The notes beneath the pieces were generated by a model. The model ran no database searches. It had not been told where the DNA came from and saw only the letters and a program-made list of their open reading frames with translations. This document shows positions 1 through 64,000 of a DNA stretch of 64,000 nt, in pieces. The stretch is taken from positions 1-64,000 of IMG/VR virus record IMGVR_UViG_3300035670_000110; one strand, 5' to 3'. A program made the translations under genes and the position numbers. This DNA comes from a virus. Numbering within the stretch: the stretch's first letter is position 1; each line of letters begins with the position of its first letter.

Positions 1-656
1 ATGCCGTCAGTATTAAATATTTTACCTATTTCTGGATCTCCCCTATAAATAGGTATTGTGCCCGTAGCAAAGCAGTCTAATATCTTTTCTGTAAAATATC
101 CAGGGTAGTATGCATTTTCATATGCAACAGAGAACATATATCTTTTAAGACCGTCCTCCTTAAATTCTATGGGATGAAATCCATTGCCATATAAATCTAA
201 TTTATTTTTATTCTTAGATAAGAACTCCAGTCTTGATGAATGTCCTTTGCAAAAATTCTTTGCTGAGGTAACCATGGATAAATTTCTAGTTTTTACATAT
301 ATCTTGGGTTTTCTTATCCAAGTGGCGCTGGCAGGAATCCATTTTATTTTTTCGTGCATTTCTACCAGTTCTCTGCTATGGCTAAAAACATAGTTATAAT
401 TATCTATTACGCCTTCATACATATTAGCAAATTTTTCATATATCCAGGGAACTATGCCAGCAGATTCTGTTAGCCAGCCATAATTTTTTTTATCATAAGA
501 TTCACAGGAGAGTATGTGATCGTCAACATAGAACATGATATCTACTTCTGTGTCATCAAAGACCGGGACTAGTTTCTCTGGATGTCTTTCTATTCTAGAA
601 AATATGTCTACTGCATATTCATCATACGTCATTCCAGTAACTTTATATCTAAGCAC
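1..656 (-). CDS. GT10-family (alpha-1,3-fucosyltransferase-like) glycosyltransferase, runs off the window edge
   Basis: Not in the ORF track. Manual translation from GTG at 656 gives LRYKVTG...DLYGNGF...YMFSVAYENAYYPGYFTEKILDCFATGTIPIYRG, the GT10 signature. Confidence 0.85.
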   Translation of the reverse strand, partial: MLRYKVTGMTYDEYAVDIFSRIERHPEKLVPVFDDTEVDIMFYVDDHILSCESYDKKNYGWLTESAGIVPWIYEKFANMYEGVIDNYNYVFSHSRELVEMHEKIKWIPASATWIRKPKIYVKTRNLSMVTSAKNFCKGHSSRLEFLSKNKNKLDLYGNGFHPIEFKEDGLKRYMFSVAYENAYYPGYFTEKILDCFATGTIPIYRGDPEIGKIFNTDG

Positions 657-1482
657 TAAGGACTCCTATTATATTTCCTATATCTGCGTCATCAAAGTAC
701 AGGCTCCTGCAAGGCAATTCCATTCCATAAATAAAAGAATCTTCTTCTTTATTACCTATAGATATCAAAGTTTTTTTCCGGTCATTTAATATTTGTTTTG
801 TATGCATATAACAGAATGGTCCAGAATTTCTTCCTATTAAATATTTGCATTGGCTTGCGATCCAAGAGATTTCATTAAGATCACCATTTTTTGCCTCAAT
901 CAAATTACTAGTATAATGAACTCTGTCATGATTGAATGGGGCGAAGTGGGTAAGAAAAATATGATAATCAGTTTCTTCTAGTATCTGGTTTATTAAAGGA
1001 TTAAGATCTGAAAGAGAAGATTGTCCAGACATCACCGGACCATTAGAAATTATTATTGATTCCCTAGGAATATTTATATCAGGTACATCAAAGTAATCAA
1101 AATTTATTTCCGGTATATAGTATTCTATCGGTCCTAAATCTAAGTTTCTATCTATCTGATCGGAAATAAATTTATATATTTCTTTAAACATAGAGTGGTA
1201 AGTAGGCCAGTTTACTCCTACAGAAGGGTTTAAATAATTTCCAATCCAAGTGTTAACAAAAATCTTATTGCCTTCTATAAAATACTTTATTCTGTCCTGC
1301 ATATTTCCAAGAGGAATCTCTAAAGATACAAAAGATATATTTAGATCATTTAATAATTTTGGGGAATTATAATGCTGGTATATTACATTAAACCCTTTAA
1401 ATTCTTTAATAAGGTCCGCGACATAACCCTTTGATGCAAATATATCACCGTTGTGATAATGGTTATAAAGAACTAAATCCAT
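649..1482 (-). CDS. Putative glycosyltransferase (GT-B/GT9-like)
   Basis: N-terminal HNGDIF motif and C-terminal LIGRNSGPF (GT9-like xSGP motif); lies in the sugar cluster. Confidence 0.55.
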   Translation of the reverse strand: MDLVLYNHYHNGDIFASKGYVADLIKEFKGFNVIYQHYNSPKLLNDLNISFVSLEIPLGNMQDRIKYFIEGNKIFVNTWIGNYLNPSVGVNWPTYHSMFKEIYKFISDQIDRNLDLGPIEYYIPEINFDYFDVPDINIPRESIIISNGPVMSGQSSLSDLNPLINQILEETDYHIFLTHFAPFNHDRVHYTSNLIEAKNGDLNEISWIASQCKYLIGRNSGPFCYMHTKQILNDRKKTLISIGNKEEDSFIYGMELPCRSLYFDDADIGNIIGVLSA

Positions 1483-1484
1483 AA

Positions 1485-1850
1485 TTAATATATCTTTTCT
1501 TCTATTATTCCTGATCCACAGGCTATGTTTATATTTCTTTTTATCTCTGCTCTTGTATCATTATACATATAAACCATTCTTGCTAAAAGAATAAACTGCT
1601 CATTAAAATCTCTTTCCTTTTCGTGCTTTCTGATATCGTCCTCTATGTGCCACAACTTTTTGTTTATATAATAAAGTTGTTGTTTAAAATGTTCTGGGAT
1701 ATCTAGACTATTTGCTATCTCATTAAGAAGTTTAAGTTCTTTGTTAATATTTTCTAACTTGCTTAACGAGTCTGTATATTCCTTTTTAATTTCTAGAATA
1801 GATATTTTATCGTATAACTCCCCTATAGATACGGGAATGCTAACACTCAT
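1485..1850 (-). CDS. DUF6165-like protein
   Basis: VSIGELYDKISILEIK...LWHIEDDIR...ARMVY..ND.RAEIKR.IN...GS.IIEEK.Y pattern, typical of sugar-gene neighbourhoods. Confidence 0.75.
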   Translation of the reverse strand: MSVSIPVSIGELYDKISILEIKKEYTDSLSKLENINKELKLLNEIANSLDIPEHFKQQLYYINKKLWHIEDDIRKHEKERDFNEQFILLARMVYMYNDTRAEIKRNINIACGSGIIEEKIY

Positions 1851-3006
1851 TTAATATTTTCTCCAAAATATTCAAATCTTTATCATTAACATATTGATTA
1901 TTTCCTATATAAAGGCCACGGCTATTTAAAACATCAGCGTTGCTCTCTGACCTTGCAGAGACCATTTCCCTTCCAGACAAGAAGGGGTGTCTAAGAAGAT
2001 TACCAGCAACCACAGGTCTATATTCTATATTATTTTTTCCTAAAAGATTCTCCAATGACATTTTAGTATCCTGGGATTTTGAAATAATTGGAAAGCAGAA
2101 ACTACTGTTCCCTGGATTTTCATATATCGGATAAAATTTGTCTTCGTGACGAGACATTATATCCTTAAAGCCATCAAAGTTCTTTCTTCTTATCTTTATA
2201 GATTCATCTAATTTATTCAACTGGCTGCGCCCAAGTAGTGCTGGTATCTCATGGTTTCTAAAGTTATATCCGTCTGTAATGAATAAAAATTGTGGGGATA
2301 AGTTTGGATATTTGGCAGAATATTCCTTAAAAAATTGTGACTCTCTTGCCATCCCATGACTTCTTTTCATCAACATTAAATCAAACATTTCAGTGTCATT
2401 AGTACTTATCATCCCACCTTCTATGGTGGTCATATGGTGTCCAAAATAAAAACTAAAGGTTGCACCTACAGAATTAGCCCCGACCTTTATACCTTCATCA
2501 TCAACGGCTCCGTGGGATTCGCAGACATCATCTATTATTATGGCATCAGGGAAAACCTCCTTGACCATTTTGTTGTCTGCTGGAAATCCAAGCAGATGCG
2601 TAACAAAAATAGCCTTTATGCCAGGATGATTCCTTGCAGTTTTCTTTAATGCTTCTTCACTAAAAGAAAAGTTTTCTAGATTTATGTCACAGAATACTGG
2701 CTCAAGACCCAACTGTAGAATGGGGGAGACATTTGTTACCCAAGTGCAAGATGGGATAACTACTTTATCTCCTGGCCTCAGTCCGTACTTTTCCATAACA
2801 GCCGCCACTAAAAGAAAGTTGGCCGTGCTACCTGAAGACACAAATAAAGAATGTTTTGACCCAAGCCAGGAATTCCACTCCTTTTCAAATGCGAGGCATT
2901 GCTCTCCTCTTGTAAATTTTTTTGTGGTCAGGGCAAACTTAGCAATCTTAAATCTTTCCGAAAAAGTTACTGTGTCCTTCATCAAAGGCCAACTATATTT
3001 ACTCAT
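1840..3006 (-). CDS. colD: PLP-dependent GDP-4-keto-6-deoxy-D-mannose 3-dehydratase (ColD-like, DegT/DnrJ family)
   Basis: VSSGSTAN, DxCESHGA, SFYFGHHMTTIEGG with His in place of the Schiff-base Lys; lacks the Cys-rich Fe-S motif of E1/RfbH. Start placed at MSKYSW (3006). Confidence 0.75.
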   Translation of the reverse strand: MSKYSWPLMKDTVTFSERFKIAKFALTTKKFTRGEQCLAFEKEWNSWLGSKHSLFVSSGSTANFLLVAAVMEKYGLRPGDKVVIPSCTWVTNVSPILQLGLEPVFCDINLENFSFSEEALKKTARNHPGIKAIFVTHLLGFPADNKMVKEVFPDAIIIDDVCESHGAVDDEGIKVGANSVGATFSFYFGHHMTTIEGGMISTNDTEMFDLMLMKRSHGMARESQFFKEYSAKYPNLSPQFLFITDGYNFRNHEIPALLGRSQLNKLDESIKIRRKNFDGFKDIMSRHEDKFYPIYENPGNSSFCFPIISKSQDTKMSLENLLGKNNIEYRPVVAGNLLRHPFLSGREMVSARSESNADVLNSRGLYIGNNQYVNDKDLNILEKILNEC

Positions 3007-3928
3007 TATTCTCCAAGAACCATCCGTATGTATCATCTATACCAAATTCTAAATCTATGGACGGACTCCATCCAAGGTTTGTTAGTTTTGAAACATCTAA
3101 CTTTCTTCTAGGAGTTCCATTAGGCATATTTGTGTCCCATGTAATTTTACCAGTATATCCTATGACCTTGGAAACTATTTCGGACAATTCTTTAATTGAG
3201 TACTCTCTGCCAGATCCAACATTTATGTGATCCGGGCTGTCATAGTTATTCATCAAGAATACCAAAGCATCGGCTAGATCATCTACATGCAAAAACTCTC
3301 TTGTCGGGGAGCCATCTCCAAATAGCACAACCTCATCTTTTCCACTTACTTTTGCCTCATAAAACTTTCTTATCATAGCAGGTATGACGTGGCACTCATT
3401 TAAATTAAAATTATCATTAACACCATAAAGATTTGCTGGCATGACTGAAATAGCATTAAATCCATATTGATAGTTATATTTTTTACACATGGTAAGTCCT
3501 GCTATCTTGGCAATTGCATACCCTTCGTTAGTTTCCTCTAGCGGCGCAGTCATAAGGTAATCCTCTTTAATTGGTTGTGGGGTTACCTTTGGGTAGATGC
3601 ACGCCGATCCAAGGAAAAGAAGTTTCTTGGTACCACTTTCCCATGCTGAATGGATGACATTATTTTGAATTGCTATATTGTCATGAATGAATTCTGCGGG
3701 GTACATTTTATTATAGTTAATTCCACCCACTTTGGCTGCTGCTAGAAAAACATACTCTGGTTTTTGTATATTAAAGAATCTTTTTACCTCCAACTGATTT
3801 GTTAAATCAAGCCTGTTCTTATCTACAGTAATGATATTCCTATAACCCATTGAATTAAGTCTTCTTATTAGCGCAGATCCTACTAGTCCATTATGACCAG
3901 CAACATATATCGATGAATTATATTCCAT
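2999..3928 (-). CDS. fcl: GDP-L-fucose synthase / GDP-colitose synthase (epimerase-reductase, Fcl/ColC)
   Basis: [53 protein letters not shown]. Confidence 0.93.
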
Positions 3929-4925
3929 TTTTACACATATCCTCTACTAGATCATCAAAAGAGTACTCTGGACTCCAGCCCAAATCTCTCTTAGCCTTTG
4001 AAGGATCTCCTATTAGCCTGTCCACCTCCGCTGGCCTAAAATATATTGGGTCTACAACCACGACCTTTTTACCAGTATTTTTGTCATAACCATACTCATT
4101 TACGCCTTCGCCTCTCCATTCTATTTCCATATTAAAGTAAGGGGCGCATCTTTCTACAAAATCCTTTACAGTATATTCTGTTCCAGTAGCAATAACATAA
4201 TCATCTGGGACTGGCTGCTGCATCATTAACCACATTGCTTTAACATAATCTTTTGCGTGCCCCCAATCTCTTAACGCATTTAGATTCCCCAGTCTAAGAA
4301 CATCCTGTCTTCCCTGAGAGATAGCGTTGAGACCTAATACAATCTTTCTAGTAACAAAAGTCTCTCCTCTTCTGGGAGACTCATGGTTAAACAAAATTCC
4401 GTTGCAGGCAAACATATCATAGGCTTCTCTATAGTTCTTTGTTATCCAAAAAGCATAAAGTTTTGCTACACCATAAGGAGATCTTGGATAGAAAGGAGTT
4501 GTTTCTGATTGAGGTATTTCTTGTACCAGTCCATATAGTTCTGACGTAGCCGCCTGGTAAAACTTAGTCTTGTTTGTTAGCCCTAATAATCGTATTGCCT
4601 CTAGCAATCTTAATGTGCCAAGAGCATCAGAGTTCGCAGTATTTTCAGGAGTTTCAAAGGACACCTGAACATGGGACTGTGCCCCCAAGTTATAAATTTC
4701 GTCCGGTCTAATTTCATCAACGAGTTTAACCATAGATAAAGAGTCTGTTAAGTCTCCGTAATGCAATTTAAGATTTGGGTTATTGTATAAATGATCTATT
4801 CTTTGCGTATTAATAGAAGAAGATCTTCTTTTAATACCATGGACCTCATAGCCCTTTTCCAATATCAGTTCGGCAAGATATGATCCATCCTGTCCAGTTA
4901 TTCCAGTAACTAAAGCCTTTTTCAT
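3918..4925 (-). CDS. gmd: GDP-mannose 4,6-dehydratase
   Basis: [57 protein letters not shown]. Confidence 0.97.
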
Positions 4926-4931
4926 TTTACC

Positions 4932-5663
4932 TCAATCCATGTATATCCAGTTAGGGTTTCTATGGACAAGATGTATCTCTTCGTGATATGTCCTGTCCTG
5001 CCCCTGCATTCTTCTTTCATAGCAATATATTTCATTATCTATACAATACTTATCTACAAGATAGGAAACTGATGTCCCTACTGTATGAACTTGCTTCGCA
5101 TTCTCCAAAGCACTTATCCAATCAAAAAGGGTAAACCCGTTTGATTTATCTTCTGTATACGACATTCTCTTAATGGGAACATCCGATTCTATCACTATCT
5201 CTTTATAATTTGAATTGGGAGGCTGATGATAATAATTATTTACTATAATATAGTCTCCATGCAGTTCGTACTTATCAATTAATTCTTTTTCTTTATCTAA
5301 CTTTCTTTTTATCTCAAAGCCTTTTCTCCAGTCTCCTGCTGGAGTATTTGTATAAAAATATTTTGCAATCATAGGGCCGGTTCTTGCATAACAGTCTGAA
5401 TATGTGAGAGGTATGTATATATCCTCACCTTCTTTCGCCGCTAACTCATGGCCAAGATACTTTCTCATGGGAAAGTCGTCGGACTCTCTTACCCAAATTA
5501 GTCCGTCAGTTTTTATATATTCTTTTACCAGTTCAAAGTAAAAATCATTAACAGGATAGTAGACCGTGTATCCATCTTCTATATACTTATTAACTATCGG
5601 TTGCACCCAAATTATATCTCCAAGACCTATTGGCTGGAATATCAAACAATTTTTATTTTTCAT
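4932..5663 (-). CDS. Putative glycosyltransferase (GT9-like N-terminus), paralog A
   Basis: CLIFQPIGLGDII motif; paralog of the adjacent gene; start placed at MKNKNCLI. Confidence 0.55.
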   Translation of the reverse strand: MKNKNCLIFQPIGLGDIIWVQPIVNKYIEDGYTVYYPVNDFYFELVKEYIKTDGLIWVRESDDFPMRKYLGHELAAKEGEDIYIPLTYSDCYARTGPMIAKYFYTNTPAGDWRKGFEIKRKLDKEKELIDKYELHGDYIIVNNYYHQPPNSNYKEIVIESDVPIKRMSYTEDKSNGFTLFDWISALENAKQVHTVGTSVSYLVDKYCIDNEIYCYERRMQGQDRTYHEEIHLVHRNPNWIYMD

Positions 5664-6412
5664 CGTAGAATCCAATTTGGGTTTCTGAATACCCATCCGA
5701 TAGACTGATGATAATCATATCCAGAATTTGGATCATTCATTATTTGTCTTTCATATAAATATATTTTATTTCTATTGCAATATCTATCTACTAGATATGC
5801 GAATGCGCTATGAACCACATGAACTTCTTTAGCATTTTGCATAGCAAGTATCCAGTCAAATATGTGAAATCCGTTCTGAATATCTTTCTCTACATACATA
5901 TAGTGTATAGGCAAGTCAGACTGCACTTCTATTTTTACTTTATGAGTAAAGGAAAATATGTCATTTACTAAAATATAATCACCTTTTAAATTATATTCTT
6001 CAATTAAACTTTTTTCTCTTTTTAGATTTCTATTAATATTTACTTTTCTTCTAAAGTCTCCGAACTCAATTCCAAGTTTTTCTTTAGCCCAAAAATGCCT
6101 ACTTGACATGCTGTATGTTGGCATTTTAATTGCATCTGCCTCTGGCATCAGTGCTAGATATTTGTCTCCATTAGGAAAATCAATGCTTTCTTTTTGTTTA
6201 TAAAATTCTGCCATTGGATAATTACCATCTTCTGGGCACCAAACCAGTCCATCCATTTTTAGATATTCGTTAAGAAGTTCATGGTTTGCTGTTACTGGCC
6301 AATAGACTGTATAACCATCATCTATTAATTTTTGTGCAACACTATATGTATATATTAAATCCCCTAGGCAGCAGTGGTGATATATTAAACAGTTTTTTGT
6401 TAATTTTTCCAT
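5660..6412 (-). CDS. Putative glycosyltransferase, paralog B
   Basis: CLIYHHCCLGDLI; shares DGYTVY.PV, GDYI.VN, FDWI.A..NAK.VH.V, YLVD.YC and RNPNWI with paralog A. Confidence 0.55.
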   Translation of the reverse strand: MEKLTKNCLIYHHCCLGDLIYTYSVAQKLIDDGYTVYWPVTANHELLNEYLKMDGLVWCPEDGNYPMAEFYKQKESIDFPNGDKYLALMPEADAIKMPTYSMSSRHFWAKEKLGIEFGDFRRKVNINRNLKREKSLIEEYNLKGDYILVNDIFSFTHKVKIEVQSDLPIHYMYVEKDIQNGFHIFDWILAMQNAKEVHVVHSAFAYLVDRYCNRNKIYLYERQIMNDPNSGYDYHQSIGWVFRNPNWILR

Positions 6413-6582
6413 AGCCCCTCTATTATACAGTCGATGCAATAAAAGTCCGATAAATTATTATAAGCCTCGTCCGTTAAAAGATATCTCAACGGGCTGTTAT
6501 CTGCTGACTCATTAAAACAATATAGGTTACTGCAGTAATATTCTTGAGGCTGTTTATATTTAACGGGATCTTTTTTAAACAT
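6400..6582 (-). CDS. Small Cys-containing hypothetical protein
   Basis: CSNLYC...CIDC; packed between neighbours. Confidence 0.5.
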   Translation of the reverse strand: MFKKDPVKYKQPQEYYCSNLYCFNESADNSPLRYLLTDEAYNNLSDFYCIDCIIEGLWKN

Positions 6583-7589
6583 TATTTGGCCCCGTGAGGT
6601 ACATTCTCTGACACACTGTTTGCAGAAATTCTTCTAACATCTGCAAACATCCACAAGTCTGATAATCTTTTTACACCAGAATATGAACAACCACTTCTTA
6701 TACCGCCAGAAATAGATTCTAGGATTGCTCCAACAGGACCCTTCATTGGTATTGTTGTCTCTGCCCCCTCTACAACAGACACATACCCCCTTGTATCATT
6801 CTGTGCTGATCGTGACGCCATTCCTCTAAAAATCTTTTTATCTCCAATTATTTCTCCCGGAGATTCATTAGTTCCGGCAAGCATAGACCCAACCATAACA
6901 AAGTCTGCTCCAAGAGCAAACGCCTTAACCATATCCCCAGAGTTTCTGATTCCTCCGTCAGCAACCACTGCACAGTTAACCTTATTAGAGGCCCTTGCAG
7001 TTTCTACTTCAATAATAGATTGTAGTGTCGGAAGACCGTGCCCAGTAACGATTCTGGTCGTACACATAGATCCTCCTCCAATACCAACCCTAACGCTATT
7101 AGCGCCTGCCTCTGCAAGATCTAGAAACCCCTCTCCGGTAGAAACATTTCCAGCCATTATATGAGTATCAAACTCATTAGAGAGTATTCTAACTGCTTCA
7201 ATGGTCCTAGCGTTATGTCCATTTGCAACATCGACACATATCCCTGAGGCACCAGCATCTATTATCCTTTTAGCATCTAAAATCATGTCTCCGTTAATTC
7301 CCACGGACCCGAAAACATTTTTGTATCCTCTATCAGATACGTTTTTTATCATAGATACTTGGTTGTCTAAACTTTGATGCCTATGGATTACTCCAAGGCC
7401 TCCTCTTTCTGCCATAGCAATTGCCATTTTATCACCACAAACAGTGTCCATTGGAGCAGCAATGACAGGCAGATCTAATCTAAGTCCACCAGCGTACATT
7501 GATATATTTATTTCTCTTCTAGATTCTATTTTGCTATGCTGAGGAACAAGGAGTATGTCGTCAAAGCATATAGACTCACTGTGATTCAT
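6582..7589 (-). CDS. IMP dehydrogenase / GMP reductase family protein (no CBS domains)
   Basis: FDDILLVP, APMDTV, GGLGVIHR, DVANGH, RVGIGGGSMCTTR (catalytic Cys), ADGGI, GSMLAG, FRGMAS. Confidence 0.92.
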   Translation of the reverse strand: MNHSESICFDDILLVPQHSKIESRREINISMYAGGLRLDLPVIAAPMDTVCGDKMAIAMAERGGLGVIHRHQSLDNQVSMIKNVSDRGYKNVFGSVGINGDMILDAKRIIDAGASGICVDVANGHNARTIEAVRILSNEFDTHIMAGNVSTGEGFLDLAEAGANSVRVGIGGGSMCTTRIVTGHGLPTLQSIIEVETARASNKVNCAVVADGGIRNSGDMVKAFALGADFVMVGSMLAGTNESPGEIIGDKKIFRGMASRSAQNDTRGYVSVVEGAETTIPMKGPVGAILESISGGIRSGCSYSGVKRLSDLWMFADVRRISANSVSENVPHGAK

Positions 7590-7746
7590 AATCAATACCC
7601 AATTCTTTTAATTCAATAAGATCTTCATTCTCAATTATTTCTTCATGTATCATTCCATCCTTAAAAAAGGATACTAAAGAAAATGCAACATGCCTTTGAA
7701 TTACCTCCCCCCAGCATCTTTCACTTTCTATCCACACTATTCCCAT
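7576..7746 (-). CDS. Hypothetical protein (56 aa)
   Basis: Manual ORF MGIVWIESERCWGEV...GIDYESQ fills the gap and overlaps both neighbours. Confidence 0.6.
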   Translation of the reverse strand: MGIVWIESERCWGEVIQRHVAFSLVSFFKDGMIHEEIIENEDLIELKELGIDYESQ

Positions 7747-7991
7747 CAGATGCTCCTCGGCGGGTCGCCAGGTGCTCCTTGAAAATCACATTTTATTCCA
7801 AAATCATTAACTATCTTTTTTAATTTAAAGAGATATTCCATTACCATCATTTGTTTTTCATTAGACAGAGCCATAATTTCATTTTCATATACCCTGAAGG
7901 CAATAAATCCAGGCATTTCTACAATATCTACAATAATATTATATGGAGCCTTGTTTTGCTTTATTGCTTTGTATATCGCTGGATCAATCAT
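7746..7991 (-). CDS. Hypothetical phage protein
   Basis: ORF in a tightly packed operon. Confidence 0.65.
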   Translation of the reverse strand: MIDPAIYKAIKQNKAPYNIIVDIVEMPGFIAFRVYENEIMALSNEKQMMVMEYLFKLKKIVNDFGIKCDFQGAPGDPPRSI

Positions 7992-8265
7992 TATCTTCTC
8001 CGTCTTTTATAAGATTAAGAACTCTTGTCCATACCTCATTACTTTTGTGAGAGTTTCTTACATTATCTAACTTTCCTTCATTTAAGAATATTCCACCCCA
8101 TACACCGTAAGATTCTGTTTTAACACCTGACTCAAAGCACTCTTTAATTACGGGACAGGATAAACACATTCTATCAATTTCTTTTGCTATCTCAGAATCG
8201 TTCTCATACTTGTCAAAGTATCTTTCAGTGTCTGTTCCGGCGCACAGCGCTTCACTCATCCACAT
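7984..8265 (-). CDS. whiB: WhiB-family Fe-S transcription regulator
   Basis: C-x22-CxxC-x5-C pattern (ALCAG...CLSCPVIKEC) and YGVWGG turn. Confidence 0.92.
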   Translation of the reverse strand: MWMSEALCAGTDTERYFDKYENDSEIAKEIDRMCLSCPVIKECFESGVKTESYGVWGGIFLNEGKLDNVRNSHKSNEVWTRVLNLIKDGEDND

Positions 8266-8470
8266 ATTTTACAGGAACTTTCCAGCCATTAATTCCGGGG
8301 AAATACCTTTTTACTGTGCCCCAACGACCATTACGAAACATTCCATTCTTCTTGTAGAATGCATCTCTAGATGGCTTCCAATCCATTATAGTCCAGCCAT
8401 CCCAAAATAAATTTGATTGCTCATCTACTATTTTATGAGCGGTATCATAGTCAATAAATTTGCTATCCAT
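8252..8470 (-). CDS. Conserved phage hypothetical protein (Trp-rich)
   Basis: LFWDGWTI...GMFRNGRWG...GWKVP. Confidence 0.7.
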   Translation of the reverse strand: MDSKFIDYDTAHKIVDEQSNLFWDGWTIMDWKPSRDAFYKKNGMFRNGRWGTVKRYFPGINGWKVPVKYVDE

Positions 8471-8796
8471 TATTCCTCACTTGTTGTATATACAATTTTT
8501 TTTATTCCATTAGATATTATGGAATCATAACATCTATCGCATGGACGACTATCCCTAGCCTGACCACGCCTATTTACTCTTGCAATATAAATTGTAGATC
8601 CATTAACATCTTTAGCCTTTTTAATAGCATCTATTTCTGCATGTACAGAGCAATCTGTTTTTATATGTTCCTTAGAAACTTTTGTAGGATGATTTCTTTC
8701 TTTATTATAACCAGTACTAAGAACTCTTCCGCCCTTAACAATTACAGAGCCATGCTTCATTCTACAAGATGATTGTGACGCCATATATAAAGCCAC
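8470..8796 (-). CDS. Cytidine/deoxycytidylate deaminase-family protein
   Basis: HAEIDA and PCDRC zinc motifs, HGSVIVKGGRVLSTGYN; true start uncertain because the frame is open further upstream. Confidence 0.88.
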   Translation of the reverse strand: MALYMASQSSCRMKHGSVIVKGGRVLSTGYNKERNHPTKVSKEHIKTDCSVHAEIDAIKKAKDVNGSTIYIARVNRRGQARDSRPCDRCYDSIISNGIKKIVYTTSEE

Positions 8797-8863
8797 TGAA
8801 AGATATGCCTGGTCGCGCTTAGATATGGCGACCTGCTCCTTTGATGTACCGCATTATATTCTC

Positions 8864-9235
8864 CTATACCTTATAGATACTGACGGGGGTATTGTTTTTT
8901 TCTGCCTCAGAGATGACCACATCAAAAATTTCTGAGCGATCATTCTTTGTTGATAAATATACTACAGTATCAATGTCATAATTGTCAAAGTTTTCTTCAA
9001 ATTCTTTTTTAAGAACTCTATAAAATCTTGACCTAATTCCCTTTTGCTTAAAGAAATTTTCCGTTTTATTAACGAACTCAGCGGTGAATTGATTGATTTT
9101 ATATGGACCAGCAGTATAAATTTCTAATTTGTTATCGTTGGACTGAGAAACAATATTATCAATCGCTACAACGACAGCCCTGGTATAAGTATCATAATCA
9201 GAAAATTTAGTATTTCCATAAACAAGGATTTTCAT
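8864..9235 (-). CDS. SLOG/YspA-like (DUF2493-like) protein
   Basis: MKILVYGNTKFSDY N-terminus with GGAG RBS upstream; Rossmannoid pattern. Confidence 0.5.
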   Translation of the reverse strand: MKILVYGNTKFSDYDTYTRAVVVAIDNIVSQSNDNKLEIYTAGPYKINQFTAEFVNKTENFFKQKGIRSRFYRVLKKEFEENFDNYDIDTVVYLSTKNDRSEIFDVVISEAEKNNTPVSIYKV

Positions 9236-9248
9236 TTTTTCTCCGTAG

Positions 9249-9737
9249 TTAGTAGATATCTGGAAACTCTCCGTCAATAATCCATTCGTTAGTATTTATT
9301 TTTACTAACTCTATGCTGGTCCACTGAGCGGTTAAATAATTTTGGTCTGCAGAATTTAGTATAACTCCTGACTCTTCTATAAATTGTACACTACCTGCAC
9401 CACTTCTTACAACCTTTATTGAAGATCCTATATCTATATTTTCTGTATTATTATTTGGAATAATAATATTAACTGCGGAGGCAGAATTAGCAAGTAATAT
9501 TGAATTCTGATCGCTATTTAAAATCATATATGAAAACGATGAACTAGAGTCTGTTATTGAATCTACTTTTCTTGCATAAGAAAACTCTAAGTTACTTTCA
9601 TTAATTAAGTTTACCCAGGAACCAGAATATGCCATCCTAATAGTATTGTCTACATTATTAAAATATATTTCTCCATCTTCAAACAACTCAGGGTTGTCAG
9701 ATAAATTGACTACTTTTAGGGTGGAAACTAGTCTCAC
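9249..9737 (-). CDS. Virion/tail-fibre-type beta-rich domain protein
   Basis: GEIYFN..DN module plus IIPNN...IGSSIKVVRSGAGSVQF...ELVKINTNEWIIDG, a common phage fibre C-terminal module. Confidence 0.55.
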   Translation of the reverse strand: MRLVSTLKVVNLSDNPELFEDGEIYFNNVDNTIRMAYSGSWVNLINESNLEFSYARKVDSITDSSSSFSYMILNSDQNSILLANSASAVNIIIPNNNTENIDIGSSIKVVRSGAGSVQFIEESGVILNSADQNYLTAQWTSIELVKINTNEWIIDGEFPDIY

Positions 9738-10216
9738 AGAAATCTACCGCCCCAGACACCTTTATTAGAATTTACATATCCTGGTGGGATAACTGCTAAC
9801 CTACATTTTCCTTCCGCCTCAATGCTGTAGGAGAGAATCTGGCAGCCCAGTGAGCCATCATCTTTTTGATATACCAAAGAGCAGTTAGAGCATTTGACTC
9901 CAATAGAGGCATCCGAATTTTGAGCGGCAGTCTCATATCCTATCCATATTCCTGTACTCTCATTATCTAGAGGTCCATATTTTTCTGCAATAGAAACTAA
10001 AGAATCATGAAATTCTTTTTCTGGATCTGATAACTGTGAGTAAAGTCCATTATCAACCTTACTAATTTTCTTTGACTGTGATTCAGCGGCGTAGAGCGCC
10101 CTTTGCTGATCTAAGGCTTCTTGCCTAGTTGAATGAGTTCCGCGAACAGTACCATCTGGACCCACTACAGAGTATCCAGACTTACCACGGTAGTTCTGTC
10201 TAATATCGTATGGCAT
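9734..10216 (-). CDS. Putative head-associated protein with a HiPIP-like 4-Cys module and scaffold-like C-terminal peptide
   Basis: AGGAGG RBS; CSNC...C...GKC; ends KGVWGGRFL. Confidence 0.6.
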   Translation of the reverse strand: MPYDIRQNYRGKSGYSVVGPDGTVRGTHSTRQEALDQQRALYAAESQSKKISKVDNGLYSQLSDPEKEFHDSLVSIAEKYGPLDNESTGIWIGYETAAQNSDASIGVKCSNCSLVYQKDDGSLGCQILSYSIEAEGKCRLAVIPPGYVNSNKGVWGGRFL

Positions 10217-10236
10217 AACATCCTCCTATTATCATA

Positions 10237-11391
10237 TTATACCGCAGTTAATAAATTAATCTTTTTCTCTTTCTTAGACTTCATATGAATTAATTCAATT
10301 GCTTCAGACCATTTATATTTAACTAAATAAATATTAAACTGATTTGCCACCACTGAAAAATTTTTCTGCCTCTCTTCTAATCTTACTTCTGGATCTAGAA
10401 GAGCATTTAAATGTTTCAACCAATCTTTATTTGTTTTTGCTATCCTGCCAGCGCCAGCATCTGCAAGATCACGATATTCTTGTGTGTCAGACGCCACGAA
10501 AGGTATCCCAGATAGAGCATACTCCATTCCCTTCAAACTACTTTTTGCCTCATTAAATTGATTTTGTGTCAGCGGTACGATACCGATATCTATAGGCATA
10601 AATATGTGTCCATAGTATTGCGGTCTAGCGCCCGTAAAACCAGTGACCCTATCTGAATCTATATTAAGAGCCTCCGCTATCCAATGAGGTTTATCCAACA
10701 TAATCCCAGAATGATGAAACTTAAGATCATTTTTTTCAATAAATGTTTTTATTGGGGCAGAAACACATTTTAGATCGTCCACCCTCCAAGCCATCATTCC
10801 CACCCAGCCTACTGTTGGTTTATTTCCAGAGTTATCAACTCTATATATAAATGTTTTTGGATCTAATGAATTTCCTACTCTATAAACATTTTTATTATAT
10901 TTCAACATTCTTTGTTCTAAAAATTTAGTGCTAGCAATTATTCCACTTGCTACAGAGTATGTTTTAATAAGATGGTCACGATTATTCTCTGGATTATTTT
11001 TAGGATCGGTAGTTTTAAATGCGAGGTTATCTTCTGGAAGTTGTTCAAAGTGATCGTCTGTATCAATAATCACAGTCTGTCCATAACTTTTAGCAAGTTC
11101 TATATATTTTGCAGCGTCTTTATGCATAAACAATTTTAAAATAACTACATCTAATCTATCAAATGCCTCGCTGTAGTTTTTAATGACTCCGTTTTTCTTA
11201 TATTTTAACCTTTCTACTGGCTTTACAGCCACGAACCCCTCTCCATCTTTCCAGCCAATTTCACCAACCATAACTTCGTGGCCGATCTTTGATAAATTAA
11301 TTCCGGGAATCATCATTCTAATGTTTGTGCAACCACCAGGCAATCCTTCAATGTGGTCGCCCCAGTCTGTAGAAAGAAAACCTATTCTCAT
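10237..11391 (-). CDS. Glycosyltransferase (GT-B, GT4-like)
   Basis: IDTDDHF, TVGWVG, DIGIVPL..NQFNEAKSSLKGMEYALSGIPFVAS. Confidence 0.85.
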   Translation of the reverse strand: MRIGFLSTDWGDHIEGLPGGCTNIRMMIPGINLSKIGHEVMVGEIGWKDGEGFVAVKPVERLKYKKNGVIKNYSEAFDRLDVVILKLFMHKDAAKYIELAKSYGQTVIIDTDDHFEQLPEDNLAFKTTDPKNNPENNRDHLIKTYSVASGIIASTKFLEQRMLKYNKNVYRVGNSLDPKTFIYRVDNSGNKPTVGWVGMMAWRVDDLKCVSAPIKTFIEKNDLKFHHSGIMLDKPHWIAEALNIDSDRVTGFTGARPQYYGHIFMPIDIGIVPLTQNQFNEAKSSLKGMEYALSGIPFVASDTQEYRDLADAGAGRIAKTNKDWLKHLNALLDPEVRLEERQKNFSVVANQFNIYLVKYKWSEAIELIHMKSKKEKKINLLTAV

Positions 11392-11417
11392 TCATTCTCC
11401 AAGTATATTGTTGGTTT

Positions 11418-11458
11418 GGCGGGGGCGTTGCCGCACATTTTATTGTGTTGCCCCCGCC
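11418..11458. terminator. GC-rich stem-loop (terminator or RNA structure)
   Basis: ggcgggggc...gcccccgcc inverted repeat with an inner gcaca/tgtgt pair, in an intergenic gap. Confidence 0.5.
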
Positions 11459-11492
11459 GTCACCAGTCGTTCTGCATAAACTAATATGTAGT

Positions 11493-12140
11493 TTATACCT
11501 TTTTCGGTGTACATTCTTTGGGAAATAGAGACCAGCCCGTATTAAAAGGCTTAATTACCCACGAATATGTCAATCCAGATCCCCATAAATTATAATACAT
11601 TCCAGCATCTTCATACCAGGAATCTGTTTTGAACGAATATCCGTATCCCCAATGATACATACCATCTTTTAGAAAATATTTTCTAACAATACTAGACTGA
11701 GTGCTTTTGTCTAGCATATTAGATCTGGACCACCAAGACTTTCCAGACCATGCACTTGTCTGAATTTGCCAAGTACCCAGCGCTCCAGTAAAATATCTGC
11801 TAGATTCATCTAACGATTGGTGCTTTGACTCTCTCCATGTTATTGCCCAAGCACCTCTCAACATTCCAGGTTTAGTGAAACCTGCGTCAAATAACATTTT
11901 TGCTTGCTCAGCATCACATCTAAGCGGCAAGGTCCAAACCTTTTTTCTATCCTTTTTTCTTTCTAGTGAATCAGCGGTAACAAAAATATTATTTTTATCC
12001 TCCGCCAAGGGCGCAGACTTAGCATACGCCATGCTTGGTGCGATAATTAAAATAACTGCCAAAGATAAAGCAGAAATCAAATCTATCATCGAACCAATTT
12101 GGTTTTTTTTCGTCATATTAACCTCCTTGGGCGGCAACAT
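11493..12140 (-). CDS. Exported lysozyme-like / lytic transglycosylase protein
   Basis: N-terminal hydrophobic signal; AITWRESKH (catalytic Glu) ...ALGTWQIQ; alternative start 12116 follows AAGGAGG. Confidence 0.65.
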   Translation of the reverse strand: MLPPKEVNMTKKNQIGSMIDLISALSLAVILIIAPSMAYAKSAPLAEDKNNIFVTADSLERKKDRKKVWTLPLRCDAEQAKMLFDAGFTKPGMLRGAWAITWRESKHQSLDESSRYFTGALGTWQIQTSAWSGKSWWSRSNMLDKSTQSSIVRKYFLKDGMYHWGYGYSFKTDSWYEDAGMYYNLWGSGLTYSWVIKPFNTGWSLFPKECTPKKV

Positions 12141-12171
12141 TGTTCTACTTTACAGTAAATATGGATATAAG

Positions 12172-13809
12172 TCAATTTTTTATCATTGCTCTACCTATTT
12201 CAGGGAACCATAGACAATAAAGGTTTGATTCCTTGTAAGTCTTTATAGCATCTTCTGGTGTTTCTACCAACGGTTCTCCTGCGAGATTAAAACTAGTATT
12301 TAATAAAACGCCAACTCCGGTATTTTTTTTAAATTCTAATAATAATTGAAACAATGGCTCTGATTCGTCTTCTATAATTTGAATCCTACAGGTGTTGTCA
12401 ACATGCAGAACTCCAGGTATTTCTTTTGCAATATCTTTTGCGTCAGCATTTATTGTCATAAATTTATATCCGTCATTATTTTTTAAATAAAAGTACTTAT
12501 GAGCATCTTCTTCTAGACAAACTGATGCAAAAGGTCTATACCATTCTCTTTTCTTAATAATATTAATTAAATTTTTTGCATTGAGATTTCTTGGGTCAAA
12601 GAGTATAGACCTATGACCCAAGGCTCGGGGGCCAGCCTCCGATAGTTTATAATATATACAGACGGATTTTTGATCTAATAAAATATCTACTATGTTTGCA
12701 ATTTCTATTTTTTGGGTATCATCTTTCAACAAATCATAATTTTTTCCGTGAAAAAATAAATTATTAATTTTATTTATAGTTTTATCTTTAGTTAATTTTC
12801 TATAAGCCAGCATAGCAGAGCCAATGCTGTTTCCACTATCGTCTGCAATTGGCTCAAAATAAAAATTTATTTCTGGAAAATTTTTAATAAACCTAGAGTT
12901 AGCAACGACATTTAATCCATATCCTCCAGTTATGCATATATTCTTACAATTAGTTTTTTCCACTGCCTTTTTTATTAAAAATTCCATTGCATCTTCTGTT
13001 TGTTTTTGTACATGAAAAGCATAATCTGCATATAATTTGTAGTTTTTTTCATTAATATTTTTTGTTTTAACAAAATAATAGTTTGAATATATTGGTATTG
13101 AATTATTTTTTTCTATTTCAACGTCAATAAAATAATTTGAGTTTATTATGTTTGAATTATTTAAAATAAAATTTGGTATATTTGATTTTTCCCCGTAGGC
13201 AGAAAGGCCCATGGTTTTTCCATTTTCTAATGGACTTTCTCCGATCAATCCCGTTGCACTACAGTACATTCCGACTAAACCAATTCCAGCAAAAGAATCT
13301 ACTTCACAGTCTGGATATTTATTTAAAATTAATGGTTTAGACAAAGAGTTAAATATTTTTTTTTCAAAATTTTTATACACTGGTATGAAGTTATCTGGAT
13401 AAGATGCATAGAATATAGATTCTAATTCTTGTAGTCCATCTACATATGATCCAGCACCATCTGCAACAATAATGGCTGCATCCTCAAATCCACTATTATA
13501 AAAAGCCAAACTTGCGTGCTGCAAATGATGTTGGCTTGAAGCATCAATATTATTTTTTACATTAACATATTTTCCAACAATATGCACCCAGTCCTGAAAA
13601 TACTGATCATACGATCCTTCTGCGGCAGGGGCAAATATAAAAGATTCTACTTCTTTTAGATCTTCAACACCTTTTTGTAAAGAAAGTATTGGCCTATAGT
13701 CTCTTTTTTTCTTGCTTATTCTTTCCTCTTTTAGGAATACTTCAATATTGCCATCATTAATTATACATATGCTAGAGTCATGGCAGGGAGATATTCCTAA
13801 AAATCTCAT
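12172..13809 (-). CDS. Carbamoyltransferase (NodU/CmcH family)
   Basis: HDSS, EERISKKK, HHLQHA, ADGAG, GKTMGLSAYG, GGYGLNVVAN, DDSGNSIG, EAGPRALGHRS, KKREWYRPFA, HVDNTCRIQ, LNTSFNLAGEPLVET. Confidence 0.93.
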   Translation of the reverse strand: MRFLGISPCHDSSICIINDGNIEVFLKEERISKKKRDYRPILSLQKGVEDLKEVESFIFAPAAEGSYDQYFQDWVHIVGKYVNVKNNIDASSQHHLQHASLAFYNSGFEDAAIIVADGAGSYVDGLQELESIFYASYPDNFIPVYKNFEKKIFNSLSKPLILNKYPDCEVDSFAGIGLVGMYCSATGLIGESPLENGKTMGLSAYGEKSNIPNFILNNSNIINSNYFIDVEIEKNNSIPIYSNYYFVKTKNINEKNYKLYADYAFHVQKQTEDAMEFLIKKAVEKTNCKNICITGGYGLNVVANSRFIKNFPEINFYFEPIADDSGNSIGSAMLAYRKLTKDKTINKINNLFFHGKNYDLLKDDTQKIEIANIVDILLDQKSVCIYYKLSEAGPRALGHRSILFDPRNLNAKNLINIIKKREWYRPFASVCLEEDAHKYFYLKNNDGYKFMTINADAKDIAKEIPGVLHVDNTCRIQIIEDESEPLFQLLLEFKKNTGVGVLLNTSFNLAGEPLVETPEDAIKTYKESNLYCLWFPEIGRAMIKN

Positions 13810-14204
13810 TACTTAACCATTAATTTTGTTGATGTAACCTTAAATCCGTGTGCTCTTTCAATCACCATGTACTGATATGTTAAAAGACCCATTTTTTCTT
13901 TCAATTCTTTAATAACCAATTCAGCGTCTAACGTTGAACAGGTATATAAATCAAATTGGAGCAGTGCCGGATCTTGCTCATCCCAGATATGAAAAGCAAT
14001 GTGAGAGGTTTCAATCATCACCGCTCCGGTGATCCCTCTGTTTCCAGGAGCATCCACATATGATGCAAATGGACCCTGCACTATCTTCATTCCAATTTTT
14101 TCAACTAGGCTAGACAGCCAGGATATTGCATCTTCTGGGCTTTTGATTGGATTTTCTACATACCCGTTAAGAATAATTTGATTATGAAGAGGCATCTCAA
14201 ACAC
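13809..14204 (-). CDS. speD: Pyruvoyl-dependent S-adenosylmethionine decarboxylase-like protein (SpeD family)
   Basis: GITGAVMIETSHIAFHIWDE...FDLYTCS. Confidence 0.8.
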   Translation of the reverse strand: MFEMPLHNQIILNGYVENPIKSPEDAISWLSSLVEKIGMKIVQGPFASYVDAPGNRGITGAVMIETSHIAFHIWDEQDPALLQFDLYTCSTLDAELVIKELKEKMGLLTYQYMVIERAHGFKVTSTKLMVK

Positions 14205-14592
14205 TCATTCCATTGCACAGGTATCTTTCTGCCCCAACAATAATTGCAGCGGCAAATCTAGCACCTTGCTCATTGTCCATATTATTTTCAACTAGGGCAT
14301 AAGAAAGAGCATTTACTATATCATTTTGAGACATTCCGTTTGCATATCCTTCACAAACAATATTCCCAAGGTTAATAAGGTCACCGGGAGATGCTGAAGA
14401 TGCATAGACCCCACCGTTTTCTTTAACAAAAGAAACATATTCTGAGACACCAGAAACATTTCCATCATTCTGATTAATGTCCGGTGCTGGAACCTGCTCA
14501 GTTACTGTTACCACTGGAGCAGGTTGTGAATTTGTAGAGCATCCTACTAAAGCCACCATAGAAATTACAGCGGCCACAAAAATCTTTTTCAT
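14197..14592 (-). CDS. Lipoprotein, DUF732-like
   Basis: Signal peptide with lipobox LVGC, PVVTVT linker, LINLGNIVC...A..YLC. Confidence 0.65.
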   Translation of the reverse strand: MKKIFVAAVISMVALVGCSTNSQPAPVVTVTEQVPAPDINQNDGNVSGVSEYVSFVKENGGVYASSASPGDLINLGNIVCEGYANGMSQNDIVNALSYALVENNMDNEQGARFAAAIIVGAERYLCNGMSV

Positions 14593-14604
14593 TTTATCTC
14601 TTTT

Positions 14605-14787
14605 CTATTCGGTATAATCCCAACGGACTATCATCATAGCATATCTAATGCCTTCCCGAAACCATTTTGATCTATTAAAATCTTCATCTGTTTCTTGAGG
14701 CCAATATACACTATGAGCATCTTCTAATTGTTTAGAGAATACATCTCTCCAATATTTTTGACACTCATCGTCTGTATGCATTTCCAT
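14605..14787 (-). CDS. Hypothetical protein
   Basis: 60-aa ORF directly after tRNA-Asn. Confidence 0.55.
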   Translation of the reverse strand: MEMHTDDECQKYWRDVFSKQLEDAHSVYWPQETDEDFNRSKWFREGIRYAMMIVRWDYTE

Positions 14788-14788
14788 G

Positions 14789-14860
14789 CTGGCATGGTAG
14801 GATTCGAACCTACAACCAATCGGTTAACAGCCGATTGCGCTGCCATTGCGCCACATGCCA
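14789..14860 (-). tRNA. tRNA-Asn (GTT), no encoded CCA
   Basis: TGGCATG/CATGCCA acceptor stem, anticodon arm ATCGG-CTGTTAA-CCGAT, T-loop GTTCGAATC. Confidence 0.93.
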
Positions 14861-14866
14861 ATTGCG

Positions 14867-14937
14867 CTGGAGAACAAGGATTCGAACCTAGACTAAATGA
14901 TCCAAAGTCATTTGTGCTGCCATTACACCATTCTCCA
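14867..14937 (-). tRNA. tRNA-Gln (TTG), no encoded CCA
   Basis: TGGAGAA/TTCTCCA acceptor stem, anticodon arm AATGA-CTTTGGA-TCATT, T-loop GTTCGAATC. Confidence 0.92.
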
Positions 14938-14940
14938 TAG

Positions 14941-15043
14941 CCGATATGCCAGCGGGTAACTACACCATCCTAAGATATTTCCTGCACGTTTGACGCAACT
15001 CATACTGGATCAACTGCGACTCAAAGAATTGCTGGCATATCGG
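14941..15043 (-). ncRNA. Unassigned structured RNA (about 103 nt, predicted three-way junction)
   Basis: Perfect 13-bp terminal helix CCGATATGCCAGC/GCTGGCATATCGG enclosing two internal hairpins; fills the whole gap between a CDS and tRNA-Gln; strand assumed from context. Confidence 0.65.
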
Positions 15044-15046
15044 AGT

Positions 15047-15406
15047 CTATTTACTTAAATCGAAGGGGGAACCTTCCCAAACCTTCTTCATTCTATTTAC
15101 TATTGCTCTAGACCAAGAGTATCCAGCGTCTCCGCCCCAGGCTTCCCACATAATTTTTCCATTAGATGGATATCCTTCTTCACCCGGAGAAAAACCCTTA
15201 CCCTTTTTATCTACTTCATGCCTAGAGAAATATGAATACATTCTCTTAACGGTATCTAGAGAGAGATTTTCTTTATTTGCAAGTTGATTTGCACGAGTCC
15301 AGCCAACAGATGTTCCTGCACCCGTAGCCTTTCCCTCTTCTCTCCATTTTAGTGCTCTTCTTGCCGCTGCTGCCATAGAATCAGTCGGCTTATACGTCTC
15401 TGCCAA
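15047..15406 (-). CDS. Phage head-associated domain protein
   Basis: YKPT..M...ARRAL.WR...GT.VGW.RA.QL...LS.DTVKRMYSYFSRHEVDK...PS.G.I.W.AWGGD.G..W domain, as seen in phage head proteins; probable TTG start at 15406 after GGGAG. Confidence 0.7.
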   Translation of the reverse strand: MAETYKPTDSMAAAARRALKWREEGKATGAGTSVGWTRANQLANKENLSLDTVKRMYSYFSRHEVDKKGKGFSPGEEGYPSNGKIMWEAWGGDAGYSWSRAIVNRMKKVWEGSPFDLSK

Positions 15407-15536
15407 GATCGGTAAACTCCCATCCATTTATAGATGTGCTATATGCGTAATAATGTCTTGTACATAAATACAGTTCAGTCTGGTGTGCCAGACCTCTACC
15501 AACTGACTGCGCTAAACAAAAATCACAAGTAGCCAT
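15390..15536 (-). CDS. Small zinc-finger-like protein (48 aa)
   Basis: Manual ORF MATCDFC...LYLCTRH...GRDV; TGATATAAT lies 5 nt upstream of the ATG. Confidence 0.6.
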   Translation of the reverse strand: MATCDFCLAQSVGRGLAHQTELYLCTRHYYAYSTSINGWEFTDLGRDV

Positions 15537-15541
15537 AACTG

Positions 15542-15550
15542 ATTATATCA
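15542..15550 (-). promoter_or_regulatory. Extended -10 promoter (TGATATAAT), probably leaderless
   Basis: 5 nt upstream of ATG 15536; no Shine-Dalgarno. Confidence 0.55.
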
Positions 15551-16067
15551 TTCCTAGTTTCGACGCATAATCATACATAGCGATGCCACACGCAGTGCCC
15601 ACGTTCAAACTTCTTACACTTCCAAGTTGTGGTATATAAACAATATCGTCGGCCAAAGATATTGCCGAATTACTAATACCCCTGCGCTCTTCTCCGAATA
15701 TCATAAAGGTGTTTTCTTGCCACTTATAATCTGTAATTGGAACAGCATTGGGGATATTATCTATAGCAACCCATCTCATAGATCTAATCTTTTCATCATT
15801 AGCCCATATTTCTTCTAGGCTAGGAGAATATTTAAGGTGCATATAGTTATGTGTTCCTACCGCTCCACGACGATCCCACTTCTTATCTCCAATTATCCAA
15901 ACCTCTTTTGCCATGAAAGCGTTTGCATTACGCATCCCCGTAGCCTTATTAAAATCTCCAGAAATATTTTCAAAGGCGGCAATGAAAGGAAGTCTTTTTT
16001 TATCAAGATCGGCCTTAATTTGATCTGTTTCCCATTCTTTATAGTAGTCAATGACGTTACGATTCAC
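15543..16067 (-). CDS. SpoU/TrmH-family (SPOUT) RNA 2'-O-methyltransferase
   Basis: ENISGDFN...MRNANAF, IFGEERRGIS, VYIPQLGSVRSLNVGTACGIAMY. Confidence 0.9.
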   Translation of the reverse strand: MNRNVIDYYKEWETDQIKADLDKKRLPFIAAFENISGDFNKATGMRNANAFMAKEVWIIGDKKWDRRGAVGTHNYMHLKYSPSLEEIWANDEKIRSMRWVAIDNIPNAVPITDYKWQENTFMIFGEERRGISNSAISLADDIVYIPQLGSVRSLNVGTACGIAMYDYASKLGMI

Positions 16068-16407
16068 CGTAATCCCCCTGAATATAAGAACCAGTTCCAT
16101 ATATTAAATACATCATAGATTTTTCCTCTTCTGACAAATCTTTAGCGTCTAGCCAGTTATCTGACTTATCATTTAAGTATATATGGGCCAGTCCATCATT
16201 GTCCATCATTAAATCTATATATCCCTTAAACCACAGGCTTCCTAGAATATCAGAATCCTGTATCCTCATGAATTCAACAAGTTCTGCCTGCTCTTCATAA
16301 AACAGGTCAGTAAATCTATATACTTCGTCACCGGCAATATTTTTTCCGGCTGGCTCAATATATCCCTTTTTTAAAAATATTTCTAAAATTTCATCATTTA
16401 AATCCAT
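16057..16407 (-). CDS. Hypothetical phage protein
   Basis: ORF in a packed operon. Confidence 0.65.
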   Translation of the reverse strand: MDLNDEILEIFLKKGYIEPAGKNIAGDEVYRFTDLFYEEQAELVEFMRIQDSDILGSLWFKGYIDLMMDNDGLAHIYLNDKSDNWLDAKDLSEEEKSMMYLIYGTGSYIQGDYGES

Positions 16408-16880
16408 TATGCAGTCCTTTTAGTAAATCCTAGAAAACAAGAAAAACAGTGATAAGTTTGGTGATCGCATTCCGATGGCTTTCTTTTAGCCCAACCAGGA
16501 AAATTTTTTGGTTCTGGCTGAGAATAGCATGATGAGCACATTTGTCCTGGATAAAGCATTCTACCACTATTACAAATTTTACACACCCTTTTTCTATTTT
16601 TCTTACTTATTTTTTGTTGTTTACGATAAGATCTGCTCTTCTCTTTTTCAGGGACGGAACCGTCTTGATTTGGAATCCTGTCCCCCTTCCATATATTACA
16701 TTCTCTATGGGCAAGCCTTAAGTTTGATATATCCCAGGTCCCTCCCTTTGATAAAGGAATCCAGTGATCTATGGTGGGCTTTTCCTTTTTACCAAAACTA
16801 TTTTTACATATGTAGCAGAAATAGCCATCACGTTCTATAATTTTATTGACTCTTTCCTTTTTACTTTCCCAATCCTTCAT
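16407..16880 (-). CDS. HNH endonuclease with extra Cys motifs
   Basis: RDGYFCYIC, TIDHWIPLSKGG, NLRLAHRECNIWKG; adjacent to terminase. Confidence 0.88.
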   Translation of the reverse strand: MKDWESKKERVNKIIERDGYFCYICKNSFGKKEKPTIDHWIPLSKGGTWDISNLRLAHRECNIWKGDRIPNQDGSVPEKEKSRSYRKQQKISKKNRKRVCKICNSGRMLYPGQMCSSCYSQPEPKNFPGWAKRKPSECDHQTYHCFSCFLGFTKRTA

Positions 16881-18658
16881 ACCATTCCTATTGATTGAAT
16901 GTAATCATCTATATTTCCTCCATTATTATTTTTAGGAGGAACTATCATATTCTTTTCTGCTTCTGCTTTTCGTGAATCACGAATGAACTGCTTGTAGGTA
17001 TGAACCTCTATTTCTATCTCTTGAGTTTCTTTTTTTGTATTGGCTATGGCATTATAGATGCTTCCGCAAACGGCGTCAGATAGGTCCTTGCTTCCCTTTC
17101 TAGGGTGATCTACCTTGTCACGAATAATTCTTAACTGTAACAATTCATCAATCAACAGGGGGATGCTGGGTCCGATTATTCTTTCTTCACCAACTAACAT
17201 AGCCATGTCATCATAGTGTTTTTTTGCCACAGAAAGAGTTTCTGTCTCAATACCAATCATTCTTAATTCAGCCATGATGTCATGGGAGTTCCACCTATCA
17301 AAGGTTACCTTCTTAATATTAAACCCTCTAGATCTAAGGTCTACAATAAATTGTTTAACTTCAGAGAAGTCTACGGATTTATCTGAGGTGGGAGTCCACC
17401 ATCTTACGCAATCTACAGCCACTATCGGGCTTATCACATTGTGATTTAAAAAACTTTTAACGTGAACCCATCGCTCCACATGTGACATAGATACAGCACA
17501 ATGGTCATGCTTCTGCGCCAAATCGACATGGACATAGTATTCTTTTCCTTCTTGAGGAATAAACCAGTCTTTAAATCGACCTTCGTCGTCCACACCATTC
17601 ATTGGTTGATTAAAACATGTAATAATTTTTTCACGAGATTTGAAAAACGCATCCACTGCGTCTGCTGGCATACATGCAAATCTTCCAAGAGCATCTACAG
17701 GATTATTAAAAAATGATATTTTAAAATCTTCTATGGATCTTGTTGGATTAATATCCCAGGTTGGCCTTCTTAATGCAAAAACTTTAGGGTATCTATAGGC
17801 ATTAATATGATCTTCTTCCCAATGAATAGTAAATTCATTTTCTGGAACATTCTCAAGTTCTTCATCTAATTTAAAAGTGTGAGATCTTATTTCCGTTTCT
17901 TTGTCAGCAATAACTGATTCGTATCTTTGTTGAATAAAATCATTCTTATATCTAGGAAAAGAAAGCAGAACAACCTTGCCGAAGTCTGGGAATCGGGAAT
18001 CTACTGAGGCCCTATACATATCATAGATCGCTTGTCCAGTCTTTGCTTGCTCGTTACCACTAGTTGACACTGTACTAAATCCAGATATCTCGTCAAGGAT
18101 CACGCAAATAACATTATATCCCTCCCAAGACTCCCTTTCTGAGTGTCCTGAGTGACATGTAATAGATTTGTCAAATGATACACTTTGCGCTGTGATACTA
18201 TATTTTCCAACAAACCATGGAGAATCTTCTATTCTTTTTCTAAATCCCTTGAAAAATACATTCTTTGCCTGCTCTGAGTTAATAGCAATATTAATAATAT
18301 CTATTGAATCTCCTGGAGGCTTGCCAAAATATTTTGCAGGGTCTTTTAGGCATAGCAATAAATAAACTAAATAGGTAACAGATATGGTAGAAAGATAATC
18401 TTTCCCAGAACCCTTCCCAAGTTGAAGTATTACTTCGTTACATGTCTGACGATATCTTTTAAGCCCCTTTTCCTCTCCCATAAGATTGATTAAAGTTTCT
18501 TTTTTGTATATTTGAGTCATTGCTTTAATAGCCTGGTATTGATATTCAGACAACGGCGGTAGTTTTAAATAATTTTCACTAGTAACAAATTCTTCAATCT
18601 CTACTGGCTTTTCGTCAAACTCGTCCTCTTCTAGGGCAGAAAGAAAGTCGTCAAACAT
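16877..18658 (-). CDS. terL: Terminase large subunit
   Basis: Walker A LGKGSGKD, Walker B VILDE, coupling motif LLSFPR, nuclease motifs HVDLA, FDRWNS and KDLSDA. Confidence 0.92.
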   Translation of the reverse strand: MFDDFLSALEEDEFDEKPVEIEEFVTSENYLKLPPLSEYQYQAIKAMTQIYKKETLINLMGEEKGLKRYRQTCNEVILQLGKGSGKDYLSTISVTYLVYLLLCLKDPAKYFGKPPGDSIDIINIAINSEQAKNVFFKGFRKRIEDSPWFVGKYSITAQSVSFDKSITCHSGHSERESWEGYNVICVILDEISGFSTVSTSGNEQAKTGQAIYDMYRASVDSRFPDFGKVVLLSFPRYKNDFIQQRYESVIADKETEIRSHTFKLDEELENVPENEFTIHWEEDHINAYRYPKVFALRRPTWDINPTRSIEDFKISFFNNPVDALGRFACMPADAVDAFFKSREKIITCFNQPMNGVDDEGRFKDWFIPQEGKEYYVHVDLAQKHDHCAVSMSHVERWVHVKSFLNHNVISPIVAVDCVRWWTPTSDKSVDFSEVKQFIVDLRSRGFNIKKVTFDRWNSHDIMAELRMIGIETETLSVAKKHYDDMAMLVGEERIIGPSIPLLIDELLQLRIIRDKVDHPRKGSKDLSDAVCGSIYNAIANTKKETQEIEIEVHTYKQFIRDSRKAEAEKNMIVPPKNNNGGNIDDYIQSIGMV

Positions 18659-19173
18659 CAGAAACCTTCGGCCTTTCCTGTTATTTCTTCCAGTCTTTTA
18701 TGCACTTCTAGTTTACAATGCGTACAATCTGCTACCACTTCTTTTAGAATTTTTACAAGGAGTTCTTGTTTTCTTTCTGTCTCCATTATTTGAGCAGCCA
18801 TTTCAGTGTCTTCAATAAGACCGGCCTTCTGTAGCATATCTATTTGTTTTTGCTGAATGTCTGAAACTATTTTAATTCCAGTTGCTTTTCTAGAAAGATC
18901 TCCTATTTGACTGGCCTGGTTTATTACATCCCAGCCTTCTTCTATAAGCATGGAGTAGTGCCTGTCGGCCCCAGATAAAGCCTCTCTTGCACGCATCTGA
19001 ATCTGTCTATCACTCTGTATAACAGATCGCCATTCATCAAGATACTCCTGAACCTCAGTTCTTTTAAATCCAGTAAGTTTTGCTATTTGAGTTGGGTTAG
19101 TCGTGCCCTTTAAAAAGGTGTCTACTACCTTATTTATTCTTTCCCACCTATCGGCAAGTTCTAATTCACGCAT
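18658..19173 (-). CDS. Probable terminase small subunit (HTH plus helical region)
   Basis: NPTQIAKLTGFKRTEV HTH; directly upstream of terL. Confidence 0.6.
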   Translation of the reverse strand: MRELELADRWERINKVVDTFLKGTTNPTQIAKLTGFKRTEVQEYLDEWRSVIQSDRQIQMRAREALSGADRHYSMLIEEGWDVINQASQIGDLSRKATGIKIVSDIQQKQIDMLQKAGLIEDTEMAAQIMETERKQELLVKILKEVVADCTHCKLEVHKRLEEITGKAEGF

Positions 19174-19459
19174 TCATCTTCTTTCTTATGCTTTTTTTTG
19201 CCCTAATTAATCCTTTTAATTTTTCTATATAAAAAGATCTATATTCTCCTGTCACATTATTTATGCAGTCTATCCATGTAACATCTTTATTAATATTGTG
19301 GGCAAGTTGTATAAACCTAAAGGTTCCACGAACGTCTTTAATCTTAATTAAATCTCCTGGCTTTATTACATCCTTTCCATATTTTATTTCATAAAATACA
19401 GATATATCATCATTTACATGATATGGTTTTCTATCATATTCTTTTTTTTGTCTAGACAT
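19166..19459 (-). CDS. Conserved actinophage hypothetical protein (SH3-like)
   Basis: IKPGDLIKIK..RGTFRF...TWID...RSFY. Confidence 0.6.
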   Translation of the reverse strand: MSRQKKEYDRKPYHVNDDISVFYEIKYGKDVIKPGDLIKIKDVRGTFRFIQLAHNINKDVTWIDCINNVTGEYRSFYIEKLKGLIRAKKSIRKKMNA

Positions 19460-19477
19460 GACTCTCCTAAAGGATGC

Positions 19478-19654
19478 TTAGGTTGCGTATCCGCTTCCGC
19501 CGCGAGTTGGTGCCCATACCATTCCTGGCCTATCTATATTTCTAACCAGCCTGTGTCCGCAGGAAGGGCATAAGGCATTGTCCCTATTCTCTATCTTTTG
19601 TATGATCTCATGGTCCTCATTACATTCCATACAAGTATAAGTATATAGTGGCAT
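19478..19654 (-). CDS. FmdB-like zinc ribbon protein
   Basis: MPLYTYTCMEC...CPSCG. Confidence 0.75.
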   Translation of the reverse strand: MPLYTYTCMECNEDHEIIQKIENRDNALCPSCGHRLVRNIDRPGMVWAPTRGGSGYAT

Positions 19655-19998
19655 TATTTCCAAGTCTCCTTGTTTGCAATACTTAATAGTACCAGATACC
19701 CCATTAGGTCGTCAATATCATTATCTCCAAGGAATTCTGTTCCGCGAACAAAGCGAGACAATTTATCATCAATTCTTACCTTTAATTGTTCTATATTATC
19801 TGAACTAGAAAATATTCTTACTGGATCTAGCGCGGAATTGCCATAGGCTCTATTCTTTTTAATAAGAAGTTCTGCCATTCGGTTGCATTCATTCTGTATT
19901 GCCAACTCTGTATTATTTCTTGGTATTGTTTCAAGTCCATTGTTAATGGACTGGCTCATTTCTTCCACAAACATTTGATTCCAGTCTTTTTCTATCAT
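19654..19998 (-). CDS. Nucleotide-modification-associated domain (DUF1599/Nmad1-like)
   Basis: LLIKKNRAYGNS...VRIDDKLSR...DLMGYLVL. Confidence 0.75.
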   Translation of the reverse strand: MIEKDWNQMFVEEMSQSINNGLETIPRNNTELAIQNECNRMAELLIKKNRAYGNSALDPVRIFSSSDNIEQLKVRIDDKLSRFVRGTEFLGDNDIDDLMGYLVLLSIANKETWK

Positions 19999-20159
19999 CT
20001 TTTTAACTTCCTCTGGTCTCTAATTAATCCAAATTTTACAAGATATCGATATATTGTTTGATGACTCACATTACATTCTTTCGCTATTTCTTCCAGGCTT
20101 TTCTTTTCGATAACATATCTTTTTGTTAAAAAAGCCTTGCTTTCATATAATTTAGCCAC
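19995..20159 (-). CDS. Small HTH DNA-binding protein (54 aa)
   Basis: Manual ORF from GTG: AKLYESKAFL..RY..EKKSLEEIAKECNVSHQTIYRYLVKFGL. Confidence 0.75.
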   Translation of the reverse strand: MAKLYESKAFLTKRYVIEKKSLEEIAKECNVSHQTIYRYLVKFGLIRDQRKLKR

Positions 20160-20718
20160 GGTTTATCAAATTTTTCTGTGCATAATATGCAATGCCAAAA
20201 GCATCACCAACGTCATTATCACTAAGGTCTAATAAAAACTTTTGATTAAAATAATCTAATGTTCTTTGCTTTCTCATATCTCTAGATTTATTTCTATACC
20301 AAGTTTCAGTTTTTCCTGGAAAATTATTTTTAATGTCTTCCTTTTCCTGCTTATTTAAATTCTTATTACCTATAAAATTTTGCCACGCTGAAGGAGGGAC
20401 GGTTATTATTTTATTTGCATCTATAGCAAGTTCCGATATTAGGACGCCTACGATCATAGCCATATTAATGGCTACCGCTTGAGATCTTACCATAATAGCC
20501 GACTCTATACAAATATAATCTGGAGATACTTCATTCTTAATAAACTGCATTTTATTTCTACAGTCTACAACCTTTTCATAAATATTATTTCCGTTAAATA
20601 CTATTTTGCCCCATTTTACAGGCTGTTCATTTAATAGGCAGAAGGCGAGAGAGTTTGTAGATGAGTCTATGCCCATCACAACATTAGCGTTTTGCTTTAC
20701 CAGTTTTTTTAGCGACAC
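20152..20718 (-). CDS. RuvC-like Holliday junction resolvase
   Basis: MGIDSST, ICIES, DNDVGDAFGIA. Confidence 0.85.
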   Translation of the reverse strand: MSLKKLVKQNANVVMGIDSSTNSLAFCLLNEQPVKWGKIVFNGNNIYEKVVDCRNKMQFIKNEVSPDYICIESAIMVRSQAVAINMAMIVGVLISELAIDANKIITVPPSAWQNFIGNKNLNKQEKEDIKNNFPGKTETWYRNKSRDMRKQRTLDYFNQKFLLDLSDNDVGDAFGIAYYAQKNLINRG

Positions 20719-20980
20719 TGTTAATAACCTCTAGTATATTTTTTTTATCATTATTTTTATTTTTTTGATCACAAACAAAGCATACAAAATTTTCATTATA
20801 TCTGCTGAGCAACTGACCGCAAGAACAATATCTTTTTTGACCGCTCAGGCGTTTTTTATTTTCATAATATTTCTCCATTATTTTTTTATTTGTAGCAATT
20901 CTACAGCAAGATGGAGTGCAATACTTTTGATTTTTTTTGTTGGTTTCAAACTCTATATTACAATTTACACATTTTTTCAT
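20684..20980 (-). CDS. Cys-rich zinc-binding hypothetical protein
   Basis: CVNC, YCTPSC, CSC, CFVC. Confidence 0.65.
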   Translation of the reverse strand: MKKCVNCNIEFETNKKNQKYCTPSCCRIATNKKIMEKYYENKKRLSGQKRYCSCGQLLSRYNENFVCFVCDQKNKNNDKKNILEVINSVAKKTGKAKR

Positions 20981-21753
20981 TCAGTTCCTACCTTTAGATT
21001 TGGAATTTTATCTTTTCCTTCTTCTTTTTCCAGGCAGGCTTCAGATACCGGGCAATTCTTACAGACCCAAGTTGATTTAGTATATCCACGTTTTGGAGGT
21101 ATACCATCATTATAATGTTGATAAACGTTATTCATCCAATCAAAAACGTAATCTATATACTCTTCGTTCTTTTCCGTCATTTGAATTGGAACAGATATTA
21201 GTTCATTATCATTTTTATTTTCATACAAAATGAAACCCTCTTTTGCCCCTTCTATTTTCATGTATATAAGAAGTTGAAGTAAATGGCTGGGTGAGGGGCT
21301 TCCCTCGCTTTTTCTTTGTATAAAATACTGATCTTTTATTGTTTTAATTTCACCGATTATTTCTTCATCATTTATTTCTAAAACTATGTCTGCAAAACCT
21401 CTAACAGGCGGATTTTCGCTTTTTATTTCTCGCTCACGTTCTTTTAATAATCCTGTTGTTTCTATTAACTTTTCTATTCTTTCGTGAGCGTCCGTTCCAG
21501 ATCTCATTGATGCTATATTTGCTGCAGGAATATTCTCAGTAAACTCTGCTCCATTGAATGCTATCCACCAGTATCTAGCACAGGTTCCGTGCCCATACCC
21601 TACTGTACTGGGGGCAAAAGTTTTCTTTTGCTTAAACTCTTTAACTGTATTTGTTTTTTGGTAAGCAGAGTTAAGCATTTTTACAAACTTTTTTGCGTCT
21701 AGTTTAGTATCTCTAGGCTTATTCATTAGTGTGTGAATTAAATTTTTAGTCAT
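20977..21753 (-). CDS. Cas4-like PD-(D/E)xK exonuclease
   Basis: APS...CAR, GTDAHERI, GFAD, EIKT, QLLIY, C-terminal CKNC...C. Confidence 0.85.
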   Translation of the reverse strand: MTKNLIHTLMNKPRDTKLDAKKFVKMLNSAYQKTNTVKEFKQKKTFAPSTVGYGHGTCARYWWIAFNGAEFTENIPAANIASMRSGTDAHERIEKLIETTGLLKEREREIKSENPPVRGFADIVLEINDEEIIGEIKTIKDQYFIQRKSEGSPSPSHLLQLLIYMKIEGAKEGFILYENKNDNELISVPIQMTEKNEEYIDYVFDWMNNVYQHYNDGIPPKRGYTKSTWVCKNCPVSEACLEKEEGKDKIPNLKVGTE

Positions 21754-21755
21754 AA

Positions 21756-22088
21756 TTAACCTAAATTATACCTTACTATATACTTTAGAGAGTCTACTAA
21801 TTTATCAAGGGAGTCCTTGGTTGAGTAATAAACATTCTTTTTAATGTTATTTGGCGAGCCTGTTGGCCCTTTTGCAGCAGTTGAATACCAGGCTGCTAAT
21901 ATCCCAAACTTTGCTGAAAGAGCCTGAAGTTTTGCAATAAGGGTCAGGGCTTGTGTCGGAGGAATGTCTGGCTTAGAAATGATTTTTACTATGGCTGCCA
22001 TGGCATCATCTAATCCATCATCACGAATGAATTCATGTATATCAGAGAATTCAGAAACCTGATTAATAAGGTCAATAGTGTTATCCAT
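21756..22088 (-). CDS. Conserved phage hypothetical protein (helical)
   Basis: ORF in the recombination operon. Confidence 0.7.
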   Translation of the reverse strand: MDNTIDLINQVSEFSDIHEFIRDDGLDDAMAAIVKIISKPDIPPTQALTLIAKLQALSAKFGILAAWYSTAAKGPTGSPNNIKKNVYYSTKDSLDKLVDSLKYIVRYNLG

Positions 22089-22380
22089 TTATTTCCTCCA
22101 GCAACTCTTCAAGAATTTCCCATTCGATTACTGCTAGCCTAGTCTTTCTTCCGCTAGACCCAAGTACCAGCATTAGTAATGGATTTTTTGTATTATCTGT
22201 TTTTAAGCAATCAGTAACAATCTTGGCCCATATATCTTCATTAATAGATATTGATTTAGAATATTCTTTTACATCTACAATAAATCTATCTAAATTTCCA
22301 TCTGCCTTTTGATATTGACCTCGACCACTATTTTTATGAGCCTTAGCGCCCATTCTTTTTAACTCTGATCGCTCACTCAT
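22081..22380 (-). CDS. PD-(D/E)xK nuclease / Holliday junction resolvase-like protein
   Basis: NSGRG..KAD...VDVKE; start placed at MSERSE. Confidence 0.7.
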   Translation of the reverse strand: MSERSELKRMGAKAHKNSGRGQYQKADGNLDRFIVDVKEYSKSISINEDIWAKIVTDCLKTDNTKNPLLMLVLGSSGRKTRLAVIEWEILEELLEEING

Positions 22381-22570
22381 ATACCAACCTTGCACTTCCT
22401 TCATGCCCGTTCGGGCATACCCAATAAACCTTTTTATTTTCTGAATCATATTTTCCTGTACTAGATACTTCAAAGCATCCTATCTCTGGACAAGAAAAAG
22501 ATCCTTCGATATCTTTGAAAGTTTTATTTTGCTTAGGGGATGGCTTAATAAAGTTTTTAGGATCTATCAT
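22373..22570 (-). CDS. Small zinc-ribbon protein
   Basis: CPEIGC...WVCPNGH. Confidence 0.65.
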   Translation of the reverse strand: MIDPKNFIKPSPKQNKTFKDIEGSFSCPEIGCFEVSSTGKYDSENKKVYWVCPNGHEGSARLVYE

Positions 22571-23574
22571 ATTTTTTCATACACCAACTTAGATAATTCT
22601 TCTTGCATATCTAGGTTTTCTCTTACAGATGCAATAACATTGGCCCGCCCCTGAATTCTTTCTCCAAGAACTGTGTACCACGCACCACCTCGCTCAATGA
22701 CCCCCAGCATTTCTGCAGTATCTACTAGGTCTGCTATCCAGTCCACGCCAACGTGAGATCCCTGAAAATAAAAATCGTACGATCCAGTTATAAACTGTGG
22801 TCCAGTTTTATTATAATCTATTGTCCAGTTAACTGGGCGACCAACCTTTTGCTCAATAAGTTTATCTCCGACAGAAATTTTATCTTTAATAGAGGATGCT
22901 TCTGATTCACTAGACCATAGTTTAATGATAGTGCTTGAAAAGAATTTAACTGCCATACCTCCTGTTGGAATATGGCTAGCGTGCATGGTCCCAAATTGAT
23001 TTCTTTGCTGAGAAATAAGGATTAATAATGTTTTGTCATTTACATAGTTAAGCATTTTTACAGCATGTGTCATGTCTTTAGCCTCAGCACCGATTTGTTT
23101 TGTATCCTGTAACTGCTTCAGTTCTGATCCATCTTTTTCAAAATATATAGCGGGGAGAAGGGCAGATATAGAGTCCACCACTAAAATGTCTACGCCAGAT
23201 TGAATTAATTGCGTTCCAACATCAACCATGTCATTGATAGTTTTTGCAGAAGAATATATCAATGATTCCGAATTAACTCCAAGTCGCTCCGCCCATTCTG
23301 GAGAATAGGATTGCTCTGAATCTATCCAAGCGCACAACTTGCCTTCTTTTTGTGCTTCTGCTATTAATTGAAGGCAGAATGATGATTTTCCTGCACTCTT
23401 ATTTCCCCATATTAAAACTTGTCTGCCATACGCCAAACCTCCCTTTAATGCAAAATTTAAAGATAGGCTGGGAGTTTTTTGTTTATAAATTTCTACATTA
23501 GATGCGCTTCCTACCATTTTTCTTATTTTTGGATCTAGTTTCGACAGAACTTCTTCCATCATCATGTCGCTCAT
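22567..23574 (-). CDS. recA: RecA/UvsX-like recombinase
   Basis: GGLAYGR, GNKSAGKS, WIDSE, VVDSISAL, PTGGMAVKF, GGAWY. Confidence 0.93.
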   Translation of the reverse strand: MSDMMMEEVLSKLDPKIRKMVGSASNVEIYKQKTPSLSLNFALKGGLAYGRQVLIWGNKSAGKSSFCLQLIAEAQKEGKLCAWIDSEQSYSPEWAERLGVNSESLIYSSAKTINDMVDVGTQLIQSGVDILVVDSISALLPAIYFEKDGSELKQLQDTKQIGAEAKDMTHAVKMLNYVNDKTLLILISQQRNQFGTMHASHIPTGGMAVKFFSSTIIKLWSSESEASSIKDKISVGDKLIEQKVGRPVNWTIDYNKTGPQFITGSYDFYFQGSHVGVDWIADLVDTAEMLGVIERGGAWYTVLGERIQGRANVIASVRENLDMQEELSKLVYEKI

Positions 23575-23734
23575 TAAAATGATTCTCCAATACTTCCGCT
23601 AACTCTTTTATGTCCTGATCTCTAGAACGTTTTAGGGTCAATATTATTTTTTCTAAAAGCGGCTCATTATAGCCGCGAACAACAAGCAGTTTTTCTCCAT
23701 CGACCCCATGAAGAAAGTAGCCATTTAACTCCAC
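23498..23734 (-). CDS. Hypothetical phage protein
   Basis: Fills the gap between the MazG-like gene and recA; start uncertain. Confidence 0.55.
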   Translation of the reverse strand: MELNGYFLHGVDGEKLLVVRGYNEPLLEKIILTLKRSRDQDIKELAEVLENHFNERHDDGRSSVETRSKNKKNGRKRI

Positions 23735-23741
23735 TAGTATA

Positions 23742-24080
23742 TCATCCCTTGACGCCGTGCAGTTTTGGACGACTCTCATTAACCTTAGCCTTTTGCTTAA
23801 CAGTCTTTTCCAAAGAAAATAGGACTTCTCCCTTTTCCCTCAGACCTTCATACAAATCTAAAACTCTAATAACGATATCGGCTAATTCCTCAACCACCTG
23901 ATCGTGCCCTTTTGATTTTCTAAGGGCCTCTAGAACCTCTGTCGCCTCTGAGTGGATCATTGCTATTTGTTTCGCATAGAAGATAAAGTGATCTTCTTCT
24001 GGCATTTTTTCTAATGAATCCCAAAATCCTTTTGAGACTGCCGTCTGATGTAATTCATATGCTAATTTATCTAAATTCAT
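23742..24080 (-). CDS. MazG-like NTP pyrophosphohydrolase
   Basis: IHSEATEVLEALRK...EELADIVIRVLD. Confidence 0.85.
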   Translation of the reverse strand: MNLDKLAYELHQTAVSKGFWDSLEKMPEEDHFIFYAKQIAMIHSEATEVLEALRKSKGHDQVVEELADIVIRVLDLYEGLREKGEVLFSLEKTVKQKAKVNESRPKLHGVKG

Positions 24081-27000
24081 CTAATAAAACCTTTCAATGA
24101 TATAGCCCCTGAGTTTGTCTCTGCGAGAATAGGCTTACAATGCGTCCCTGGCTTCATCTTAGACAAAGACTCCGCATAGACAGAGGGGAAAATAATAACT
24201 GATGTTAACTCTTTATCTTCATTTGCTAAAACTGCATGGGCCATCTTGTCTCCCTTTTTGGTTTTTCTTGGCTCAACATCCACGACGAAATATTCATCTG
24301 GACCCAACACCATAGTCTTAGCCTTTAAGAATTGTACAAAGGAACTCTTAGTGGAATCAAGGGAGTCCGGCTGTATGTATGAAGATATTCTATTGTCCGA
24401 TATTAGGAATATATATATCTTTCCCGGCTCTATCTGTGTATCCTGATTGTGAAAAACTCCTACGCTGGCCGTCTTGTCAACAATCTCTACGCGGCTCCAT
24501 CCGTCTCCTCGCTTAATGCTCTTTACCATAGCCATTACGATAAAAGCACCATCCTCCTCATATTCTTCCAGCGGTTTAAAGTACGACTCTACCCACCTAG
24601 GAATATTAGTAACAAACTCTGGAATATTAAGGTACTCATAAAGGTGCTCTCTTTCATTTCCAGTCCTGGGGTTATCGGGAAAAGCGGCTCCACCTATTTT
24701 ATTCAGGGCATCCACGGCCCTGCTGTTAACCCCAGAACCCTTCTTTGTTGTAAATTGTATAAATTCTTGATAAGAGTTAAACGGTCTAGCCGCGATTATC
24801 TTTTTTGCGATTCCCTCTGAAATAAATTTTATGTTTCCTAGACCAAACCTAATCGCATCCCCTTCTAGGGTAAAGTCTTCTCCAGATTCATTAATGTGGG
24901 GGAGCCTAATTTTTATGTTCATTCTTTTTGCTTCAATTAGGTAGTCTGTTCTTTTATCCTTGTCCCCCTCATTTTTCATAAGAGAAAACATAAACTCTAC
25001 GGGATAATATTTCTTTAACCATGCCGTCCAGTAAGAGAGCGTAGAGTATGCGACAGCATGACTCTTATTAAACGAGTAACCTGCATGAGCCTCAAACTGG
25101 TGCCATAGATTTTCTGCGGCTTCCTTTGAAATGTGCCGTGAAGCGCCAGCAATAAATTTATCCTTGAACTGGTCGAATTCTTTTGCATCCTTCTTCTTTC
25201 CAATAATTTTACGGACTTTATCCGCCTCAGCCATGGTCATTCCACCAAGACTTACACATGCCTGCATGACTTGCTCTTGGTAAAGAATACATCCATAAGT
25301 ATCTTCAGTAAACTCTTTCATTATGGGGTGAACATATGATACTGCCTGACGCCCCTTCTTTCTTTTGATATAGTCTGCGCCAATAGTGTTCATTGCTCCC
25401 GGTCTTACTAGAGCATTAGACGCTGCTAATTCATCCATGCTGCTTACACCCATCTTTATCAAAAGATTAGTGTAGGGCACCGCTTCTGCCTGGAATACCC
25501 CTTTTGTAAATCCAGCAGATAAATCTGCATAAATCTCTGGATCATCTAACGGAATGGAAGACAGGTCTATATCTATTTCACGCCTTTCTTTTACATTCTT
25601 GATGGTATCTTGTATTACTGTTAGGGTTTTTAATCCCAAAGCATCAATTTTAATTAGACCAATCTCTGCTGCCTGATCCATGTCCACAGCAACAACAGGA
25701 ATTCTATTGTCACTTTGAGTATCTTTTCTAGTTTCCATAGGAGCATATTTAGATATTTCTGTCTTGGACGTTACAATTCCAGCCGCGTGCAGCCCTGTTC
25801 CACGGATTCTTCCCCTAAGCCTATCTGCGTACTCAACAACTTCAGGGTATCTGTCTCTGAATTCTTTGGCCCCAGGGGTTTTAATAAATTCCTCCCAGGT
25901 CTCTATACCCTTCAGTGCTTTATTTACTTCTGTAAGAGGGATGTTAAAGGCTCTTGCAACGTCTCTTACGACTCCTTTGTCCCGGAATGTATTAAAGGTG
26001 GCGATAGAGGCAACGTGCTTATATTCTTTTACAAGATAGTCTTTCACCTCACCACGGCGGCGGTCCTCATAATCTGTATCGATATCAGGGAAATCGTTTC
26101 TCTCAGGGTTGATGAATCTGAAGAAAAGAAGTCCGTATTTTATTGGGTCTATATCAGTTATCTCAAGTGCGTAGCAGACCAGACTTCCCGCAGCAGAGCC
26201 TCTACCTGGCCCCACCAAAATATTCTGAGATTTTGCCCAAGAAATCATATTCGATACAACAAGAAAGTAAGATGAGAAGTTCTTCTCTTTGATGATCTCT
26301 AACTCTTCTTTTGCTCTCTCCAGATATTCAGGCTTTATGAGATCCCTTTTTCTCAGTCCGTCCATAACCAATTGCTTAAGTTCTGAGTGTGGATCACTGT
26401 GGCTTACTGGTAGTAGATCTACTGCACTTTTAATATCATATCTACCGATCTTTTCAGATATCTCTACGCTATTCTGATAAATATCTTCACGATCTATTCC
26501 CTGGGCCAGCATCCGATCTTTCACATCGGAATAATTCATAAGCCAAATATCTAAATCTTTAAAGGACATTTGCCTATCTCCGTAAAGATAGTCCAGTCTT
26601 TCCATCAGATCTTTAATCTTTCGGCTTTTACCAAACTCTACTTCTTTAGAAATTTTAGGATGAGTTCCAAGGATAAGCATGATCTCTTCTGCCACCCTAT
26701 CTTCTGGAGAAGCATAGTGACAGTCTAGGGTTACTACGGGCTTAATATTTTGACTATCAGCCAAGAGAAGAAGAGAGCGATTGAGGTGTGAAGGATTATG
26801 TGGCTGAATCTCAATGTAAAAATCTTCTCCGAAAACATCTCTAAACCATCCAGCGTATTGTCTAGCAAGTTCTTCATTACCGTTCTCCAATGCTTTAGCA
26901 ATTATTCCATTCATACATCCAGATAAAACTATAAGTCCCTCTCTGTTTACCTCCAACATCTCAAAGTCGGTTCTTGGCTTTACGAAAAATCCATTTTCCC

Positions 27001-27334
27001 AGGCATCCTCAGAGAGTTTATTGAGATTATGAAGACCCGTGTCGTTTTTTGCAAGAACAATCAGGTGATTATAAATCTGATCGTCGGGGGTTCTTTCTTT
27101 CTTAGATCTCTTATCCATTCTATCTGTGGTGAAATAAGCCTCCAGTCCAAGAATGGGCTTTATATTATTTTCATTAGCCGCCTTGACTAGATCTCTATGT
27201 CCACTCAGTGTTCCGTGATCTGTTATAGAAAGTGCAGACATTCCTATCTCTGCTGCTCTTTTAATTAACTCTTCCGGGGAAGAGTATCCATCTAGAAGAC
27301 TATAATATGAATGTGAATGATGATTATGAAACAT
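24077..27334 (-). CDS. dnaE: DNA polymerase III alpha subunit (DnaE-type)
   Basis: PHP domain HSHSYYSLLDG and ITDHG, GRGSAAGSLV, PDIDTD, HAAG, KIDALGL, YSFNKSHA; no intein-sized insertion. Confidence 0.97.
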   Translation of the reverse strand: MFHNHHSHSYYSLLDGYSSPEELIKRAAEIGMSALSITDHGTLSGHRDLVKAANENNIKPILGLEAYFTTDRMDKRSKKERTPDDQIYNHLIVLAKNDTGLHNLNKLSEDAWENGFFVKPRTDFEMLEVNREGLIVLSGCMNGIIAKALENGNEELARQYAGWFRDVFGEDFYIEIQPHNPSHLNRSLLLLADSQNIKPVVTLDCHYASPEDRVAEEIMLILGTHPKISKEVEFGKSRKIKDLMERLDYLYGDRQMSFKDLDIWLMNYSDVKDRMLAQGIDREDIYQNSVEISEKIGRYDIKSAVDLLPVSHSDPHSELKQLVMDGLRKRDLIKPEYLERAKEELEIIKEKNFSSYFLVVSNMISWAKSQNILVGPGRGSAAGSLVCYALEITDIDPIKYGLLFFRFINPERNDFPDIDTDYEDRRRGEVKDYLVKEYKHVASIATFNTFRDKGVVRDVARAFNIPLTEVNKALKGIETWEEFIKTPGAKEFRDRYPEVVEYADRLRGRIRGTGLHAAGIVTSKTEISKYAPMETRKDTQSDNRIPVVAVDMDQAAEIGLIKIDALGLKTLTVIQDTIKNVKERREIDIDLSSIPLDDPEIYADLSAGFTKGVFQAEAVPYTNLLIKMGVSSMDELAASNALVRPGAMNTIGADYIKRKKGRQAVSYVHPIMKEFTEDTYGCILYQEQVMQACVSLGGMTMAEADKVRKIIGKKKDAKEFDQFKDKFIAGASRHISKEAAENLWHQFEAHAGYSFNKSHAVAYSTLSYWTAWLKKYYPVEFMFSLMKNEGDKDKRTDYLIEAKRMNIKIRLPHINESGEDFTLEGDAIRFGLGNIKFISEGIAKKIIAARPFNSYQEFIQFTTKKGSGVNSRAVDALNKIGGAAFPDNPRTGNEREHLYEYLNIPEFVTNIPRWVESYFKPLEEYEEDGAFIVMAMVKSIKRGDGWSRVEIVDKTASVGVFHNQDTQIEPGKIYIFLISDNRISSYIQPDSLDSTKSSFVQFLKAKTMVLGPDEYFVVDVEPRKTKKGDKMAHAVLANEDKELTSVIIFPSVYAESLSKMKPGTHCKPILAETNSGAISLKGFIR

Positions 27335-27355
27335 TTCTCTCCAATAATGAGTAAG

Positions 27356-27378
27356 CAGTAGGAGTATATCCTACTGCC
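27356..27378. terminator. Intergenic hairpin after the SSB gene
   Basis: gcagtagga-gtata-tcctactgc inverted repeat. Confidence 0.5.
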
Positions 27379-27397
27379 CACCCAACAATCAAAATTT

Positions 27398-28051
27398 TTA
27401 CCAATCTACTGAGGTTGATGAAGTTGTATCTACGTCGGCACCCATGTAGAATGCCTCTTGATCTGGATAGGTTACACTGCGAACGGCAACCTTTTCTAGT
27501 TCATAAGGCTCAACACCGGACCAGTCATAATTATCTGTATCTGGTGCTAGGGGGATAAGTGTATAACTTGTCTGAGTCCCCGTGCCAGATCTCTTAAGAC
27601 GCCATTGTAGATTTGTTATAGATTGAGTGTCGCCAGCATATTCGATAAGAATGTTCGTGGCTGGTGACTTTTGTCCAACTCCCTGAGACCATACGGCGAC
27701 ATACTGATCTGTTCCGTCATCTACTAGAACATTAGTATAGAAACGCAGGCGGGCCTTCCAGCCAGCCTTGGGGTCCTTTCGATGCATCTCACATCCGAAG
27801 CATCGGCCCTCATCATCAAGGCTGCAAAGACCCTTGCGACGGTAATCCTTTGGATTTGTATGTTCTGCTACGACAATAGCAAGCCCACGACTCTTATCAT
27901 AATGAGGTGAATCGGGATCTAGTTCATTGACAAATCTAATCTTTACGCTCTGACCATCTTCTAACTTAAGCCAGCGAGCGCGGCTGCCCTCCTCAACTTG
28001 GGGGCGCTCCATCTTACTCTTAATATTCTTTAATCCTGTAATAACTGACAT
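27398..28051 (-). CDS. Single-stranded DNA-binding protein (gp32-like)
   Basis: Start MSVITG after AGGAG; WLKLEDGQSVKIRF, Zn ligands H/C/C/C, LKRSGTG.QTSY, acidic tail ending VDW. Confidence 0.75.
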   Translation of the reverse strand: MSVITGLKNIKSKMERPQVEEGSRARWLKLEDGQSVKIRFVNELDPDSPHYDKSRGLAIVVAEHTNPKDYRRKGLCSLDDEGRCFGCEMHRKDPKAGWKARLRFYTNVLVDDGTDQYVAVWSQGVGQKSPATNILIEYAGDTQSITNLQWRLKRSGTGTQTSYTLIPLAPDTDNYDWSGVEPYELEKVAVRSVTYPDQEAFYMGADVDTTSSTSVDW

Positions 28052-28100
28052 TTTATTTCTCCTAAAAGTATTTAACCCTATAGATGGGCCGATTCTTATA

Positions 28101-29048
28101 TTATACAGGTAATGTAAACTTATTTCCAATATCTTTAAATATATCCGATAACTCTTCGTCTGAGTGATCGCCTACATCTTTTCCTCCGGGCAATCTTACT
28201 ACATTTACCACCCTATTATCAATATTATCTTTTATTTTATCTTCTAGTCTTTTCCCGGCATCATCATTGTCGGGACAAATGGTTATACTATTTGCATAAT
28301 TTGATAAAAGTTTTATCTGGTTCCTGCTAATTGTCGCTCCAAGAGTTGCTACAGAATTAATCCCCAACTGCCATAGCCTTATGGCATCAAACGAGGACTC
28401 AACGACGACCAAATCTTTTCTCTTTGAATTATTCAGATTGAAAAGAATATGCTTTTTCGGTAGCCCTGTGCTGTTTTTAAAAACCTTACCTTCTACAGAT
28501 CTTCCTACGAACCCAACACAAATATTGTTTACATCAAAAACAGGCACTGTAACCATGTCCTGATTAATTGAATATCCTAGTAAAAGTTCCTTCTGAGCAT
28601 TATCAAATATGTTTCTGCTATAAAAATATTCTCTTCCCCTGGAACTATTTATAAGATTACTATGAAGGTTATTAATCATCCCCATATCAAACGGTTTAAT
28701 TTCCTTGGGCCTATCAACTATTTCAATGATTTGTTTTTCTATATCAACATCTATTTTATAAGAATTAACCAGCCTTACCGCTTCAAAGTACGTTCTATTG
28801 GTTATCCTCATAACCATATCTATGAGGCTACCCGACTCTCCGCAAGAAAAGCATATAAACATGCCACTGCTTTTATCTATTTCACACGCTGGAGTATTGA
28901 TGTTGTAATGAAAGGGGCAGAATAAAAGAAAATGCGAGTCAATCTCTCCGCCTATTTTTACTGAACAATTATTTAGTACTGAGTATATTTGTCCCTCTGT
29001 GAATTGTCCATTGGAATAAGTCTGGTTCCACTTACTGCTAGATAGCAT
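28101..29048 (-). CDS. DNA primase (CHC2 zinc finger plus TOPRIM)
   Basis: CPFH...CFSC, GFVGRS, VVESSFDA, PDNDDAG, KDVGD. Confidence 0.92.
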   Translation of the reverse strand: MLSSSKWNQTYSNGQFTEGQIYSVLNNCSVKIGGEIDSHFLLFCPFHYNINTPACEIDKSSGMFICFSCGESGSLIDMVMRITNRTYFEAVRLVNSYKIDVDIEKQIIEIVDRPKEIKPFDMGMINNLHSNLINSSRGREYFYSRNIFDNAQKELLLGYSINQDMVTVPVFDVNNICVGFVGRSVEGKVFKNSTGLPKKHILFNLNNSKRKDLVVVESSFDAIRLWQLGINSVATLGATISRNQIKLLSNYANSITICPDNDDAGKRLEDKIKDNIDNRVVNVVRLPGGKDVGDHSDEELSDIFKDIGNKFTLPV

Positions 29049-29287
29049 TTAGCCTTTGCCTTTCCAATAAAAACACCGTATATGGTCAATAAAAATTTAT
29101 ATTTATCGTTATCATATTCTAGACTAAATGCGGGATCTATGTCAAGATGCGGGACGTATCCCTGAGATCTCATAAGGTCTACTAAAATAATTTCATATCT
29201 TTCTCTTACTTTTAAGATTACTGAATCGTCTTCGATGATTCCATCGATATGAAATTCTTTTATTTTTTTATGACCAACATAGTCCAC
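28973..29287 (-). CDS. Conserved actinophage hypothetical protein
   Basis: MRSQGYVPHLDIDP.FS..Y...F.LT.YGVF.GK. Confidence 0.7.
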   Translation of the reverse strand: MDYVGHKKIKEFHIDGIIEDDSVILKVRERYEIILVDLMRSQGYVPHLDIDPAFSLEYDNDKYKFLLTIYGVFIGKAKAKCYLAVSGTRLIPMDNSQRDKYTQY

Positions 29288-29308
29288 ATAGACTATTATA
29301 TAAGTTTA

Positions 29309-30532
29309 TCAGTTAACAATATCTATTATTTCTTTAAATATTCCTTTATCAAAATCTATTTCTAGATAGAAGTCTCCATTATAACCGTTCCTATTTTTCC
29401 TAAAAGCACACTCAAGAACATCTGAGTTTTGCTTCCTACCCATTGCTAAAAGGAAATCTGCGTCATAGGCTATCTGTCTAGACCAGGCGACCTGTCCTAA
29501 CTGCGGAACAGACTCAAGATCTGAAGCATCATCCGGGGTAGCAGAAGCAATAGCAACAATTGGTATTTGCTGAGATATTGCAAGAAGTTTCAATTCTCTA
29601 GATAGGTTTTTAATTTTCACAGTCTCATTAGCAGAAGTTGATGAATTATCTGTCATTAATTGAAGATAGTCTACTATAACTATATCTGGCTTGTACTGAT
29701 CAATTTTGGAGCCTATGAGGTTTGGGGTCATTTCTGAACCAGTGTCATTAGAAATAATCTTGAATGGGGGCCTATTGTCTAGGTTCTTCTCAGCCCATAA
29801 TTTAAATTCTGAATCATTGATTCTTCCTGCACTGAGCGCTCTATGAGAAAAGAATCCATCAGCAATGATGGTAAAGATTCTATTCCTAACCTCGTGCTCT
29901 GTCATCTCTAGACTAATAATCATTGGCTTATGACCGTTTTTCCATGCTTGTACAGCAAAGTATAATGCTAGCCAAGACTTTCCAATGGCTGGATAGGCAA
30001 GAAGAATTCCCAACTGCCCCTTAGAAATACCCATAGGTAGACAAACGTCGAACGCTGCTATTCCAGTTTTAATTCCAACATTACCATTCTCAGCAGCCTT
30101 TCTAGTTTGTTCAAAATAAGATAATGCATTCTCAACATCGGTGACATCTAGATCTCTTACCCTGGCGCCCACCCTAGAAATCTTCGTTATATCGTAATTT
30201 AGATCAGCCAGCGCCTTTGCAGACTCATTATTATTAATAGTCTGGGCGGCTTTTCTTAAAGCATTTCTTAGCGATTCATCTAAAAATGCTTGACGTAGTT
30301 TATTTACATGATAAATTGTTGGGCCTGAATCTACTGGATCAAAATCTTTAAATCTAGTAGAGATTAAATCTGAATCGGGAACCTGATGTGTTTGATCATA
30401 GTAGTCTTTGATAAATCCCCATATATCTGAACAGTCTTTTATTAATTCATCTGCGTTATTATCAAACAGGATGTGAATATCCTTATTCTTACAGACAGAA
30501 GAAATAACCTCTACTTCTTCATTAAATGCCAT
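29309..30532 (-). CDS. dnaB: DnaB-like replicative helicase
   Basis: AYPAIGKS, SLEM, VDYLQLM, SRELKLLA, IAYDAD, KNRNG. Confidence 0.93.
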   Translation of the reverse strand: MAFNEEVEVISSVCKNKDIHILFDNNADELIKDCSDIWGFIKDYYDQTHQVPDSDLISTRFKDFDPVDSGPTIYHVNKLRQAFLDESLRNALRKAAQTINNNESAKALADLNYDITKISRVGARVRDLDVTDVENALSYFEQTRKAAENGNVGIKTGIAAFDVCLPMGISKGQLGILLAYPAIGKSWLALYFAVQAWKNGHKPMIISLEMTEHEVRNRIFTIIADGFFSHRALSAGRINDSEFKLWAEKNLDNRPPFKIISNDTGSEMTPNLIGSKIDQYKPDIVIVDYLQLMTDNSSTSANETVKIKNLSRELKLLAISQQIPIVAIASATPDDASDLESVPQLGQVAWSRQIAYDADFLLAMGRKQNSDVLECAFRKNRNGYNGDFYLEIDFDKGIFKEIIDIVN

Positions 30533-30857
30533 TCAAATACTCCGCTCGCAACTCTTGAGTCCTTCTTCTTTGCTCTTCTCTAATCTTAGCATCCTTCTCT
30601 GAGTCTAGTCTAGAAGAATGCAGTGATGAGTAATTGTTGAAAAACCAGTTAAGGGGGTGACCATCTTTAGTTAATCTAAAATAGTATTGAAGGGTTTTAT
30701 TTACCTCTTCTTGTCCAAAATCTTCCACCAGGGAAATCATCGCCCACTTTTCTTTATATTTATTAATAAGAGGGGGAATTCCATATCTTTGCTTATATAG
30801 GCAGATATAGTCTGATATAAGTGTATATGCTGCAGTTTCTGCCTTACTTTTTGCCAC
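30522..30857 (-). CDS. Hypothetical replication-associated protein
   Basis: Directly upstream of the helicase. Confidence 0.65.
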   Translation of the reverse strand: MAKSKAETAAYTLISDYICLYKQRYGIPPLINKYKEKWAMISLVEDFGQEEVNKTLQYYFRLTKDGHPLNWFFNNYSSLHSSRLDSEKDAKIREEQRRRTQELRAEYLNGI

Positions 30858-31050
30858 TTACATCTTCCTCAATAGCCTGGACCTTTTCAATTAGTTTATT
30901 CTCCACAAACTCATAAACCCTATCCATTGCCTGGGATACACTCTCATCCTTACGAACATAATCTTCAACGCCCAAGTCAACGTGGATCGATTCATAATTA
31001 CCGATGTTTCTTACGAATTTTAACCCGACCTTCACTCTGGTCAGGTTCAT
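30844..31050 (-). CDS. Conserved phage hypothetical protein
   Basis: RNIGNYESIHVD motif. Confidence 0.7.
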   Translation of the reverse strand: MNLTRVKVGLKFVRNIGNYESIHVDLGVEDYVRKDESVSQAMDRVYEFVENKLIEKVQAIEEDVSGKK

Positions 31051-31318
31051 CTCCTGGCTCATCTAATACCTCCAATGCTGAAAATCCAAATTGTGATGGC
31101 TTTTTCTCTTCCTCTTCTTCTTCTCCAGATAGAAATCTGGCTAAATCATACCACGCATCAGCAACTTTAAGCAAAAGTTCTGCATCTCCCTTTTCTTTTG
31201 CTATATCGCCAGCACGCAAAAGATTTATTGATGATGCCAAAAGAGCACTTTCACTGCAAATAACCTCACCAATAAAATCAATTAACTCGTCTTCTTCAGT
31301 TTTCTTTTTCTTTGGCAT
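30998..31318 (-). CDS. Hypothetical protein
   Basis: ORF in a packed operon; probable start MPKKKK. Confidence 0.6.
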   Translation of the reverse strand: MPKKKKTEEDELIDFIGEVICSESALLASSINLLRAGDIAKEKGDAELLLKVADAWYDLARFLSGEEEEEEKKPSQFGFSALEVLDEPGDEPDQSEGRVKIRKKHR

Positions 31319-31854
31319 TAGAAATCTATTGTCCTCCAAACGGGAATAAATTCGCCCTTTTCATTTTGCACATAGAGTACGTCTCTTCTTCCAAGTTTAG
31401 CGTCAACTTCTTCTTTTGTCACGGTTCTTTTTTTTAAAGGAGTTATTGACCCGTCTTTTCTTGGTCTACCGTAATGTACATTGGCAAAATAATCCTGTAT
31501 GTCTAATATATCATCTTCATTAAAATAAAATTTTCCATTAGGCCCAGATCTTTGTGGATTTTTTAAATTTCCCTCATTAATTGCAATCCTTATTCTTTCT
31601 GGATGCCTGTTGACCATTTTTGCAACCTCGTTTATAAGATATGCTTTTTGAAAATGTTTTTTCATTGATTTATAAGGATATCTTATAATTTTATCTTGAA
31701 TATAGTTAAAGGTAGTGCAAACGTCAGCCGGTTTATTTATATGAACAATATGATGGAGTTCTCCGTTTATGAAAACTTTTCTCCTTGCCCTTGGAGTTTT
31801 TAGAACCCCATATCTTTCCCTGTAAGATAAAGGGTCTCCGTTTTCATTATCCAT
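31318..31854 (-). CDS. MerR-like HTH DNA-binding protein
   Basis: INEVAKMVNRHPERIR...FYFNEDDI, GRPRKDG. Confidence 0.65.
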   Translation of the reverse strand: MDNENGDPLSYRERYGVLKTPRARRKVFINGELHHIVHINKPADVCTTFNYIQDKIIRYPYKSMKKHFQKAYLINEVAKMVNRHPERIRIAINEGNLKNPQRSGPNGKFYFNEDDILDIQDYFANVHYGRPRKDGSITPLKKRTVTKEEVDAKLGRRDVLYVQNEKGEFIPVWRTIDF

Positions 31855-31991
31855 CTTCCAAATCCTCCAAATTTTTCAGGATATCTTAATGGCCATCTTT
31901 TACCACATCTTAAGCAGTATAATTCTATATGAACATCTGAATTTAATGTTCTATCAACCATCACCTTGCCGCGACATTTTTTACAGTGCAT
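31800..31991 (-). CDS. Zinc-ribbon protein
   Basis: CKKCRG...CLRCG. Confidence 0.7.
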   Translation of the reverse strand: MHCKKCRGKVMVDRTLNSDVHIELYCLRCGKRWPLRYPEKFGGFGRWIMKTETLYLTGKDMGF

Positions 31992-32746
31992 TATGCTGTA
32001 AAAACCTTCCCATCAACCACACAAGTGTAGTCGTGGATTTGAATAAGTTGAATATGTGGATAGTCATCTACAACATGGGCAACAGCAAATCCCGCTTGCC
32101 AATTCTTTTGTATAGAGTAATCCATCTTAGACTCATCGCAAAGATGGCCTATCTCATACCCCCTTAGTTCTTGTCCGGTTAAATTATAAGTCTGAAAATA
32201 TGCGCCCATTCTATGTGAATGTCCTCTGACCAAAGAAACACCCCAATTATTCACATCATTTCGGACTGATTCTCCTGAATGCTTAGAGATGGACTCTCCA
32301 TGATGACCATACATGTCTCCAAATCTTTTTATAGGGGGTTCCTGATAAAGATGCCACTCAAAGCCCGAATTAGAATATTCGTACAGTGTGTCTGCCGTCA
32401 CTAGTTCAAGGAACTGTGGTGCCTTTTTAGCAAGGTATTCGCCGTGTCTAGTCCAACCGTGATTCCCATCATGAAAATGACAATCAGCGTTAGGTACGAT
32501 CTTCCTAATATCTCTAAGGAACTGTCTTGTTTCACGCACGCCTCCATCTTCTAATGAAATTGACATTTCTAAAGGTTTATCTGCCGCCCACCTACTAGTA
32601 GAATCTGCATCATCAATGTCCCCAAGCAAATCTACTGCGTCAGGCTTAAACCACTTCATTACTTTAAAAAATAAATCTAACTTTCTTGGATCATGTCTAG
32701 GAAAATGCACATCAGAGCACATCATCCATTTAAGATCGTTTGTCAT
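31991..32746 (-). CDS. Calcineurin-like metallophosphoesterase
   Basis: SDVH, GDIDD, GNHG, HHG, GHSH. Confidence 0.9.
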   Translation of the reverse strand: MTNDLKWMMCSDVHFPRHDPRKLDLFFKVMKWFKPDAVDLLGDIDDADSTSRWAADKPLEMSISLEDGGVRETRQFLRDIRKIVPNADCHFHDGNHGWTRHGEYLAKKAPQFLELVTADTLYEYSNSGFEWHLYQEPPIKRFGDMYGHHGESISKHSGESVRNDVNNWGVSLVRGHSHRMGAYFQTYNLTGQELRGYEIGHLCDESKMDYSIQKNWQAGFAVAHVVDDYPHIQLIQIHDYTCVVDGKVFTA

Positions 32747-33191
32747 TTTTAGCCTTTCTACGGCATTGTTTTGAACAAAAATCCCATAGATGAGATTTTG
32801 TTACTGGAACAGTATAAATATTACCACACCCGTCGCATATTTTGTCAACCCTTAAGGATTTACAGGTTGAATTACATTTTACTCTTTTTTTAATGATTGA
32901 TGGAGACCCATAAAAATTTTTTTTGCAATACTTGCATGTTTTTTTTATCCAATTTGGATGAAGTTTATACATAGAAACATTTTTCATCCCATGCGCTTTA
33001 TCATGCTCGCGCCTTGAGCAAATAAATAAATTTTCTATTCTATTATCACTTTTTATTTCATTAATATGATGAACAGTTTCCCAGTTATGTAATAACCTTC
33101 CAATATAGTTCTCCATAATTAAAATGTGTTCGTAATACATTCCATTTATTGCTTTTGGGTGACTGGATTCTATTAATTTGTATCTAGCCAT
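32730..33191 (-). CDS. HNH homing-type endonuclease with zinc fingers
   Basis: YEHILIME..IGR.L...E.VHHIN..KSDNRIENL...EH...H plus CxxC repeats. Confidence 0.85.
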   Translation of the reverse strand: MARYKLIESSHPKAINGMYYEHILIMENYIGRLLHNWETVHHINEIKSDNRIENLFICSRREHDKAHGMKNVSMYKLHPNWIKKTCKYCKKNFYGSPSIIKKRVKCNSTCKSLRVDKICDGCGNIYTVPVTKSHLWDFCSKQCRRKAKNDKRS

Positions 33192-33196
33192 AATTA

Positions 33197-33646
33197 CTAA
33201 CTAGATTGTGGTCCAATCGCAATATAATGTAAACTAATGGCTGTTGGTCTTTCTACAGATCTTAAAAGATCTATTTTAACCGTCATGCCTGTTTTTGTTA
33301 AGTTTGTTACAGAAACATTGGCGAACTGAATACCTTGACCGGATTTTTCATTTGTTCTTTGATCGACAAGAGTTACACAAACATATGGTGCTATATCAAA
33401 CCCTACATTATTTGGGAAAACAATAGGATCAACCGTAGCGCTATTTGTTTTAACATCGACCCGGACAGAGCCTACGGCTATAACAACCTTATCGTCTTCC
33501 TTACGGCCAATATTATTTCCAAACACCTGAACAATCTGCTTTATCTCATCAGTATAGATGCTGGATGTCGCACGGTTTACTTCACTTATTATTTGATTAA
33601 GAAGGTCATATGTTATTGGCTGACCATCGCTAATAGGACTAATCAT
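33197..33646 (-). CDS. Small tail/fibre protein with H-type-lectin/gp53-like C-terminus
   Basis: DGQPITYDLLN N-terminus; F...P.V.VT...HYIAIG ending. Confidence 0.55.
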   Translation of the reverse strand: MISPISDGQPITYDLLNQIISEVNRATSSIYTDEIKQIVQVFGNNIGRKEDDKVVIAVGSVRVDVKTNSATVDPIVFPNNVGFDIAPYVCVTLVDQRTNEKSGQGIQFANVSVTNLTKTGMTVKIDLLRSVERPTAISLHYIAIGPQSS

Positions 33647-33803
33647 CCAACTTGGCCTCTAGTTCAATAATTTTCTTGTCTCTAGCCTGGATTTGCTCAG
33701 TCGCCTGAGCCTTTAAAACGGCCAACTTTGTTTCATAGTCGCTGGTCATCTGACCAATTCTCTGCTGAAGTTCTTGTACTACTAGTTCCAATGTGTTTGA
33801 CAT
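33639..33803 (-). CDS. Small coiled-coil protein (54 aa)
   Basis: Manual ORF MSNTLELVVQELQQRIGQMTSDYETKLAVLKAQA...; GGAGG RBS. Confidence 0.7.
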   Translation of the reverse strand: MSNTLELVVQELQQRIGQMTSDYETKLAVLKAQATEQIQARDKKIIELEAKLDD

Positions 33804-35420
33804 TTATCCTCCTAATTGAGATTCCAATTGTAGCACGCGATTCTTTAGGTCGTCAATACTTTCTTGCTGTTCCTTTACTACCGCTAGCAGAGCAGGAATA
33901 ATCATTTTTGAATGATATGATGGAATATCTCCCGAAATAGATGCTATAGGCATAACTTCAGCAATTTGTTCTGCTATGAATCCAAGTTCTGTTCCTCCAT
34001 CGATCCAATCAAATTGGACGGGAGTTAAGTTTAACACATCCTTATAATTAAAATCTATAGATTCTCTACTACCAATTTTATCTTCTGGAATATTTAATGT
34101 GTCTAATTCGATAAGAGGAATAATATTTTCTTTTACCGCAAGAGAAGACGCTACATATCCTATTTTTCCAGTAGAATCTATCTGTAAATCTCTAGCAGAT
34201 GTTACAGTGGTATTATATGCATCTGGAAATACTACAGATCCAGTTCCCGCAAAACTATGGATGCTGGCACTTTTTGCCTTCATAAAGCCGTTATTATTTA
34301 GCCAGAATACTGAGTCTGATGCATTTGCAAATCCAAACCAAAGTCTTCCCTGACTAAAAGGTAGGGCGGCTAAATACATGGGCGCACCATCTCCTGGATA
34401 TAACTGTATTACTCCGTCATTTCTTAAAATTATCCTATCAGATGGGGCAATTATTGCTGGGGTGCCAAAATAATCTCCAATTTTAAACCCAGCGATTGTT
34501 CCAGCACTGGCGGTAATCACGCCAGTAAATGATCCAGAGGTGGCAGTTATCTGTCCAGTAAATGAACCAAATCCTCCATTAATAAAAGTGCTACTTATAC
34601 TGCTACTATTAAGGTTCGTGCCAAAAATCTCTCCACCAGTAATATATCCACCTACAATTAAGCCACCATAAATATTTCCGGCATAAATATCGACGCTATC
34701 TATTGTTCCACCCTTAATATAACCCCCACCTATATAACCTCCAGAAACACTGGCACCGTATAAATTTCCAACAAATGATCCAGATGTTGCATTAATATTT
34801 CCCGTGAATGATAAATTTCCAGAAACTGTATCTAAGTTAAAATTATTTAATCCGGCTACCGAATTAATTCCTGATGCAGATAAAATCAAGTATCCATTAG
34901 TATTAGATGCTGTTAAAGAGCCTCCTAGTGCTAGGTCGCCTAAAATATTGCCAGACGTTGCTTGAATTTCCCCCCGCACAGCAACATTAGAAAATATTGC
35001 ATTTCCCTGGCCGCTTAAAAACCATCCAGTATTTCCTATATATTTATCTTCCCAACTTTCATATATAACTGGAAAAAATGATGATGCGCCGAGAACTACA
35101 ACTTGAGATTGACCAATTTCATCTAAATACTCTATTACCGTTGTGCCAATGGCAGACCCAGTAAAAATATCTCCTTCATTCCCCACGGCTACAACGGAAT
35201 AATAAGTTTGAGCATCTGTAGACCCAGTAAAAGAAATTTTCATTCCTGGAGTTATTGAAGATGCAGAAATATTATTTAAAACTGATGGAATAACTCCGTC
35301 AAAATTATAGGATGAAATGTCTGGATTTTTTATTCTGAATGCCCCGTTTGAATCTAAATATCCTGTTAAATTAATAAGAGAGGAGTTACTTTCTTCGGAG
35401 CCAAAATTATTTGTCGCCAT
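33804..35420 (-). CDS. Tail fibre/spike protein with C-terminal intramolecular chaperone (peptidase S74-like)
   Basis: G.A.FSNV.VRG.I, Gly-rich ATSGSF.G repeats, SSLAVKENI...L.PV.F.W....GFIAEQ, terminal coiled coil. Confidence 0.8.
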   Translation of the reverse strand: MATNNFGSEESNSSLINLTGYLDSNGAFRIKNPDISSYNFDGVIPSVLNNISASSITPGMKISFTGSTDAQTYYSVVAVGNEGDIFTGSAIGTTVIEYLDEIGQSQVVVLGASSFFPVIYESWEDKYIGNTGWFLSGQGNAIFSNVAVRGEIQATSGNILGDLALGGSLTASNTNGYLILSASGINSVAGLNNFNLDTVSGNLSFTGNINATSGSFVGNLYGASVSGGYIGGGYIKGGTIDSVDIYAGNIYGGLIVGGYITGGEIFGTNLNSSSISSTFINGGFGSFTGQITATSGSFTGVITASAGTIAGFKIGDYFGTPAIIAPSDRIILRNDGVIQLYPGDGAPMYLAALPFSQGRLWFGFANASDSVFWLNNNGFMKAKSASIHSFAGTGSVVFPDAYNTTVTSARDLQIDSTGKIGYVASSLAVKENIIPLIELDTLNIPEDKIGSRESIDFNYKDVLNLTPVQFDWIDGGTELGFIAEQIAEVMPIASISGDIPSYHSKMIIPALLAVVKEQQESIDDLKNRVLQLESQLGG

Positions 35421-36345
35421 TAAGGGTTGCCCTCCCCCAAATGACTTTTTCGCTTTTATTTATTTGCAACCATTCGCCCCTCCACTTACCATCTCTTAAA
35501 TAATATCTTGCTATTGCAACATAAAATAAAAAGTTTGGCTTAGAATCTATATAAAAATTGTTGGTAAATGAAGGTCCATTAGCATATTGTAATAAATTTG
35601 TCGAATAGGCCGGTGGAGTTTTTTCATCGACTATTGTTAAATTTTTATTTCCATTTAACATTAAATATTTTGGAATCTTAGCGGTATTTTCTTTATCATA
35701 ATTTTTAAATGCATAAATTGGAATATCTCTTACGGCTTTAACGGGGGTTCCTGTTACTGGACTTTTTACATTAATTAAATTATCAAACACTTTATCTTTT
35801 GATATTTTAACAGTGAATGAAGATAAAATTCTTTTTGGCTGTACCTCTCTCACAAAAGAATTTTCTGGGTCAACTGAGCCGCTATCTGCACCTAATGCTC
35901 TAAAGTTAGGAACTTCTATATCTAGCACCCAAGTTTTTCCTGTCTGAGATAATCCCGATTGTAAGATTGTATATTCTCTTCCAATCTCAGTACCTTTTAA
36001 ATTATCTAACAAACTGCTAGAAGAAAAAATTCTTACTTTATCTCCCTTTTTTAAATCTTTTCTATCCTTGGCATCTTTTAATAAAATTCTTAATTTATAA
36101 TATCCAACCCTGTTATGAGGCTGTTTAGAAAACTTACTAAACTTAAATTCTCCCCCCACTCCGCCATATTCATCAAAGGGCCTTCCTACAGTTAATTCTA
36201 TTTCTTCTTTGCTCATTAATGGGCACGCGGGAGGCACTTTAATCTGAAAACTTTGAGAGACGGCAACCTCCTCATAGGCTTCTCCCTCAATGGCGAATCT
36301 TAAATTATTATTAGGCCATAAGGTGTTAATGGTTAATTTAGTCAT
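35407..36345 (-). CDS. Minor tail-region protein
   Basis: Position in the tail operon. Confidence 0.55.
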   Translation of the reverse strand: MTKLTINTLWPNNNLRFAIEGEAYEEVAVSQSFQIKVPPACPLMSKEEIELTVGRPFDEYGGVGGEFKFSKFSKQPHNRVGYYKLRILLKDAKDRKDLKKGDKVRIFSSSSLLDNLKGTEIGREYTILQSGLSQTGKTWVLDIEVPNFRALGADSGSVDPENSFVREVQPKRILSSFTVKISKDKVFDNLINVKSPVTGTPVKAVRDIPIYAFKNYDKENTAKIPKYLMLNGNKNLTIVDEKTPPAYSTNLLQYANGPSFTNNFYIDSKPNFLFYVAIARYYLRDGKWRGEWLQINKSEKVIWGRATLNGDK

Positions 36346-37295
36346 GACACTCCGTAGTTAAATCCTAAAGATAAAGAATATTCTATCGTTAAAGGGATGG
36401 ACGCTGGCTTTCTGATAGGAGTCGGCAGGACTGCTCTAGATATTAGGCCATAGTTTGTATCTATAAAATAATTTCCTATATCAATTCTCATTGCATCTAA
36501 TAATACCGGCTCCGAAGAATCGTGCCAAATTCTTACAAAATTAATGTCTGACCATTCGGGAAGTCCTGTAACTGTAGCAGCACCCTTTTCTGTGGAAGAA
36601 ATAAAATATCCAGATGCAGCAGGGGTAGTAAAAGCAATGTCATAATAACTATTTTCATCTTTCATAAATCTAAAAAATACATTAGATGAAGCCGTTGATT
36701 GATTATATCCAGAAAGTATAAAATTATCCTGTGAGGTAAATGTTTCAATATACTGAAAGGCGCCGTCGGTTGACGAATACTGTAAATAATTATTTGCACT
36801 TGATGTTGGAGGTATATTAAATAATTGAGTTCCTATTCTGGCAAACTCTGTACTAATAAGTTCTGCTGCTGATGCTGATCCAAACTTAAGAAATAGGTCA
36901 ACCCGGTCAAAGTCGAACAGCAATGATCCATTAAGACCGATCGTAGCATCTGATATTCTAGATGGATAAAGACCTACCTCTCTAATTTCTGATTGAAATG
37001 GGTCATCAATTACTCCAGAATAAATCAATATATCATTATTATTTTCAAGATTTAAAGTTCCGCCGCGCACAACAGTTCTCCCTGATTCAAACTGCAGAGA
37101 GTTATTGGTAATCAGGGAGGTGGAGGCGGATAATGTATTTGGCTCATTACCTATTCCATAGGCTATACTGTTAGCAAAGTTAGGTATTATTCCAAGCAAA
37201 GATTTAATAATAATGGAGCGTCCTGCGGTGGTAAGGGCATTCTGCTGCTCATAGATTAATTCATTGTCTAAATAAAATCTATAGATTCCTTTCAC
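36342..37295 (-). CDS. Minor tail protein
   Basis: N.LTTAGR..I, IAYGIG, L.FE, IREVGLYP, IEYSL motifs. Confidence 0.7.
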   Translation of the reverse strand: MKGIYRFYLDNELIYEQQNALTTAGRSIIIKSLLGIIPNFANSIAYGIGNEPNTLSASTSLITNNSLQFESGRTVVRGGTLNLENNNDILIYSGVIDDPFQSEIREVGLYPSRISDATIGLNGSLLFDFDRVDLFLKFGSASAAELISTEFARIGTQLFNIPPTSSANNYLQYSSTDGAFQYIETFTSQDNFILSGYNQSTASSNVFFRFMKDENSYYDIAFTTPAASGYFISSTEKGAATVTGLPEWSDINFVRIWHDSSEPVLLDAMRIDIGNYFIDTNYGLISRAVLPTPIRKPASIPLTIEYSLSLGFNYGVS

Positions 37296-38863
37296 TGCTC
37301 AACCACCTCATATCTGGTGCCCAAGGAACTAGAGTCTTCAGTAACGCGGAAAATTCTCACACTAGTAATTATAGCATCGTTAACCTTTATGCTGAATGAA
37401 TAGTATGGAGAGCCTCCAGCAGTATAATTTAATTCAAATGCTTCTAAATATTTTTCATAATCGAATTTTGAATTTGAGGGATCTCCATAATCAAGGACTT
37501 GAGATTGTATTCTTGATACAAAATTTTGCACAATTTCATAAGCAGCCGTGTCAACGTAGGTGTCTGCGGAATTTGTTTGAGAAGGATCATAATACACTAA
37601 ATCATCTGAATTAAATCTTTCATACGCTGGAACATAATTAATAGCATCATAGTCTATTCCTGCCTCCAAAAACTCTTTTGTATTTTTAATCAACGAAAGA
37701 GTTATTCTTTCAACCTCTCTTGTGATTCTTCTAGAAATGTTAGGCATAAAAATTCTTTCCGCATCTTTCGGATAAGTAATTTCAGCCCTTTCATTCATAG
37801 GGGGTATATTTATTTCTGCTTTAGATGATCGTGTTGTTGGTACAAGATCTATAGCGTCAGACTCTTCATCGTATCGTGGAAGCCCCTCGTCCGACGGCTC
37901 TTCGATATCAAAATCCAGAGATGATTCTTGGAGTGCTTGTATCTGAAGTTCTAAATCTGTAATTCTATCAAGAATTTTCTGTAAATCTTCTTGAGAAATT
38001 CCTGATGGCGTCCCCCCGCCAGGTGGGGGCGGAGGTGGAGGAGGTGGTGGTGGGGGAGGTGGAGGTGGGGTAGGTTCAGGGGGCGCACCTGGCTTGTAAT
38101 CAAATGCGGCGTAAAGCGCTTTTTTTTCATCTGGAGTAATGTTACCATTGTCAACCGCTTCGACCAGTGCTTTTTGTTTCGGCACCTGCTTTTCGCCAAA
38201 GGCTTTTCTTCCACCCGATCCGGTGCCGACATTGGGCCATACATTTTTTATAACTGTTTTATCATAGTCTCCTAATACATTGTAATTATCTTTAAATGCA
38301 CGCCATCTCTCGTCCTCTTCTTTTTGTCCCTGATTAGTTGGAGGGGGAGTGGTTGTTGACGGCGGCGGAGAGGGAGTCTTGGGCGGAGGAGGGGGCGTTG
38401 GCGTTGGGCCTTCCGTTGGGGGAGGAGTCTTAGGGGGAGGAGGGGTATTGGGTGGACGAGGGGTCGATGTTGGCCTGGGTCTACTTAAAAGATTTTGCAT
38501 AATTTGCTTATTATTCTCTACAGTATCGGGGCTAGTGTTTTTAGAAACATTTTTATCCCTTGTAGTCGGAGCAGTTTCTGATTTATTACCTCTTTCAGGC
38601 TTAGTTTTGTCGGGCCGGATAGGGGGCAGGGGAACTGGCTTGTCGGGCCGGATAGGGGGCAGGGGAACTGGCTTGCCTGGTTCTGGCTTAAGTGGCCCTG
38701 GAGTAGGTTTGCCTGGTTCTGGCTTAAGTGGCCCTGGAGTAGGTTTGCCTGGTTCTGGCTTAAGTGGCCCTGGAGTAGGTTTAGATGGCTGCGGCTTAGA
38801 AGTACTAGGCTTAGGTGTTTGTGTTGTTTTTTTGGGTGGTGGTTTCGGGGGAATTTTAGCCAT
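37292..38863 (-). CDS. Proline-rich tail-region protein
   Basis: Tandem Pro-rich repeats and a long poly-Pro run, globular C-terminus. Confidence 0.75.
   Translation of the reverse strand: MAKIPPKPPPKKTTQTPKPSTSKPQPSKPTPGPLKPEPGKPTPGPLKPEPGKPTPGPLKPEPGKPVPLPPIRPDKPVPLPPIRPDKTKPERGNKSETAPTTRDKNVSKNTSPDTVENNKQIMQNLLSRPRPTSTPRPPNTPPPPKTPPPTEGPTPTPPPPPKTPSPPPSTTTPPPTNQGQKEEDERWRAFKDNYNVLGDYDKTVIKNVWPNVGTGSGGRKAFGEKQVPKQKALVEAVDNGNITPDEKKALYAAFDYKPGAPPEPTPPPPPPPPPPPPPPPPGGGTPSGISQEDLQKILDRITDLELQIQALQESSLDFDIEEPSDEGLPRYDEESDAIDLVPTTRSSKAEINIPPMNERAEITYPKDAERIFMPNISRRITREVERITLSLIKNTKEFLEAGIDYDAINYVPAYERFNSDDLVYYDPSQTNSADTYVDTAAYEIVQNFVSRIQSQVLDYGDPSNSKFDYEKYLEAFELNYTAGGSPYYSFSIKVNDAIITSVRIFRVTEDSSSLGTRYEVVEQ
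38607..38782. repeat. Intragenic tandem repeats: 2 x 33 bp followed by 3 x 36 bp
   Basis: ttgtcgggccggatagggggcaggggaactggc x2; ttgcctggttctggcttaagtggccctggagtaggt x3. Confidence 0.95.
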
Positions 38864-41800
38864 TATTTACCAACCTCAATTATTTCTATATTCATAGTGG
38901 GGCCGGAATTATTTACAGAATGAGATATTGCAGATACAATAAACACTCTATCTCCAAAATTTTCATTTTCTAAGGTGTATCCTCTTGTCTTATCATATAT
39001 TCTTACTTTGTCCCCTAATTCTATTAATGGGTTTGGAAATATTTCTAAAGACATTTTTAACCTTTGTCTACCACAATATCTAGTTATCCATTTCATCATA
39101 TTTTTAGCCTGAGCCATAGTCTGTATGTATTGGCTATCTATAGATACAGATTGAGAGCCATATATTGATAGATTCTGCTCTCTTCTTGTTACTCTAAGTT
39201 TATCCTCTTCGACAATATCATAATAGTCTTTCATATTTATTTGCCCAAAACTTAATTCTTCTAATTGTATTCCCACTATGTATAAAGGCATAAGACTTTC
39301 TTCTCCCAGCGTTATTGGCCCAGAGGATGTATTGACAACAACTAGCCTTGCTCCAAAAGTTGTTGGACTATATTTTTTAATCATATATTCAGGATTAACT
39401 TTAGAAATATCTACTAGGGCACTAGAAAATGCTGGTAGGTTATAACGAATATTATATTCTTTTACTTGTCTTACAAGTCTTGCAAAATCATTAAAATAAA
39501 CTTTTATTTCTTCATTTTTAAAATAAAAATCTTTGCTTACTGGAAGTATTCCGCTTTGTATCTTTTGATCTAAAAAGTTTGCTGATTTAAAGTATGGATC
39601 ATTATCTTTCCCCGCTGGCCTAGCAGCGGCTGCAATATATTCATATATTGCTTGAGAATCATTACGAACAAACATAAATATTCTTTTACTATTAAGTCCA
39701 AAGGCCGGTCCATTTGGTTCAATATAGGAATTAACCTTCCTATTTCCATAATAAACTACATATTTAACAGCATTTTCATATTGTTTAATTCTTATTTCAA
39801 GTTCGAATACCGGGTCTGCTGTATTAACATTTTTTATTACCTGAACATCAGTATTAGTTACAGTATTTGCTCCGACCGGGGCTGTAAATAAAAGTTTTGG
39901 CTCGTATTTTGATTTACTATTCAGGCTGACTTTATACATTCTAAGGTTGCCCGCGACGGCTTTTTCAGAAACGGAAGATTTTCCAGATCCTACTGATTCC
40001 ACTTCAACAAAGTATCCTTCATTTTTATCATTCAATCCAAATCCTATACCTGCAATTGAAGAGTTGGTTGACATGATATAAGTATTGGCCTTTCTTTTCT
40101 TTAAAGAAGAGAATAATCTCATTCTTGTTGAAATACTATTAGGAACAAAATCTAAGTCAATATATTGACCGTATATATTTCTTTCTCCAGACATGTACAT
40201 GTATGGATCAAAATCTCCATCTACCGCAGCATCGACCTGAGCGTTCATATCTTTTAATTTCTGAGTCACTATTTGAGTAGGGCCATCTTTATCAAATTGC
40301 TCTAAAATAGTTATGTCTTCCTGCGGAGATTTTGGTCCAGATAATTTTAAGAATCCCAGGTAAGATTGTAAATCTTCAAACGCAAGGGAACCTATGTTTT
40401 CTTTAACAGACTTATATGTATTTCTATCTATATAATTAAATTTTGTAGTAGCCTTTATATCTCCGGGAACTTTATAATTATTTGTTTCCCCTAGAGTTAA
40501 TTTAAATGTTTTATTAATATTTATTCCATCACTGTTTTCTGCTAATGCATAATGTTCTGCAACATCAGAAGAGAACTTCCCTCTCCCGTCTCCAACAACT
40601 TTATATGTATATTCACCACTATTTTGAGAAATTACTTTAAGTTTAACATCTACAATTAATCCTATTATTGATATAGAACCACCTTTTGGTAAGTATCTTA
40701 ATTCTTGTAAAAATTCTTCTTCACTAAATAATATTTTTAATCTGCCATTTATGGAAAATAATTTTCCTTTATATTTTATATATTCATTATCAATTAATAT
40801 ATAACCTTCATAATCTGAAAAAGTTCTACCTTCTCCTCTATCTATAAAAATTATTAATGATTGTTTTGCAGTTAAAATTTCTGACTGACTATCAAAATAT
40901 TCAAAACTATTAGTGGTTGAATAAATAAATCTGACCGCCTCTTCTTCATTTAAGGCTGTATACTCTTCAGTGAAAACATCTTTCAGTCTGTTAGATTTTA
41001 AATTTAGGACTAGGTTTGCCGCTCCGAGCGCCGATGAATTGTCATCTCCTGGTTTCCACAACGGCATTGTTTTATAAGTGTAATTAGAAAATGCTAAAGC
41101 GGTCGCGGGGATATCTTCAATGAGATCATTTAAAACTTTTTCTGGAAGAGTGAGAAGCCCTGGCTCTTTTCTAGGGCCATAAGTGTGATAAAAAACTTCT
41201 CCATCGGTTATTGGATTAATTTTTTGTTCACTATAAGAAATTACATTTGATTTGTAATCATTAATATATGCATACTCTGCTACATTTGCGCTTGCTGTTT
41301 TTGTATAATCTTCATTAAAAATAAACCAAAAATCTGTTTTTGCTATAGCATCATTTTCATTTTGGGATGGTGGAGGATAGTCTTCGTGAACCCAGAATCC
41401 AAATGTTGAAGAATAACTCCATTTTTCTTGTTCGTCCGGTAATGCGTCAGTATTTCCATTATAAAAATACCAATCATTTCTCCACCAAACAAATTTAGTC
41501 GGGTCGGGGTTGGGATTGTATTGACTATCTGAAGCACTTGATGCATCTATTTTTGCTTTTTCTACCAACCTTTCTTTTGTCATAACTTTTAACTTTCCAG
41601 TAGCATCGTAGAACATTGAGCATTGTGTTGCCAGGGCTAATTGTTCTAAAACTTCTGCAACAGTCTGTTCTTTTTTACAAAAGAAATTTCTAATGCTTAC
41701 ATCCTCTCCAGTGTTACCCAGCCCCGTTCCACTTCTTTCAAACTCCATCCCTGTAATTCCAGCATTATCTAAAACTGTCAAAATTGCGGTAGAGAGTTTT

Positions 41801-43026
41801 GTTCCAGTTTTATATTGCAACATTAGATCTGGAGCAGATTTTTCTCTTAAATATTTAAAGCCATCCTCTATATTAACAGACACCGAATAATCTTCTCCTA
41901 CATTCCATTCATTAGAATACATAACCTTTAAGGGAAATATTGCAGAAGAAGATTCTGTATTAACAATTTGATAAAAGGTAAATTTTGTATCTGGGTTTAA
42001 CATTTTAAGATTGCTCAAGGTGCTTGAAAAAAGAAATTGATCCTCTTCATTAGATAGTGAAAGATTTCCATTACTAGACACAATAGATCCAACGGGAAGA
42101 CCCATGTTTGCCGAATCTCCTATAGTAGAATTAAAACTAAATGATTCAGTATACGATGTTAGATCTATTTCTAATCTTGGAGAAAGTTCTATAATCTCTA
42201 ATCCATATGATTTTCTGTTTATTTTATACGTCAAGAATCTAATGCCTCTCACCGTTTTAACATTAGTTGAATTTTCATCTGTTAACTCAGTTATATCTGA
42301 AAGCCTATTAACACTTGCCGACCATTCATTATTAGATAAATATAGTTCAAGGATTCCGTCTGAAAATAAAGAGGCTGCGGAAGATGCAGAAGGAAAGGCA
42401 ACCTTCCATTCTTCCCCCTCCAAATATTCTACCTGAAACTGACTGGGAACAGTCATATGGTTTTGAACCTTTATAGTAATTTTGTTCATGGGAAATTCTT
42501 TTTGATATATAACAAATGGGCTGGCGCAAAAAATAAATCTTTCATTATTAGACACTCCCCTTGAATCTGGGTCAGCAGCCATCACTTTTGCACTATTAAA
42601 ATAATCATAGTCCCTGTTATAAGAGAATGGATAGTATCTTGGGGAGTCCGGGCTAATATTATCTACTCTCATTGACGTAGAATTTCTTGTAATTAAATTA
42701 TTTTTATAATGTTGCAGTAAAACTATTCCTGGGTCTGGTCTGTTGGGAAGAAATATTGACGATAAATCAGAGAAGAATTGCGATTCGGGGGAAAGTTTTA
42801 CCGTTCCATCATCGTAAAGGAAATAATTCTTCCCCTCTAAAACATTATTATTACTAATTAAACCTAAAAGAGGTTCGCCCGAATTAACAATTTTTGGATC
42901 TTTATAAATTCCATATTTGCGAATTTCTTGATACTTATTCATATTCCATTCGCCAATAACAATATGGGTGGAATTCACCCTATCAATGTTTTTGTATAAG
43001 TTTCTTATATCACCATAATCCAGCAT
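38863..43026 (-). CDS. Large minor tail (baseplate hub/central tail) protein
   Basis: 1387 aa, two genes after the tape measure; EWNMN start, QCSMFYD..G.L, SQYIQT..QA, FPNPLIELGD. Confidence 0.8.
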   Translation of the reverse strand: MLDYGDIRNLYKNIDRVNSTHIVIGEWNMNKYQEIRKYGIYKDPKIVNSGEPLLGLISNNNVLEGKNYFLYDDGTVKLSPESQFFSDLSSIFLPNRPDPGIVLLQHYKNNLITRNSTSMRVDNISPDSPRYYPFSYNRDYDYFNSAKVMAADPDSRGVSNNERFIFCASPFVIYQKEFPMNKITIKVQNHMTVPSQFQVEYLEGEEWKVAFPSASSAASLFSDGILELYLSNNEWSASVNRLSDITELTDENSTNVKTVRGIRFLTYKINRKSYGLEIIELSPRLEIDLTSYTESFSFNSTIGDSANMGLPVGSIVSSNGNLSLSNEEDQFLFSSTLSNLKMLNPDTKFTFYQIVNTESSSAIFPLKVMYSNEWNVGEDYSVSVNIEDGFKYLREKSAPDLMLQYKTGTKLSTAILTVLDNAGITGMEFERSGTGLGNTGEDVSIRNFFCKKEQTVAEVLEQLALATQCSMFYDATGKLKVMTKERLVEKAKIDASSASDSQYNPNPDPTKFVWWRNDWYFYNGNTDALPDEQEKWSYSSTFGFWVHEDYPPPSQNENDAIAKTDFWFIFNEDYTKTASANVAEYAYINDYKSNVISYSEQKINPITDGEVFYHTYGPRKEPGLLTLPEKVLNDLIEDIPATALAFSNYTYKTMPLWKPGDDNSSALGAANLVLNLKSNRLKDVFTEEYTALNEEEAVRFIYSTTNSFEYFDSQSEILTAKQSLIIFIDRGEGRTFSDYEGYILIDNEYIKYKGKLFSINGRLKILFSEEEFLQELRYLPKGGSISIIGLIVDVKLKVISQNSGEYTYKVVGDGRGKFSSDVAEHYALAENSDGININKTFKLTLGETNNYKVPGDIKATTKFNYIDRNTYKSVKENIGSLAFEDLQSYLGFLKLSGPKSPQEDITILEQFDKDGPTQIVTQKLKDMNAQVDAAVDGDFDPYMYMSGERNIYGQYIDLDFVPNSISTRMRLFSSLKKRKANTYIMSTNSSIAGIGFGLNDKNEGYFVEVESVGSGKSSVSEKAVAGNLRMYKVSLNSKSKYEPKLLFTAPVGANTVTNTDVQVIKNVNTADPVFELEIRIKQYENAVKYVVYYGNRKVNSYIEPNGPAFGLNSKRIFMFVRNDSQAIYEYIAAAARPAGKDNDPYFKSANFLDQKIQSGILPVSKDFYFKNEEIKVYFNDFARLVRQVKEYNIRYNLPAFSSALVDISKVNPEYMIKKYSPTTFGARLVVVNTSSGPITLGEESLMPLYIVGIQLEELSFGQINMKDYYDIVEEDKLRVTRREQNLSIYGSQSVSIDSQYIQTMAQAKNMMKWITRYCGRQRLKMSLEIFPNPLIELGDKVRIYDKTRGYTLENENFGDRVFIVSAISHSVNNSGPTMNIEIIEVGK

Positions 43027-43565
43027 TAGACCTCCACCAAGGACATGCTAACATCCCAAAGATCGTGAGTAGACCCTCTCTTTTTTACAACATAAGAAAA
43101 ATCTTCAAAGAATACGTTATAGGTTTCTAATGAATACTGTAGGGGGACTGACTCTGAGGCAAAAGGAGTGTCATAAACTAAAGTCAAGTAAAAACTTTCT
43201 GTGTGACCTTCATGCCATTTTAGCATTTCTTGGCCGGAGGCCCATCCACTAGGGGCGGTAATGAATCTACTTTCTGATAATTCTCCTTTAACTGATGGTA
43301 GGTTTTGCCAGTCTACAGAAAATATTTTTTTGTCGGCAACGTGATATGATCTCATTCTTCCATTTATCATTCTTTTTTTAAATTCTATTCTTTCTATAGA
43401 TATTTGTAACTCTGATCTATTATCATCAGTAAGGTATATAAAATTAGTTCCGGCTGTGCCTAAATCATACTGGCCCGCAGCAGCATTGACTGGTGTGGGT
43501 TGAGCCTCTGTAAATATCATTAGGGCTGGTCTTGTCCAGACTTTTTGTAATGTTGTTGTAGGCAT
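43026..43565 (-). CDS. Distal tail-like protein
   Basis: LTDDNR...ERIE..KRMINGRMRSYHVADK...W.VS..L.EV, directly after the tape measure gene. Confidence 0.75.
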   Translation of the reverse strand: MPTTTLQKVWTRPALMIFTEAQPTPVNAAAGQYDLGTAGTNFIYLTDDNRSELQISIERIEFKKRMINGRMRSYHVADKKIFSVDWQNLPSVKGELSESRFITAPSGWASGQEMLKWHEGHTESFYLTLVYDTPFASESVPLQYSLETYNVFFEDFSYVVKKRGSTHDLWDVSMSLVEV

Positions 43566-43568
43566 TAA

Positions 43569-46500
43569 TTATAAACTCCTGCTATGGTTTCTTCTATTAT
43601 TTGATGAATTAATCATACTAGCAACCTTGTTAGCAATTGCTGTAGCACTCTTTCCACTAGCACCATTGATTATAATTTTAACATTTGATTTGCTTCCGCC
43701 ATAATTATTTGATACACCAGAAACATTTGATGGCATAACAGGAACTGAGAATTTCGGATCTTGCATGGATGACATTCCAAAATTACCAGCGTTAATTTGA
43801 TCTAACATTCCTCTACCGTACTTATTTACCGCACCAGCCTTTACCACATACTCTCCATTGGAGAGCATAGCGGGAATCATATCTGATCTTGGACCACCCC
43901 TCCCGGCAACAAAACCACCGGAAGCATATTTTGCAATAGGAGTACCTGCTCTGTCGAAGAACATTCTGTGCCAAGGACTGCTTAAAGAAGTATATTTAAC
44001 CGGACTTCCCGCTTCAATAACCTGATCGTTTCCGGCATATATTGCAATGTGCCTTCCCGATGGAGCCAGCCCAGTATTACTGTAATATAAAAGATCTCCA
44101 ATTTTTAATGATGAAGATGGAATTGGCGGCTGAGAACCGTCTCCAGGCCGTCCGCTAATTCTTCTTGCAACAATTCTAGAACTATTAATTTGACTTTCTG
44201 AATAAGATAAAAGACCATATTTTTTATAACCATCGGGAACGCCTAAATTATATGACATTGCTGTCAGACCAGAGCAGCCCCAAGAATCTGGACCATTTAC
44301 ATTAACAAGACTGTAAGGCTCTCCTAGTTGCTGTTTGGCGAATTCTAATGCTAAAACTCCATCTGGATTTGATCCAGAATCTTGTGATGGGGTAGTTGCC
44401 CCCCTATATCCCAAGAATGCAGGCCATAGATTGTTTGTGTTTGTTTCTGTTGAAACGCCCCACCAAGGTCTTCCATTATACTCACTCCAATCAAATCCGG
44501 CACTTGTACCGTTATAGTTTTTCAACATCGCCCATGGTAAAAATGTTTGACCTCTATTAGATACATGCTCGTATGCCATTCTAGAGTTATAATTTCCATC
44601 CAATAATTGAGAAATATTAAACCATGGCTGACTTCCATAAGATCTTTTATTAATTTGGAAAAGACCGTAGTCACCATTTCCTTCAGAATACATTGAAGGA
44701 TTATTAATATGATCAGAATATTTTCCTGGCTGACCGCCAGACTCTCTCATGGCAATGGTCCAGGCTAATCTATGTAAATCTCTTGGCCAGCCGCCAGCAT
44801 CTAAATATGTTAAAACATTTTGAGCGGTTGTTAATGTGTGACCTAATCCTGCTAGAACAGATTCATTAAATATCGGTGTTCCAGTTGCTCCGCCGTCTCC
44901 ATATGGTGTGCTAGGTGGACTTCCTGGCTCACCGGAACCTGCTCCATTATTAGGATCTTCTACAGGAGTCTCTCTTAATTGTCTTCCATATACAAATCTT
45001 GGATCGGCCTGACCGACAAGTCCACCTTCAGCAAACCCTGTTGCTTTTTCATTAATTTCAAGCAGCCTCATTTCCGCATTATCCTCAGACAATGAGGTGA
45101 TTAATCTAGATAAAGCAAGTGCCGCGCCTGTTCCTCCTAGTACTGTGCCAGTTCCTACAGCGGTTGTATAATATAAGGCCCCAGTTTCTACTTGATCTTC
45201 TGTTAGAGGGGAAAGACCATTCCTCGCTCTATTTGAATTTATCATTGGAACTATGTTATTACGGTATGGATATTGTATAGTTGATGAACCTAAATCTTTA
45301 CCAATTCTTAAAAGGCCAGCAGTTTTTTCTCCAATAGAAAGTTGATCTCCCCAATAAAATGGACTATTTTTATTAAAAGCATGTTTTGCTGAATTATATA
45401 AAAATGTTGCTTTAAATGATGGAGTATTTCCATAAGAGTTTCCTGGTACATATCCTTTAAAATATGGTACTACATTATGAGATCCAGGAGACACCCCAAT
45501 TTTTGAAAATAGTATAGACATCGTTCTTATCCGATTTGCTTCGGCGGCGGCCTCAAGAGATCCGTAGGTTCTTTCACTGGAACTTGCTGGCCATTGTTGA
45601 GCACCACGACTAAAAAGGTTGTTAAAGTCTAGAGCATGACCACCCTCATGTGCGGTAACACCCATAAGTTCAAAAATGTCTCCTGGGGTGGAATTAATTT
45701 GTGTTCCGGTATAAGGGTTATCGACCCCTCCCTGTAACTGATGTCCATTAAAAATTTGATCAACTACGTTATCCCAGGAAGATTTATTTACTACTGTTCC
45801 GGGGGCAGCAGGACCATAAAGTTGTGAAAGCATTGAATCCATTGAGGGATCTTTTCCAAAAATATAACCTTCTTCTGGAACAAAGTTTTTCATGCTCACT
45901 AGATTAGAGTGAGATCCCCAATATATATCTCTTTTAAGATTTTGCGCTTTATTATCATTATAAATAAAGTGGGACAAATATTTTCTATAAGCAGATTGAA
46001 TTTCTGGAGAAATATTAAGTCCGACATAATAAGGATTTATTCCTGGTGGCAATTCTTTTTCTGGAAGACTGTTTAAATAATTTATAAGAACTTCACTTTG
46101 ATCAACCCCTTCTTGATACTTTGGATCATTTCTATAAAGAAAGGGTTTTTCTGACTTTACTCCTGAAGAATAATTTCTCATGACCCCGGCTGTTTTAAAT
46201 CTACTGAGTAGTCCAGATATTCCTTTAGGGATTGGAATAGGAGCAAAACTAGCAGCAAATAAAGCAGCGTCTAAAGCAGCACGATCTGCGTAATCTCTTT
46301 CATATTCTTCCTGGGTAACTCCCATTACCCAGGATGGAAGGGAGAACTGGGCGCTGGTGTTTGATCTAATTCCATATGGGGTTGGCCTAGTAGATGCTAA
46401 TGTTCTTACTCCCCCCAGACCTAATAAAGATAGAGTTGCTGAAAATCCTTGTCTAAGCCCATTCCACATCTCTCCAAGAATGCTTTCTGCAACAGGGTCT

Positions 46501-49500
46501 GGCCTAACAATGTTATAATCTAAATTCTGGGGAACTCCATAATTTATGAGTCCGGTTCCAGCAGTAACAGGTTTTGTGGTAGGAGCAGGAGGTGGAGTAG
46601 TAGATTTTGAATACCCATAATATGGTTGACGCATTACTTGTCCGGCATAACCACCTATTTGGTTTGCAGTATTATTAGAAATTTGTCTTTGTTGAGATTG
46701 TTGTTCTAATCTATCTGCGGATACATATCCACCTTCCGCAAATCTGGCCTGATTGATGGAATTCATCATTCCTACGCCGTACTTTTTAACAGATGATGCT
46801 TTTACAACATATTCACCATTAGAAAGTCTGGCTGGGATGGAATCAGATTTAGGACCTCCTGGTCCAGAAACATAACCTCCTGAATTAAATTTTACATCAT
46901 ATCTTTGAGTCGCGGGGTTCCATATATATCTCTTTCCATCGGGACCTGTAATTTCATTCCCACTATATGTTGTTTGCCAATTTGGAAGGAATCCTGAGCC
47001 TCCGCCAGAAGGAGTATTATTATTATTCTGTCTAGGTGGTGGGGGTGAGTAACCTGGAGGCTGTGTTTGTCCAGGGCTTCTATAATCTTCTGTCTGCGGT
47101 GTTGAAACAGTTTGTATCCAATTTAAAATAGTTTGTAGAGGATCTTCTCCCGTCCTGGGCCTTCCAGTTACATCTCTTCCTCCCATGAGGGCGAAGTAAT
47201 CTCCAGAAATAAGTGACGCTGCCTCTCTTTGAGCCGCTTCAATATCTACAGTCAATCCGCTTTCTAGTTGCTTTCTTATAGCATCATCAAGGAATCTTTG
47301 ATATCTAAGTTTAAGAATAATTGACATTTCTTCCATGTATCTTTTGCCAAATTCTTCCCCTAGTCTTTTAGTGACTTCTTTCGCACTCGTGATTTGCCCA
47401 GCATCATTTTGGCTTTGAATAACGCGGAGGTCAGCCAACTTAGTAGTTTGTTCGTTAATAGTGTCTCTAAAAGATTTTCTCTCTTCTCGCTGCCTTCTCT
47501 TAAAATTCCTTAAACGCCTTTCATATAATTCTTCTGCTTTATCTGCTGCTTCCTGTTCAGCCTCAATTTGATCATTTATTAAATCGATTCTTGTTTGGGT
47601 ATCTTTTTCAAATTGTTCTTGTTTTTCTTGCTCTGTTTCTATTGTTTTATCTATAGAATCAATTTCTCTGTCCCGAGCCTCTTCGATACCTTTAATTTGT
47701 TCATCGTATGCAAATTGTTGAGCATCTTGAGACATTTGTTGTCTATCTTGCAAGAATCCAAAAACATCTCCAGATGCAAGTTTTTCAAGGGCTGATAGAG
47801 CAGTTTTTCTTTGATTAGAATAAAAGTTATCTACTTTCTGTCTCTTTTGAATAGAATTAATATAGTTTTCCGTTGATTCATTTATTCTATCTTTTTCTTC
47901 ATTTAACCCTTCGATCTTTTCTTCAAATCTTTCTCTTTCTTCTTCTGCAGCATCAGAGATGGCCTCTTTTTGTTTTTCAAGACTTTCTATTGTTTTTTCA
48001 CTATCTCTGACAGATTGATTCCTTAGTCTTCTTTGCTTTCTTTCATATCTTTCATACTGTCTATCTAGTTTTTCTAAACCTTCTTGAGAATTTTGAATTA
48101 ATTCTTCTGTGAAACCTATTTGTTTGTCAATTAAACTTCCAGCACTCTCTGTGAGTCCAGCAGCAATATCATTAATTTGATCTTGTAATTCTGCTCTGTT
48201 GGTTGTAATGACAATTTCTGCTTCTAGTTTTAAGGGTCCTCCAACCATTAAAGCGTCTATAATATCCTGTATACTCATCCCCGCAGATAAAGCCTTTGAT
48301 ACCTGAAGGGCCAATTCTTCATCCATACCAATCATTGCAGCAAGAATAGCCCCTCTTACAGGATCTATTTCATTAATAAAATCTTTAATTGGCTGTGGGT
48401 CAAAGGCCATCGCTGTAGATTCTTTTGCTATTTTAATAATTTGATCCATGGCCTCCATGGTTTCTTTGGGAGCCTCTTTAAAGTTTTCAAACATTATTTC
48501 TGTAATTTTTACAATACTTTCTGCGCTAATGTCGGCCATTTCCTCTATATTGGTTTGCATTTGATGGATTTGTCTTGTAACATTGGCAGCATTATCTATA
48601 GTCTCTTGCATTTTATCTTTATCAAAAATGTTTTCAAAGGCTTCGAAGTCAGTTGCTGCTCTAAGAATTTGCAGAGGAATGCTGAGATTAGTTATAAAAC
48701 TTGTTAATCCTGTACTAAGATCTCCAACCGAATTTTCCAGATTTTGAGCAATTACACCAGAAAATCTTTCTGCACCATTGAGAGTATTCTCTAGTTTATC
48801 AAGTCCTTGTTGAGTAACATCTATGGTTAATTTTTGTTTTTCTGGGTCAAACAGGTTAGCCATAGCACTGGCCAACTCTTCCGCTGTTTTTTGTTCAAAC
48901 AAGCCATTCTTTAATCCTATTGCGTAGGCTTGTCCTCCAGTATAACCCGCTTCAGCGGCTATCGCCTTTACTGCATCAACAGCCTGCTCTTCTGAGAGTC
49001 CGCTTGTAATCATTTTATTAAATGCTAGGGCTAATTCTCTAGAACCGGCTTCTGCTCCACCATATTTTATTTTTTCAATCAGGTTTCCGTAATCTTGTTG
49101 AACTGCTTTTTTAAGATTTTCATCTATTTCGCCAATTTCTCCCACCTGACTTGAGGCTTGCTTAAGTTTTTCTGTAACATCAGTTATCTGTATACCAAAA
49201 AACTCTGCTGTTTTTGCAGGATCTTCAAATGATGCAACGGCTCTTTTTCTTGCTTCTTCCGCCGCTTTTTGGTACATCATATAGCCGCCGACAGTGGTTG
49301 CGAGCGCTGCGGCAATTCCTATGCCAATAGGACCGCCAAGCATGGAAACTGCGCCGCCTGCTCTAAAAAGAAGATTTCCTTTTGATGCAGCGCCTGTTGC
49401 TAAATTGGAAGTTGGTCCAATAGCCGCCTTTGATGCTTGCATCTTTGTTCCTAGGCTTCCAAGGCCAAGGAAATTCCCCATCACATTCTTTCCGCTAAAC

Positions 49501-52500
49501 ATTTGCATCATAGCGGCTGCGCCCATTACAGCCCCGGAAAGAATTCCTAGTTTCATTGCTAAATCATTTGAAGCCCCACCAGCCATACTCATACTTCCGA
49601 CAAGCATTGATGATGCAAAGGCAATGTTCATCAACCCCATGCCTTTCATCATTTGCGGTTGATTTTCAGCGGCCTGGCGGGAGGATGCCAGAGACTCCTG
49701 CGGCCCTCCAGTTTGAGTTGGGCTATTCATTAAAGCGGTCCATCTTTGTTGAAATGCTTGTGATGTAAGGTCTGGAGTTTTTATTTTAATGGGAGAAACA
49801 GACCCATCTCTATTAATCATCGCCCCATTGTCTGCATACATGGGCTTCGGGATCATGACTTCATTGGGCATTACTCTTAGCATTGGGCCGCGAGGAGTCA
49901 TTACAAACGGTCTTGGGCCTGGTCCAGATGGACGCTGCATGGATGGAGGAACTGCACCTGGACCAACAATTCCTGGTCTTCTCCCCGAACTTCTAGCAGG
50001 TGGTATTGGAGTTGTGCCCATTACCTGTGATTCTGTTAACGCTATAGATCTTCTGGCGGCGGCGGGGATATCTCCACCAGCCGCCTTAATCGCTTGAGCA
50101 ACATTAGTAGCAATCGGAAGTTCTCTAGGCAAAAGCCTCCCTCCGCCAGTCAGCCTTTCATCTATTATTGCTTTAAACAAAGGTGCCCAAATTCTTTTTG
50201 TGGGTCCGTCTTTACCCCAGATATTTTTGTTATCTGGCTGATCTAGCATAGATCCTATAATTTTTTCCATCAATCTCAACTGTGACGGTGTTTTTGGATG
50301 TCTAACTTCTATATCACCTGTTAGTGGATCTATTTTAAGAAGAGAGGGTCTTGAATCTCCCCTTCTTTGTATTTCTGAAATTATATGTCTCCCGGCATTG
50401 CCTCGGGTCAGATTTTCCAATGCCTGATTTTCTGCGCCAGATGAAAGTAAAAGGTTTGCTGGATCAAAATACTTTACGCCACCACGAATATCTTTTTCAT
50501 AATGGGCCAAGTGTACTTTTGTTGCATCTCTTAATTGTGTATCGTTTTCAAAAGAGATTCCTGCTCTTCGTGCAATTTCTTGCACCACCTCTGCCATTCT
50601 AATCTTCTGTGCTTCATGAACTAAGGCGTCTCTCATTTTATCGGGGGTCGATGTTTTATGCCCTCCACGACCAGCGGCAGGTTCGACAATATCTCCAAAG
50701 GCATATCCACGAACCTCACCACGATTCATTGCTCTTAAAAATTCAACGTTTCCTCTGGCGGCTTCTTTTCTTACAACAAATTCGCCTGGCTCAAGGAGGG
50801 CTGGAACTTTGTCCCCTCCGCCGTAACCGCCTGGAACTTTTTCTGGACTGGTAGACCCCATCTGTCTTCTTATAACAGTCGGTGCCCGTCCAGCGGGAGC
50901 AAGTGATCCGGGCGCAAAGAGACCGGGGTTGGTTTTCATTAAATATCCTAAAGATCCTGAATAAGCAGACATCACACTTACTAATCTTTTAAGGGCAGCC
51001 TCTTGTGTCAGAAATGATGTTGTTAAATTATCAACGCCCAGCCTGGCTGCCATAACGTCGGCGGTAAGTAATTCAAATTTTTCAAATCTCAATCCTGCTA
51101 TTTTTGCACCCATTCTAACTATCATCATGCTGAATTTAATTCCATTAGCAATAAGGTTTCCGAATAAACCGACAAGCATGACTACAGGTCCTGCTAAAGC
51201 AGTTAATAAGATCGCATACTTACTAAAGTTTTTTACCGGCTCTGGAAGTGCCTGAAAGAATTCCATAAAACTCTTAATTCCCCCACCAATACTAGAAAGA
51301 ACTGGAATAAGAGTCTCTGTTAGCAGATTTCCAAGTGGAATTAAAGAGTTTTTCAAATTTTCAATAGTTCTTTGAAATCTCATTGAAGATGATTCTTGTA
51401 AAGCCTTTAATTCTTTATTTGCAATTCCGGCCAATTCTGTACTGCTTGCAGAGGCAAGTTCCATAACAGAAAGAGTTTGAGAACCTTGTCGGCGGAGGTT
51501 GGCAAAAAGAGCCGCCATACGAGCAAATTGATATTTTCCAAAGACTTTTTCAAGAACTTGTGCTCTAGAAAAATCATCAAGTCCTTGCAGGGCATCTTGC
51601 AGCCCAAAAATCATAGGCAGCAATTCCCCTCTACCGTTTTCAATAATATTTTCTAGGGAAACTCCAAATCCTGCTGCTACTTCTTTTGCCTGTTTCGTAG
51701 GATTGATTAATCTACCAAGTCCAGATTTTAGAGCGTTTGCAGCCTCACCCGCAGAAACGCCTCCTTCGCGCATGGCAACAAGCAGGAGTGCCATATCTTT
51801 AATGTCTCCTCCAAGAGCCTGAATGACAGGGCCAACTCTTGGAATGGCTCCTGCTAAATCCTGAAGGTTGGTCGATGTTTGATTTTCTACGGCATTCAAG
51901 AAGTCAATAGACTCTGCCAATTCATTGGTATTTAGTTTAAATGCATTTTGAATTGACAGGGTGGCACGCATTGCCTCTTGTCTTTCAACTTCACCTAAGA
52001 CAGATAATCTTGTCGTTTGTCTTACAGATGAAAGAAGTTCTTCTCCCTCTTTACCCGTTTGAGCAATATCTGCGGCCAGGGCTGCTGTTTCTTTTGCAGC
52101 AATTCCATAAGAAGAACTAATTTCATATGCGAGTTGTTGAACACTGTCGCGCATTTTTTTAGTAGAATCTTCTACTGTATTAACAAGATCTGCTCCGTAA
52201 ACTTTTTCAAACCTAGTTAATTCTTTATCAATTTCGCGGAATTGTTTTGACACAAGTGCGGTAAACATGACCAACGGAAGGGTGAAGCCTACCATCAACT
52301 GGCGACCAGTCCACTGAGTGTTTTTACCAAAGTTTAGAAGTCTTTCACTTCCCCCGCGAACTAATTCGTTAAAAATAGAGAATTTTTGAGACGCCATAGC
52401 AGCAGAAGTGCCCATTGCTGACAAGGCTGTTGGAGTAAGAAGAGCACCAGTGGCAGCGCCGCCAGCAGTGCCCCCCATAGGAACCAGCATAGATTGTTGC

Positions 52501-52847
52501 ATTCTTACCTGCTGTGCGGCAAGTTGCTTCATCATGCTATTTTGTTTTGTATATCCGGCAATCGCTTCGCGGAAGTACTGCCTCATTGTAAGTTTTTGAC
52601 GTTGTAGTGCTTTGCCAAAATCATCTACTGCTGTAGTACTTTTTACCATTTGGGTGGTGAATCCACCAATTTGTCCAACATTTGTCATAAATGTGGACGC
52701 CAAAGATGCTTGCGCCTTTAATGCGCTTTTATCTAAAGTATTAAATGCAGCCGTAAGACCTGCAATATTGCCAGTAAGTGCCTTTATTTGAGCCTGTGCT
52801 GGGGAAAGGTTGGCATTATATGTGATGGTAGAATAAATATTAGCCAA
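43569..52847 (-). CDS. Tape measure protein with C-terminal metallopeptidase-like, transglycosylase and NlpC/P60 domains
   Basis: TP901-type core (FLNAVENQTS, IPRVGPVI), coiled coils, HEGGH, AMRESGG...GLFQIN, GCSGLT...HIAIY; follows the tail chaperones. Confidence 0.93.
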   Translation of the reverse strand: MANIYSTITYNANLSPAQAQIKALTGNIAGLTAAFNTLDKSALKAQASLASTFMTNVGQIGGFTTQMVKSTTAVDDFGKALQRQKLTMRQYFREAIAGYTKQNSMMKQLAAQQVRMQQSMLVPMGGTAGGAATGALLTPTALSAMGTSAAMASQKFSIFNELVRGGSERLLNFGKNTQWTGRQLMVGFTLPLVMFTALVSKQFREIDKELTRFEKVYGADLVNTVEDSTKKMRDSVQQLAYEISSSYGIAAKETAALAADIAQTGKEGEELLSSVRQTTRLSVLGEVERQEAMRATLSIQNAFKLNTNELAESIDFLNAVENQTSTNLQDLAGAIPRVGPVIQALGGDIKDMALLLVAMREGGVSAGEAANALKSGLGRLINPTKQAKEVAAGFGVSLENIIENGRGELLPMIFGLQDALQGLDDFSRAQVLEKVFGKYQFARMAALFANLRRQGSQTLSVMELASASSTELAGIANKELKALQESSSMRFQRTIENLKNSLIPLGNLLTETLIPVLSSIGGGIKSFMEFFQALPEPVKNFSKYAILLTALAGPVVMLVGLFGNLIANGIKFSMMIVRMGAKIAGLRFEKFELLTADVMAARLGVDNLTTSFLTQEAALKRLVSVMSAYSGSLGYLMKTNPGLFAPGSLAPAGRAPTVIRRQMGSTSPEKVPGGYGGGDKVPALLEPGEFVVRKEAARGNVEFLRAMNRGEVRGYAFGDIVEPAAGRGGHKTSTPDKMRDALVHEAQKIRMAEVVQEIARRAGISFENDTQLRDATKVHLAHYEKDIRGGVKYFDPANLLLSSGAENQALENLTRGNAGRHIISEIQRRGDSRPSLLKIDPLTGDIEVRHPKTPSQLRLMEKIIGSMLDQPDNKNIWGKDGPTKRIWAPLFKAIIDERLTGGGRLLPRELPIATNVAQAIKAAGGDIPAAARRSIALTESQVMGTTPIPPARSSGRRPGIVGPGAVPPSMQRPSGPGPRPFVMTPRGPMLRVMPNEVMIPKPMYADNGAMINRDGSVSPIKIKTPDLTSQAFQQRWTALMNSPTQTGGPQESLASSRQAAENQPQMMKGMGLMNIAFASSMLVGSMSMAGGASNDLAMKLGILSGAVMGAAAMMQMFSGKNVMGNFLGLGSLGTKMQASKAAIGPTSNLATGAASKGNLLFRAGGAVSMLGGPIGIGIAAALATTVGGYMMYQKAAEEARKRAVASFEDPAKTAEFFGIQITDVTEKLKQASSQVGEIGEIDENLKKAVQQDYGNLIEKIKYGGAEAGSRELALAFNKMITSGLSEEQAVDAVKAIAAEAGYTGGQAYAIGLKNGLFEQKTAEELASAMANLFDPEKQKLTIDVTQQGLDKLENTLNGAERFSGVIAQNLENSVGDLSTGLTSFITNLSIPLQILRAATDFEAFENIFDKDKMQETIDNAANVTRQIHQMQTNIEEMADISAESIVKITEIMFENFKEAPKETMEAMDQIIKIAKESTAMAFDPQPIKDFINEIDPVRGAILAAMIGMDEELALQVSKALSAGMSIQDIIDALMVGGPLKLEAEIVITTNRAELQDQINDIAAGLTESAGSLIDKQIGFTEELIQNSQEGLEKLDRQYERYERKQRRLRNQSVRDSEKTIESLEKQKEAISDAAEEERERFEEKIEGLNEEKDRINESTENYINSIQKRQKVDNFYSNQRKTALSALEKLASGDVFGFLQDRQQMSQDAQQFAYDEQIKGIEEARDREIDSIDKTIETEQEKQEQFEKDTQTRIDLINDQIEAEQEAADKAEELYERRLRNFKRRQREERKSFRDTINEQTTKLADLRVIQSQNDAGQITSAKEVTKRLGEEFGKRYMEEMSIILKLRYQRFLDDAIRKQLESGLTVDIEAAQREAASLISGDYFALMGGRDVTGRPRTGEDPLQTILNWIQTVSTPQTEDYRSPGQTQPPGYSPPPPRQNNNNTPSGGGSGFLPNWQTTYSGNEITGPDGKRYIWNPATQRYDVKFNSGGYVSGPGGPKSDSIPARLSNGEYVVKASSVKKYGVGMMNSINQARFAEGGYVSADRLEQQSQQRQISNNTANQIGGYAGQVMRQPYYGYSKSTTPPPAPTTKPVTAGTGLINYGVPQNLDYNIVRPDPVAESILGEMWNGLRQGFSATLSLLGLGGVRTLASTRPTPYGIRSNTSAQFSLPSWVMGVTQEEYERDYADRAALDAALFAASFAPIPIPKGISGLLSRFKTAGVMRNYSSGVKSEKPFLYRNDPKYQEGVDQSEVLINYLNSLPEKELPPGINPYYVGLNISPEIQSAYRKYLSHFIYNDNKAQNLKRDIYWGSHSNLVSMKNFVPEEGYIFGKDPSMDSMLSQLYGPAAPGTVVNKSSWDNVVDQIFNGHQLQGGVDNPYTGTQINSTPGDIFELMGVTAHEGGHALDFNNLFSRGAQQWPASSSERTYGSLEAAAEANRIRTMSILFSKIGVSPGSHNVVPYFKGYVPGNSYGNTPSFKATFLYNSAKHAFNKNSPFYWGDQLSIGEKTAGLLRIGKDLGSSTIQYPYRNNIVPMINSNRARNGLSPLTEDQVETGALYYTTAVGTGTVLGGTGAALALSRLITSLSEDNAEMRLLEINEKATGFAEGGLVGQADPRFVYGRQLRETPVEDPNNGAGSGEPGSPPSTPYGDGGATGTPIFNESVLAGLGHTLTTAQNVLTYLDAGGWPRDLHRLAWTIAMRESGGQPGKYSDHINNPSMYSEGNGDYGLFQINKRSYGSQPWFNISQLLDGNYNSRMAYEHVSNRGQTFLPWAMLKNYNGTSAGFDWSEYNGRPWWGVSTETNTNNLWPAFLGYRGATTPSQDSGSNPDGVLALEFAKQQLGEPYSLVNVNGPDSWGCSGLTAMSYNLGVPDGYKKYGLLSYSESQINSSRIVARRISGRPGDGSQPPIPSSSLKIGDLLYYSNTGLAPSGRHIAIYAGNDQVIEAGSPVKYTSLSSPWHRMFFDRAGTPIAKYASGGFVAGRGGPRSDMIPAMLSNGEYVVKAGAVNKYGRGMLDQINAGNFGMSSMQDPKFSVPVMPSNVSGVSNNYGGSKSNVKIIINGASGKSATAIANKVASMINSSNNRRNHSRSL

Positions 52848-53226
52848 GTTCTGCGCCCTCCACTATTTTATATTCTACCCCCATGTCTGGGGTCAAGCCC
52901 TGACCGACCGCTCCAGCCAAATTCTTGTCTCCAGTTATACGGGCCATAGCCCTTGCCTGAATTTCTTCAACAGTAGGAATATGCTCCTCTTGCAAAGAAT
53001 CTTCCCCTTGATCAAGTGAGATACCCTGTAGAGCAGCCATAAACTTTTGTCGCCTCCGTTCAGATTCATATACTGCTTTTAGTGTTGCAGCAAGTTCTGG
53101 CATTGACAGCGACGACTCTAGTTCTTCATAGTCTTTCCAGTGCCCTAGTAGAAAGACTTCACCTAACATAGATGCTAGATCTAGATCCTCCCAGCGAGTT
53201 CCTGAGCCGTCGCTACTAGGTTTGGG
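52840..53226 (-). CDS. Tail assembly chaperone, frameshifted C-terminal portion (gpT-like)
   Basis: The -1 frame is open from the slippery site through WEDLDLAS-MLGEVFLLGHWKDYEELE. Confidence 0.75.
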   Translation of the reverse strand, partial: PKPSSDGSGTRWEDLDLASMLGEVFLLGHWKDYEELESSLSMPELAATLKAVYESERRRQKFMAALQGISLDQGEDSLQEEHIPTVEEIQARAMARITGDKNLAGAVGQGLTPDMGVEYKIVEGAELG

Positions 53227-53513
53227 TCGTTCAACCTAATATCTGCTGCTACCTCTAAAATCTTGTACATTGTTTGAAGATCTACGGCCTCTTCAATGTC
53301 TTCTTTTTCTGATAAATCTGGAGCAAATTGCCTGAAAGCAATTGTTGTGCAATTAATTAGTACGTCAAGGAACTCATCCTCGCTCTTTACTTCAGCGGCT
53401 TTTTGCCACTCCTTCATAACCTCTCTTAGGTTTTTGAGGTTTAATGGTTTTACTATAATTACTCTTCCATCTAACAATTCAAGTTCTACTGTCTCATAAA
53501 CTGTTGTCGCCAT
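53181..53513 (-). CDS. Tail assembly chaperone (gpG-like)
   Basis: Between the major tail and tape measure genes; AAAGGA RBS. Confidence 0.8.
   Translation of the reverse strand: MATTVYETVELELLDGRVIIVKPLNLKNLREVMKEWQKAAEVKSEDEFLDVLINCTTIAFRQFAPDLSEKEDIEEAVDLQTMYKILEVAADIRLNDPNLVATAQELAGRI
53220..53226 (-). other. Programmed -1 ribosomal frameshift site C CCA AAC
   Basis: X XXY YYZ heptamer in the correct phase near the end of the gpG-like ORF. Confidence 0.75.
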
Positions 53514-53560
53514 TTAATTAATCCTTTCTTCTTAGTAATATTATATATCATATTAAATAA

Positions 53561-53590
53561 TAAAAGCATGGCATTCCTGCCATGCTTTTA
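53561..53590 (-). terminator. Rho-independent terminator after the major tail gene (possibly bidirectional)
   Basis: taaaagcatggca-ttcc-tgccatgctttta perfect hairpin with T-tracts on both strands. Confidence 0.8.
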
Positions 53591-53607
53591 TTACAGTGCT
53601 TTTAGAA

Positions 53608-54384
53608 TCAGAAGATTCTGTCGATGATCTTACCATAAGCGGCATTACCATCGGGGGCAACTAAGCCAGCGCCAGTAGCAGGCATAACTCGGAAGTTAAC
53701 GGGGAAGACGGTAGCATCGTCACGACGAACGCCAACGCCAACTGCCTCTACAGAAACTGCACGATAGAGCATATAAATTCTCTCTGCCTTCTTACCTGCG
53801 CCACCAGATTCGGCAACTGAGGTTGGAGCAGAACCTACGAAGCAAACGGAGCGCTCTACGGGAGCGATACCCAAAGAACCACCATTTAGATGAAGTAGAT
53901 TTTGCACCTGTCCTACTGCTGAACCAGAAGCATAAACTGCTGATGCTCCTGCGGTTCCCAGAACGTTAGTAGCGCCGTCTGCTGATGCAGTAAGGTTGTA
54001 GGACTGTCCAAGATCTGTACTCTGGAAGTCTCCAGTAGCACCTGTGGCTCCACCGATAGCAACATACATATTTTCTAATGTTGCCTCTGTGAGGCTGGTT
54101 GCCACTGTAACTCTTTGAGAAGTCTTGAATAGTCTTGCGGTATCAAGGAGTTGGTCAACCATGACATCATTGAAGGTAGGCTCAATGTTTAGAGTTACAC
54201 CCTCCATGGTGTAGCCTAGGTGATACCAGTCACCGTCGGGTACAGAAACTACGTTAGTAGGAATCTGAGCGGAAACTGTTGAAGAACTTACATTAATCTT
54301 GGTATTTTCTTGTCCTGCTTTGCCAGCATATACAACTGCTGCGCCAACGATAATATTTTTTGCATTAAAGTCTCTTGCGGCCAT
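53608..54384 (-). CDS. Major tail (tube) protein
   Basis: NIIVGAA, LGYTMEG, VDQLLD, TSLTEATLEN, FPVNFR; GGAGG RBS. Confidence 0.88.
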   Translation of the reverse strand: MAARDFNAKNIIVGAAVVYAGKAGQENTKINVSSSTVSAQIPTNVVSVPDGDWYHLGYTMEGVTLNIEPTFNDVMVDQLLDTARLFKTSQRVTVATSLTEATLENMYVAIGGATGATGDFQSTDLGQSYNLTASADGATNVLGTAGASAVYASGSAVGQVQNLLHLNGGSLGIAPVERSVCFVGSAPTSVAESGGAGKKAERIYMLYRAVSVEAVGVGVRRDDATVFPVNFRVMPATGAGLVAPDGNAAYGKIIDRIF

Positions 54385-54454
54385 TTATTATTTTCACCTC
54401 CTTGGAGCATTAAAATAAAAACGCTTCCTCACAATTATGTTACCATGTAAGAAA

Positions 54455-54949
54455 TTATTTTGTGTACTCATAAGTTAGTTTTAAACAAGTAATAAACTTG
54501 GGTTTAAAACTATCTATTCTTTTTTCATCTGCTATATAAGAGTCTTGATCTACTGTAATATATTTAAACTTTATTGTTGGGCTTGATGAAAGAAGATGGT
54601 TGTTAACTTCATTAGCACTTTCATCAAATTTTTCTAGAGCGTCAACAATGTAATTTTTTAGATAAAATATTTGAGGTAAATCTCCGACAATAATATAATC
54701 TGCCTCTTCTTTTTGAAGTGGCCAAAATGTTCCTGCTTTTGGCAAAAACATATAATCATATAGGATAAACGGCATTGTTGCTGAGTCTGGGGCTAGATTT
54801 TCACTGACCGGGAAAAATGGTTTAAATGTATAGTTAGATGCGTTCCAAACAACACTTGCTGCTGCAGGCTGACCTGAAACAGATCCACTCACTAAATCCC
54901 ATAAATAATTGTTTATGTGAACAATGGCAAGTTCTGTTGGATTAGACAT
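54455..54949 (-). CDS. Tail terminator / neck protein
   Basis: Position directly upstream of the major tail gene. Confidence 0.6.
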   Translation of the reverse strand: MSNPTELAIVHINNYLWDLVSGSVSGQPAAASVVWNASNYTFKPFFPVSENLAPDSATMPFILYDYMFLPKAGTFWPLQKEEADYIIVGDLPQIFYLKNYIVDALEKFDESANEVNNHLLSSSPTIKFKYITVDQDSYIADEKRIDSFKPKFITCLKLTYEYTK

Positions 54950-55643
54950 AATATGTGCTTATACCTCCAGCAATTTGTGATGCATCTCTTCTAGCAGTTG
55001 TTAATGAATCTCTCACCACTCCAGAGTTAATTCTTGGAATAATTAATCTTCTTCTTTCTAGTATACCTAATTCTATTCTTTTAAAGTATCCAAATTTAGT
55101 TAAAACTGCATTTGCTTGCTTTATCATAAAATTATTGAATGTTTTTTCAAAACTGCCAGCGACCTCTGGTCCTCCAGGATTTCTAACAAAAGATTCTGTA
55201 GTAGAAACAAATCTACCATCCTTTAACCTAAAGGTTAAATACTTTCGTTCTTTCGGAGTAATGGTGATTGGGTCATTTTTTTCCATTACATCTGCTTTAT
55301 TGGGAAAAGCATACCCTTGTCTATTTGGGTTTTTTGCCCGTGTAAATTTAAAATTAATAAAAGAATTCTTTGAATCGCTTGTTACTGTTCCTTTAAACAA
55401 TCTTGCATTCTTATCTCCAGTTTTATCAAACTCATAAACGTGGTGGTACGCAGAGGGGTTTTGTGCTGCCTGAGAATCCACATAGCCCTCAAAATAATTT
55501 TTTATTACGAAGGCTGCACCTCTATTTATTTTTTCTCTGTTAACAGGGTTTTGATACAGATTGGTTATAATCGAACTATCGTAAGTAGATATTGCCAAAA
55601 CTTTTTCAGAAAATTTATCAGTGTTGAATGCTTTTGTGGCCAT
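54942..55643 (-). CDS. Neck / tail completion protein
   Basis: HHVYE...ARLF, F.NKA.VME, V.NPGG. Confidence 0.65.
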   Translation of the reverse strand: MATKAFNTDKFSEKVLAISTYDSSIITNLYQNPVNREKINRGAAFVIKNYFEGYVDSQAAQNPSAYHHVYEFDKTGDKNARLFKGTVTSDSKNSFINFKFTRAKNPNRQGYAFPNKADVMEKNDPITITPKERKYLTFRLKDGRFVSTTESFVRNPGGPEVAGSFEKTFNNFMIKQANAVLTKFGYFKRIELGILERRRLIIPRINSGVVRDSLTTARRDASQIAGGISTYYV

Positions 55644-56080
55644 TAGGACATCCTCTGCATTTCTTGTCTCATGAGAATAGTTTCGTATTCTATAACTGAT
55701 CCGTCAAAGTTTATTAATGGAGTGCTTCCTCTTGGCTCAAAAATGGTAGATCCTTGAAATCCGCCGTCTGTTGATGGGTCTTGATTTTCTAGGTATATTA
55801 CTCCATTAGAATTTCTTATCTTTACGACCCTTCTGTCTGAAGGAATAACTTCTGAAGCCCTTAATTTTACTAAAGAATTTAACATATTTAAATAATTATT
55901 TATCTCTACTGTAGTAGAGTTTTCTCCGACACCTTTTCTGATGACACCCCTGGCAAGACAGTTAATTGTTTTTTCAAACGACCAGGATCTTACTACCGCG
56001 CCAGTAGAATCCTGAGAAATTGTTGGCTTATATATATCTGCTTGCATTGTGTATGTTGTTGATGTTATACATCCAGTCAT
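55643..56080 (-). CDS. Head-closure (stopper) protein
   Basis: ADIY...QD.TGAV.R.W...TI.C; head-tail position. Confidence 0.65.
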   Translation of the reverse strand: MTGCITSTTYTMQADIYKPTISQDSTGAVVRSWSFEKTINCLARGVIRKGVGENSTTVEINNYLNMLNSLVKLRASEVIPSDRRVVKIRNSNGVIYLENQDPSTDGGFQGSTIFEPRGSTPLINFDGSVIEYETILMRQEMQRMS

Positions 56081-56986
56081 TTAAATCACCAAGTATCTTG
56101 GCTGCTTATAAATTGACAATAAATTATCTACGATTAAATTTCCTGTTCCTGTTGCAAAATCTTTTCCATACTTAATATCGTAGGAGTCATTTGATAATTC
56201 AGCAATATTTTTATTTCTTATATTGGAATCACTGCATAGATAATCTTCTATTAATAATGCTGTTGATTCTTCTATTTCTGCAGGAACATAGTCCCATCCC
56301 CACACTCCATCAATTTTATACGAATAATCTTTTTTAAATATTCCATCATAATAAAAAACTGAAAACTTTGGAAACTCTAATGTTTCTTTGTTTTCTAGCG
56401 AACTATTAACAATTTTTATCCTGCTGTCTGATGGACCTATTTCTATCGGGTAATCAAACTGGTAAGTTGAATTATCTCTTTCATAAACTAATAGATCATC
56501 TTCATAGATTGAGTCAATTCTGTATATTTTTTCTGGCAAAGATAAAATATCTGTATTGTTTCCATAAACAGTCACAGTTCTTTTTTCTTTATTAAAATTA
56601 AAACCAAGATGAGAGTTTATAATTAATCTTGCTCTTCTTTCTAATCTTCTTAGTTGTTCATCTGTTACTGAATCTTGTATTGTAGCCAACTCTCTGATTC
56701 TATCTGGAGTTGCATATGGCCTAACTAATGAAGCAAATTGAATTTCATTATAGGCCCCAGATCCACTAGTGGTTACATACTCTATTTTTAATTTTCTATC
56801 ATATTGTGTTGAGTCTGCGTTAAGAGTAACAGTATATACGGAGGATGCTCCCACAGAGGCTTTACCGCCCTGAATAAATTCTTCAGTATCTAAATCATAC
56901 ACCTCAAAATAAACATTCGTTGCGTATGCGCTAGCACTATATAAAATGTTAAGAGGGGCATTGTCTTGTCTTAAATATTCAATCAT
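56081..56986 (-). CDS. Head-to-tail adaptor
   Basis: RPYATP, G.WGWDYVP, TGNL.VD.LL..Y; follows the major capsid gene. Confidence 0.75.
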   Translation of the reverse strand: MIEYLRQDNAPLNILYSASAYATNVYFEVYDLDTEEFIQGGKASVGASSVYTVTLNADSTQYDRKLKIEYVTTSGSGAYNEIQFASLVRPYATPDRIRELATIQDSVTDEQLRRLERRARLIINSHLGFNFNKEKRTVTVYGNNTDILSLPEKIYRIDSIYEDDLLVYERDNSTYQFDYPIEIGPSDSRIKIVNSSLENKETLEFPKFSVFYYDGIFKKDYSYKIDGVWGWDYVPAEIEESTALLIEDYLCSDSNIRNKNIAELSNDSYDIKYGKDFATGTGNLIVDNLLSIYKQPRYLVI

Positions 56987-57042
56987 TGAACACCGCCATA
57001 TAAATTTATATAACTATTTTACTATATATTAAGATATGGAAA

Positions 57043-57064
57043 GAGGGCCGATTTCTCGGCCCTC
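57043..57064 (-). terminator. Terminator after the major capsid gene
   Basis: gagggccga-tttc-tcggccctc hairpin followed by TTT on the minus strand. Confidence 0.7.
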
Positions 57065-57085
57065 CAACCACATTATTTAGTTATA

Positions 57086-58204
57086 TCAGCCAGTTACGGC
57101 ATTGGCCTTGGCCATTGCAGAGAGTTCTTCGATGTTTAGACCCATTCGGACATAAACGGTGTACTCTACTGTGTCCTTCTTTGGCTTGAACTCACGATGG
57201 ACAGTAACGTCTCTCTGGAAGCCCCAGATTCTGTTCTGTGGGAATGTGAGGTCAACGTAGTGGTCTGGGTATAGTGGAACTTCCATTACGGGAATACCGA
57301 AAATGGAGGTTGTCATACCTGCAGGGCCACCAACGCGGGCGGGGGTGCCACGAAGAATACCGGCAGCGATATCCTCAGGAACACCTCCTGAGCCAATCTG
57401 ACGTAGATCAGTTAGAAGGGTTTGAACGTTCTTTGTGGAAGCATAGAACTTCAACTCTTGACGACGAGCCTTGAACTTACGGGGCAATGCGTTGTAAAGA
57501 GACTCAAAGAAGGCGATTGCTGAACCACTCTTCAGTTGTCCTGAAGTAGTTGCAGCGGTGAAGAATGTGGATGCTGTAGTAAGGGTTGCAGCAGTACCGA
57601 AGTGAGTACCACCAGCAGCGCCGTCAGCGAGTGCAACGAACCCATCGATTGTGTATGGGTAGGTTGTACCAGCGTAGGAAGCAGTTCCCTGAGCAGCCAG
57701 ACCATTGATGGCGATATCTTCAAGATCGTTACCGAATTGACCAGCCATTAGGCGGACAATGTGATCCTCAAGAGCGGAGCCTTCAATGTTATCCTCAAGT
57801 GCCTCAGTTGAGAGTTCGTAGTCCAAGCGGAACTTAGTTGTGACGATTTCAACCTTGGTAAATTGAGCACCACGGTTTGCATAGCCTGTTTCGCCTGCAC
57901 CAGCATCAAAGATGTTCTCACTTGCTTGTGATGCTTTGCGGATCAAACGAGTACCAACCTGAATCTTATCGAATTCAGCGGTGTTGGCTCGCATGATTTG
58001 TCTACGACCGTCGTTGCCTAATACCATCTGATCAAACACATAGTCTAGGAATTGACGGGATTGTTCTGGAAGTAGCACGCCACCATTTTGAGTCAATGGG
58101 TTGCTTGTCAAGTTCTCCATATCACCGCTAGATGATAGGTCGGAGATGATTGCACCTGTACCAACATTTACTGCGGCAGCGGCCTTATTAATTGCGTCAC
58201 TCAT
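57086..58204 (-). CDS. Major capsid protein (HK97 fold)
   Basis: GGVLLPEQSRQF, LDYELSTEALEDNIEG, NDLEDIAING, LTFPQNRIWGFQRDVTVHREFKP. Confidence 0.93.
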   Translation of the reverse strand: MSDAINKAAAAVNVGTGAIISDLSSSGDMENLTSNPLTQNGGVLLPEQSRQFLDYVFDQMVLGNDGRRQIMRANTAEFDKIQVGTRLIRKASQASENIFDAGAGETGYANRGAQFTKVEIVTTKFRLDYELSTEALEDNIEGSALEDHIVRLMAGQFGNDLEDIAINGLAAQGTASYAGTTYPYTIDGFVALADGAAGGTHFGTAATLTTASTFFTAATTSGQLKSGSAIAFFESLYNALPRKFKARRQELKFYASTKNVQTLLTDLRQIGSGGVPEDIAAGILRGTPARVGGPAGMTTSIFGIPVMEVPLYPDHYVDLTFPQNRIWGFQRDVTVHREFKPKKDTVEYTVYVRMGLNIEELSAMAKANAVTG

Positions 58205-58232
58205 GCTTTTCTTTACACCTCTCTTTCATATT

Positions 58233-58772
58233 TTAGTTAAATAGATCTGCGGAACTGAGGAAGCGTCCGCCCCATAATGATTTCTTCATTACGGGTTGCT
58301 CTGGGATACTATTTTCTAGTTCACCAGACTTCTTAATTGCTGTCTCTTCTTCTACAGATTCAACTCTGCTTGCAATTTCTGTAGCAGCGTTATTGAGATC
58401 AGCCAAACTCTTAGTTACCTCTTCGTATTTTGCTTGAAGTTGCCCAACTTTTTCATCGACAGCCTTTGCCAACTCAAGAACAGCGCTTGTAATTTTATCA
58501 AATGACTCTGTGCTTGACTCAACTGACTTTGTTAGGGCCTCTTCCACAAATGACTTAACTTCGCCTAAAGCCTTTTCCATGTCAAAAACTTCTGAGGAAG
58601 TGTCTTCTGATTCGGCTTCTCCAGCCTCAACAACATCAGATTTAGCCATTGCTAGTGCCTCATTAACAACGTCCTCTATAGTTTCTTCTACTTCAAACTC
58701 AACCTCTTCTGAAGTTTCGTCTACAGCCTGGGCGGTGTCAAGTTCTTCATGGCTTGTTTCGTTGTCAGCCAT
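58233..58772 (-). CDS. Probable separately initiated scaffold protein (in-frame internal start)
   Basis: GAAGGAGGT-GTTGAA-ATG inside the protease ORF, giving MADNETSHEE... (179 aa). Confidence 0.65.
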   Translation of the reverse strand: MADNETSHEELDTAQAVDETSEEVEFEVEETIEDVVNEALAMAKSDVVEAGEAESEDTSSEVFDMEKALGEVKSFVEEALTKSVESSTESFDKITSAVLELAKAVDEKVGQLQAKYEEVTKSLADLNNAATEIASRVESVEEETAIKKSGELENSIPEQPVMKKSLWGGRFLSSADLFN

Positions 58773-60437
58773 TTCAACACCTCCTTCGTTTTTTTGTAAA
58801 GTCTCTAAGGACTTTTTTGTTGACAAGGGATTTTCCTTTGGCAACAAGTCTGTATCGTAAGAAGTTCTTTTGAACTTTCCTGTTTTTAGCGCGTGCAAAA
58901 ATCCTTTAACTCTGGCCTCAGCCCATTCATTTTCTGAAGAAGAATTATTTTTTGAAGATACTGGATTATTTCTGTAGGACTCTATTCCGCGATTAAAAAC
59001 CTTTAGTAATGTTTCAAAATCGGTTCTCTTAGAATTAACGTTACCATATTTTTCATTATGTTGAGAAACTAGATTTTCTAAATTCTTTTTAATGTTTTCT
59101 GGAATAACTTTATTAACACTAATAACCTTTAATTTAACAAGTTCTTCTATGCTTTTATAAACAAAATTTTGTGTGGAAAGAAATTTATTTCCAAACTCTT
59201 TATACAGTCTTAATTCGGCAATGTTATCTGAAATAACCTCTACACGGCCCTTATTAATTTTATTGTCTTCTCTATAAGCAACAAAAGATCCTACCTCTAT
59301 TTCTGTAGGATCAGACTTATACATTCTTTTCTTCTTTCCATATGCTTTTTTAGGAGACATTGTGGCAGAAGCGGATACAGCACCTGGAAGCCCTTGTTCA
59401 GCATTTCTAGCAGGAGTATTTTCACTTGTGACTGTTTCTTTCTCAATATCTTCTGCTTTGTCTAAGGAGTCTATTGCTCTTAAAGTACTCATTTTATGCC
59501 CCACTCTAGTATCTGTTGCCTCCCAGCCCTCTGATCCTTTTCGATAGACTCTAATTAATACTGCTGGGTCGCCATCTTCTGCATTAACTGTAAAGTCTGA
59601 ATCAGGAACATCGATGCTGCCACTTCTGACCACTCTTTCTACTTTCCCGCGTGCAGTGCCACCAGAAGAATTCCAGGAAACAAATTGTCCTACGCGAACT
59701 GAATCTGCTTTTGCTAAAAAGCCGTCCACTATTTTTCCTATTTCTTGATTTTTGTTAATGTCTGTTGATTCTACCCATCCTATTTCATTCATATTTGTTG
59801 AGCAAACTGGGCATTGGAAGGAATCTGATTTTTCAGTTATTGCGATTTTATCTATTGGACACCAAAAAACATTCTCTGTTGTAAACTCTGTGGCGATACC
59901 GCTGGTCACTATTTGATCATCGACTTTTTGAATGGAAAAAATATTAGCAAATTGGTTTGCAGGAGAATCAACTAGGGATAACTCCATTAACTCGTATTCT
60001 TTTACTATTCTTACAGAATTATCATCTTCGTCGTCCATTTTATTTTCATAGTCAACAATTCTTCCACCAATAGAAAATCCTGTTAAAGTTCCATCTAAAA
60101 CCATTTGCCAAATGTTTTCTGCGCCTTTTGAAATATAGGCGTCTACAAAAATACCGTTATATGTTTTACCAGTTTCTTTATCAAAGAAGGAGTTTTCTCT
60201 AAACGAAACAACTTTTCCGGCAGGAATGGGCTGATGCATTAATCTTACATTTCCACGAAAATTCTCAAAAGCCTTTCTTGATGCTTCTGATAGCAAGACA
60301 TCACCTTGCCTGTCAACATTATCTAATGTAGCAAACCCGCTAACGATTCTTCTTTCTTCATCCACCTTAGCGATGGGCATTGTTAATCTTAGGCTGTCGC
60401 CATCTAAATCAAAGTGTGCTTTATTCATATCAACCAT
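58233..60437 (-). CDS. Prohead protease fused to inserted domains and a C-terminal scaffold
   Basis: HK97-type protease motifs (VSGFAT..N.D..GD, MHQ, GFSIGG, ELSLVD.PAN), zinc ribbon, Tudor-like domain, acidic coiled-coil tail. Confidence 0.9.
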   Translation of the reverse strand: MVDMNKAHFDLDGDSLRLTMPIAKVDEERRIVSGFATLDNVDRQGDVLLSEASRKAFENFRGNVRLMHQPIPAGKVVSFRENSFFDKETGKTYNGIFVDAYISKGAENIWQMVLDGTLTGFSIGGRIVDYENKMDDEDDNSVRIVKEYELMELSLVDSPANQFANIFSIQKVDDQIVTSGIATEFTTENVFWCPIDKIAITEKSDSFQCPVCSTNMNEIGWVESTDINKNQEIGKIVDGFLAKADSVRVGQFVSWNSSGGTARGKVERVVRSGSIDVPDSDFTVNAEDGDPAVLIRVYRKGSEGWEATDTRVGHKMSTLRAIDSLDKAEDIEKETVTSENTPARNAEQGLPGAVSASATMSPKKAYGKKKRMYKSDPTEIEVGSFVAYREDNKINKGRVEVISDNIAELRLYKEFGNKFLSTQNFVYKSIEELVKLKVISVNKVIPENIKKNLENLVSQHNEKYGNVNSKRTDFETLLKVFNRGIESYRNNPVSSKNNSSSENEWAEARVKGFLHALKTGKFKRTSYDTDLLPKENPLSTKKSLETLQKNEGGVEMADNETSHEELDTAQAVDETSEEVEFEVEETIEDVVNEALAMAKSDVVEAGEAESEDTSSEVFDMEKALGEVKSFVEEALTKSVESSTESFDKITSAVLELAKAVDEKVGQLQAKYEEVTKSLADLNNAATEIASRVESVEEETAIKKSGELENSIPEQPVMKKSLWGGRFLSSADLFN

Positions 60438-60467
60438 GGTGTTTTAATTATATTATATATAACTTTA

Positions 60468-62093
60468 TTAATTTTGCTGTCTTCCGTCGCCCTGTGTTGC
60501 CCTTGGCATTTCCGCTGAATCTGATGCATTAGAAGATCTTTCTTGATCTCTTACCCTATTTCTAGTTGCTTGTGCTGTTTGCTCTGATGCTTGTGGGCCA
60601 GTTAATATTACAGGATTATCCCCATCAGGTAGGCTGGACTTTCCAAGTCTTTCTCTTACCTCATTGGGAACAATAACTCTCATTCTTAAATATCTTTCAT
60701 CAATTTTTGATTGAGTTTCTTCGTCAGTCAGGGTTAGTTCATTAAATTCAAATTTAAATATGTCTGTTTTTTCAGCAATAATTTTATTAATTTTCTTTTC
60801 AAGCGCGTCCTGTGCTGGACGGCAGACTTGTTCTTTAAATGTTCTGTCTGACTCTCTTGCCGCAGCCAATCCAATTCCTTCAGTAGATCCTACTTTAGAT
60901 GCTGGAACTCTATGGGCCATTAAGATTTCTTCTTTATTCATTTTTTTATAGTTATTAAATGATGAATCTTGAATGTTTGTTTCAATAGGCTCCATCTTCA
61001 TTTCCACTTTAGTTTCTGGGGTATCTCCTGGAATAGGAATGATGGCTGTTCTATGAGACTGACCTCTTAGATTTCCCTGAAAAAATTCAAACAGTCTTTC
61101 TTCTGCCTGACGACTCATCTTTGCGCCCTTTAGCCAGAAAATATATCTTGGAACTGCCTTGTTCTCAAAGTACTCAAGATTAAATCTGGACGCAAACTCA
61201 TTTCCTGCCATTGCATTTTTAGCAGCAACAATTGCGGGAAGTCCGTAATAAGTGTTAGTGGGCGTGTAATTCTTAATATGAATTATTTCATTTGGCCTTG
61301 GGTCAGTTGTTATCGGGTTCTTTTCTTTTCCTTCAAAGTTTCTAAAGAACACGGCCTTGCCGTTGACGATTTGTACAAAGCCGTCACGCAATCTACGCAC
61401 TCGCATTGTAGAGGCGGGAATATGACCAATGTAACCGATTTCGCCATTAACTTTCCGACCGATTTCAATATACCCATTACCCGTTGCCTCCGCATCTATA
61501 TAAGATTTAATTAGTGTCATAGTAAATGTATCATCGTCATTACGGGATTCAAGCCATTCTATTGCCTGCTCTCTTTGTCGGGCAATCTTTCTTCTGGCTC
61601 TTGCCAATTGGTCTGGGTCATTTATCTCTTCAAGTTTTTGTATTATTTCCAATTTAGGCAATAAATCGTATCCTAGACCAACTATGTTTGCAACCTTTGC
61701 ATTAATTGCAGAATAGTTTGGAGCGGAAAGTTCATATATTTTTGCTAAAGCCCCTAAATTATATTGAGGCTCTACAACGTCAAATATTCCATACCCGTAC
61801 TTATCTGGAATAATTTGTTTTGAGGTTGCTTCATCTCCAGCATAAACATTATCGTCTGCTGTAACAATTTCTCCCCCGGCAGTTATAAGCGCTTTGCTTA
61901 ATTTTCTACGAGCAGATCTTTTAAAATTTTGAGACAATCCGTTAAGTTGCAAGATGCTATCTGCATCCTGTTTAAAATCATCTTTCTCTGGTTGCATTGG
62001 ATTGTCTGATGATACAGACTTTCCTATGTGAACGCTATCGATCCAAAGATCTTCTTGTTCGTTTTGCATCTCTCCACGCTCCAGTATCTCCAT
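60468..62093 (-). CDS. Portal protein
   Basis: D.EATGNGYIE, GHIPA..MR, NEIIH, YYGLP, YFENKAVP, PNEVRERLG. Confidence 0.93.
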   Translation of the reverse strand: MEILERGEMQNEQEDLWIDSVHIGKSVSSDNPMQPEKDDFKQDADSILQLNGLSQNFKRSARRKLSKALITAGGEIVTADDNVYAGDEATSKQIIPDKYGYGIFDVVEPQYNLGALAKIYELSAPNYSAINAKVANIVGLGYDLLPKLEIIQKLEEINDPDQLARARRKIARQREQAIEWLESRNDDDTFTMTLIKSYIDAEATGNGYIEIGRKVNGEIGYIGHIPASTMRVRRLRDGFVQIVNGKAVFFRNFEGKEKNPITTDPRPNEIIHIKNYTPTNTYYGLPAIVAAKNAMAGNEFASRFNLEYFENKAVPRYIFWLKGAKMSRQAEERLFEFFQGNLRGQSHRTAIIPIPGDTPETKVEMKMEPIETNIQDSSFNNYKKMNKEEILMAHRVPASKVGSTEGIGLAAARESDRTFKEQVCRPAQDALEKKINKIIAEKTDIFKFEFNELTLTDEETQSKIDERYLRMRVIVPNEVRERLGKSSLPDGDNPVILTGPQASEQTAQATRNRVRDQERSSNASDSAEMPRATQGDGRQQN

Positions 62094-62361
62094 ATGTTAG
62101 GAGTCCATTTTCCATACGATATTTATCCTCTTGGTATTCTTCTTCTGTCACACGACCTATGCCTGGAATAAAAACAGCCTGTCCTTCCGGCTGACCATAA
62201 TGTGCAGCAGCCTTTCTAATTTCAGCCATTTTTTCAATGTCTCCACGCATAGAAGGAATGTTTAAAACATTATCATCGTCATCTTTAAAGATTCCACCCT
62301 CTGGAAGTAGCCAAACATATACTCCATAGTTAGACGGATCTTGTACTATTTGTAATCCCAT
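62035..62361 (-). CDS. Conserved phage hypothetical protein upstream of portal
   Basis: YGVYVW...LNIPSMRGD...AAAHYG.PEG. Confidence 0.75.
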   Translation of the reverse strand: MGLQIVQDPSNYGVYVWLLPEGGIFKDDDDNVLNIPSMRGDIEKMAEIRKAAAHYGQPEGQAVFIPGIGRVTEEEYQEDKYRMENGLLTYGDTGAWRDAKRTRRSLDR

Positions 62362-62368
62362 GTACCAA

Positions 62369-62377
62369 ATAATATCA
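62369..62377 (-). promoter_or_regulatory. Extended -10 promoter (TGATATTAT), probably leaderless
   Basis: 7 nt upstream of ATG 62361; no Shine-Dalgarno. Confidence 0.5.
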
Positions 62378-62379
62378 TA

Positions 62380-63228
62380 TTAAGGGTTATTTGTATCGAA
62401 AATGTTCACAAAAGTAGTAACTTTTTGTACTGCGGGGGTATTTATAAACCCTAAATCTGTTTTTAAAAAGAATGTTGTTCCATATCTAGAGCCAAAAAGA
62501 ATTCTTACAAAATCTCCTACTGAACTACTAATTGGGATAAATTGTGATGATGCACTTAATTCATAAATTTGATTATCAGTTATTGATAAAACTTTATCCC
62601 CTTCAGTGATATTAAATCCATCGATAAAAAGATCATCATTGATAAGGACAGATGCAGAAACATATTCTAAAAGACTCTCTTCGTTAGCGACACTAACATC
62701 GAAAAGGTATCTGGACTGATTTTTAATCGGCTGATAAACTATACCACTGGATGCCGAAATAAAATTATCTTCTACATAGTCTATAACATTAATAGAAAAT
62801 GACGCTGTATCTGATACCACTAGTTTTGCTGTTCCAGCACCTGTAAACTCTTCATGTAAATATTGTGGATCTGAGTCCAACAAAGATGAATCCATAATAT
62901 ATAGATTTTGTATATTAAAATTTGCTCCAGAGTAGTCTCCAAAACGAATGTTAAACGAATCATTGCTGGAAGTTAATAATTTTTCGGGAAAGGTGAAGGT
63001 TAAATGAGACCATTTACCTTGAGAAATAAAAGATCCTGATTGTCCGTTAACGTAACAATTTACGATACTATCGTCAAATACTAGTTGACCCGTATTATTA
63101 TTAATACTGGCAGAAAACAGTAATTTTGAGTTAGAAGATGACGAAAATATATTTAAAAAATTATAAAAAGAATCTGTATCATCATTTAATCTAACAAAAC
63201 AACCGACTGAACCAAGATATTTGATCAT
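62380..63228 (-). CDS. Putative virion protein (LamG/ConA-like segment)
   Basis: YVNGQ...GKWSHLTFTF; Ser-rich with four SAS motifs. Confidence 0.5.
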   Translation of the reverse strand: MIKYLGSVGCFVRLNDDTDSFYNFLNIFSSSSNSKLLFSASINNNTGQLVFDDSIVNCYVNGQSGSFISQGKWSHLTFTFPEKLLTSSNDSFNIRFGDYSGANFNIQNLYIMDSSLLDSDPQYLHEEFTGAGTAKLVVSDTASFSINVIDYVEDNFISASSGIVYQPIKNQSRYLFDVSVANEESLLEYVSASVLINDDLFIDGFNITEGDKVLSITDNQIYELSASSQFIPISSSVGDFVRILFGSRYGTTFFLKTDLGFINTPAVQKVTTFVNIFDTNNP

Positions 63229-63234
63229 ATTGTT

Positions 63235-63240
63235 ATTATA
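63235..63240 (-). promoter_or_regulatory. -10 promoter (TATAAT), probably leaderless
   Basis: 6 nt upstream of ATG 63228; no Shine-Dalgarno. Confidence 0.5.
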
Positions 63241-63245
63241 TCCTA

Positions 63246-63995
63246 TTATATGTATCTTCCAGAAGAAAAATATTCTTCTATGTTAAATATAACATTTTTA
63301 CATAATTCATGATCAAGTTCTTCTATAATCTGATTTTTATATAAATATGCTTTATTAGAGAAACCAAATAAATTAATCAAAGACTCCAGATAATTTTTAT
63401 AAACAAACATTACCTCACTGTTAGGATTTGCCTGAATTGGATCAAATTTATAAGAATCTGACTCTAAAAACATCAATGCGTTAGAAATATATTGTTTATA
63501 GCAAATGTCAAAGTCATACGCTAGTGGTCCGTCGATCAAAGAATTTTTCTCTGCGTACATATTAAAAGAATCTTTATGTGCTATCAAAGATCCGTCTAAT
63601 GGCCATACTTTATAGGACATATGGTAGTCGTAGTAAAAATTTTCTAATATTTCTTCTTTTATCATTGAATCTATAATTTTATTTATCTGACTTTCTTCTT
63701 TTATCATATACATTTTATTTGATGGTTTTATAAAACATTTATGCTCTTTGCATAACTCTATAGATTGATGTAATGAAAACGGTGGAATTATAATATAATC
63801 TATTAAAATTAATATTTCTTCATTTTTAATAGTTTCATTGATTAGTTTAATATAATTAATGTCTTTATCGAAATCGTAGGATGCTTTTTTTACATTAAAC
63901 CCGATATCATTATAATATTTTTTATAAAATAAAAATTTTTCTTCTTCATGAAAACCATCTACATAGGGTATATAAACATTATTTGTATACGACAT
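63246..63995 (-). CDS. Degenerate GT-A-like glycosyltransferase or hypothetical protein
   Basis: VYIPY N-terminus and ILILID pattern; very AT-rich. Confidence 0.4.
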   Translation of the reverse strand: MSYTNNVYIPYVDGFHEEEKFLFYKKYYNDIGFNVKKASYDFDKDINYIKLINETIKNEEILILIDYIIIPPFSLHQSIELCKEHKCFIKPSNKMYMIKEESQINKIIDSMIKEEILENFYYDYHMSYKVWPLDGSLIAHKDSFNMYAEKNSLIDGPLAYDFDICYKQYISNALMFLESDSYKFDPIQANPNSEVMFVYKNYLESLINLFGFSNKAYLYKNQIIEELDHELCKNVIFNIEEYFSSGRYI

Positions 63996-64000
63996 TAAGA

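Follow-up and report, generated by a model that had tools for sequence, protein, structure and literature searches.

A putative scaffold-like capsid-targeting tag at the C-terminus of small, unrelated proteins of a tailed phage

Head genes and two small tailed proteins

The window analysed in this work is a stretch of 64,000 nucleotides (positions 1 to 64,000 of the IMG/VR virus record IMGVR_UViG_3300035670_000110), belonging to the 88,608-bp genome of an uncultured lake phage. It includes the head genes of the phage and two small proteins, named cargo A and cargo B after the role proposed for them below, which end in a peptide of the type that closes the protease-scaffold. The features considered are the following:

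9734-10216, minus strand: cargo A, a 160-aa protein composed of module M1, the Cys4 domain M2 and the putative C-terminal tag (ORF, 88 homologs, alignment A1)
10082-10216, minus strand: M1, N-terminal beta-beta-beta-alpha domain of cargo A, residues 1-45 (MPYDIRQNY...QQRALYAAE), as modelled by AF2
9773-10045, minus strand: M2, Cys4 domain of cargo A, residues 58-148, with the pattern C109-x2-C112-x12-C125-x12-C138, weakly HiPIP-like
9737-9766, minus strand: candidate tag NKGVWGGRFL of cargo A, residues 151-160 (conservation in A1, AF2, homolog count)
15047-15427, minus strand: cargo B, a 126-aa protein composed of the phrog_2859-type module M5 (E 2e-38) and a candidate tag; 1,323 homologs
15050-15088, minus strand: candidate tag of cargo B, KKVWEGSPFDLSK, a related tail (motif count in homologs)
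57086-58204, minus strand: major capsid protein, HK97 fold (phrog_1623, E 1.9e-63)
58233-60437, minus strand: prohead protease-scaffold fusion, 734 aa (Pfam, phrog_9427, alignment A2)
58236-58286, minus strand: tail of the protease-scaffold, KKSLWGGRFLSSADLFN, residues 718-734, with the stop codon at 58233-58235
58785-59105, minus strand: DUF5824-like insert of the protease-scaffold, residues 445-551, ending in SYDTDLLPKENP and aligning with the DUF5824 region of P0352 (E 3e-9)
59535-59690, minus strand: Hva1_TUDOR insert of the protease-scaffold, residues 250-301, which is module M3 (Pfam PF11160, E 6.7e-10)
59898-60437, minus strand: S78 prohead serine protease domain, residues ~1-180 (PF04586 Peptidase_S78, 31.5 bits, cutoff 21)
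60468-62093, minus strand: portal protein (Pfam Phage_portal, E 5.5e-36), an alternative receptor candidate

The protease-scaffold gene lies between the portal and the major capsid protein genes, and its 734-aa product matches the head maturation protease family phrog_9427 with an E value of 1.3e-119. Within its C-terminal end, VMKKSLWGGRFLSSADLFN, residues W722, G724, F726 and L727 are invariant in alignment A2, and 68 of the 69 complete scaffold ORFs (80 IMG/VR loci kept) terminate with W-x-G-x-F-L followed by 5-7 amino acids. The same tail is present in the cultured Streptomyces phages Blueeyedbeauty and Enygma, cultured Streptomyces phages standing at 42-48% identity. Some scaffolds have the Hva1_TUDOR insert and others are devoid of it (alignment A2); this M3 module is also found in cargo proteins. 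As for the capsid protein, its AF2 model (pTM 0.61) matches the capsid proteins of P4, phiRSA1, T5 and HK97, with E values ranging from 1.7e-13 to 1e-10, and residues 1-42 are modelled as disordered.

Cargo A starts with an ATG codon and ends in YVNSNKGVWGGRFL. Its AF2 model (mean pLDDT 64.7) is weak outside M1, which forms a block with pLDDT 82-88 over residues 1-30 and 76 over residues 31-40. Cysteines 109, 112, 125 and 138 of M2 are invariant in alignment A1 and follow the C-x2-C...C...C order of HiPIP. Specifically, the Pfam HIPIP profile (PF01355) matches the 160-aa protein with E 0.018 and 15.8 bits, below the cutoff of 22, and recurs in 5 of 22 family members, 0.018 being the best E value; a PDB profile search aligned the M2 cysteines with those of PioC (E 0.14), and Foldseek placed the HiPIP of R. 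marinus at rank 3 with a non-significant E value of 1.5. M2 is probably an Fe-S domain. No PDB match at E <1 was obtained by Foldseek with the 160-aa model, no family was found for the protein in PHROGs, and the ESM Atlas search returned viral hypothetical clusters only. A WhiB-like identity was rejected, given the lack of a Pfam Whib match, the other cysteine spacing and the variable linker before the tail. The cargo genes stand in a region of metabolic and regulatory genes, at a distance of 40-48 kb from those of the head.

Conservation of the shared C-terminal tail

The original prediction held that the 160-aa protein ends in NKGVWGGRFL and shares six consecutive residues with the end of an otherwise unrelated protease-scaffold encoded about 48 kb away. 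All of this is borne out: the WGGRFL hexamer is identical in the two ORFs (9734-10216 and 58233-60437, 48 kb apart), and BLASTP of one protein against the other aligned the tail only, with 7 of 9 residues identical, no similarity being found outside it.

The probability of such a coincidence was estimated by comparing the last 20 residues of 106 ORFs from the whole 88,608-bp genome in 2,000 shuffles. In 5.6% of the shuffles some pair of ORFs had a 6-mer in common at their ends, and in 0.2% such a 6-mer involved the scaffold end, so that a chance match between the scaffold and the 160-aa protein is unlikely. The sole other real 6-mer shared in this genome belongs to two adjacent paralogs. Over 21 contigs, which derive from related genomes, tag-like strings in the last 20 residues amounted to 16 (two of them probably in spurious ORFs) against 2.26 expected (p = 3e-11). 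Moreover, the two 18-nt stretches coding for WGGRFL differ at 5 positions, all synonymous, which indicates that the identity of the tail is maintained at the protein level and leads us to reject a recent duplication of the tail DNA.

A search of homologs for the motif, suggested together with the original prediction, gave a positive answer for both small proteins. A W-x-G-x-F-type tail ends 73 of the 88 homologs of cargo A, and W-x-[GDNSE]-x(1,2)-F occurs in the last 24 aa of 109 of the 120 listed homologs of cargo B. In alignment A1, W155 and G157 of the tag show a conservation of 90% or more. Anything from 0 to ~25 linker residues separates M2 from the tag across homologs, and hence the tag is not part of the M2 fold; in the AF2 model it is disordered (pLDDT 42) and shows no helix. 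In this genome three proteins, namely the scaffold, cargo A and cargo B, share the tail type, and up to three tagged proteins are found in relatives.

These data bear on the reading of the tail as a likeness devoid of function, either a leftover of recombination involving the scaffold gene or a chance resemblance to a turn, G-V-W-G-G, seen in Fe-S proteins of the WhiB type. Such a resemblance does exist, as the WhiB protein of the phage itself (7984-8265) contains an internal GVWGGIFL and the 160-aa protein is likewise Cys-rich. Nevertheless, the tail has been kept in the large majorities of homologs reported above while the codons diverged, it is confined to polypeptide ends, the 160-aa protein departs from WhiB in Pfam assignment and cysteine spacing, and the scaffold carries the tail without having the four cysteines. 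This reading is therefore disfavoured, and we consider it very improbable.

Position of the tag, fusions to prohead proteases and exceptions

The position of the tag was then related to the module that bears it, by counting unique sequences; as these are related to one another, fewer independent events lie behind the figures than they suggest. When M2 is the terminal module, the tag is present in 86 of 93 cases (7 without), and when M2 is internal it is found in none and missing in 51. Terminal M3 modules bear it in 9 cases and lack it in 2, the internal ones being all without it (35); for M5 the figures are 122 with and 6 without at the terminus, and 2 with and 7 without in internal position. 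In contigs G004 and G010, in which M1 and M2 are encoded by separate genes, each has a tag of its own; tagged proteins made of M1 alone (L061, 64 aa, and G010 47645-47836) or of M2 alone (L063) were found. In conclusion, the tag is placed on whichever module ends the polypeptide and almost never on an internal one, and the alignments support the view of a conserved terminal element, independent of the neighbouring fold, carried by several unrelated small modules.

The position rule also helps to evaluate whether the tail could instead mark proteins for recognition or cleavage by the prohead protease, or for degradation, with no role in loading. In the scaffold and most tags, a conserved K or R precedes the W by 2-3 residues, and the prohead protease is described to remove the targeting peptides of T4 (PMC7411985), as this alternative would predict. 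On the other hand, cleavage does not need a location at the extreme C-terminus, and a cut at this point would free just 6-15 residues. Furthermore, the occurrence of one tail per free polypeptide, and of none on internal modules, fits better with an address, and we regard a mere processing or degradation signal as unlikely.

In other phages, the same modules are found within prohead proteases. A single 764-aa ORF of L076/G005 comprises Peptidase_S78 (E 4.6e-13), M5, M3, M1 and M2; in DSL-LC01, the final module of an 855-aa protease ORF adjoining the capsid gene is M2 (the main text of the DSL-LC01 paper mentions neither iron-sulfur proteins nor the maturation protease); and P0352, a homolog of the protease-scaffold of the window (49% identity over 149 aa, E 3e-38), contains M5 and M2 in internal position and ends in ...GSVWDGYFIP. 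An S78-like N-terminus was detected in 26 of the best 150 representatives, including every one of the 19 proteins that reach 1,951 aa or more, in which M2 follows the protease at about residues 320-430. A Pfam scan of three such giants revealed a UvrD helicase in each and ArdcN and MPTase-PolyVal in two (P0276 and P0317); in a set of 13 scanned proteins, the latter two domains are present in 3. Domain assemblies of this kind correspond to the 'polyvalent protein' type of phages, predicted to be packaged in capsids and delivered (PMC5512222, Iyer et al. 2017). Because they are fused to a prohead protease or protease-scaffold in other phages, these modules are regarded as head-associated. With respect to these polyvalent proteins, in which relatives of M2 stand with ArdcN, MPTase-PolyVal and UvrD helicase behind an N-terminal prohead protease, the protein of the window is free, consists of M1 and M2 only, and has a tag in place of the covalent protease link.

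A further expectation was that the tag should co-vary with the scaffold end, and over the 21 contigs compared this holds in one lineage only, IMG/VR having ~553 records with the cargo and ~593 with the scaffold. Where the scaffold ends in WSGSFL, the tag of the M2 cargo is WGGSF[LF] and that of the phrog_2859-type M5 protein is KSIWSGVFF, against the usual W-[QE]-G-S-P-F. Elsewhere, the variable positions of the tags do not track those of the scaffold, as in the case of the M5 tags (W-E-G-S-P-F-D), in which one residue is inserted relative to the scaffold end of the same phage (W-G-G-R-F-L). Cargo P0071 and scaffold L230 both end in WKGSFL; an IMG/VR search found no close relative of P0071, the one locus retained being 46% identical, on contig G002, and no tagged ORF was found in G018, the 47% complete contig of L230. 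The contig G016 encodes an unrelated Cys-rich 176-aa ORF ending in KSFWGNFFLPVD, together with a scaffold ending in KSIWQGHFLGVNNI.

Several relatives do not conform to the rule. The W tail is absent in 15 of the 88 homologs of cargo A; the M1+M2+M3 fusions of G008 and G009 end in ...ISLNLFR..., the M2+M5+M4 protein of G020 ends in LPEDWKKSMSKSANYSDSRFMKYM, and about 25 short representatives consisting of M2 only stop directly after this module. In G003 and G010 an acidic extension of ~100 aa follows the M5 tag, which in these cases is thus not strictly terminal. Among ten contigs picked by the scaffold alone (24-80% complete), another tagged ORF was found in one, and a search of ten scaffold-bearing contigs with alignment A1 retrieved the module in one (G020), in a copy without tag. 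Likewise, in the complete genome of Streptomyces phage Blueeyedbeauty no tagged ORF was found besides the scaffold. Taken together, of the original proposal that the phage appends a scaffold-mimic tag to accessory proteins, what stands is a conserved terminal element on several unrelated, head-associated modules, while the lack of the tail in some relatives and a co-variation limited to one lineage weaken it.

Comparison with known systems and proposed role of the tag

A literature search for a phage C-terminal scaffold-like targeting tag led only to work on T4, P1, SPN3US, 80alpha and encapsulins. In SPN3US, the C-terminal propeptide of gp245, the end of the prohead protease, brings the protease into the prohead, and the C-terminal tail of HK97 gp4 reportedly does the same for its own protease. 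Those tails act for the protease to which they belong; in the present phage, separate proteins bear the protease-scaffold tail as well. Encapsulins load diverse cargo proteins, often metal proteins, through short C-terminal peptides which bind inside an HK97-fold shell, and among the structural matches to the capsid protein of the window, the shell of the T. maritima encapsulin stands at rank 35. The phage considered here is, however, a tailed one, having genes for the portal, the protease-scaffold and the tail besides that of the shell, and the peptide differs and is shared with the scaffold; that the shell is itself an encapsulin, which would have no portal, no tail and a cellular operon, is at odds with a capsid gene placed between the protease-scaffold/portal and the head-tail genes of an 88.6-kb phage.

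The case of CpmB of SaPI1 and the 80alpha scaffold is similar in that a second protein has the C-terminal capsid-binding peptide of the scaffold and makes the same contact with the HK97-fold protein (PMC5644958), a contact which in our case is inferred. This principle lends itself to a different interpretation, namely that the 160-aa protein is not cargo, but an alternative or auxiliary scaffold tuning assembly or size, and the fixed place of M2 directly after the protease in the giants could also indicate a role in assembly. CpmB is, however, a satellite protein redirecting capsid size, with a helical 'helix-and-hook' and an RIIK motif of unrelated sequence (PMC5644958). In contrast, the genes described here are the phage's own and lie far from the head genes; several unrelated tailed modules are present per genome; AF2 models the 160-aa protein as small globular modules, and the protein has no coiled coil or evident dimerisation domain; and the W-x-G-x-F tail, modelled as disordered, lacks both the amphipathic helix and the RIIK hook (K-x-h-W-G-G-R-F-L, no helix in AF2). 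We therefore deem a role as auxiliary scaffold quite unlikely.

In T4 (IPI-III and Alt) and in P1 (DarB), a short terminal peptide sends non-structural proteins, also foreign ones, into the prohead (PMC9024508 and PMC7411985). The phage studied here is alike in that a short peptide of one type ends three proteins with nothing else in common, namely the scaffold, cargo A and cargo B. The T4 and P1 peptides are N-terminal and unlike the end of the scaffold, whereas the tag described here is C-terminal and scaffold-like; moreover, in T4 the peptide attaches to the core, and the protease cuts it off (PMC7411985).

This last comparison raises the question of the receptor. The major capsid protein is proposed to receive the tails, but a further partner common to scaffold and cargo, for instance the portal, the protease domain or the core of the scaffold, could read the address instead, and the cargo would be enclosed all the same. 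Such a receptor would agree with the adjacency of the portal, protease-scaffold and capsid genes, and with the T4 targeting sequences, which interact with the prohead core and not with the shell (PMC7411985). Conversely, the scaffold C-terminal ends whose structure has been solved touch the N-arm of the capsid protein (80alpha; PMC5644958), and the N-terminal 42 residues of the capsid protein of the window, disordered in the model, could offer the contact site. A receptor other than the capsid protein thus seems rather unlikely. A complex prediction with the capsid protein (alignment A3) and the 160-aa protein (A1), performed without control runs, scored 0.00 and carries no weight for or against binding.

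All together, we favour with moderate confidence, on the strength of sequence comparisons, the interpretation of the tail as a putative C-terminal, scaffold-like capsid-targeting tag. Specifically, the last ~10 residues of the 160-aa protein (K-x-hydrophobic-W-G-G-R-F-L) would act as a free, flexible address peptide, copying the invariant W-x-G-x-F-L element that ends the protease-scaffold. By analogy with the scaffolds and proteases of 80alpha, P22 and HK97, the latter element may grip the inside of the assembling HK97-fold shell, and the tagged protein would bind the capsid protein through the same contact and so become enclosed in the prohead. The modules involved, i.e. the N-terminal domain M1, the Cys4 domain M2, the Tudor-like M3, M4 and the phrog_2859-type M5, would then have two routes into the head interior, either covalently within the prohead protease or scaffold polypeptide, or as free proteins provided with the tag. 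Once inside, they might be ejected into the host with the DNA or take part in assembly.

A broader scenario, which we put forward tentatively as a possibility rather than as the expected outcome, is that in freshwater actinophages a portable C-terminal h-W-x-G-x-F peptide of ~10 residues constitutes a general address for the head interior. A protease-anchored polyvalent virion protein would have been split into free tagged modules, including a probable Fe-S protein, delivered with the DNA, and proteins unrelated to these modules, for instance that of the Cys-rich ORF in G016, would have become cargo through the mere gain of the tag. If this holds, tailed phages would have a natural, sequence-defined and transferable mode of cargo loading, comparable to that based on the loading peptides of encapsulins.

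To our knowledge, terminal peptides addressing proteins to the head are known from a few model phages only (T4 and P1), where they are N-terminal, and we know of a single satellite protein, CpmB, that copies the scaffold end. Since cultured Streptomyces phages share the scaffold tail, which in those of the Stanwilliamsviridae reads KWGG[RH]FL, the idea is open to a bench test. If true, a scaffold-like tag at the C-terminus of exchangeable modules would reveal how phages choose the contents of their capsids and would link the giant protease-anchored polyvalent proteins with small free ones; it would also make the virion cargo of uncultured phages predictable from sequence alone, and provide a short natural tag to try for loading proteins into HK97-fold capsids.

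A C-terminal peptide common to the protease-scaffold and two accessory proteins

The full virus record measures 88,608 bp, and the window covers its first 64 kb; nearly all genes are read in one direction and the G+C content is 37%. The presence of WhiB and DUF732 genes suggests that the phage infects actinobacteria. The genes concerned are the following.

9734-10216, minus strand: 160-aa tagged protein, C-terminus NKGVWGGRFL
15047-15427, minus strand: 126-aa tagged protein (module M5), C-terminus KKVWEGSPFDLSK
58233-60437, minus strand: 734-aa protease-scaffold, C-terminus KKSLWGGRFLSSADLFN
60468-62093: portal gene, on one flank of the protease-scaffold gene
57086-58204: major capsid gene, on its other flank

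The N-terminal part of the 734-aa protein is a prohead serine protease by Pfam (Peptidase_S78, 31.5 bits, cutoff 21), and the protein matches phrog_9427 (E 1.3e-119). The capsid protein model shows an HK97 fold (Foldseek E 1.7e-13 to 1e-10 against P4, T5 and HK97 capsid proteins). The tail gene block holds a 3,092-aa ORF (43569-52847, minus strand), presumably the tape measure protein.

The original prediction held that the 160-aa protein and the scaffold, otherwise unlike, end in identical residues. BLASTP bears this out, as the tail is the sole match between the two proteins, with 7/9 residues identical. When the 106 ORFs of the genome were shuffled 2,000 times and 6-mers were compared in the last 20 residues, a 6-mer common to any two ORF ends arose in 5.6% of shuffles, and one with the scaffold as partner in 0.2%. 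The two 18-nt copies coding for WGGRFL carry 5 differences, all synonymous, which indicates a match kept at the protein level and no recent copy. In the whole genome, tails of this kind close three ORFs, those of the scaffold, the 160-aa protein and the 126-aa protein.

A string similar to the tag GVWGGRFL, namely GVWGGIFL, lies inside the phage WhiB (7984-8265, minus strand), and WhiBs of related contigs show GVWGG[IV][YF]L; this is probably the ordinary G-[VI]-W-G-G turn of WhiB, though its agreement with W-G-G-x-[FY]-L is curious.

An IMG/VR scan gave 593 scaffold relatives. The best 80 include 69 whose ORF runs to a stop, and 68 of the 69 end in W-x-G-x-F-L plus 5-7 residues, as WGGRFL (42), WGGHFL (10), WSGSFL (6), WQGHFL (4), WQGSFL (2) or singletons (4); the lone ORF without it is truncated, at 313 aa. 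The tail is shared by cultured Streptomyces phages of the Stanwilliamsviridae (Blueeyedbeauty, KWGGRFLGLSDLQ; Enygma, KWGGHFLSVSDIR), whose proteases show 42-48% identity. The scaffold's tail is old and hardly varies.

Terminal placement of the tag on interchangeable modules

In an alignment of its family, the 160-aa protein consists of M1 (residues 1-45), M2 (residues 58-148, its four Cys invariant) and the tag. The linker in front of the tag measures 0 to about 25 residues and is often acidic, so that the tag is independent of the adjoining fold. AF2 modelled M1 with confidence and left the last 11 residues disordered. A search of related genomes, as had been proposed, found the terminal tag kept in both cargo families. 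W-x-[GDNSE]-x(1,2)-[FI] stands in the last 24 residues of 73/88 homologs of the 160-aa protein in a large protein collection, the other 15/88 having no W tail. For the 126-aa protein (phrog_2859) there are 1,323 homologs; in 109 of the 120 listed, W-x-[GDNSE]-x(1,2)-F lies within the final 24 residues, and near variants are seen in several of the other 11.

In ORFs from 80 IMG/VR loci and whole contigs, five modules recur singly or fused in many orders: M1 (N-domain), M2 (Cys4 domain), M3 (Hva1_TUDOR), M4 (ending LPEDW) and M5 (phrog_2859 type). The tag is found on the last module of the polypeptide and almost never on internal ones.

Tag counts in unique sequences; kinship among sequences and genomes means that they are not independent events
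M2: terminal, 86 with tag and 7 without; internal, 0 with and 51 without
M3: terminal, 9 with tag and 2 without; internal, 0 with and 35 without
M5: terminal, 122 with tag and 6 without; internal, 2 with and 7 without

Other loci follow this pattern. Locus L061 encodes M1 plus tag in 64 aa and L063 encodes M2 plus tag, and contigs G004 and G010 encode M1 and M2 in two genes, each tagged (...W-D-G-A-F-I-E-K-G-Y-N and ...K-F-W-G-G-S-F-[LF]-K). Across 21 related contigs, the last 20 residues held 16 tag-like strings where 2.26 were expected (p = 3e-11), 2 of the 16 probably being spurious ORFs.

Several observations speak against the tail being an address. The fusions of G008 and G009 lack a W tail and end ...ISLNLFR..., as does G020, ending LPEDWKKSMSKSANYSDSRFMKYM; about 25 short M2-only representatives among the best 150 end directly after M2, without a tag. 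One inserted residue separates M5-type tails from the scaffold tail, and the cargo genes lie amid metabolic and regulatory genes, outside the head module. In the complete Blueeyedbeauty genome the scaffold is the only tagged ORF, and of 10 contigs (24-80% complete) selected only for their scaffold, G016 alone had a further tagged ORF. There, the scaffold ends KSIWQGHFLGVNNI and a 176-aa ORF (L241:13640-14170 = G016 93640-94170, plus strand) ends KSFWGNFFLPVD; the latter is low-complexity, very Cys-rich with repeated CC-x-D/K-C, and unrelated to M1-M5.

Scaffold and cargo tails within single genomes
G000 (the contig of the window), G001, G002: scaffold [KR]KSLWGGRFLSSA[DE]LFN; M2 WGGRF[LA]; M5 KK[VM]WEGSPFD[LI]
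G003, G004, G010: scaffold IRK[SG]IWSGSFL; M2 KFWGGSF[LF]K
G003, G010: same scaffold; M5 protein NKSIWSGVFF, replacing the usual W-[QE]-G-S-P-F
G006, G007, G014: WGGRFL scaffolds; fused cargo with M5-type tails

The expected co-variation of tag and scaffold is seen in one lineage (G003, G004, G010): on sequence comparison, R-to-S in the scaffold and M2 tag, with KSIWSG in the M5 protein, is one lineage-level joint change. No second independent case was found.

Other features were recorded around these genes. In the M5 proteins of G003 (L099:14281-14919, minus strand) and G010 (53842-54495), about 100 further residues, low in complexity and very acidic, come after the tag NKSIWSGVFFP. The M1-M2 linker of fused cargo ORFs (L018, L027-L062, G006 17485-18411) contains E-W-E-G-K-P-L-Y-D-x-L, similar to the M5-type tag K-V-W-E-G-S-P-F-D-L, and may be a tag relic predating gene fusion; L029 has a parallel KSIWSSFDPR, internal, after M3. 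In the window, a 162-aa ORF (9249-9737, minus strand) overlaps with its start the stop of the tagged 160-aa gene, and over its last ~95-130 residues it matches the terminal parts of families of minor tail, fibre and virion structural proteins (phrog_8780, E 2.7e-12). Genes for tRNA-Asn(gtt) and tRNA-Gln(ttg) (14788-14860, 14866-14937, minus strand) lie between the two tagged genes, and the accessory genes around them (8470-8796, 12172-13809, 13809-14204, 14197-14592, 15543-16100, minus strand) encode dCMP deaminase, carbamoyltransferase, AdoMet decarboxylase, a DUF732 protein and a SpoU-type methylase.

Putative cargo modules fused to prohead proteases

In other genomes the same modules are covalently joined to the protease. 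Locus L076 (contig G005, 53% G+C) encodes one 764-aa ORF made of Peptidase_S78 (E 4.6e-13), M5, M3, M1 and M2. Actinomycetia phage DSL-LC01 has an 855-aa protease ORF with M2 at its end; after it come a scaffold-like ORF and the capsid gene, and the M5 domain is in the neighbouring 607-aa ORF. The 812-aa representative P0352 is homologous to the window's protease-scaffold (protease part 49% identical over 149 aa, E 3e-38; DUF5824-like region, E 3e-9; tail ...GSVWDGYFIP, E 0.002) and carries M5 and M2 internally. The window's own scaffold likewise has two inserts of this kind, M3 and a DUF5824-like region.

A profile search of 1.84 billion representatives gave 706 relatives (E up to 0.001). The N-terminus is S78-like in 26 of the 150 best, including 19/19 proteins of at least 1,951 aa, in which M2 lies at about residues 320-430. 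A Pfam scan of 13 of these 150 identified Peptidase_S78 in 7, UvrD helicase in 3, and ArdcN together with MPTase-PolyVal in 3; this last architecture is typical of polyvalent proteins, which in phages are predicted to be capsid-packaged (PMC5512222).

The DUF5824-like insert of the window's scaffold (58785-59105, minus strand) closes with the internal SYDTDLLPKENP; a comparable ...YDSxD[AS]DLLP[KRV]... ends ~18 of the best 150 M2-bearing representatives. It might act as a further terminal signal or mark a site of protease cleavage.

Weak signals make M2 a probable Fe-S domain: Pfam HIPIP (E 0.018), a PDB profile match to PioC (E 0.14) and HiPIP at Foldseek rank 3 (E 1.5). A 244-aa ORF of DSL-LC01 adjoining the protease genes (L001:1158-1892) is annotated 'high potential iron-sulfur protein' and has no Pfam match at E up to 0.01; its tail (...CEALDFKCAASRTCDAW...) also ends five M2-bearing representatives among the best 150.

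A proposed scaffold-like address for accessory proteins

The reading with the best support, which we favour with moderate confidence from the sequence comparisons, makes the tail a scaffold-like address at the C-terminus. Free accessory modules would be led by it into the prohead, which in other phages the same modules would enter by covalent fusion to protease or scaffold. Of the predicted scaffold-mimic loading tag, the conserved terminal element and the fusion of its modules to prohead proteases elsewhere are observed; the receptor, encapsidation, and what becomes of the cargo and what it does, we infer. A candidate receptor is the disordered N-terminal 42 residues of the capsid protein.

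The HK97 protease tail, the C-terminal propeptide of the SPN3US protease and encapsulin loading peptides follow the same principle, and the targeting sequences of T4 and P1 are likewise address peptides, but N-terminal. CpmB belongs here too, its end being a copy of that of the 80alpha scaffold, the system whose analogy suggested the candidate receptor (PMC5644958). No description of such a tag was found among the papers that the literature searches listed.

In conclusion, the principle of terminal address peptides is already known, and its C-terminal, scaffold-like variant is apparently new: the features that appear novel are its use on the phage's own proteins, its being common to interchangeable modules, and the link to protease-anchored polyvalent proteins.

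What the first reader, a model, noticed from the sequence alone, without database searches (positions are those of the whole stretch)
33804..63228. Recurring Ser-Ala-Ser motif across unrelated virion proteins: candidate glycosylation sequon
Seen (hand counts from the ORF track): SAS occurs 4 times in the 282-aa protein (FSASI, ISASS, VSASV, LSASS), 3 times in the 538-aa fibre, 3 times in the 1387-aa tail protein, twice in the 317-aa protein, and once each in the adaptor, the protease linker and the 162-aa fibre-like protein at 9249. Variants TAS, GAS and AAS occur in apparent loop insertions of the capsid (GTASYAG, TTASTF) and tail tube (LTASAD, GASAVYASGS). I noticed none in DnaE, terminase or RecA and only one in the 3092-aa internal tape measure. 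Inference: non-homologous, externally exposed proteins converged on one short hydroxyl-bearing motif, as expected if the phage GTs O-glycosylate an (S/T/G/A)-A-S sequon to build a glycan shield. Actinophage virion glycosylation is known, but I know of no defined sequon.
Basis: partly seen in the sequence, partly recalled or inferred. Interest (0 to 1): 0.85.

Follow-up and report, generated by a model that had tools for sequence, protein, structure and literature searches.

The report
Ser/Thr-Ala-Ser motif on phage surface proteins
A three-residue motif, Ser/Thr-Ala-Ser, is several times more frequent than chance on the outer virion proteins of one lineage of uncultured phages rich in sugar-transferase genes, which makes it a testable candidate for a site where the phage attaches sugars to its own particle.

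Summary
All SAS counts were confirmed, except that RecA has one. The motif is [S/T]-A-S: in five close relatives SAS is 2.8x and TAS 2.65x over composition, while SAT is 1.35x, TAT 0.74x, GAS 0.86x and AAS 0.90x. It survives local-composition shuffles: 65 against 22.8 +/- 4.8 in this genome.

It is confined to distal tail proteins, the 282-aa lectin-fold protein and a fibre-like block just beyond the window. Non-structural genes and the head-to-tape-measure core are at expectation as a group. The capsid and tail tube do carry conserved motifs in clade-specific insertions.

It is clade-specific: 26 of 500 proteins are motif-rich in the close clade and 0 of 652 in the sister clade. It is conserved as a unit (59% against 22% background), yet its positions turn over.

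Glycosylation is plausible but unproven. GT genes as such do not predict the motif, and the PF11397 cassette does not track it. One family-1 GT (10237-11391) does, but that is a single clade contrast. My confidence in a glycosylation sequon is about 0.45.

The parts
62380..63228 (-). 282-aa two-domain beta protein with an N-terminal ConA/LamG-like lectin jelly-roll. It has the highest motif density in the window: SAS39, TAS141, SAS158, SAS191, SAS225.
   Evidence: 5 [S/T]AS against 0.28 expected. All 33 distinct orthologs carry 1-6 SAS against 0.2-0.6 expected, at 20 alignment columns. AF2 model pLDDT 82.9. Weak lectin-fold hits.
33804..35420 (-). 538-aa terminal fibre-like tail protein with 5 motifs (SAS52, TAS170, SAS181, TAS303, SAS384).
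   Evidence: 5 against 0.85 expected. Weak tail-fibre PHROG hits. Its homologs in G011 (1291 aa) and G016 (1479 aa) carry 20 and 22 motifs against about 4 expected.
36342..37295 (-). 317-aa tail protein with 3 motifs (SAS56, SAS140, TAS201).
   Evidence: phrog_9983 tail protein. 3 against 0.46 expected. The G016 ortholog has 8 against 0.77.
38863..43026 (-). 1387-aa minor tail protein with 4 motifs (SAS213, SAS236, SAS497, TAS577).
   Evidence: phrog_10359 minor tail protein. 4 against 0.94 expected.
57086..58204 (-). Major capsid protein with TAS174 and TAS210. Both are conserved in all 8 motif-clade genomes examined. TAS174 lies in a 4-5-residue insertion absent from the sister clade.
   Evidence: phrog_1623. 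About 42% identical to Streptomyces phage capsids. Alignment.
53608..54384 (-). Tail tube protein. A Ser/Ala-rich insertion of roughly 25-30 residues carries TAS132. The sister clade lacks the insertion. In most relatives it carries SAS or TAS at shifting positions.
   Evidence: phrog_2175/476. Alignment. The G016 ortholog has 5 motifs against 0.51 expected.
10237..11391 (-). 384-aa family-1 (GT-B type) glycosyltransferase. It is the only GT lineage found in every motif-rich genome whose contig covers that region, and it is absent from all 6 motif-free genomes. Candidate priming enzyme (inference).
   Evidence: phrog_7162 glycosyltransferase E=4.7e-31. PF13692 at 24.5 bits, below the cut-off of 27. 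Atlas neighbours are viral family-1 GTs. Presence matrix.
3..5696 (-). Sugar-nucleotide and GT block: GT10-like fragment, DUF6165, DegT aminotransferase, NAD epimerase, GDP-mannose 4,6-dehydratase and unnamed ORFs.
   Evidence: Pfam hits. Present only in some close-clade genomes (G003, G014; partly G016), so it does not track the motif.
12172..13809 (-). Carbamoyltransferase (NodU/CmcH type). A possible glycan-tailoring enzyme. Unique to this genome among those compared.
   Evidence: PF16861 and PF02543. No ortholog in the 15 other genomes.
9249..9737 (-). 162-aa fibre-tip-like protein with one SAS.
   Evidence: phrog_8780 minor tail protein / tail fibre C-terminal hits. SAS85.

Best explanation
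[S/T]-A-S is a real motif that selection maintains on the peripheral virion proteins of one lineage of uncultured, probably actinobacterial, siphophages. It occurs on distal tail and fibre proteins, on two kinds of lectin-fold module, and in clade-specific loop insertions of the capsid and tail tube.

The most likely reading is that it is the acceptor sequon of a phage-encoded cytoplasmic protein O-glycosyltransferase. On this reading the first residue (Ser or Thr, interchangeable) would be the acceptor, and Ala+1 and Ser+2 would be recognition elements. The best candidate for the priming enzyme is the lineage-conserved family-1 GT at 10237-11391. The variable sugar cassettes would then elaborate the glycan.

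Shown here: the enrichment, its specificity, its clade limits, its conservation, its turnover, and the gene co-occurrence.

Inferred: that a trans-acting factor reads the motif, that this factor is a GT, which GT it is, which residue is modified, and any shielding function.
For: 1. Enrichment survives local-composition shuffles. G000 has 65 against 22.8 +/- 4.8, G002 85 against 36.1 +/- 6.2, and the complete genome G016 84 against 32.5 +/- 5.5.

2. Each position is specific. SAS is 2.8x and TAS 2.65x, but SAT 1.35x, TAT 0.74x, GAS 0.86x and AAS 0.90x. For the middle residue, S-A-S is 2.8x against S-G-S 1.6x and S-S-S 1.4x. In the 26 motif-rich proteins TAS outnumbers SAT 77 to 20. This directionality is not what low-complexity sequence gives.

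3. The flanks are only weakly patterned. The DSSP positions are mixed: in strands, at strand starts, and in loops after strands. That fits a minimal recognition site better than a single structural role.

4. The motif is spread over 12-23 proteins per genome. Most carriers are unrelated by BLAST. The 282-aa family and the C-terminus of the 1085-aa family are unrelated by profile comparison (hhalign probability 2.9%).

5. It is clade-specific. 26 of 500 proteins are motif-rich in 5 close genomes and 0 of 652 in 6 sister-clade genomes. Orthologs across the boundary carry unrelated residues at motif columns.

6. The motif is kept as [S/T]AS in 65 of 110 ortholog comparisons (59%). Background tripeptides are kept in 22%, and near-miss controls in 30%, 19% and 3%. 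Yet the positions turn over: 20 alignment columns in the 282-aa family.

7. The capsid and tail tube carry conserved or recurrent motifs in segments that are insertions, or are diverged, relative to the sister clade.

8. The genome has many GT and sugar genes. The 384-aa GT lineage is in 7 of 7 close- or intermediate-clade contigs that cover its region (G000-G003, G014, G015, G016) and in 0 of 6 sister-clade genomes. In G016 an 891-aa protein with 19 motifs lies two genes from it.

9. Precedents. Phage-encoded GTs glycosylate mycobacteriophage virions (passage in PMC12363180). SAS-type repeats are the O-glycosylated region of streptococcal serine-rich repeat adhesins (passages in PMC2920850 and PMC7661464).
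Against: - There is no direct evidence of any modification.
- Solvent exposure could not be computed because no model coordinates were available. One site (SAS39) lies inside a predicted strand.
- The GT association rests on a single phylogenetic contrast, and other genes share the same distribution: the 215-aa SLT-like neighbour and the 282-aa protein.
- The PF11397 transferases beside the motif-rich genes do not track the motif. From memory, this is the family whose characterised members glycosylate polypeptides directly, so it would have been the obvious candidate.
- The sister clade also carries GTs without the motif.
- Three consecutive 24-residue repeats of the 1085-aa protein carry the motif in phase, so part of the signal could be structural.
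- Family-1 GT-B enzymes usually act on sugar or lipid acceptors (general knowledge).
- As I recall the abstract of Freeman et al. 2023, the glycans of the known mycobacteriophage cases sit at the C-termini of capsid and tube subunits. They do not sit at internal dispersed sites.
Confidence: 0.45

Rival explanations
1. A lineage-specific structural habit with no modification. [S/T]-A-S would be a favoured strand-start or turn element of the beta-rich lectin-like and fibre modules of this lineage. It would be kept for folding or assembly, and spread by duplication and module exchange among fibre genes.
For: - Mild beta-strand-like flanks: hydrophobic residues at +3, +5 and +6 reach 0.41-0.50 against 0.34 background.
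- Three in-phase 24-residue repeats in the 1085-aa protein.
- Both motif-dense modules have the same ConA/LamG-type fold class.
- The sister clade shows a weaker enrichment of its own, [S/T/N]-G-T at about 1.8x, so tripeptide preferences in such proteins are not unique.
- Module exchange does occur: the 1085-aa N-terminus is fused to the 282-aa module in L045 and L029.
Against: - The motif occurs in different folds: HK97-type capsid, tail tube insertion, distal tail proteins and lectin modules.
- It sits at mixed secondary-structure positions.
- Orthologs with the same folds in the sister clade do without it.
- The positions turn over while the density is kept.
- There is no extended consensus.
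- There is no sequence homology among most carriers.
Confidence: 0.25
2. The motif is read by a trans-acting factor other than a glycosyltransferase. Examples are another Ser/Thr modification (phosphorylation, acylation), a chaperone or assembly factor, or a protease.
For: The same arguments that point to a trans-acting reader apply: short, specific, clade-wide and spanning folds. A(P1)|S(P1') with a hydrophobic P3 resembles herpesvirus-assemblin-type protease sites (recalled). The four SAS of the 282-aa protein are preceded by F, I, V and L.
Against: - The enriched proteins are mainly tail and fibre proteins, which are not prohead contents. The head core as a group is at expectation.
- Hydrophobic residues at position -1 are only 0.38 against 0.34 background across 171 distinct sites.
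- No kinase or acyltransferase was seen to track the clade. By contrast GT and sugar genes are abundant.
Confidence: 0.12
3. A chance or compositional artefact of Ser- and Ala-rich proteins.
For: Within the window alone SAS ranks only 3rd of 4182 tripeptides and is level with ASS, with Poisson P=2e-4 before correcting for about 8000 tripeptides.
Against: - Local shuffles at 10, 20 and 40 residues keep the excess.
- It is replicated in 33 orthologs of one family, in 5 close genomes, and in the intermediate-clade genomes G011, G013 and G016. G012 is weaker at 14 against 8.7.
- It is absent from 6 sister-clade genomes of similar composition.
- TAS exceeds SAT.
- Conservation is above background.
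Confidence: 0.02

Closest known systems
Virion O-glycosylation of mycobacteriophages Che8, Corndog and Myrna (Freeman et al. 2023, Cell Host Microbe). The paper is not held. It is known here through passages in PMC12363180 and PMC12582341 and from my recollection of its abstract.
   Same: An actinophage-type siphovirus that encodes its own glycosyltransferases. Capsid and tail tube are among the candidate targets. The proposed role is a glycan coat on the particle.
   Different: In those phages the glycans are reported at the C-termini of capsid and tail tube subunits (recalled). Here the candidate sites are internal and dispersed, and they lie mainly on distal tail, fibre and lectin-fold proteins. 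Nothing has been shown biochemically here. Homology of the GTs to Che8 gp110 or Corndog gp38 was not tested.
Serine-rich repeat adhesins of Gram-positive bacteria (PsrP, GspB, Fap1) with the GtfA/GtfB O-GlcNAc transferase.
   Same: A Ser-Ala-Ser-based acceptor sequence: the SASASAST repeat motif of PsrP (passages in PMC2920850). The serine-rich regions are heavily O-glycosylated in the cytoplasm (passage in PMC7661464; abstract of PMC6973325 in the listing). As I recall, the priming enzyme GtfA is a GT-B enzyme.
   Different: Those are long tandem low-complexity repeats in a secreted adhesin. Here the motifs are single, scattered through folded domains, and on cytoplasmically assembled virion proteins. 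The 384-aa GT has no sequence match to any PDB chain, GtfA structures included if they are present there.
GT60 polypeptide alpha-GlcNAc transferases of protists and the Skp1 hydroxyproline pathway (passage in PMC8724618). That PF11397 corresponds to GT60 is recalled.
   Same: Two PF11397 proteins and a 2OG-Fe(II) oxygenase (PF13640) lie beside the 282-aa gene, just beyond the window.
   Different: This cassette does not co-vary with the motif. It is absent from the motif-rich G001, G003 and G016, and present in the motif-free G005. Poly-Pro runs do not track it either.
General O-glycosylation sequon of Bacteroidota, D-(S/T)-(A/I/L/V/M/T) (recalled; the reference is listed in the bibliography of PMC7661464).
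   Same: A three-residue sequon in which an acceptor Ser/Thr is followed by a small residue such as Ala.
   Different: Asp at -1 is not enriched here. The third position is a strict Ser. That system is periplasmic, whereas virion proteins fold in the cytoplasm.

Membership tests
Phage virion O-glycosylation (mycobacteriophage type) | Phage-encoded glycosyltransferases present in the genome | tested here: met
   phrog_7162 GT at 10237-11391. GT10-like fragment at 3-656. Two PF11397 GTs at 63979-65142 and 67223-68452 of the same genome.
Phage virion O-glycosylation (mycobacteriophage type) | Glycans covalently attached to virion proteins | not testable with these tools
   Needs mass spectrometry or glycan staining of virions or of co-expressed proteins.
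Phage virion O-glycosylation (mycobacteriophage type) | Acceptor sites at the C-terminus of capsid and tail tube subunits (recalled from the abstract of Freeman et al. 2023, which is not held) | tested here: not met
   The candidate motifs are internal: capsid residues 174 and 210 of 372, and tube residue 132 of 258. Most motifs are on other proteins.
Phage virion O-glycosylation (mycobacteriophage type) | GTs homologous to Che8 gp110 / Corndog gp38 | not tested
   No comparison with those proteins was run.
Serine-rich repeat glycoprotein / GtfA-GtfB system | Long tandem Ser-rich repeats (SAS-x type) as the acceptor region | tested here: not met
   Spacings between motifs range from 11 to 358 residues, with only three in-phase 24-residue repeats. 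The motifs lie in predicted folded beta domains.
Serine-rich repeat glycoprotein / GtfA-GtfB system | A GtfA-like GT-B enzyme with a GtfB-like partner | tested here: inconclusive
   The 384-aa GT is family-1-like (PF13692 at 24.5 bits, below cut-off; phrog_7162) but matches no PDB sequence at E<=1. Its conserved 215-aa neighbour looks lysozyme/SLT-like rather than GT-like (Atlas lead only).
GT60 / PF11397 polypeptide GlcNAc transferases as the enzyme behind the motif | Pfam PF11397 match above the curated cut-off | tested here: met
   67.4 and 56.0 bits against a cut-off of 21.
GT60 / PF11397 polypeptide GlcNAc transferases as the enzyme behind the motif | Co-occurrence with [S/T]AS enrichment across relatives | tested here: not met
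   No homolog in the motif-rich G001 and G003, nor among the G016 proteins listed (180 aa or longer). Homologs are present in the motif-free G005, where the adjacent 221-, 568- and 111-aa homologs carry 0 SAS.
Bacteroidota-type D-(S/T)-(A/I/L/V/M/T) sequon | Asp immediately before the acceptor Ser/Thr | tested here: not met
   Asp is not among the residues enriched at position -1 in 171 distinct sites.

The most novel reading that the evidence does not exclude
These phages run their own cytoplasmic protein O-glycosylation system with a minimal three-residue sequon, [S/T]-A-S. A lineage-conserved GT-B enzyme primes it. Swappable tailoring cassettes diversify the glycan: PF11397 GTs with a 2OG oxygenase in some genomes, and a family-1 GT with a sulfotransferase in others. 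This would give an O-antigen-like variable sugar coat on fibres, lectin modules, capsid and tail tube. The sister clade, with different conserved GTs, would use a different sequon of the [S/T/N]-G-T type. Sequon density would be under selection while sequon positions drift, as in the glycan shields of animal viruses.
Probability: 0.2. Interest if true: 0.9.

Novelty: new variant of a known kind. Interest (0 to 1): 0.7.

Why it matters
Phage virion glycosylation has been shown for a few mycobacteriophages. My four literature searches found no acceptor sequon defined for any phage. The key paper could not be read, so it may contain site data that I did not see.

A three-residue motif with clear specificity, clade limits and selection would turn an open question into a direct experiment: co-express one or a few GTs with a 282-aa substrate and map the sites. 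If confirmed, it would allow glycosylated virion proteins to be predicted from sequence in uncultured phages. It would also show that sequon density evolves on phage surfaces much as it does on glycoproteins of animal viruses, and would supply a compact tag-and-enzyme pair for glyco-engineering.

If the motif proves to be unmodified, it is still an unusual case of lineage-wide convergent motif use across unrelated folds, and that would need its own explanation.

Tried and rejected
- DNA-level motif: rejected. The 18 SAS sites use mixed Ser and Ala codons.
- Local Ser/Ala-rich patches: rejected by 10-, 20- and 40-residue local shuffles.
- Prohead-protease cleavage site (hydrophobic-x-A|S): considered because F, I, V and L precede the four SAS of the 282-aa protein. 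Rejected because the carriers are mainly tail and fibre proteins, the head core is at expectation, and hydrophobic residues at -1 are near background over 171 sites.
- PPP runs as hydroxyproline-glycosylation targets of the PF11397 plus 2OG-oxygenase cassette: the runs lie almost entirely in one poly-Pro linker of the 523-aa tail protein and its G003 ortholog, and do not track the cassette.
- Cryptic paralogy of the 282-aa protein with the C-terminus of the 1085-aa protein: hhalign probability 2.9%. Both do have a lectin-type jelly-roll fold.
- The other high-scoring tripeptides of the close clade (GLW, LWI, WIA, VTW, TWT, WTT, YGN, NFG, AYG): they come mostly from a few repeat proteins found only in G001 and G003, so they are not comparable.
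- Sequence search of the 384-aa GT against PDB chains: no hit at E<=1.
- Solvent exposure: not computable. No model coordinates reach the script box, so only DSSP strings were used. The second model is poor (mean pLDDT 55.4).
- Fold hits to clostridial neurotoxin receptor-binding domains: these reflect only the shared generic lectin-like jelly-roll, at TM-score 0.2-0.3. Nothing suggests a toxin.

Full report
WHAT THE WINDOW IS

The window is the first 64 kb of an 88.6-kb IMG/VR virus record (G000, CheckV 72% complete). It is about 36% GC and nearly all genes are on the minus strand.

PHROG and Pfam scans identify a siphovirus structural module at 33.8-62.4 kb: portal, protease, capsid, adaptor, tail tube, a 3092-aa tape measure, and distal tail proteins. 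They also identify a replication module with DnaE, RecA, primase and helicase. TerL is at 16877-18658.

The capsid is about 42% identical to those of Streptomyces phages. A WhiB gene lies at 8086-8262. Together these support an actinobacterial host despite the low GC.

Sugar genes in the window are a GT10-like fragment, a DegT aminotransferase, an epimerase, GDP-mannose 4,6-dehydratase, a carbamoyltransferase, and a 384-aa family-1 glycosyltransferase at 10237-11391 (phrog_7162, E=4.7e-31).

CHECKING THE OBSERVATION

The two exceptions are that RecA has one SAS and that a 131-aa ORF at 14197 has one.

Within the window, the 19 structural proteins hold 15 SAS against 4.94 expected from per-protein shuffles, and 0 of 1000 shuffles reach 15. 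The 55 non-structural proteins hold 3 against 3.18.

On its own this is borderline. SAS ranks 3rd of 4182 tripeptides and is level with ASS. GAS and AAS are at expectation. The codons differ among sites, so this is not a DNA motif.

THE SIGNAL GROWS OUTSIDE THE WINDOW

I aligned 33 distinct orthologs of the 282-aa protein taken from 80 related contigs. They are 31-56% identical to it.
- Every one carries 1-6 SAS against 0.2-0.6 expected.
- Summed over the family, SAS is 136 against 12.9 and TAS 58 against 6.0.
- SAS occupies 20 alignment columns.

The rest of the genome holds a fibre-like block at 70798-80857. It includes a 1085-aa protein with 9 SAS against 0.87 expected and a 557-aa protein with 4.

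Between that block and the 282-aa gene lies a second sugar cassette: two PF11397 GlcNAc-type transferases, a 2OG-Fe(II) oxygenase, and three paralogs of phrog_7084.

DEFINING THE MOTIF

I pooled five close-clade genomes (portal at least 83% identical) and compared counts with per-protein composition.

Tripeptide: observed/expected
- SAS: 2.81
- TAS: 2.65
- SAT: 1.35
- TAT: 0.74
- GAS: 0.86
- AAS: 0.90
- SGS: 1.55
- SSS: 1.43

So the motif is [S/T]-A-S, with a strict Ala and a strict final Ser. In the 26 motif-rich proteins the counts are SAS 129, TAS 77, SAT 20 and TAT 6. That directionality is not what low-complexity sequence gives.

Local shuffles that preserve composition in 10-, 20- or 40-residue windows keep the excess:
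- G000: 65 against 22.8 +/- 4.8
- G002: 85 against 36.1 +/- 6.2

[S/T]AS in G000 by category, observed against 20-residue local shuffle:
- Non-structural: 6 against 5.5
- Distal tail: 12 against 2.8 (0 of 500 shuffles reach 12)
- Tape measure to portal core: 6 against 5.9
- 282-aa protein: 5 against 0.3
- GT cassette: 0 against 0.6
- Fibre-like block: 32 against 6.3 (0 of 500 shuffles reach 32)

The flanks are weak: hydrophobic residues at +3, +5 and +6 (0.41-0.50 against 0.34) and Asn at +4.

The other tripeptides with high z-scores in the clade come mostly from a few repeat proteins present only in G001 and G003. SAS and TAS are spread over 12-23 proteins per genome in all five genomes.

CLADE LIMITS

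SAS, observed/expected per genome:
- Close clade: G000 41/13.5, G001 41/17.0, G002 51/18.3, G003 31/13.6, G009 43/11.3
- Sister clade (portal 64-69%): G004 11/14.7, G005 15/12.9, G006 13/16.0, G007 10/15.2, G008 18/14.9, G010 13/10.2

By one fixed criterion, 26 of 500 proteins are motif-rich in the close clade and 0 of 652 in the sister clade.

An intermediate clade (portal 71-77%) is also enriched. G011 has 50 against 16.8 and G013 has 17 against 5.1, while G012 is weaker at 14 against 8.7. The complete genome G016 has 84 against 32.5 +/- 5.5.

At motif columns, sister-clade orthologs carry unrelated residues, so the folds do not need the motif.

SELECTION

Across ortholog pairs of the motif-rich proteins, a G000 motif is retained as [S/T]AS in 65 of 110 cases (59%). 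The controls are:
- Background tripeptides of the same proteins: 22%
- [S/T]-x-S with a non-Ala middle residue: 30%
- [S/T]-A-non-S: 19%
- non-S/T-A-S: 3%

The pairs are not phylogenetically independent, but the contrast is internal to the same alignments.

CAPSID AND TAIL TUBE

The core as a group is not enriched.
- Both capsid TAS sites are conserved in 8 of 8 motif-clade genomes while their flanks vary. One lies in a 4-5-residue insertion that the sister clade lacks.
- The tail tube has a Ser/Ala-rich insertion of roughly 25-30 residues that the sister clade lacks. In most motif-clade genomes it carries SAS or TAS at shifting positions.
- The G016 tube has 5 motifs against 0.51 expected.

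WHAT THE CARRIERS ARE

The 282-aa protein models confidently (pLDDT 82.9) as two beta domains. Its fold matches are weak (TM 0.2-0.3) and all are lectin-type jelly-rolls: the trans-sialidase lectin domain, pentraxin, CBM40, and the lectin-like half of clostridial receptor-binding domains.

The C-terminal 400 residues of the 1085-aa protein model poorly overall (pLDDT 55.4, but 71-83 over most of the last 150). They match the same fold class at 3.1-3.2 A over about 150 residues. The two families are not detectably homologous.

In intermediate-clade relatives the two are adjacent (L046/G011), or fused into one 960-970-aa protein (L045, L029). They lie directly upstream of the portal with no GT cassette between them, and are already motif-rich. 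So the motif predates the insertion of the cassette and the fibre block at this locus.

Motif positions in the models are mixed: in strands, at strand starts, and in loops after strands. Three 24-residue repeats in the 1085-aa protein carry the motif in phase.

WHICH ENZYME?

GT genes as such do not predict the motif. The sister-clade genomes G004 and G006 each carry two family-1 GTs. G006 also has a GNT-I-like GT, and both have DUF6065 and other sugar genes.

The PF11397 cassette does not track the motif.
- G001 and G003 instead have SSB, a family-1 GT and a sulfotransferase at that locus, with a methyltransferase as well in G003.
- G016 shows no PF11397 homolog.
- G005 has homologs of the whole cassette and of the neighbouring 221-, 568- and 111-aa proteins, and those three carry 0 SAS.

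The 384-aa GT and its 215-aa neighbour are in G000-G003, G014, G015 and G016. They are in none of the six sister-clade genomes, which include one with terminal repeats (G004) and one that is 90% complete (G006). G009 and G011-G013 are fragments that may not cover the region.

The 215-aa neighbour is SLT/lysozyme-like by an Atlas lead.

The sister clade has two conserved family-1 GT lineages of its own. It also has a weaker excess of its own: [S/T/N]-G-T at about 1.8x over local shuffles.

All of this amounts to one phylogenetic contrast. It is a lead and does not prove the link.

INTERPRETATION

A motif that is three residues long, specific at every position, directional, spread across unrelated folds, limited to one lineage, conserved above background, and mobile in position is most simply explained by a trans-acting factor that reads it. 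Given the gene content, a protein O-glycosyltransferase is the leading candidate (confidence 0.45).

The rivals are:
- a lineage-specific structural habit (0.25);
- another modification or binding factor (0.12);
- chance (0.02).

Nothing here shows that any residue is modified.

COMPARISON WITH WHAT IS KNOWN

Phage-encoded virion glycosylation is established for the mycobacteriophages Che8, Corndog and Myrna (passages in PMC12363180 and PMC12582341). The primary paper is not held. As I recall its abstract, the glycans are at the C-termini of capsid and tube subunits, which differs from the pattern here.

SAS-type repeats are the glycosylated region of serine-rich repeat adhesins (PsrP SASASAST motif, PMC2920850 passages; PMC7661464 passage). 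Those are long tandem repeats in secreted proteins.

GT60 enzymes are polypeptide GlcNAc transferases (PMC8724618 passage). That PF11397 corresponds to GT60 is my recollection.

Four literature searches found no defined sequon for phage virion glycosylation. Supplements and the unread primary paper may bear on this.

VERDICT

This is a new variant of a known kind, and it is worth a direct biochemical test.

Noticed in passing
window 7984-8265 and 14197-14592: A WhiB-family ORF (PF02467, 50.9 bits) and a DUF732 domain protein. Both point to an actinobacterial host although the phage is only 36% GC.
   Followed up: partly
window 16877-18658 versus 60468-62093: The large terminase lies about 42 kb from the portal. 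Upstream of the portal the genome has, in order, a ribonucleotide reductase, a 1085-aa lectin-fold protein, a fibre-like block, a GT cassette and the 282-aa protein. This is an unusual gene order.
   Followed up: partly
G000 63246-70793 (partly beyond the window; L083:246-7793): A cassette of two PF11397 GlcNAc-type transferases, a PF13640 2OG-Fe(II) oxygenase and three phrog_7084 (DUF6065-like) paralogs. The enzyme pairing recalls the eukaryotic Skp1 hydroxyproline-GlcNAc pathway. G001 and G003 hold a different cassette at the same locus: SSB, a family-1 GT and a sulfotransferase, with a methyltransferase as well in G003.
   Followed up: partly
window 37292-38863: The 523-aa tail protein has poly-Pro linkers, with runs of up to 16 Pro. 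They account for 23 of the 28 PPP in the genome. The G003 ortholog has 27 PPP. No link to the oxygenase/GT cassette was found.
   Followed up: yes
G001 56097-59321 (L087:16097-19321) and G003 72112-76197 (L099:12112-16197): Large proteins of 1074 and 1361 aa carry about 18-24 tandem repeats built on the words GLWIA, VTWTT, AYGN and NFG. They are absent from G000 and lie next to the alternative sugar cassette.
   Followed up: no
sister-clade genomes G004, G005, G006: [S/T/N]-G-T is about 1.8x over local-shuffle expectation (69 against 38, 72 against 41, 89 against 47). It is concentrated in large peripheral proteins, including the homolog of the 1085-aa protein. These genomes share two family-1 GT lineages that the motif clade lacks.
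   Followed up: partly
L045:3199-6081 and L029:128-3040: A single ORF of 960-970 aa fuses the first ~680 residues of the 1085-aa protein to the 282-aa module. This shows that the two belong to one functional unit upstream of the portal.
   Followed up: yes
window 6582-7595, 8470-8796, 12172-13809, 13809-14204, 15543-16100, 23742-24080: Auxiliary-metabolism-type genes: IMPDH/GMP-reductase-like, dCMP deaminase, carbamoyltransferase, AdoMet decarboxylase, SpoU methylase and MazG.
   Followed up: no
window 14788-14937: Two adjacent tRNA genes on the minus strand: Asn-GTT and Gln-TTG.
   Followed up: no
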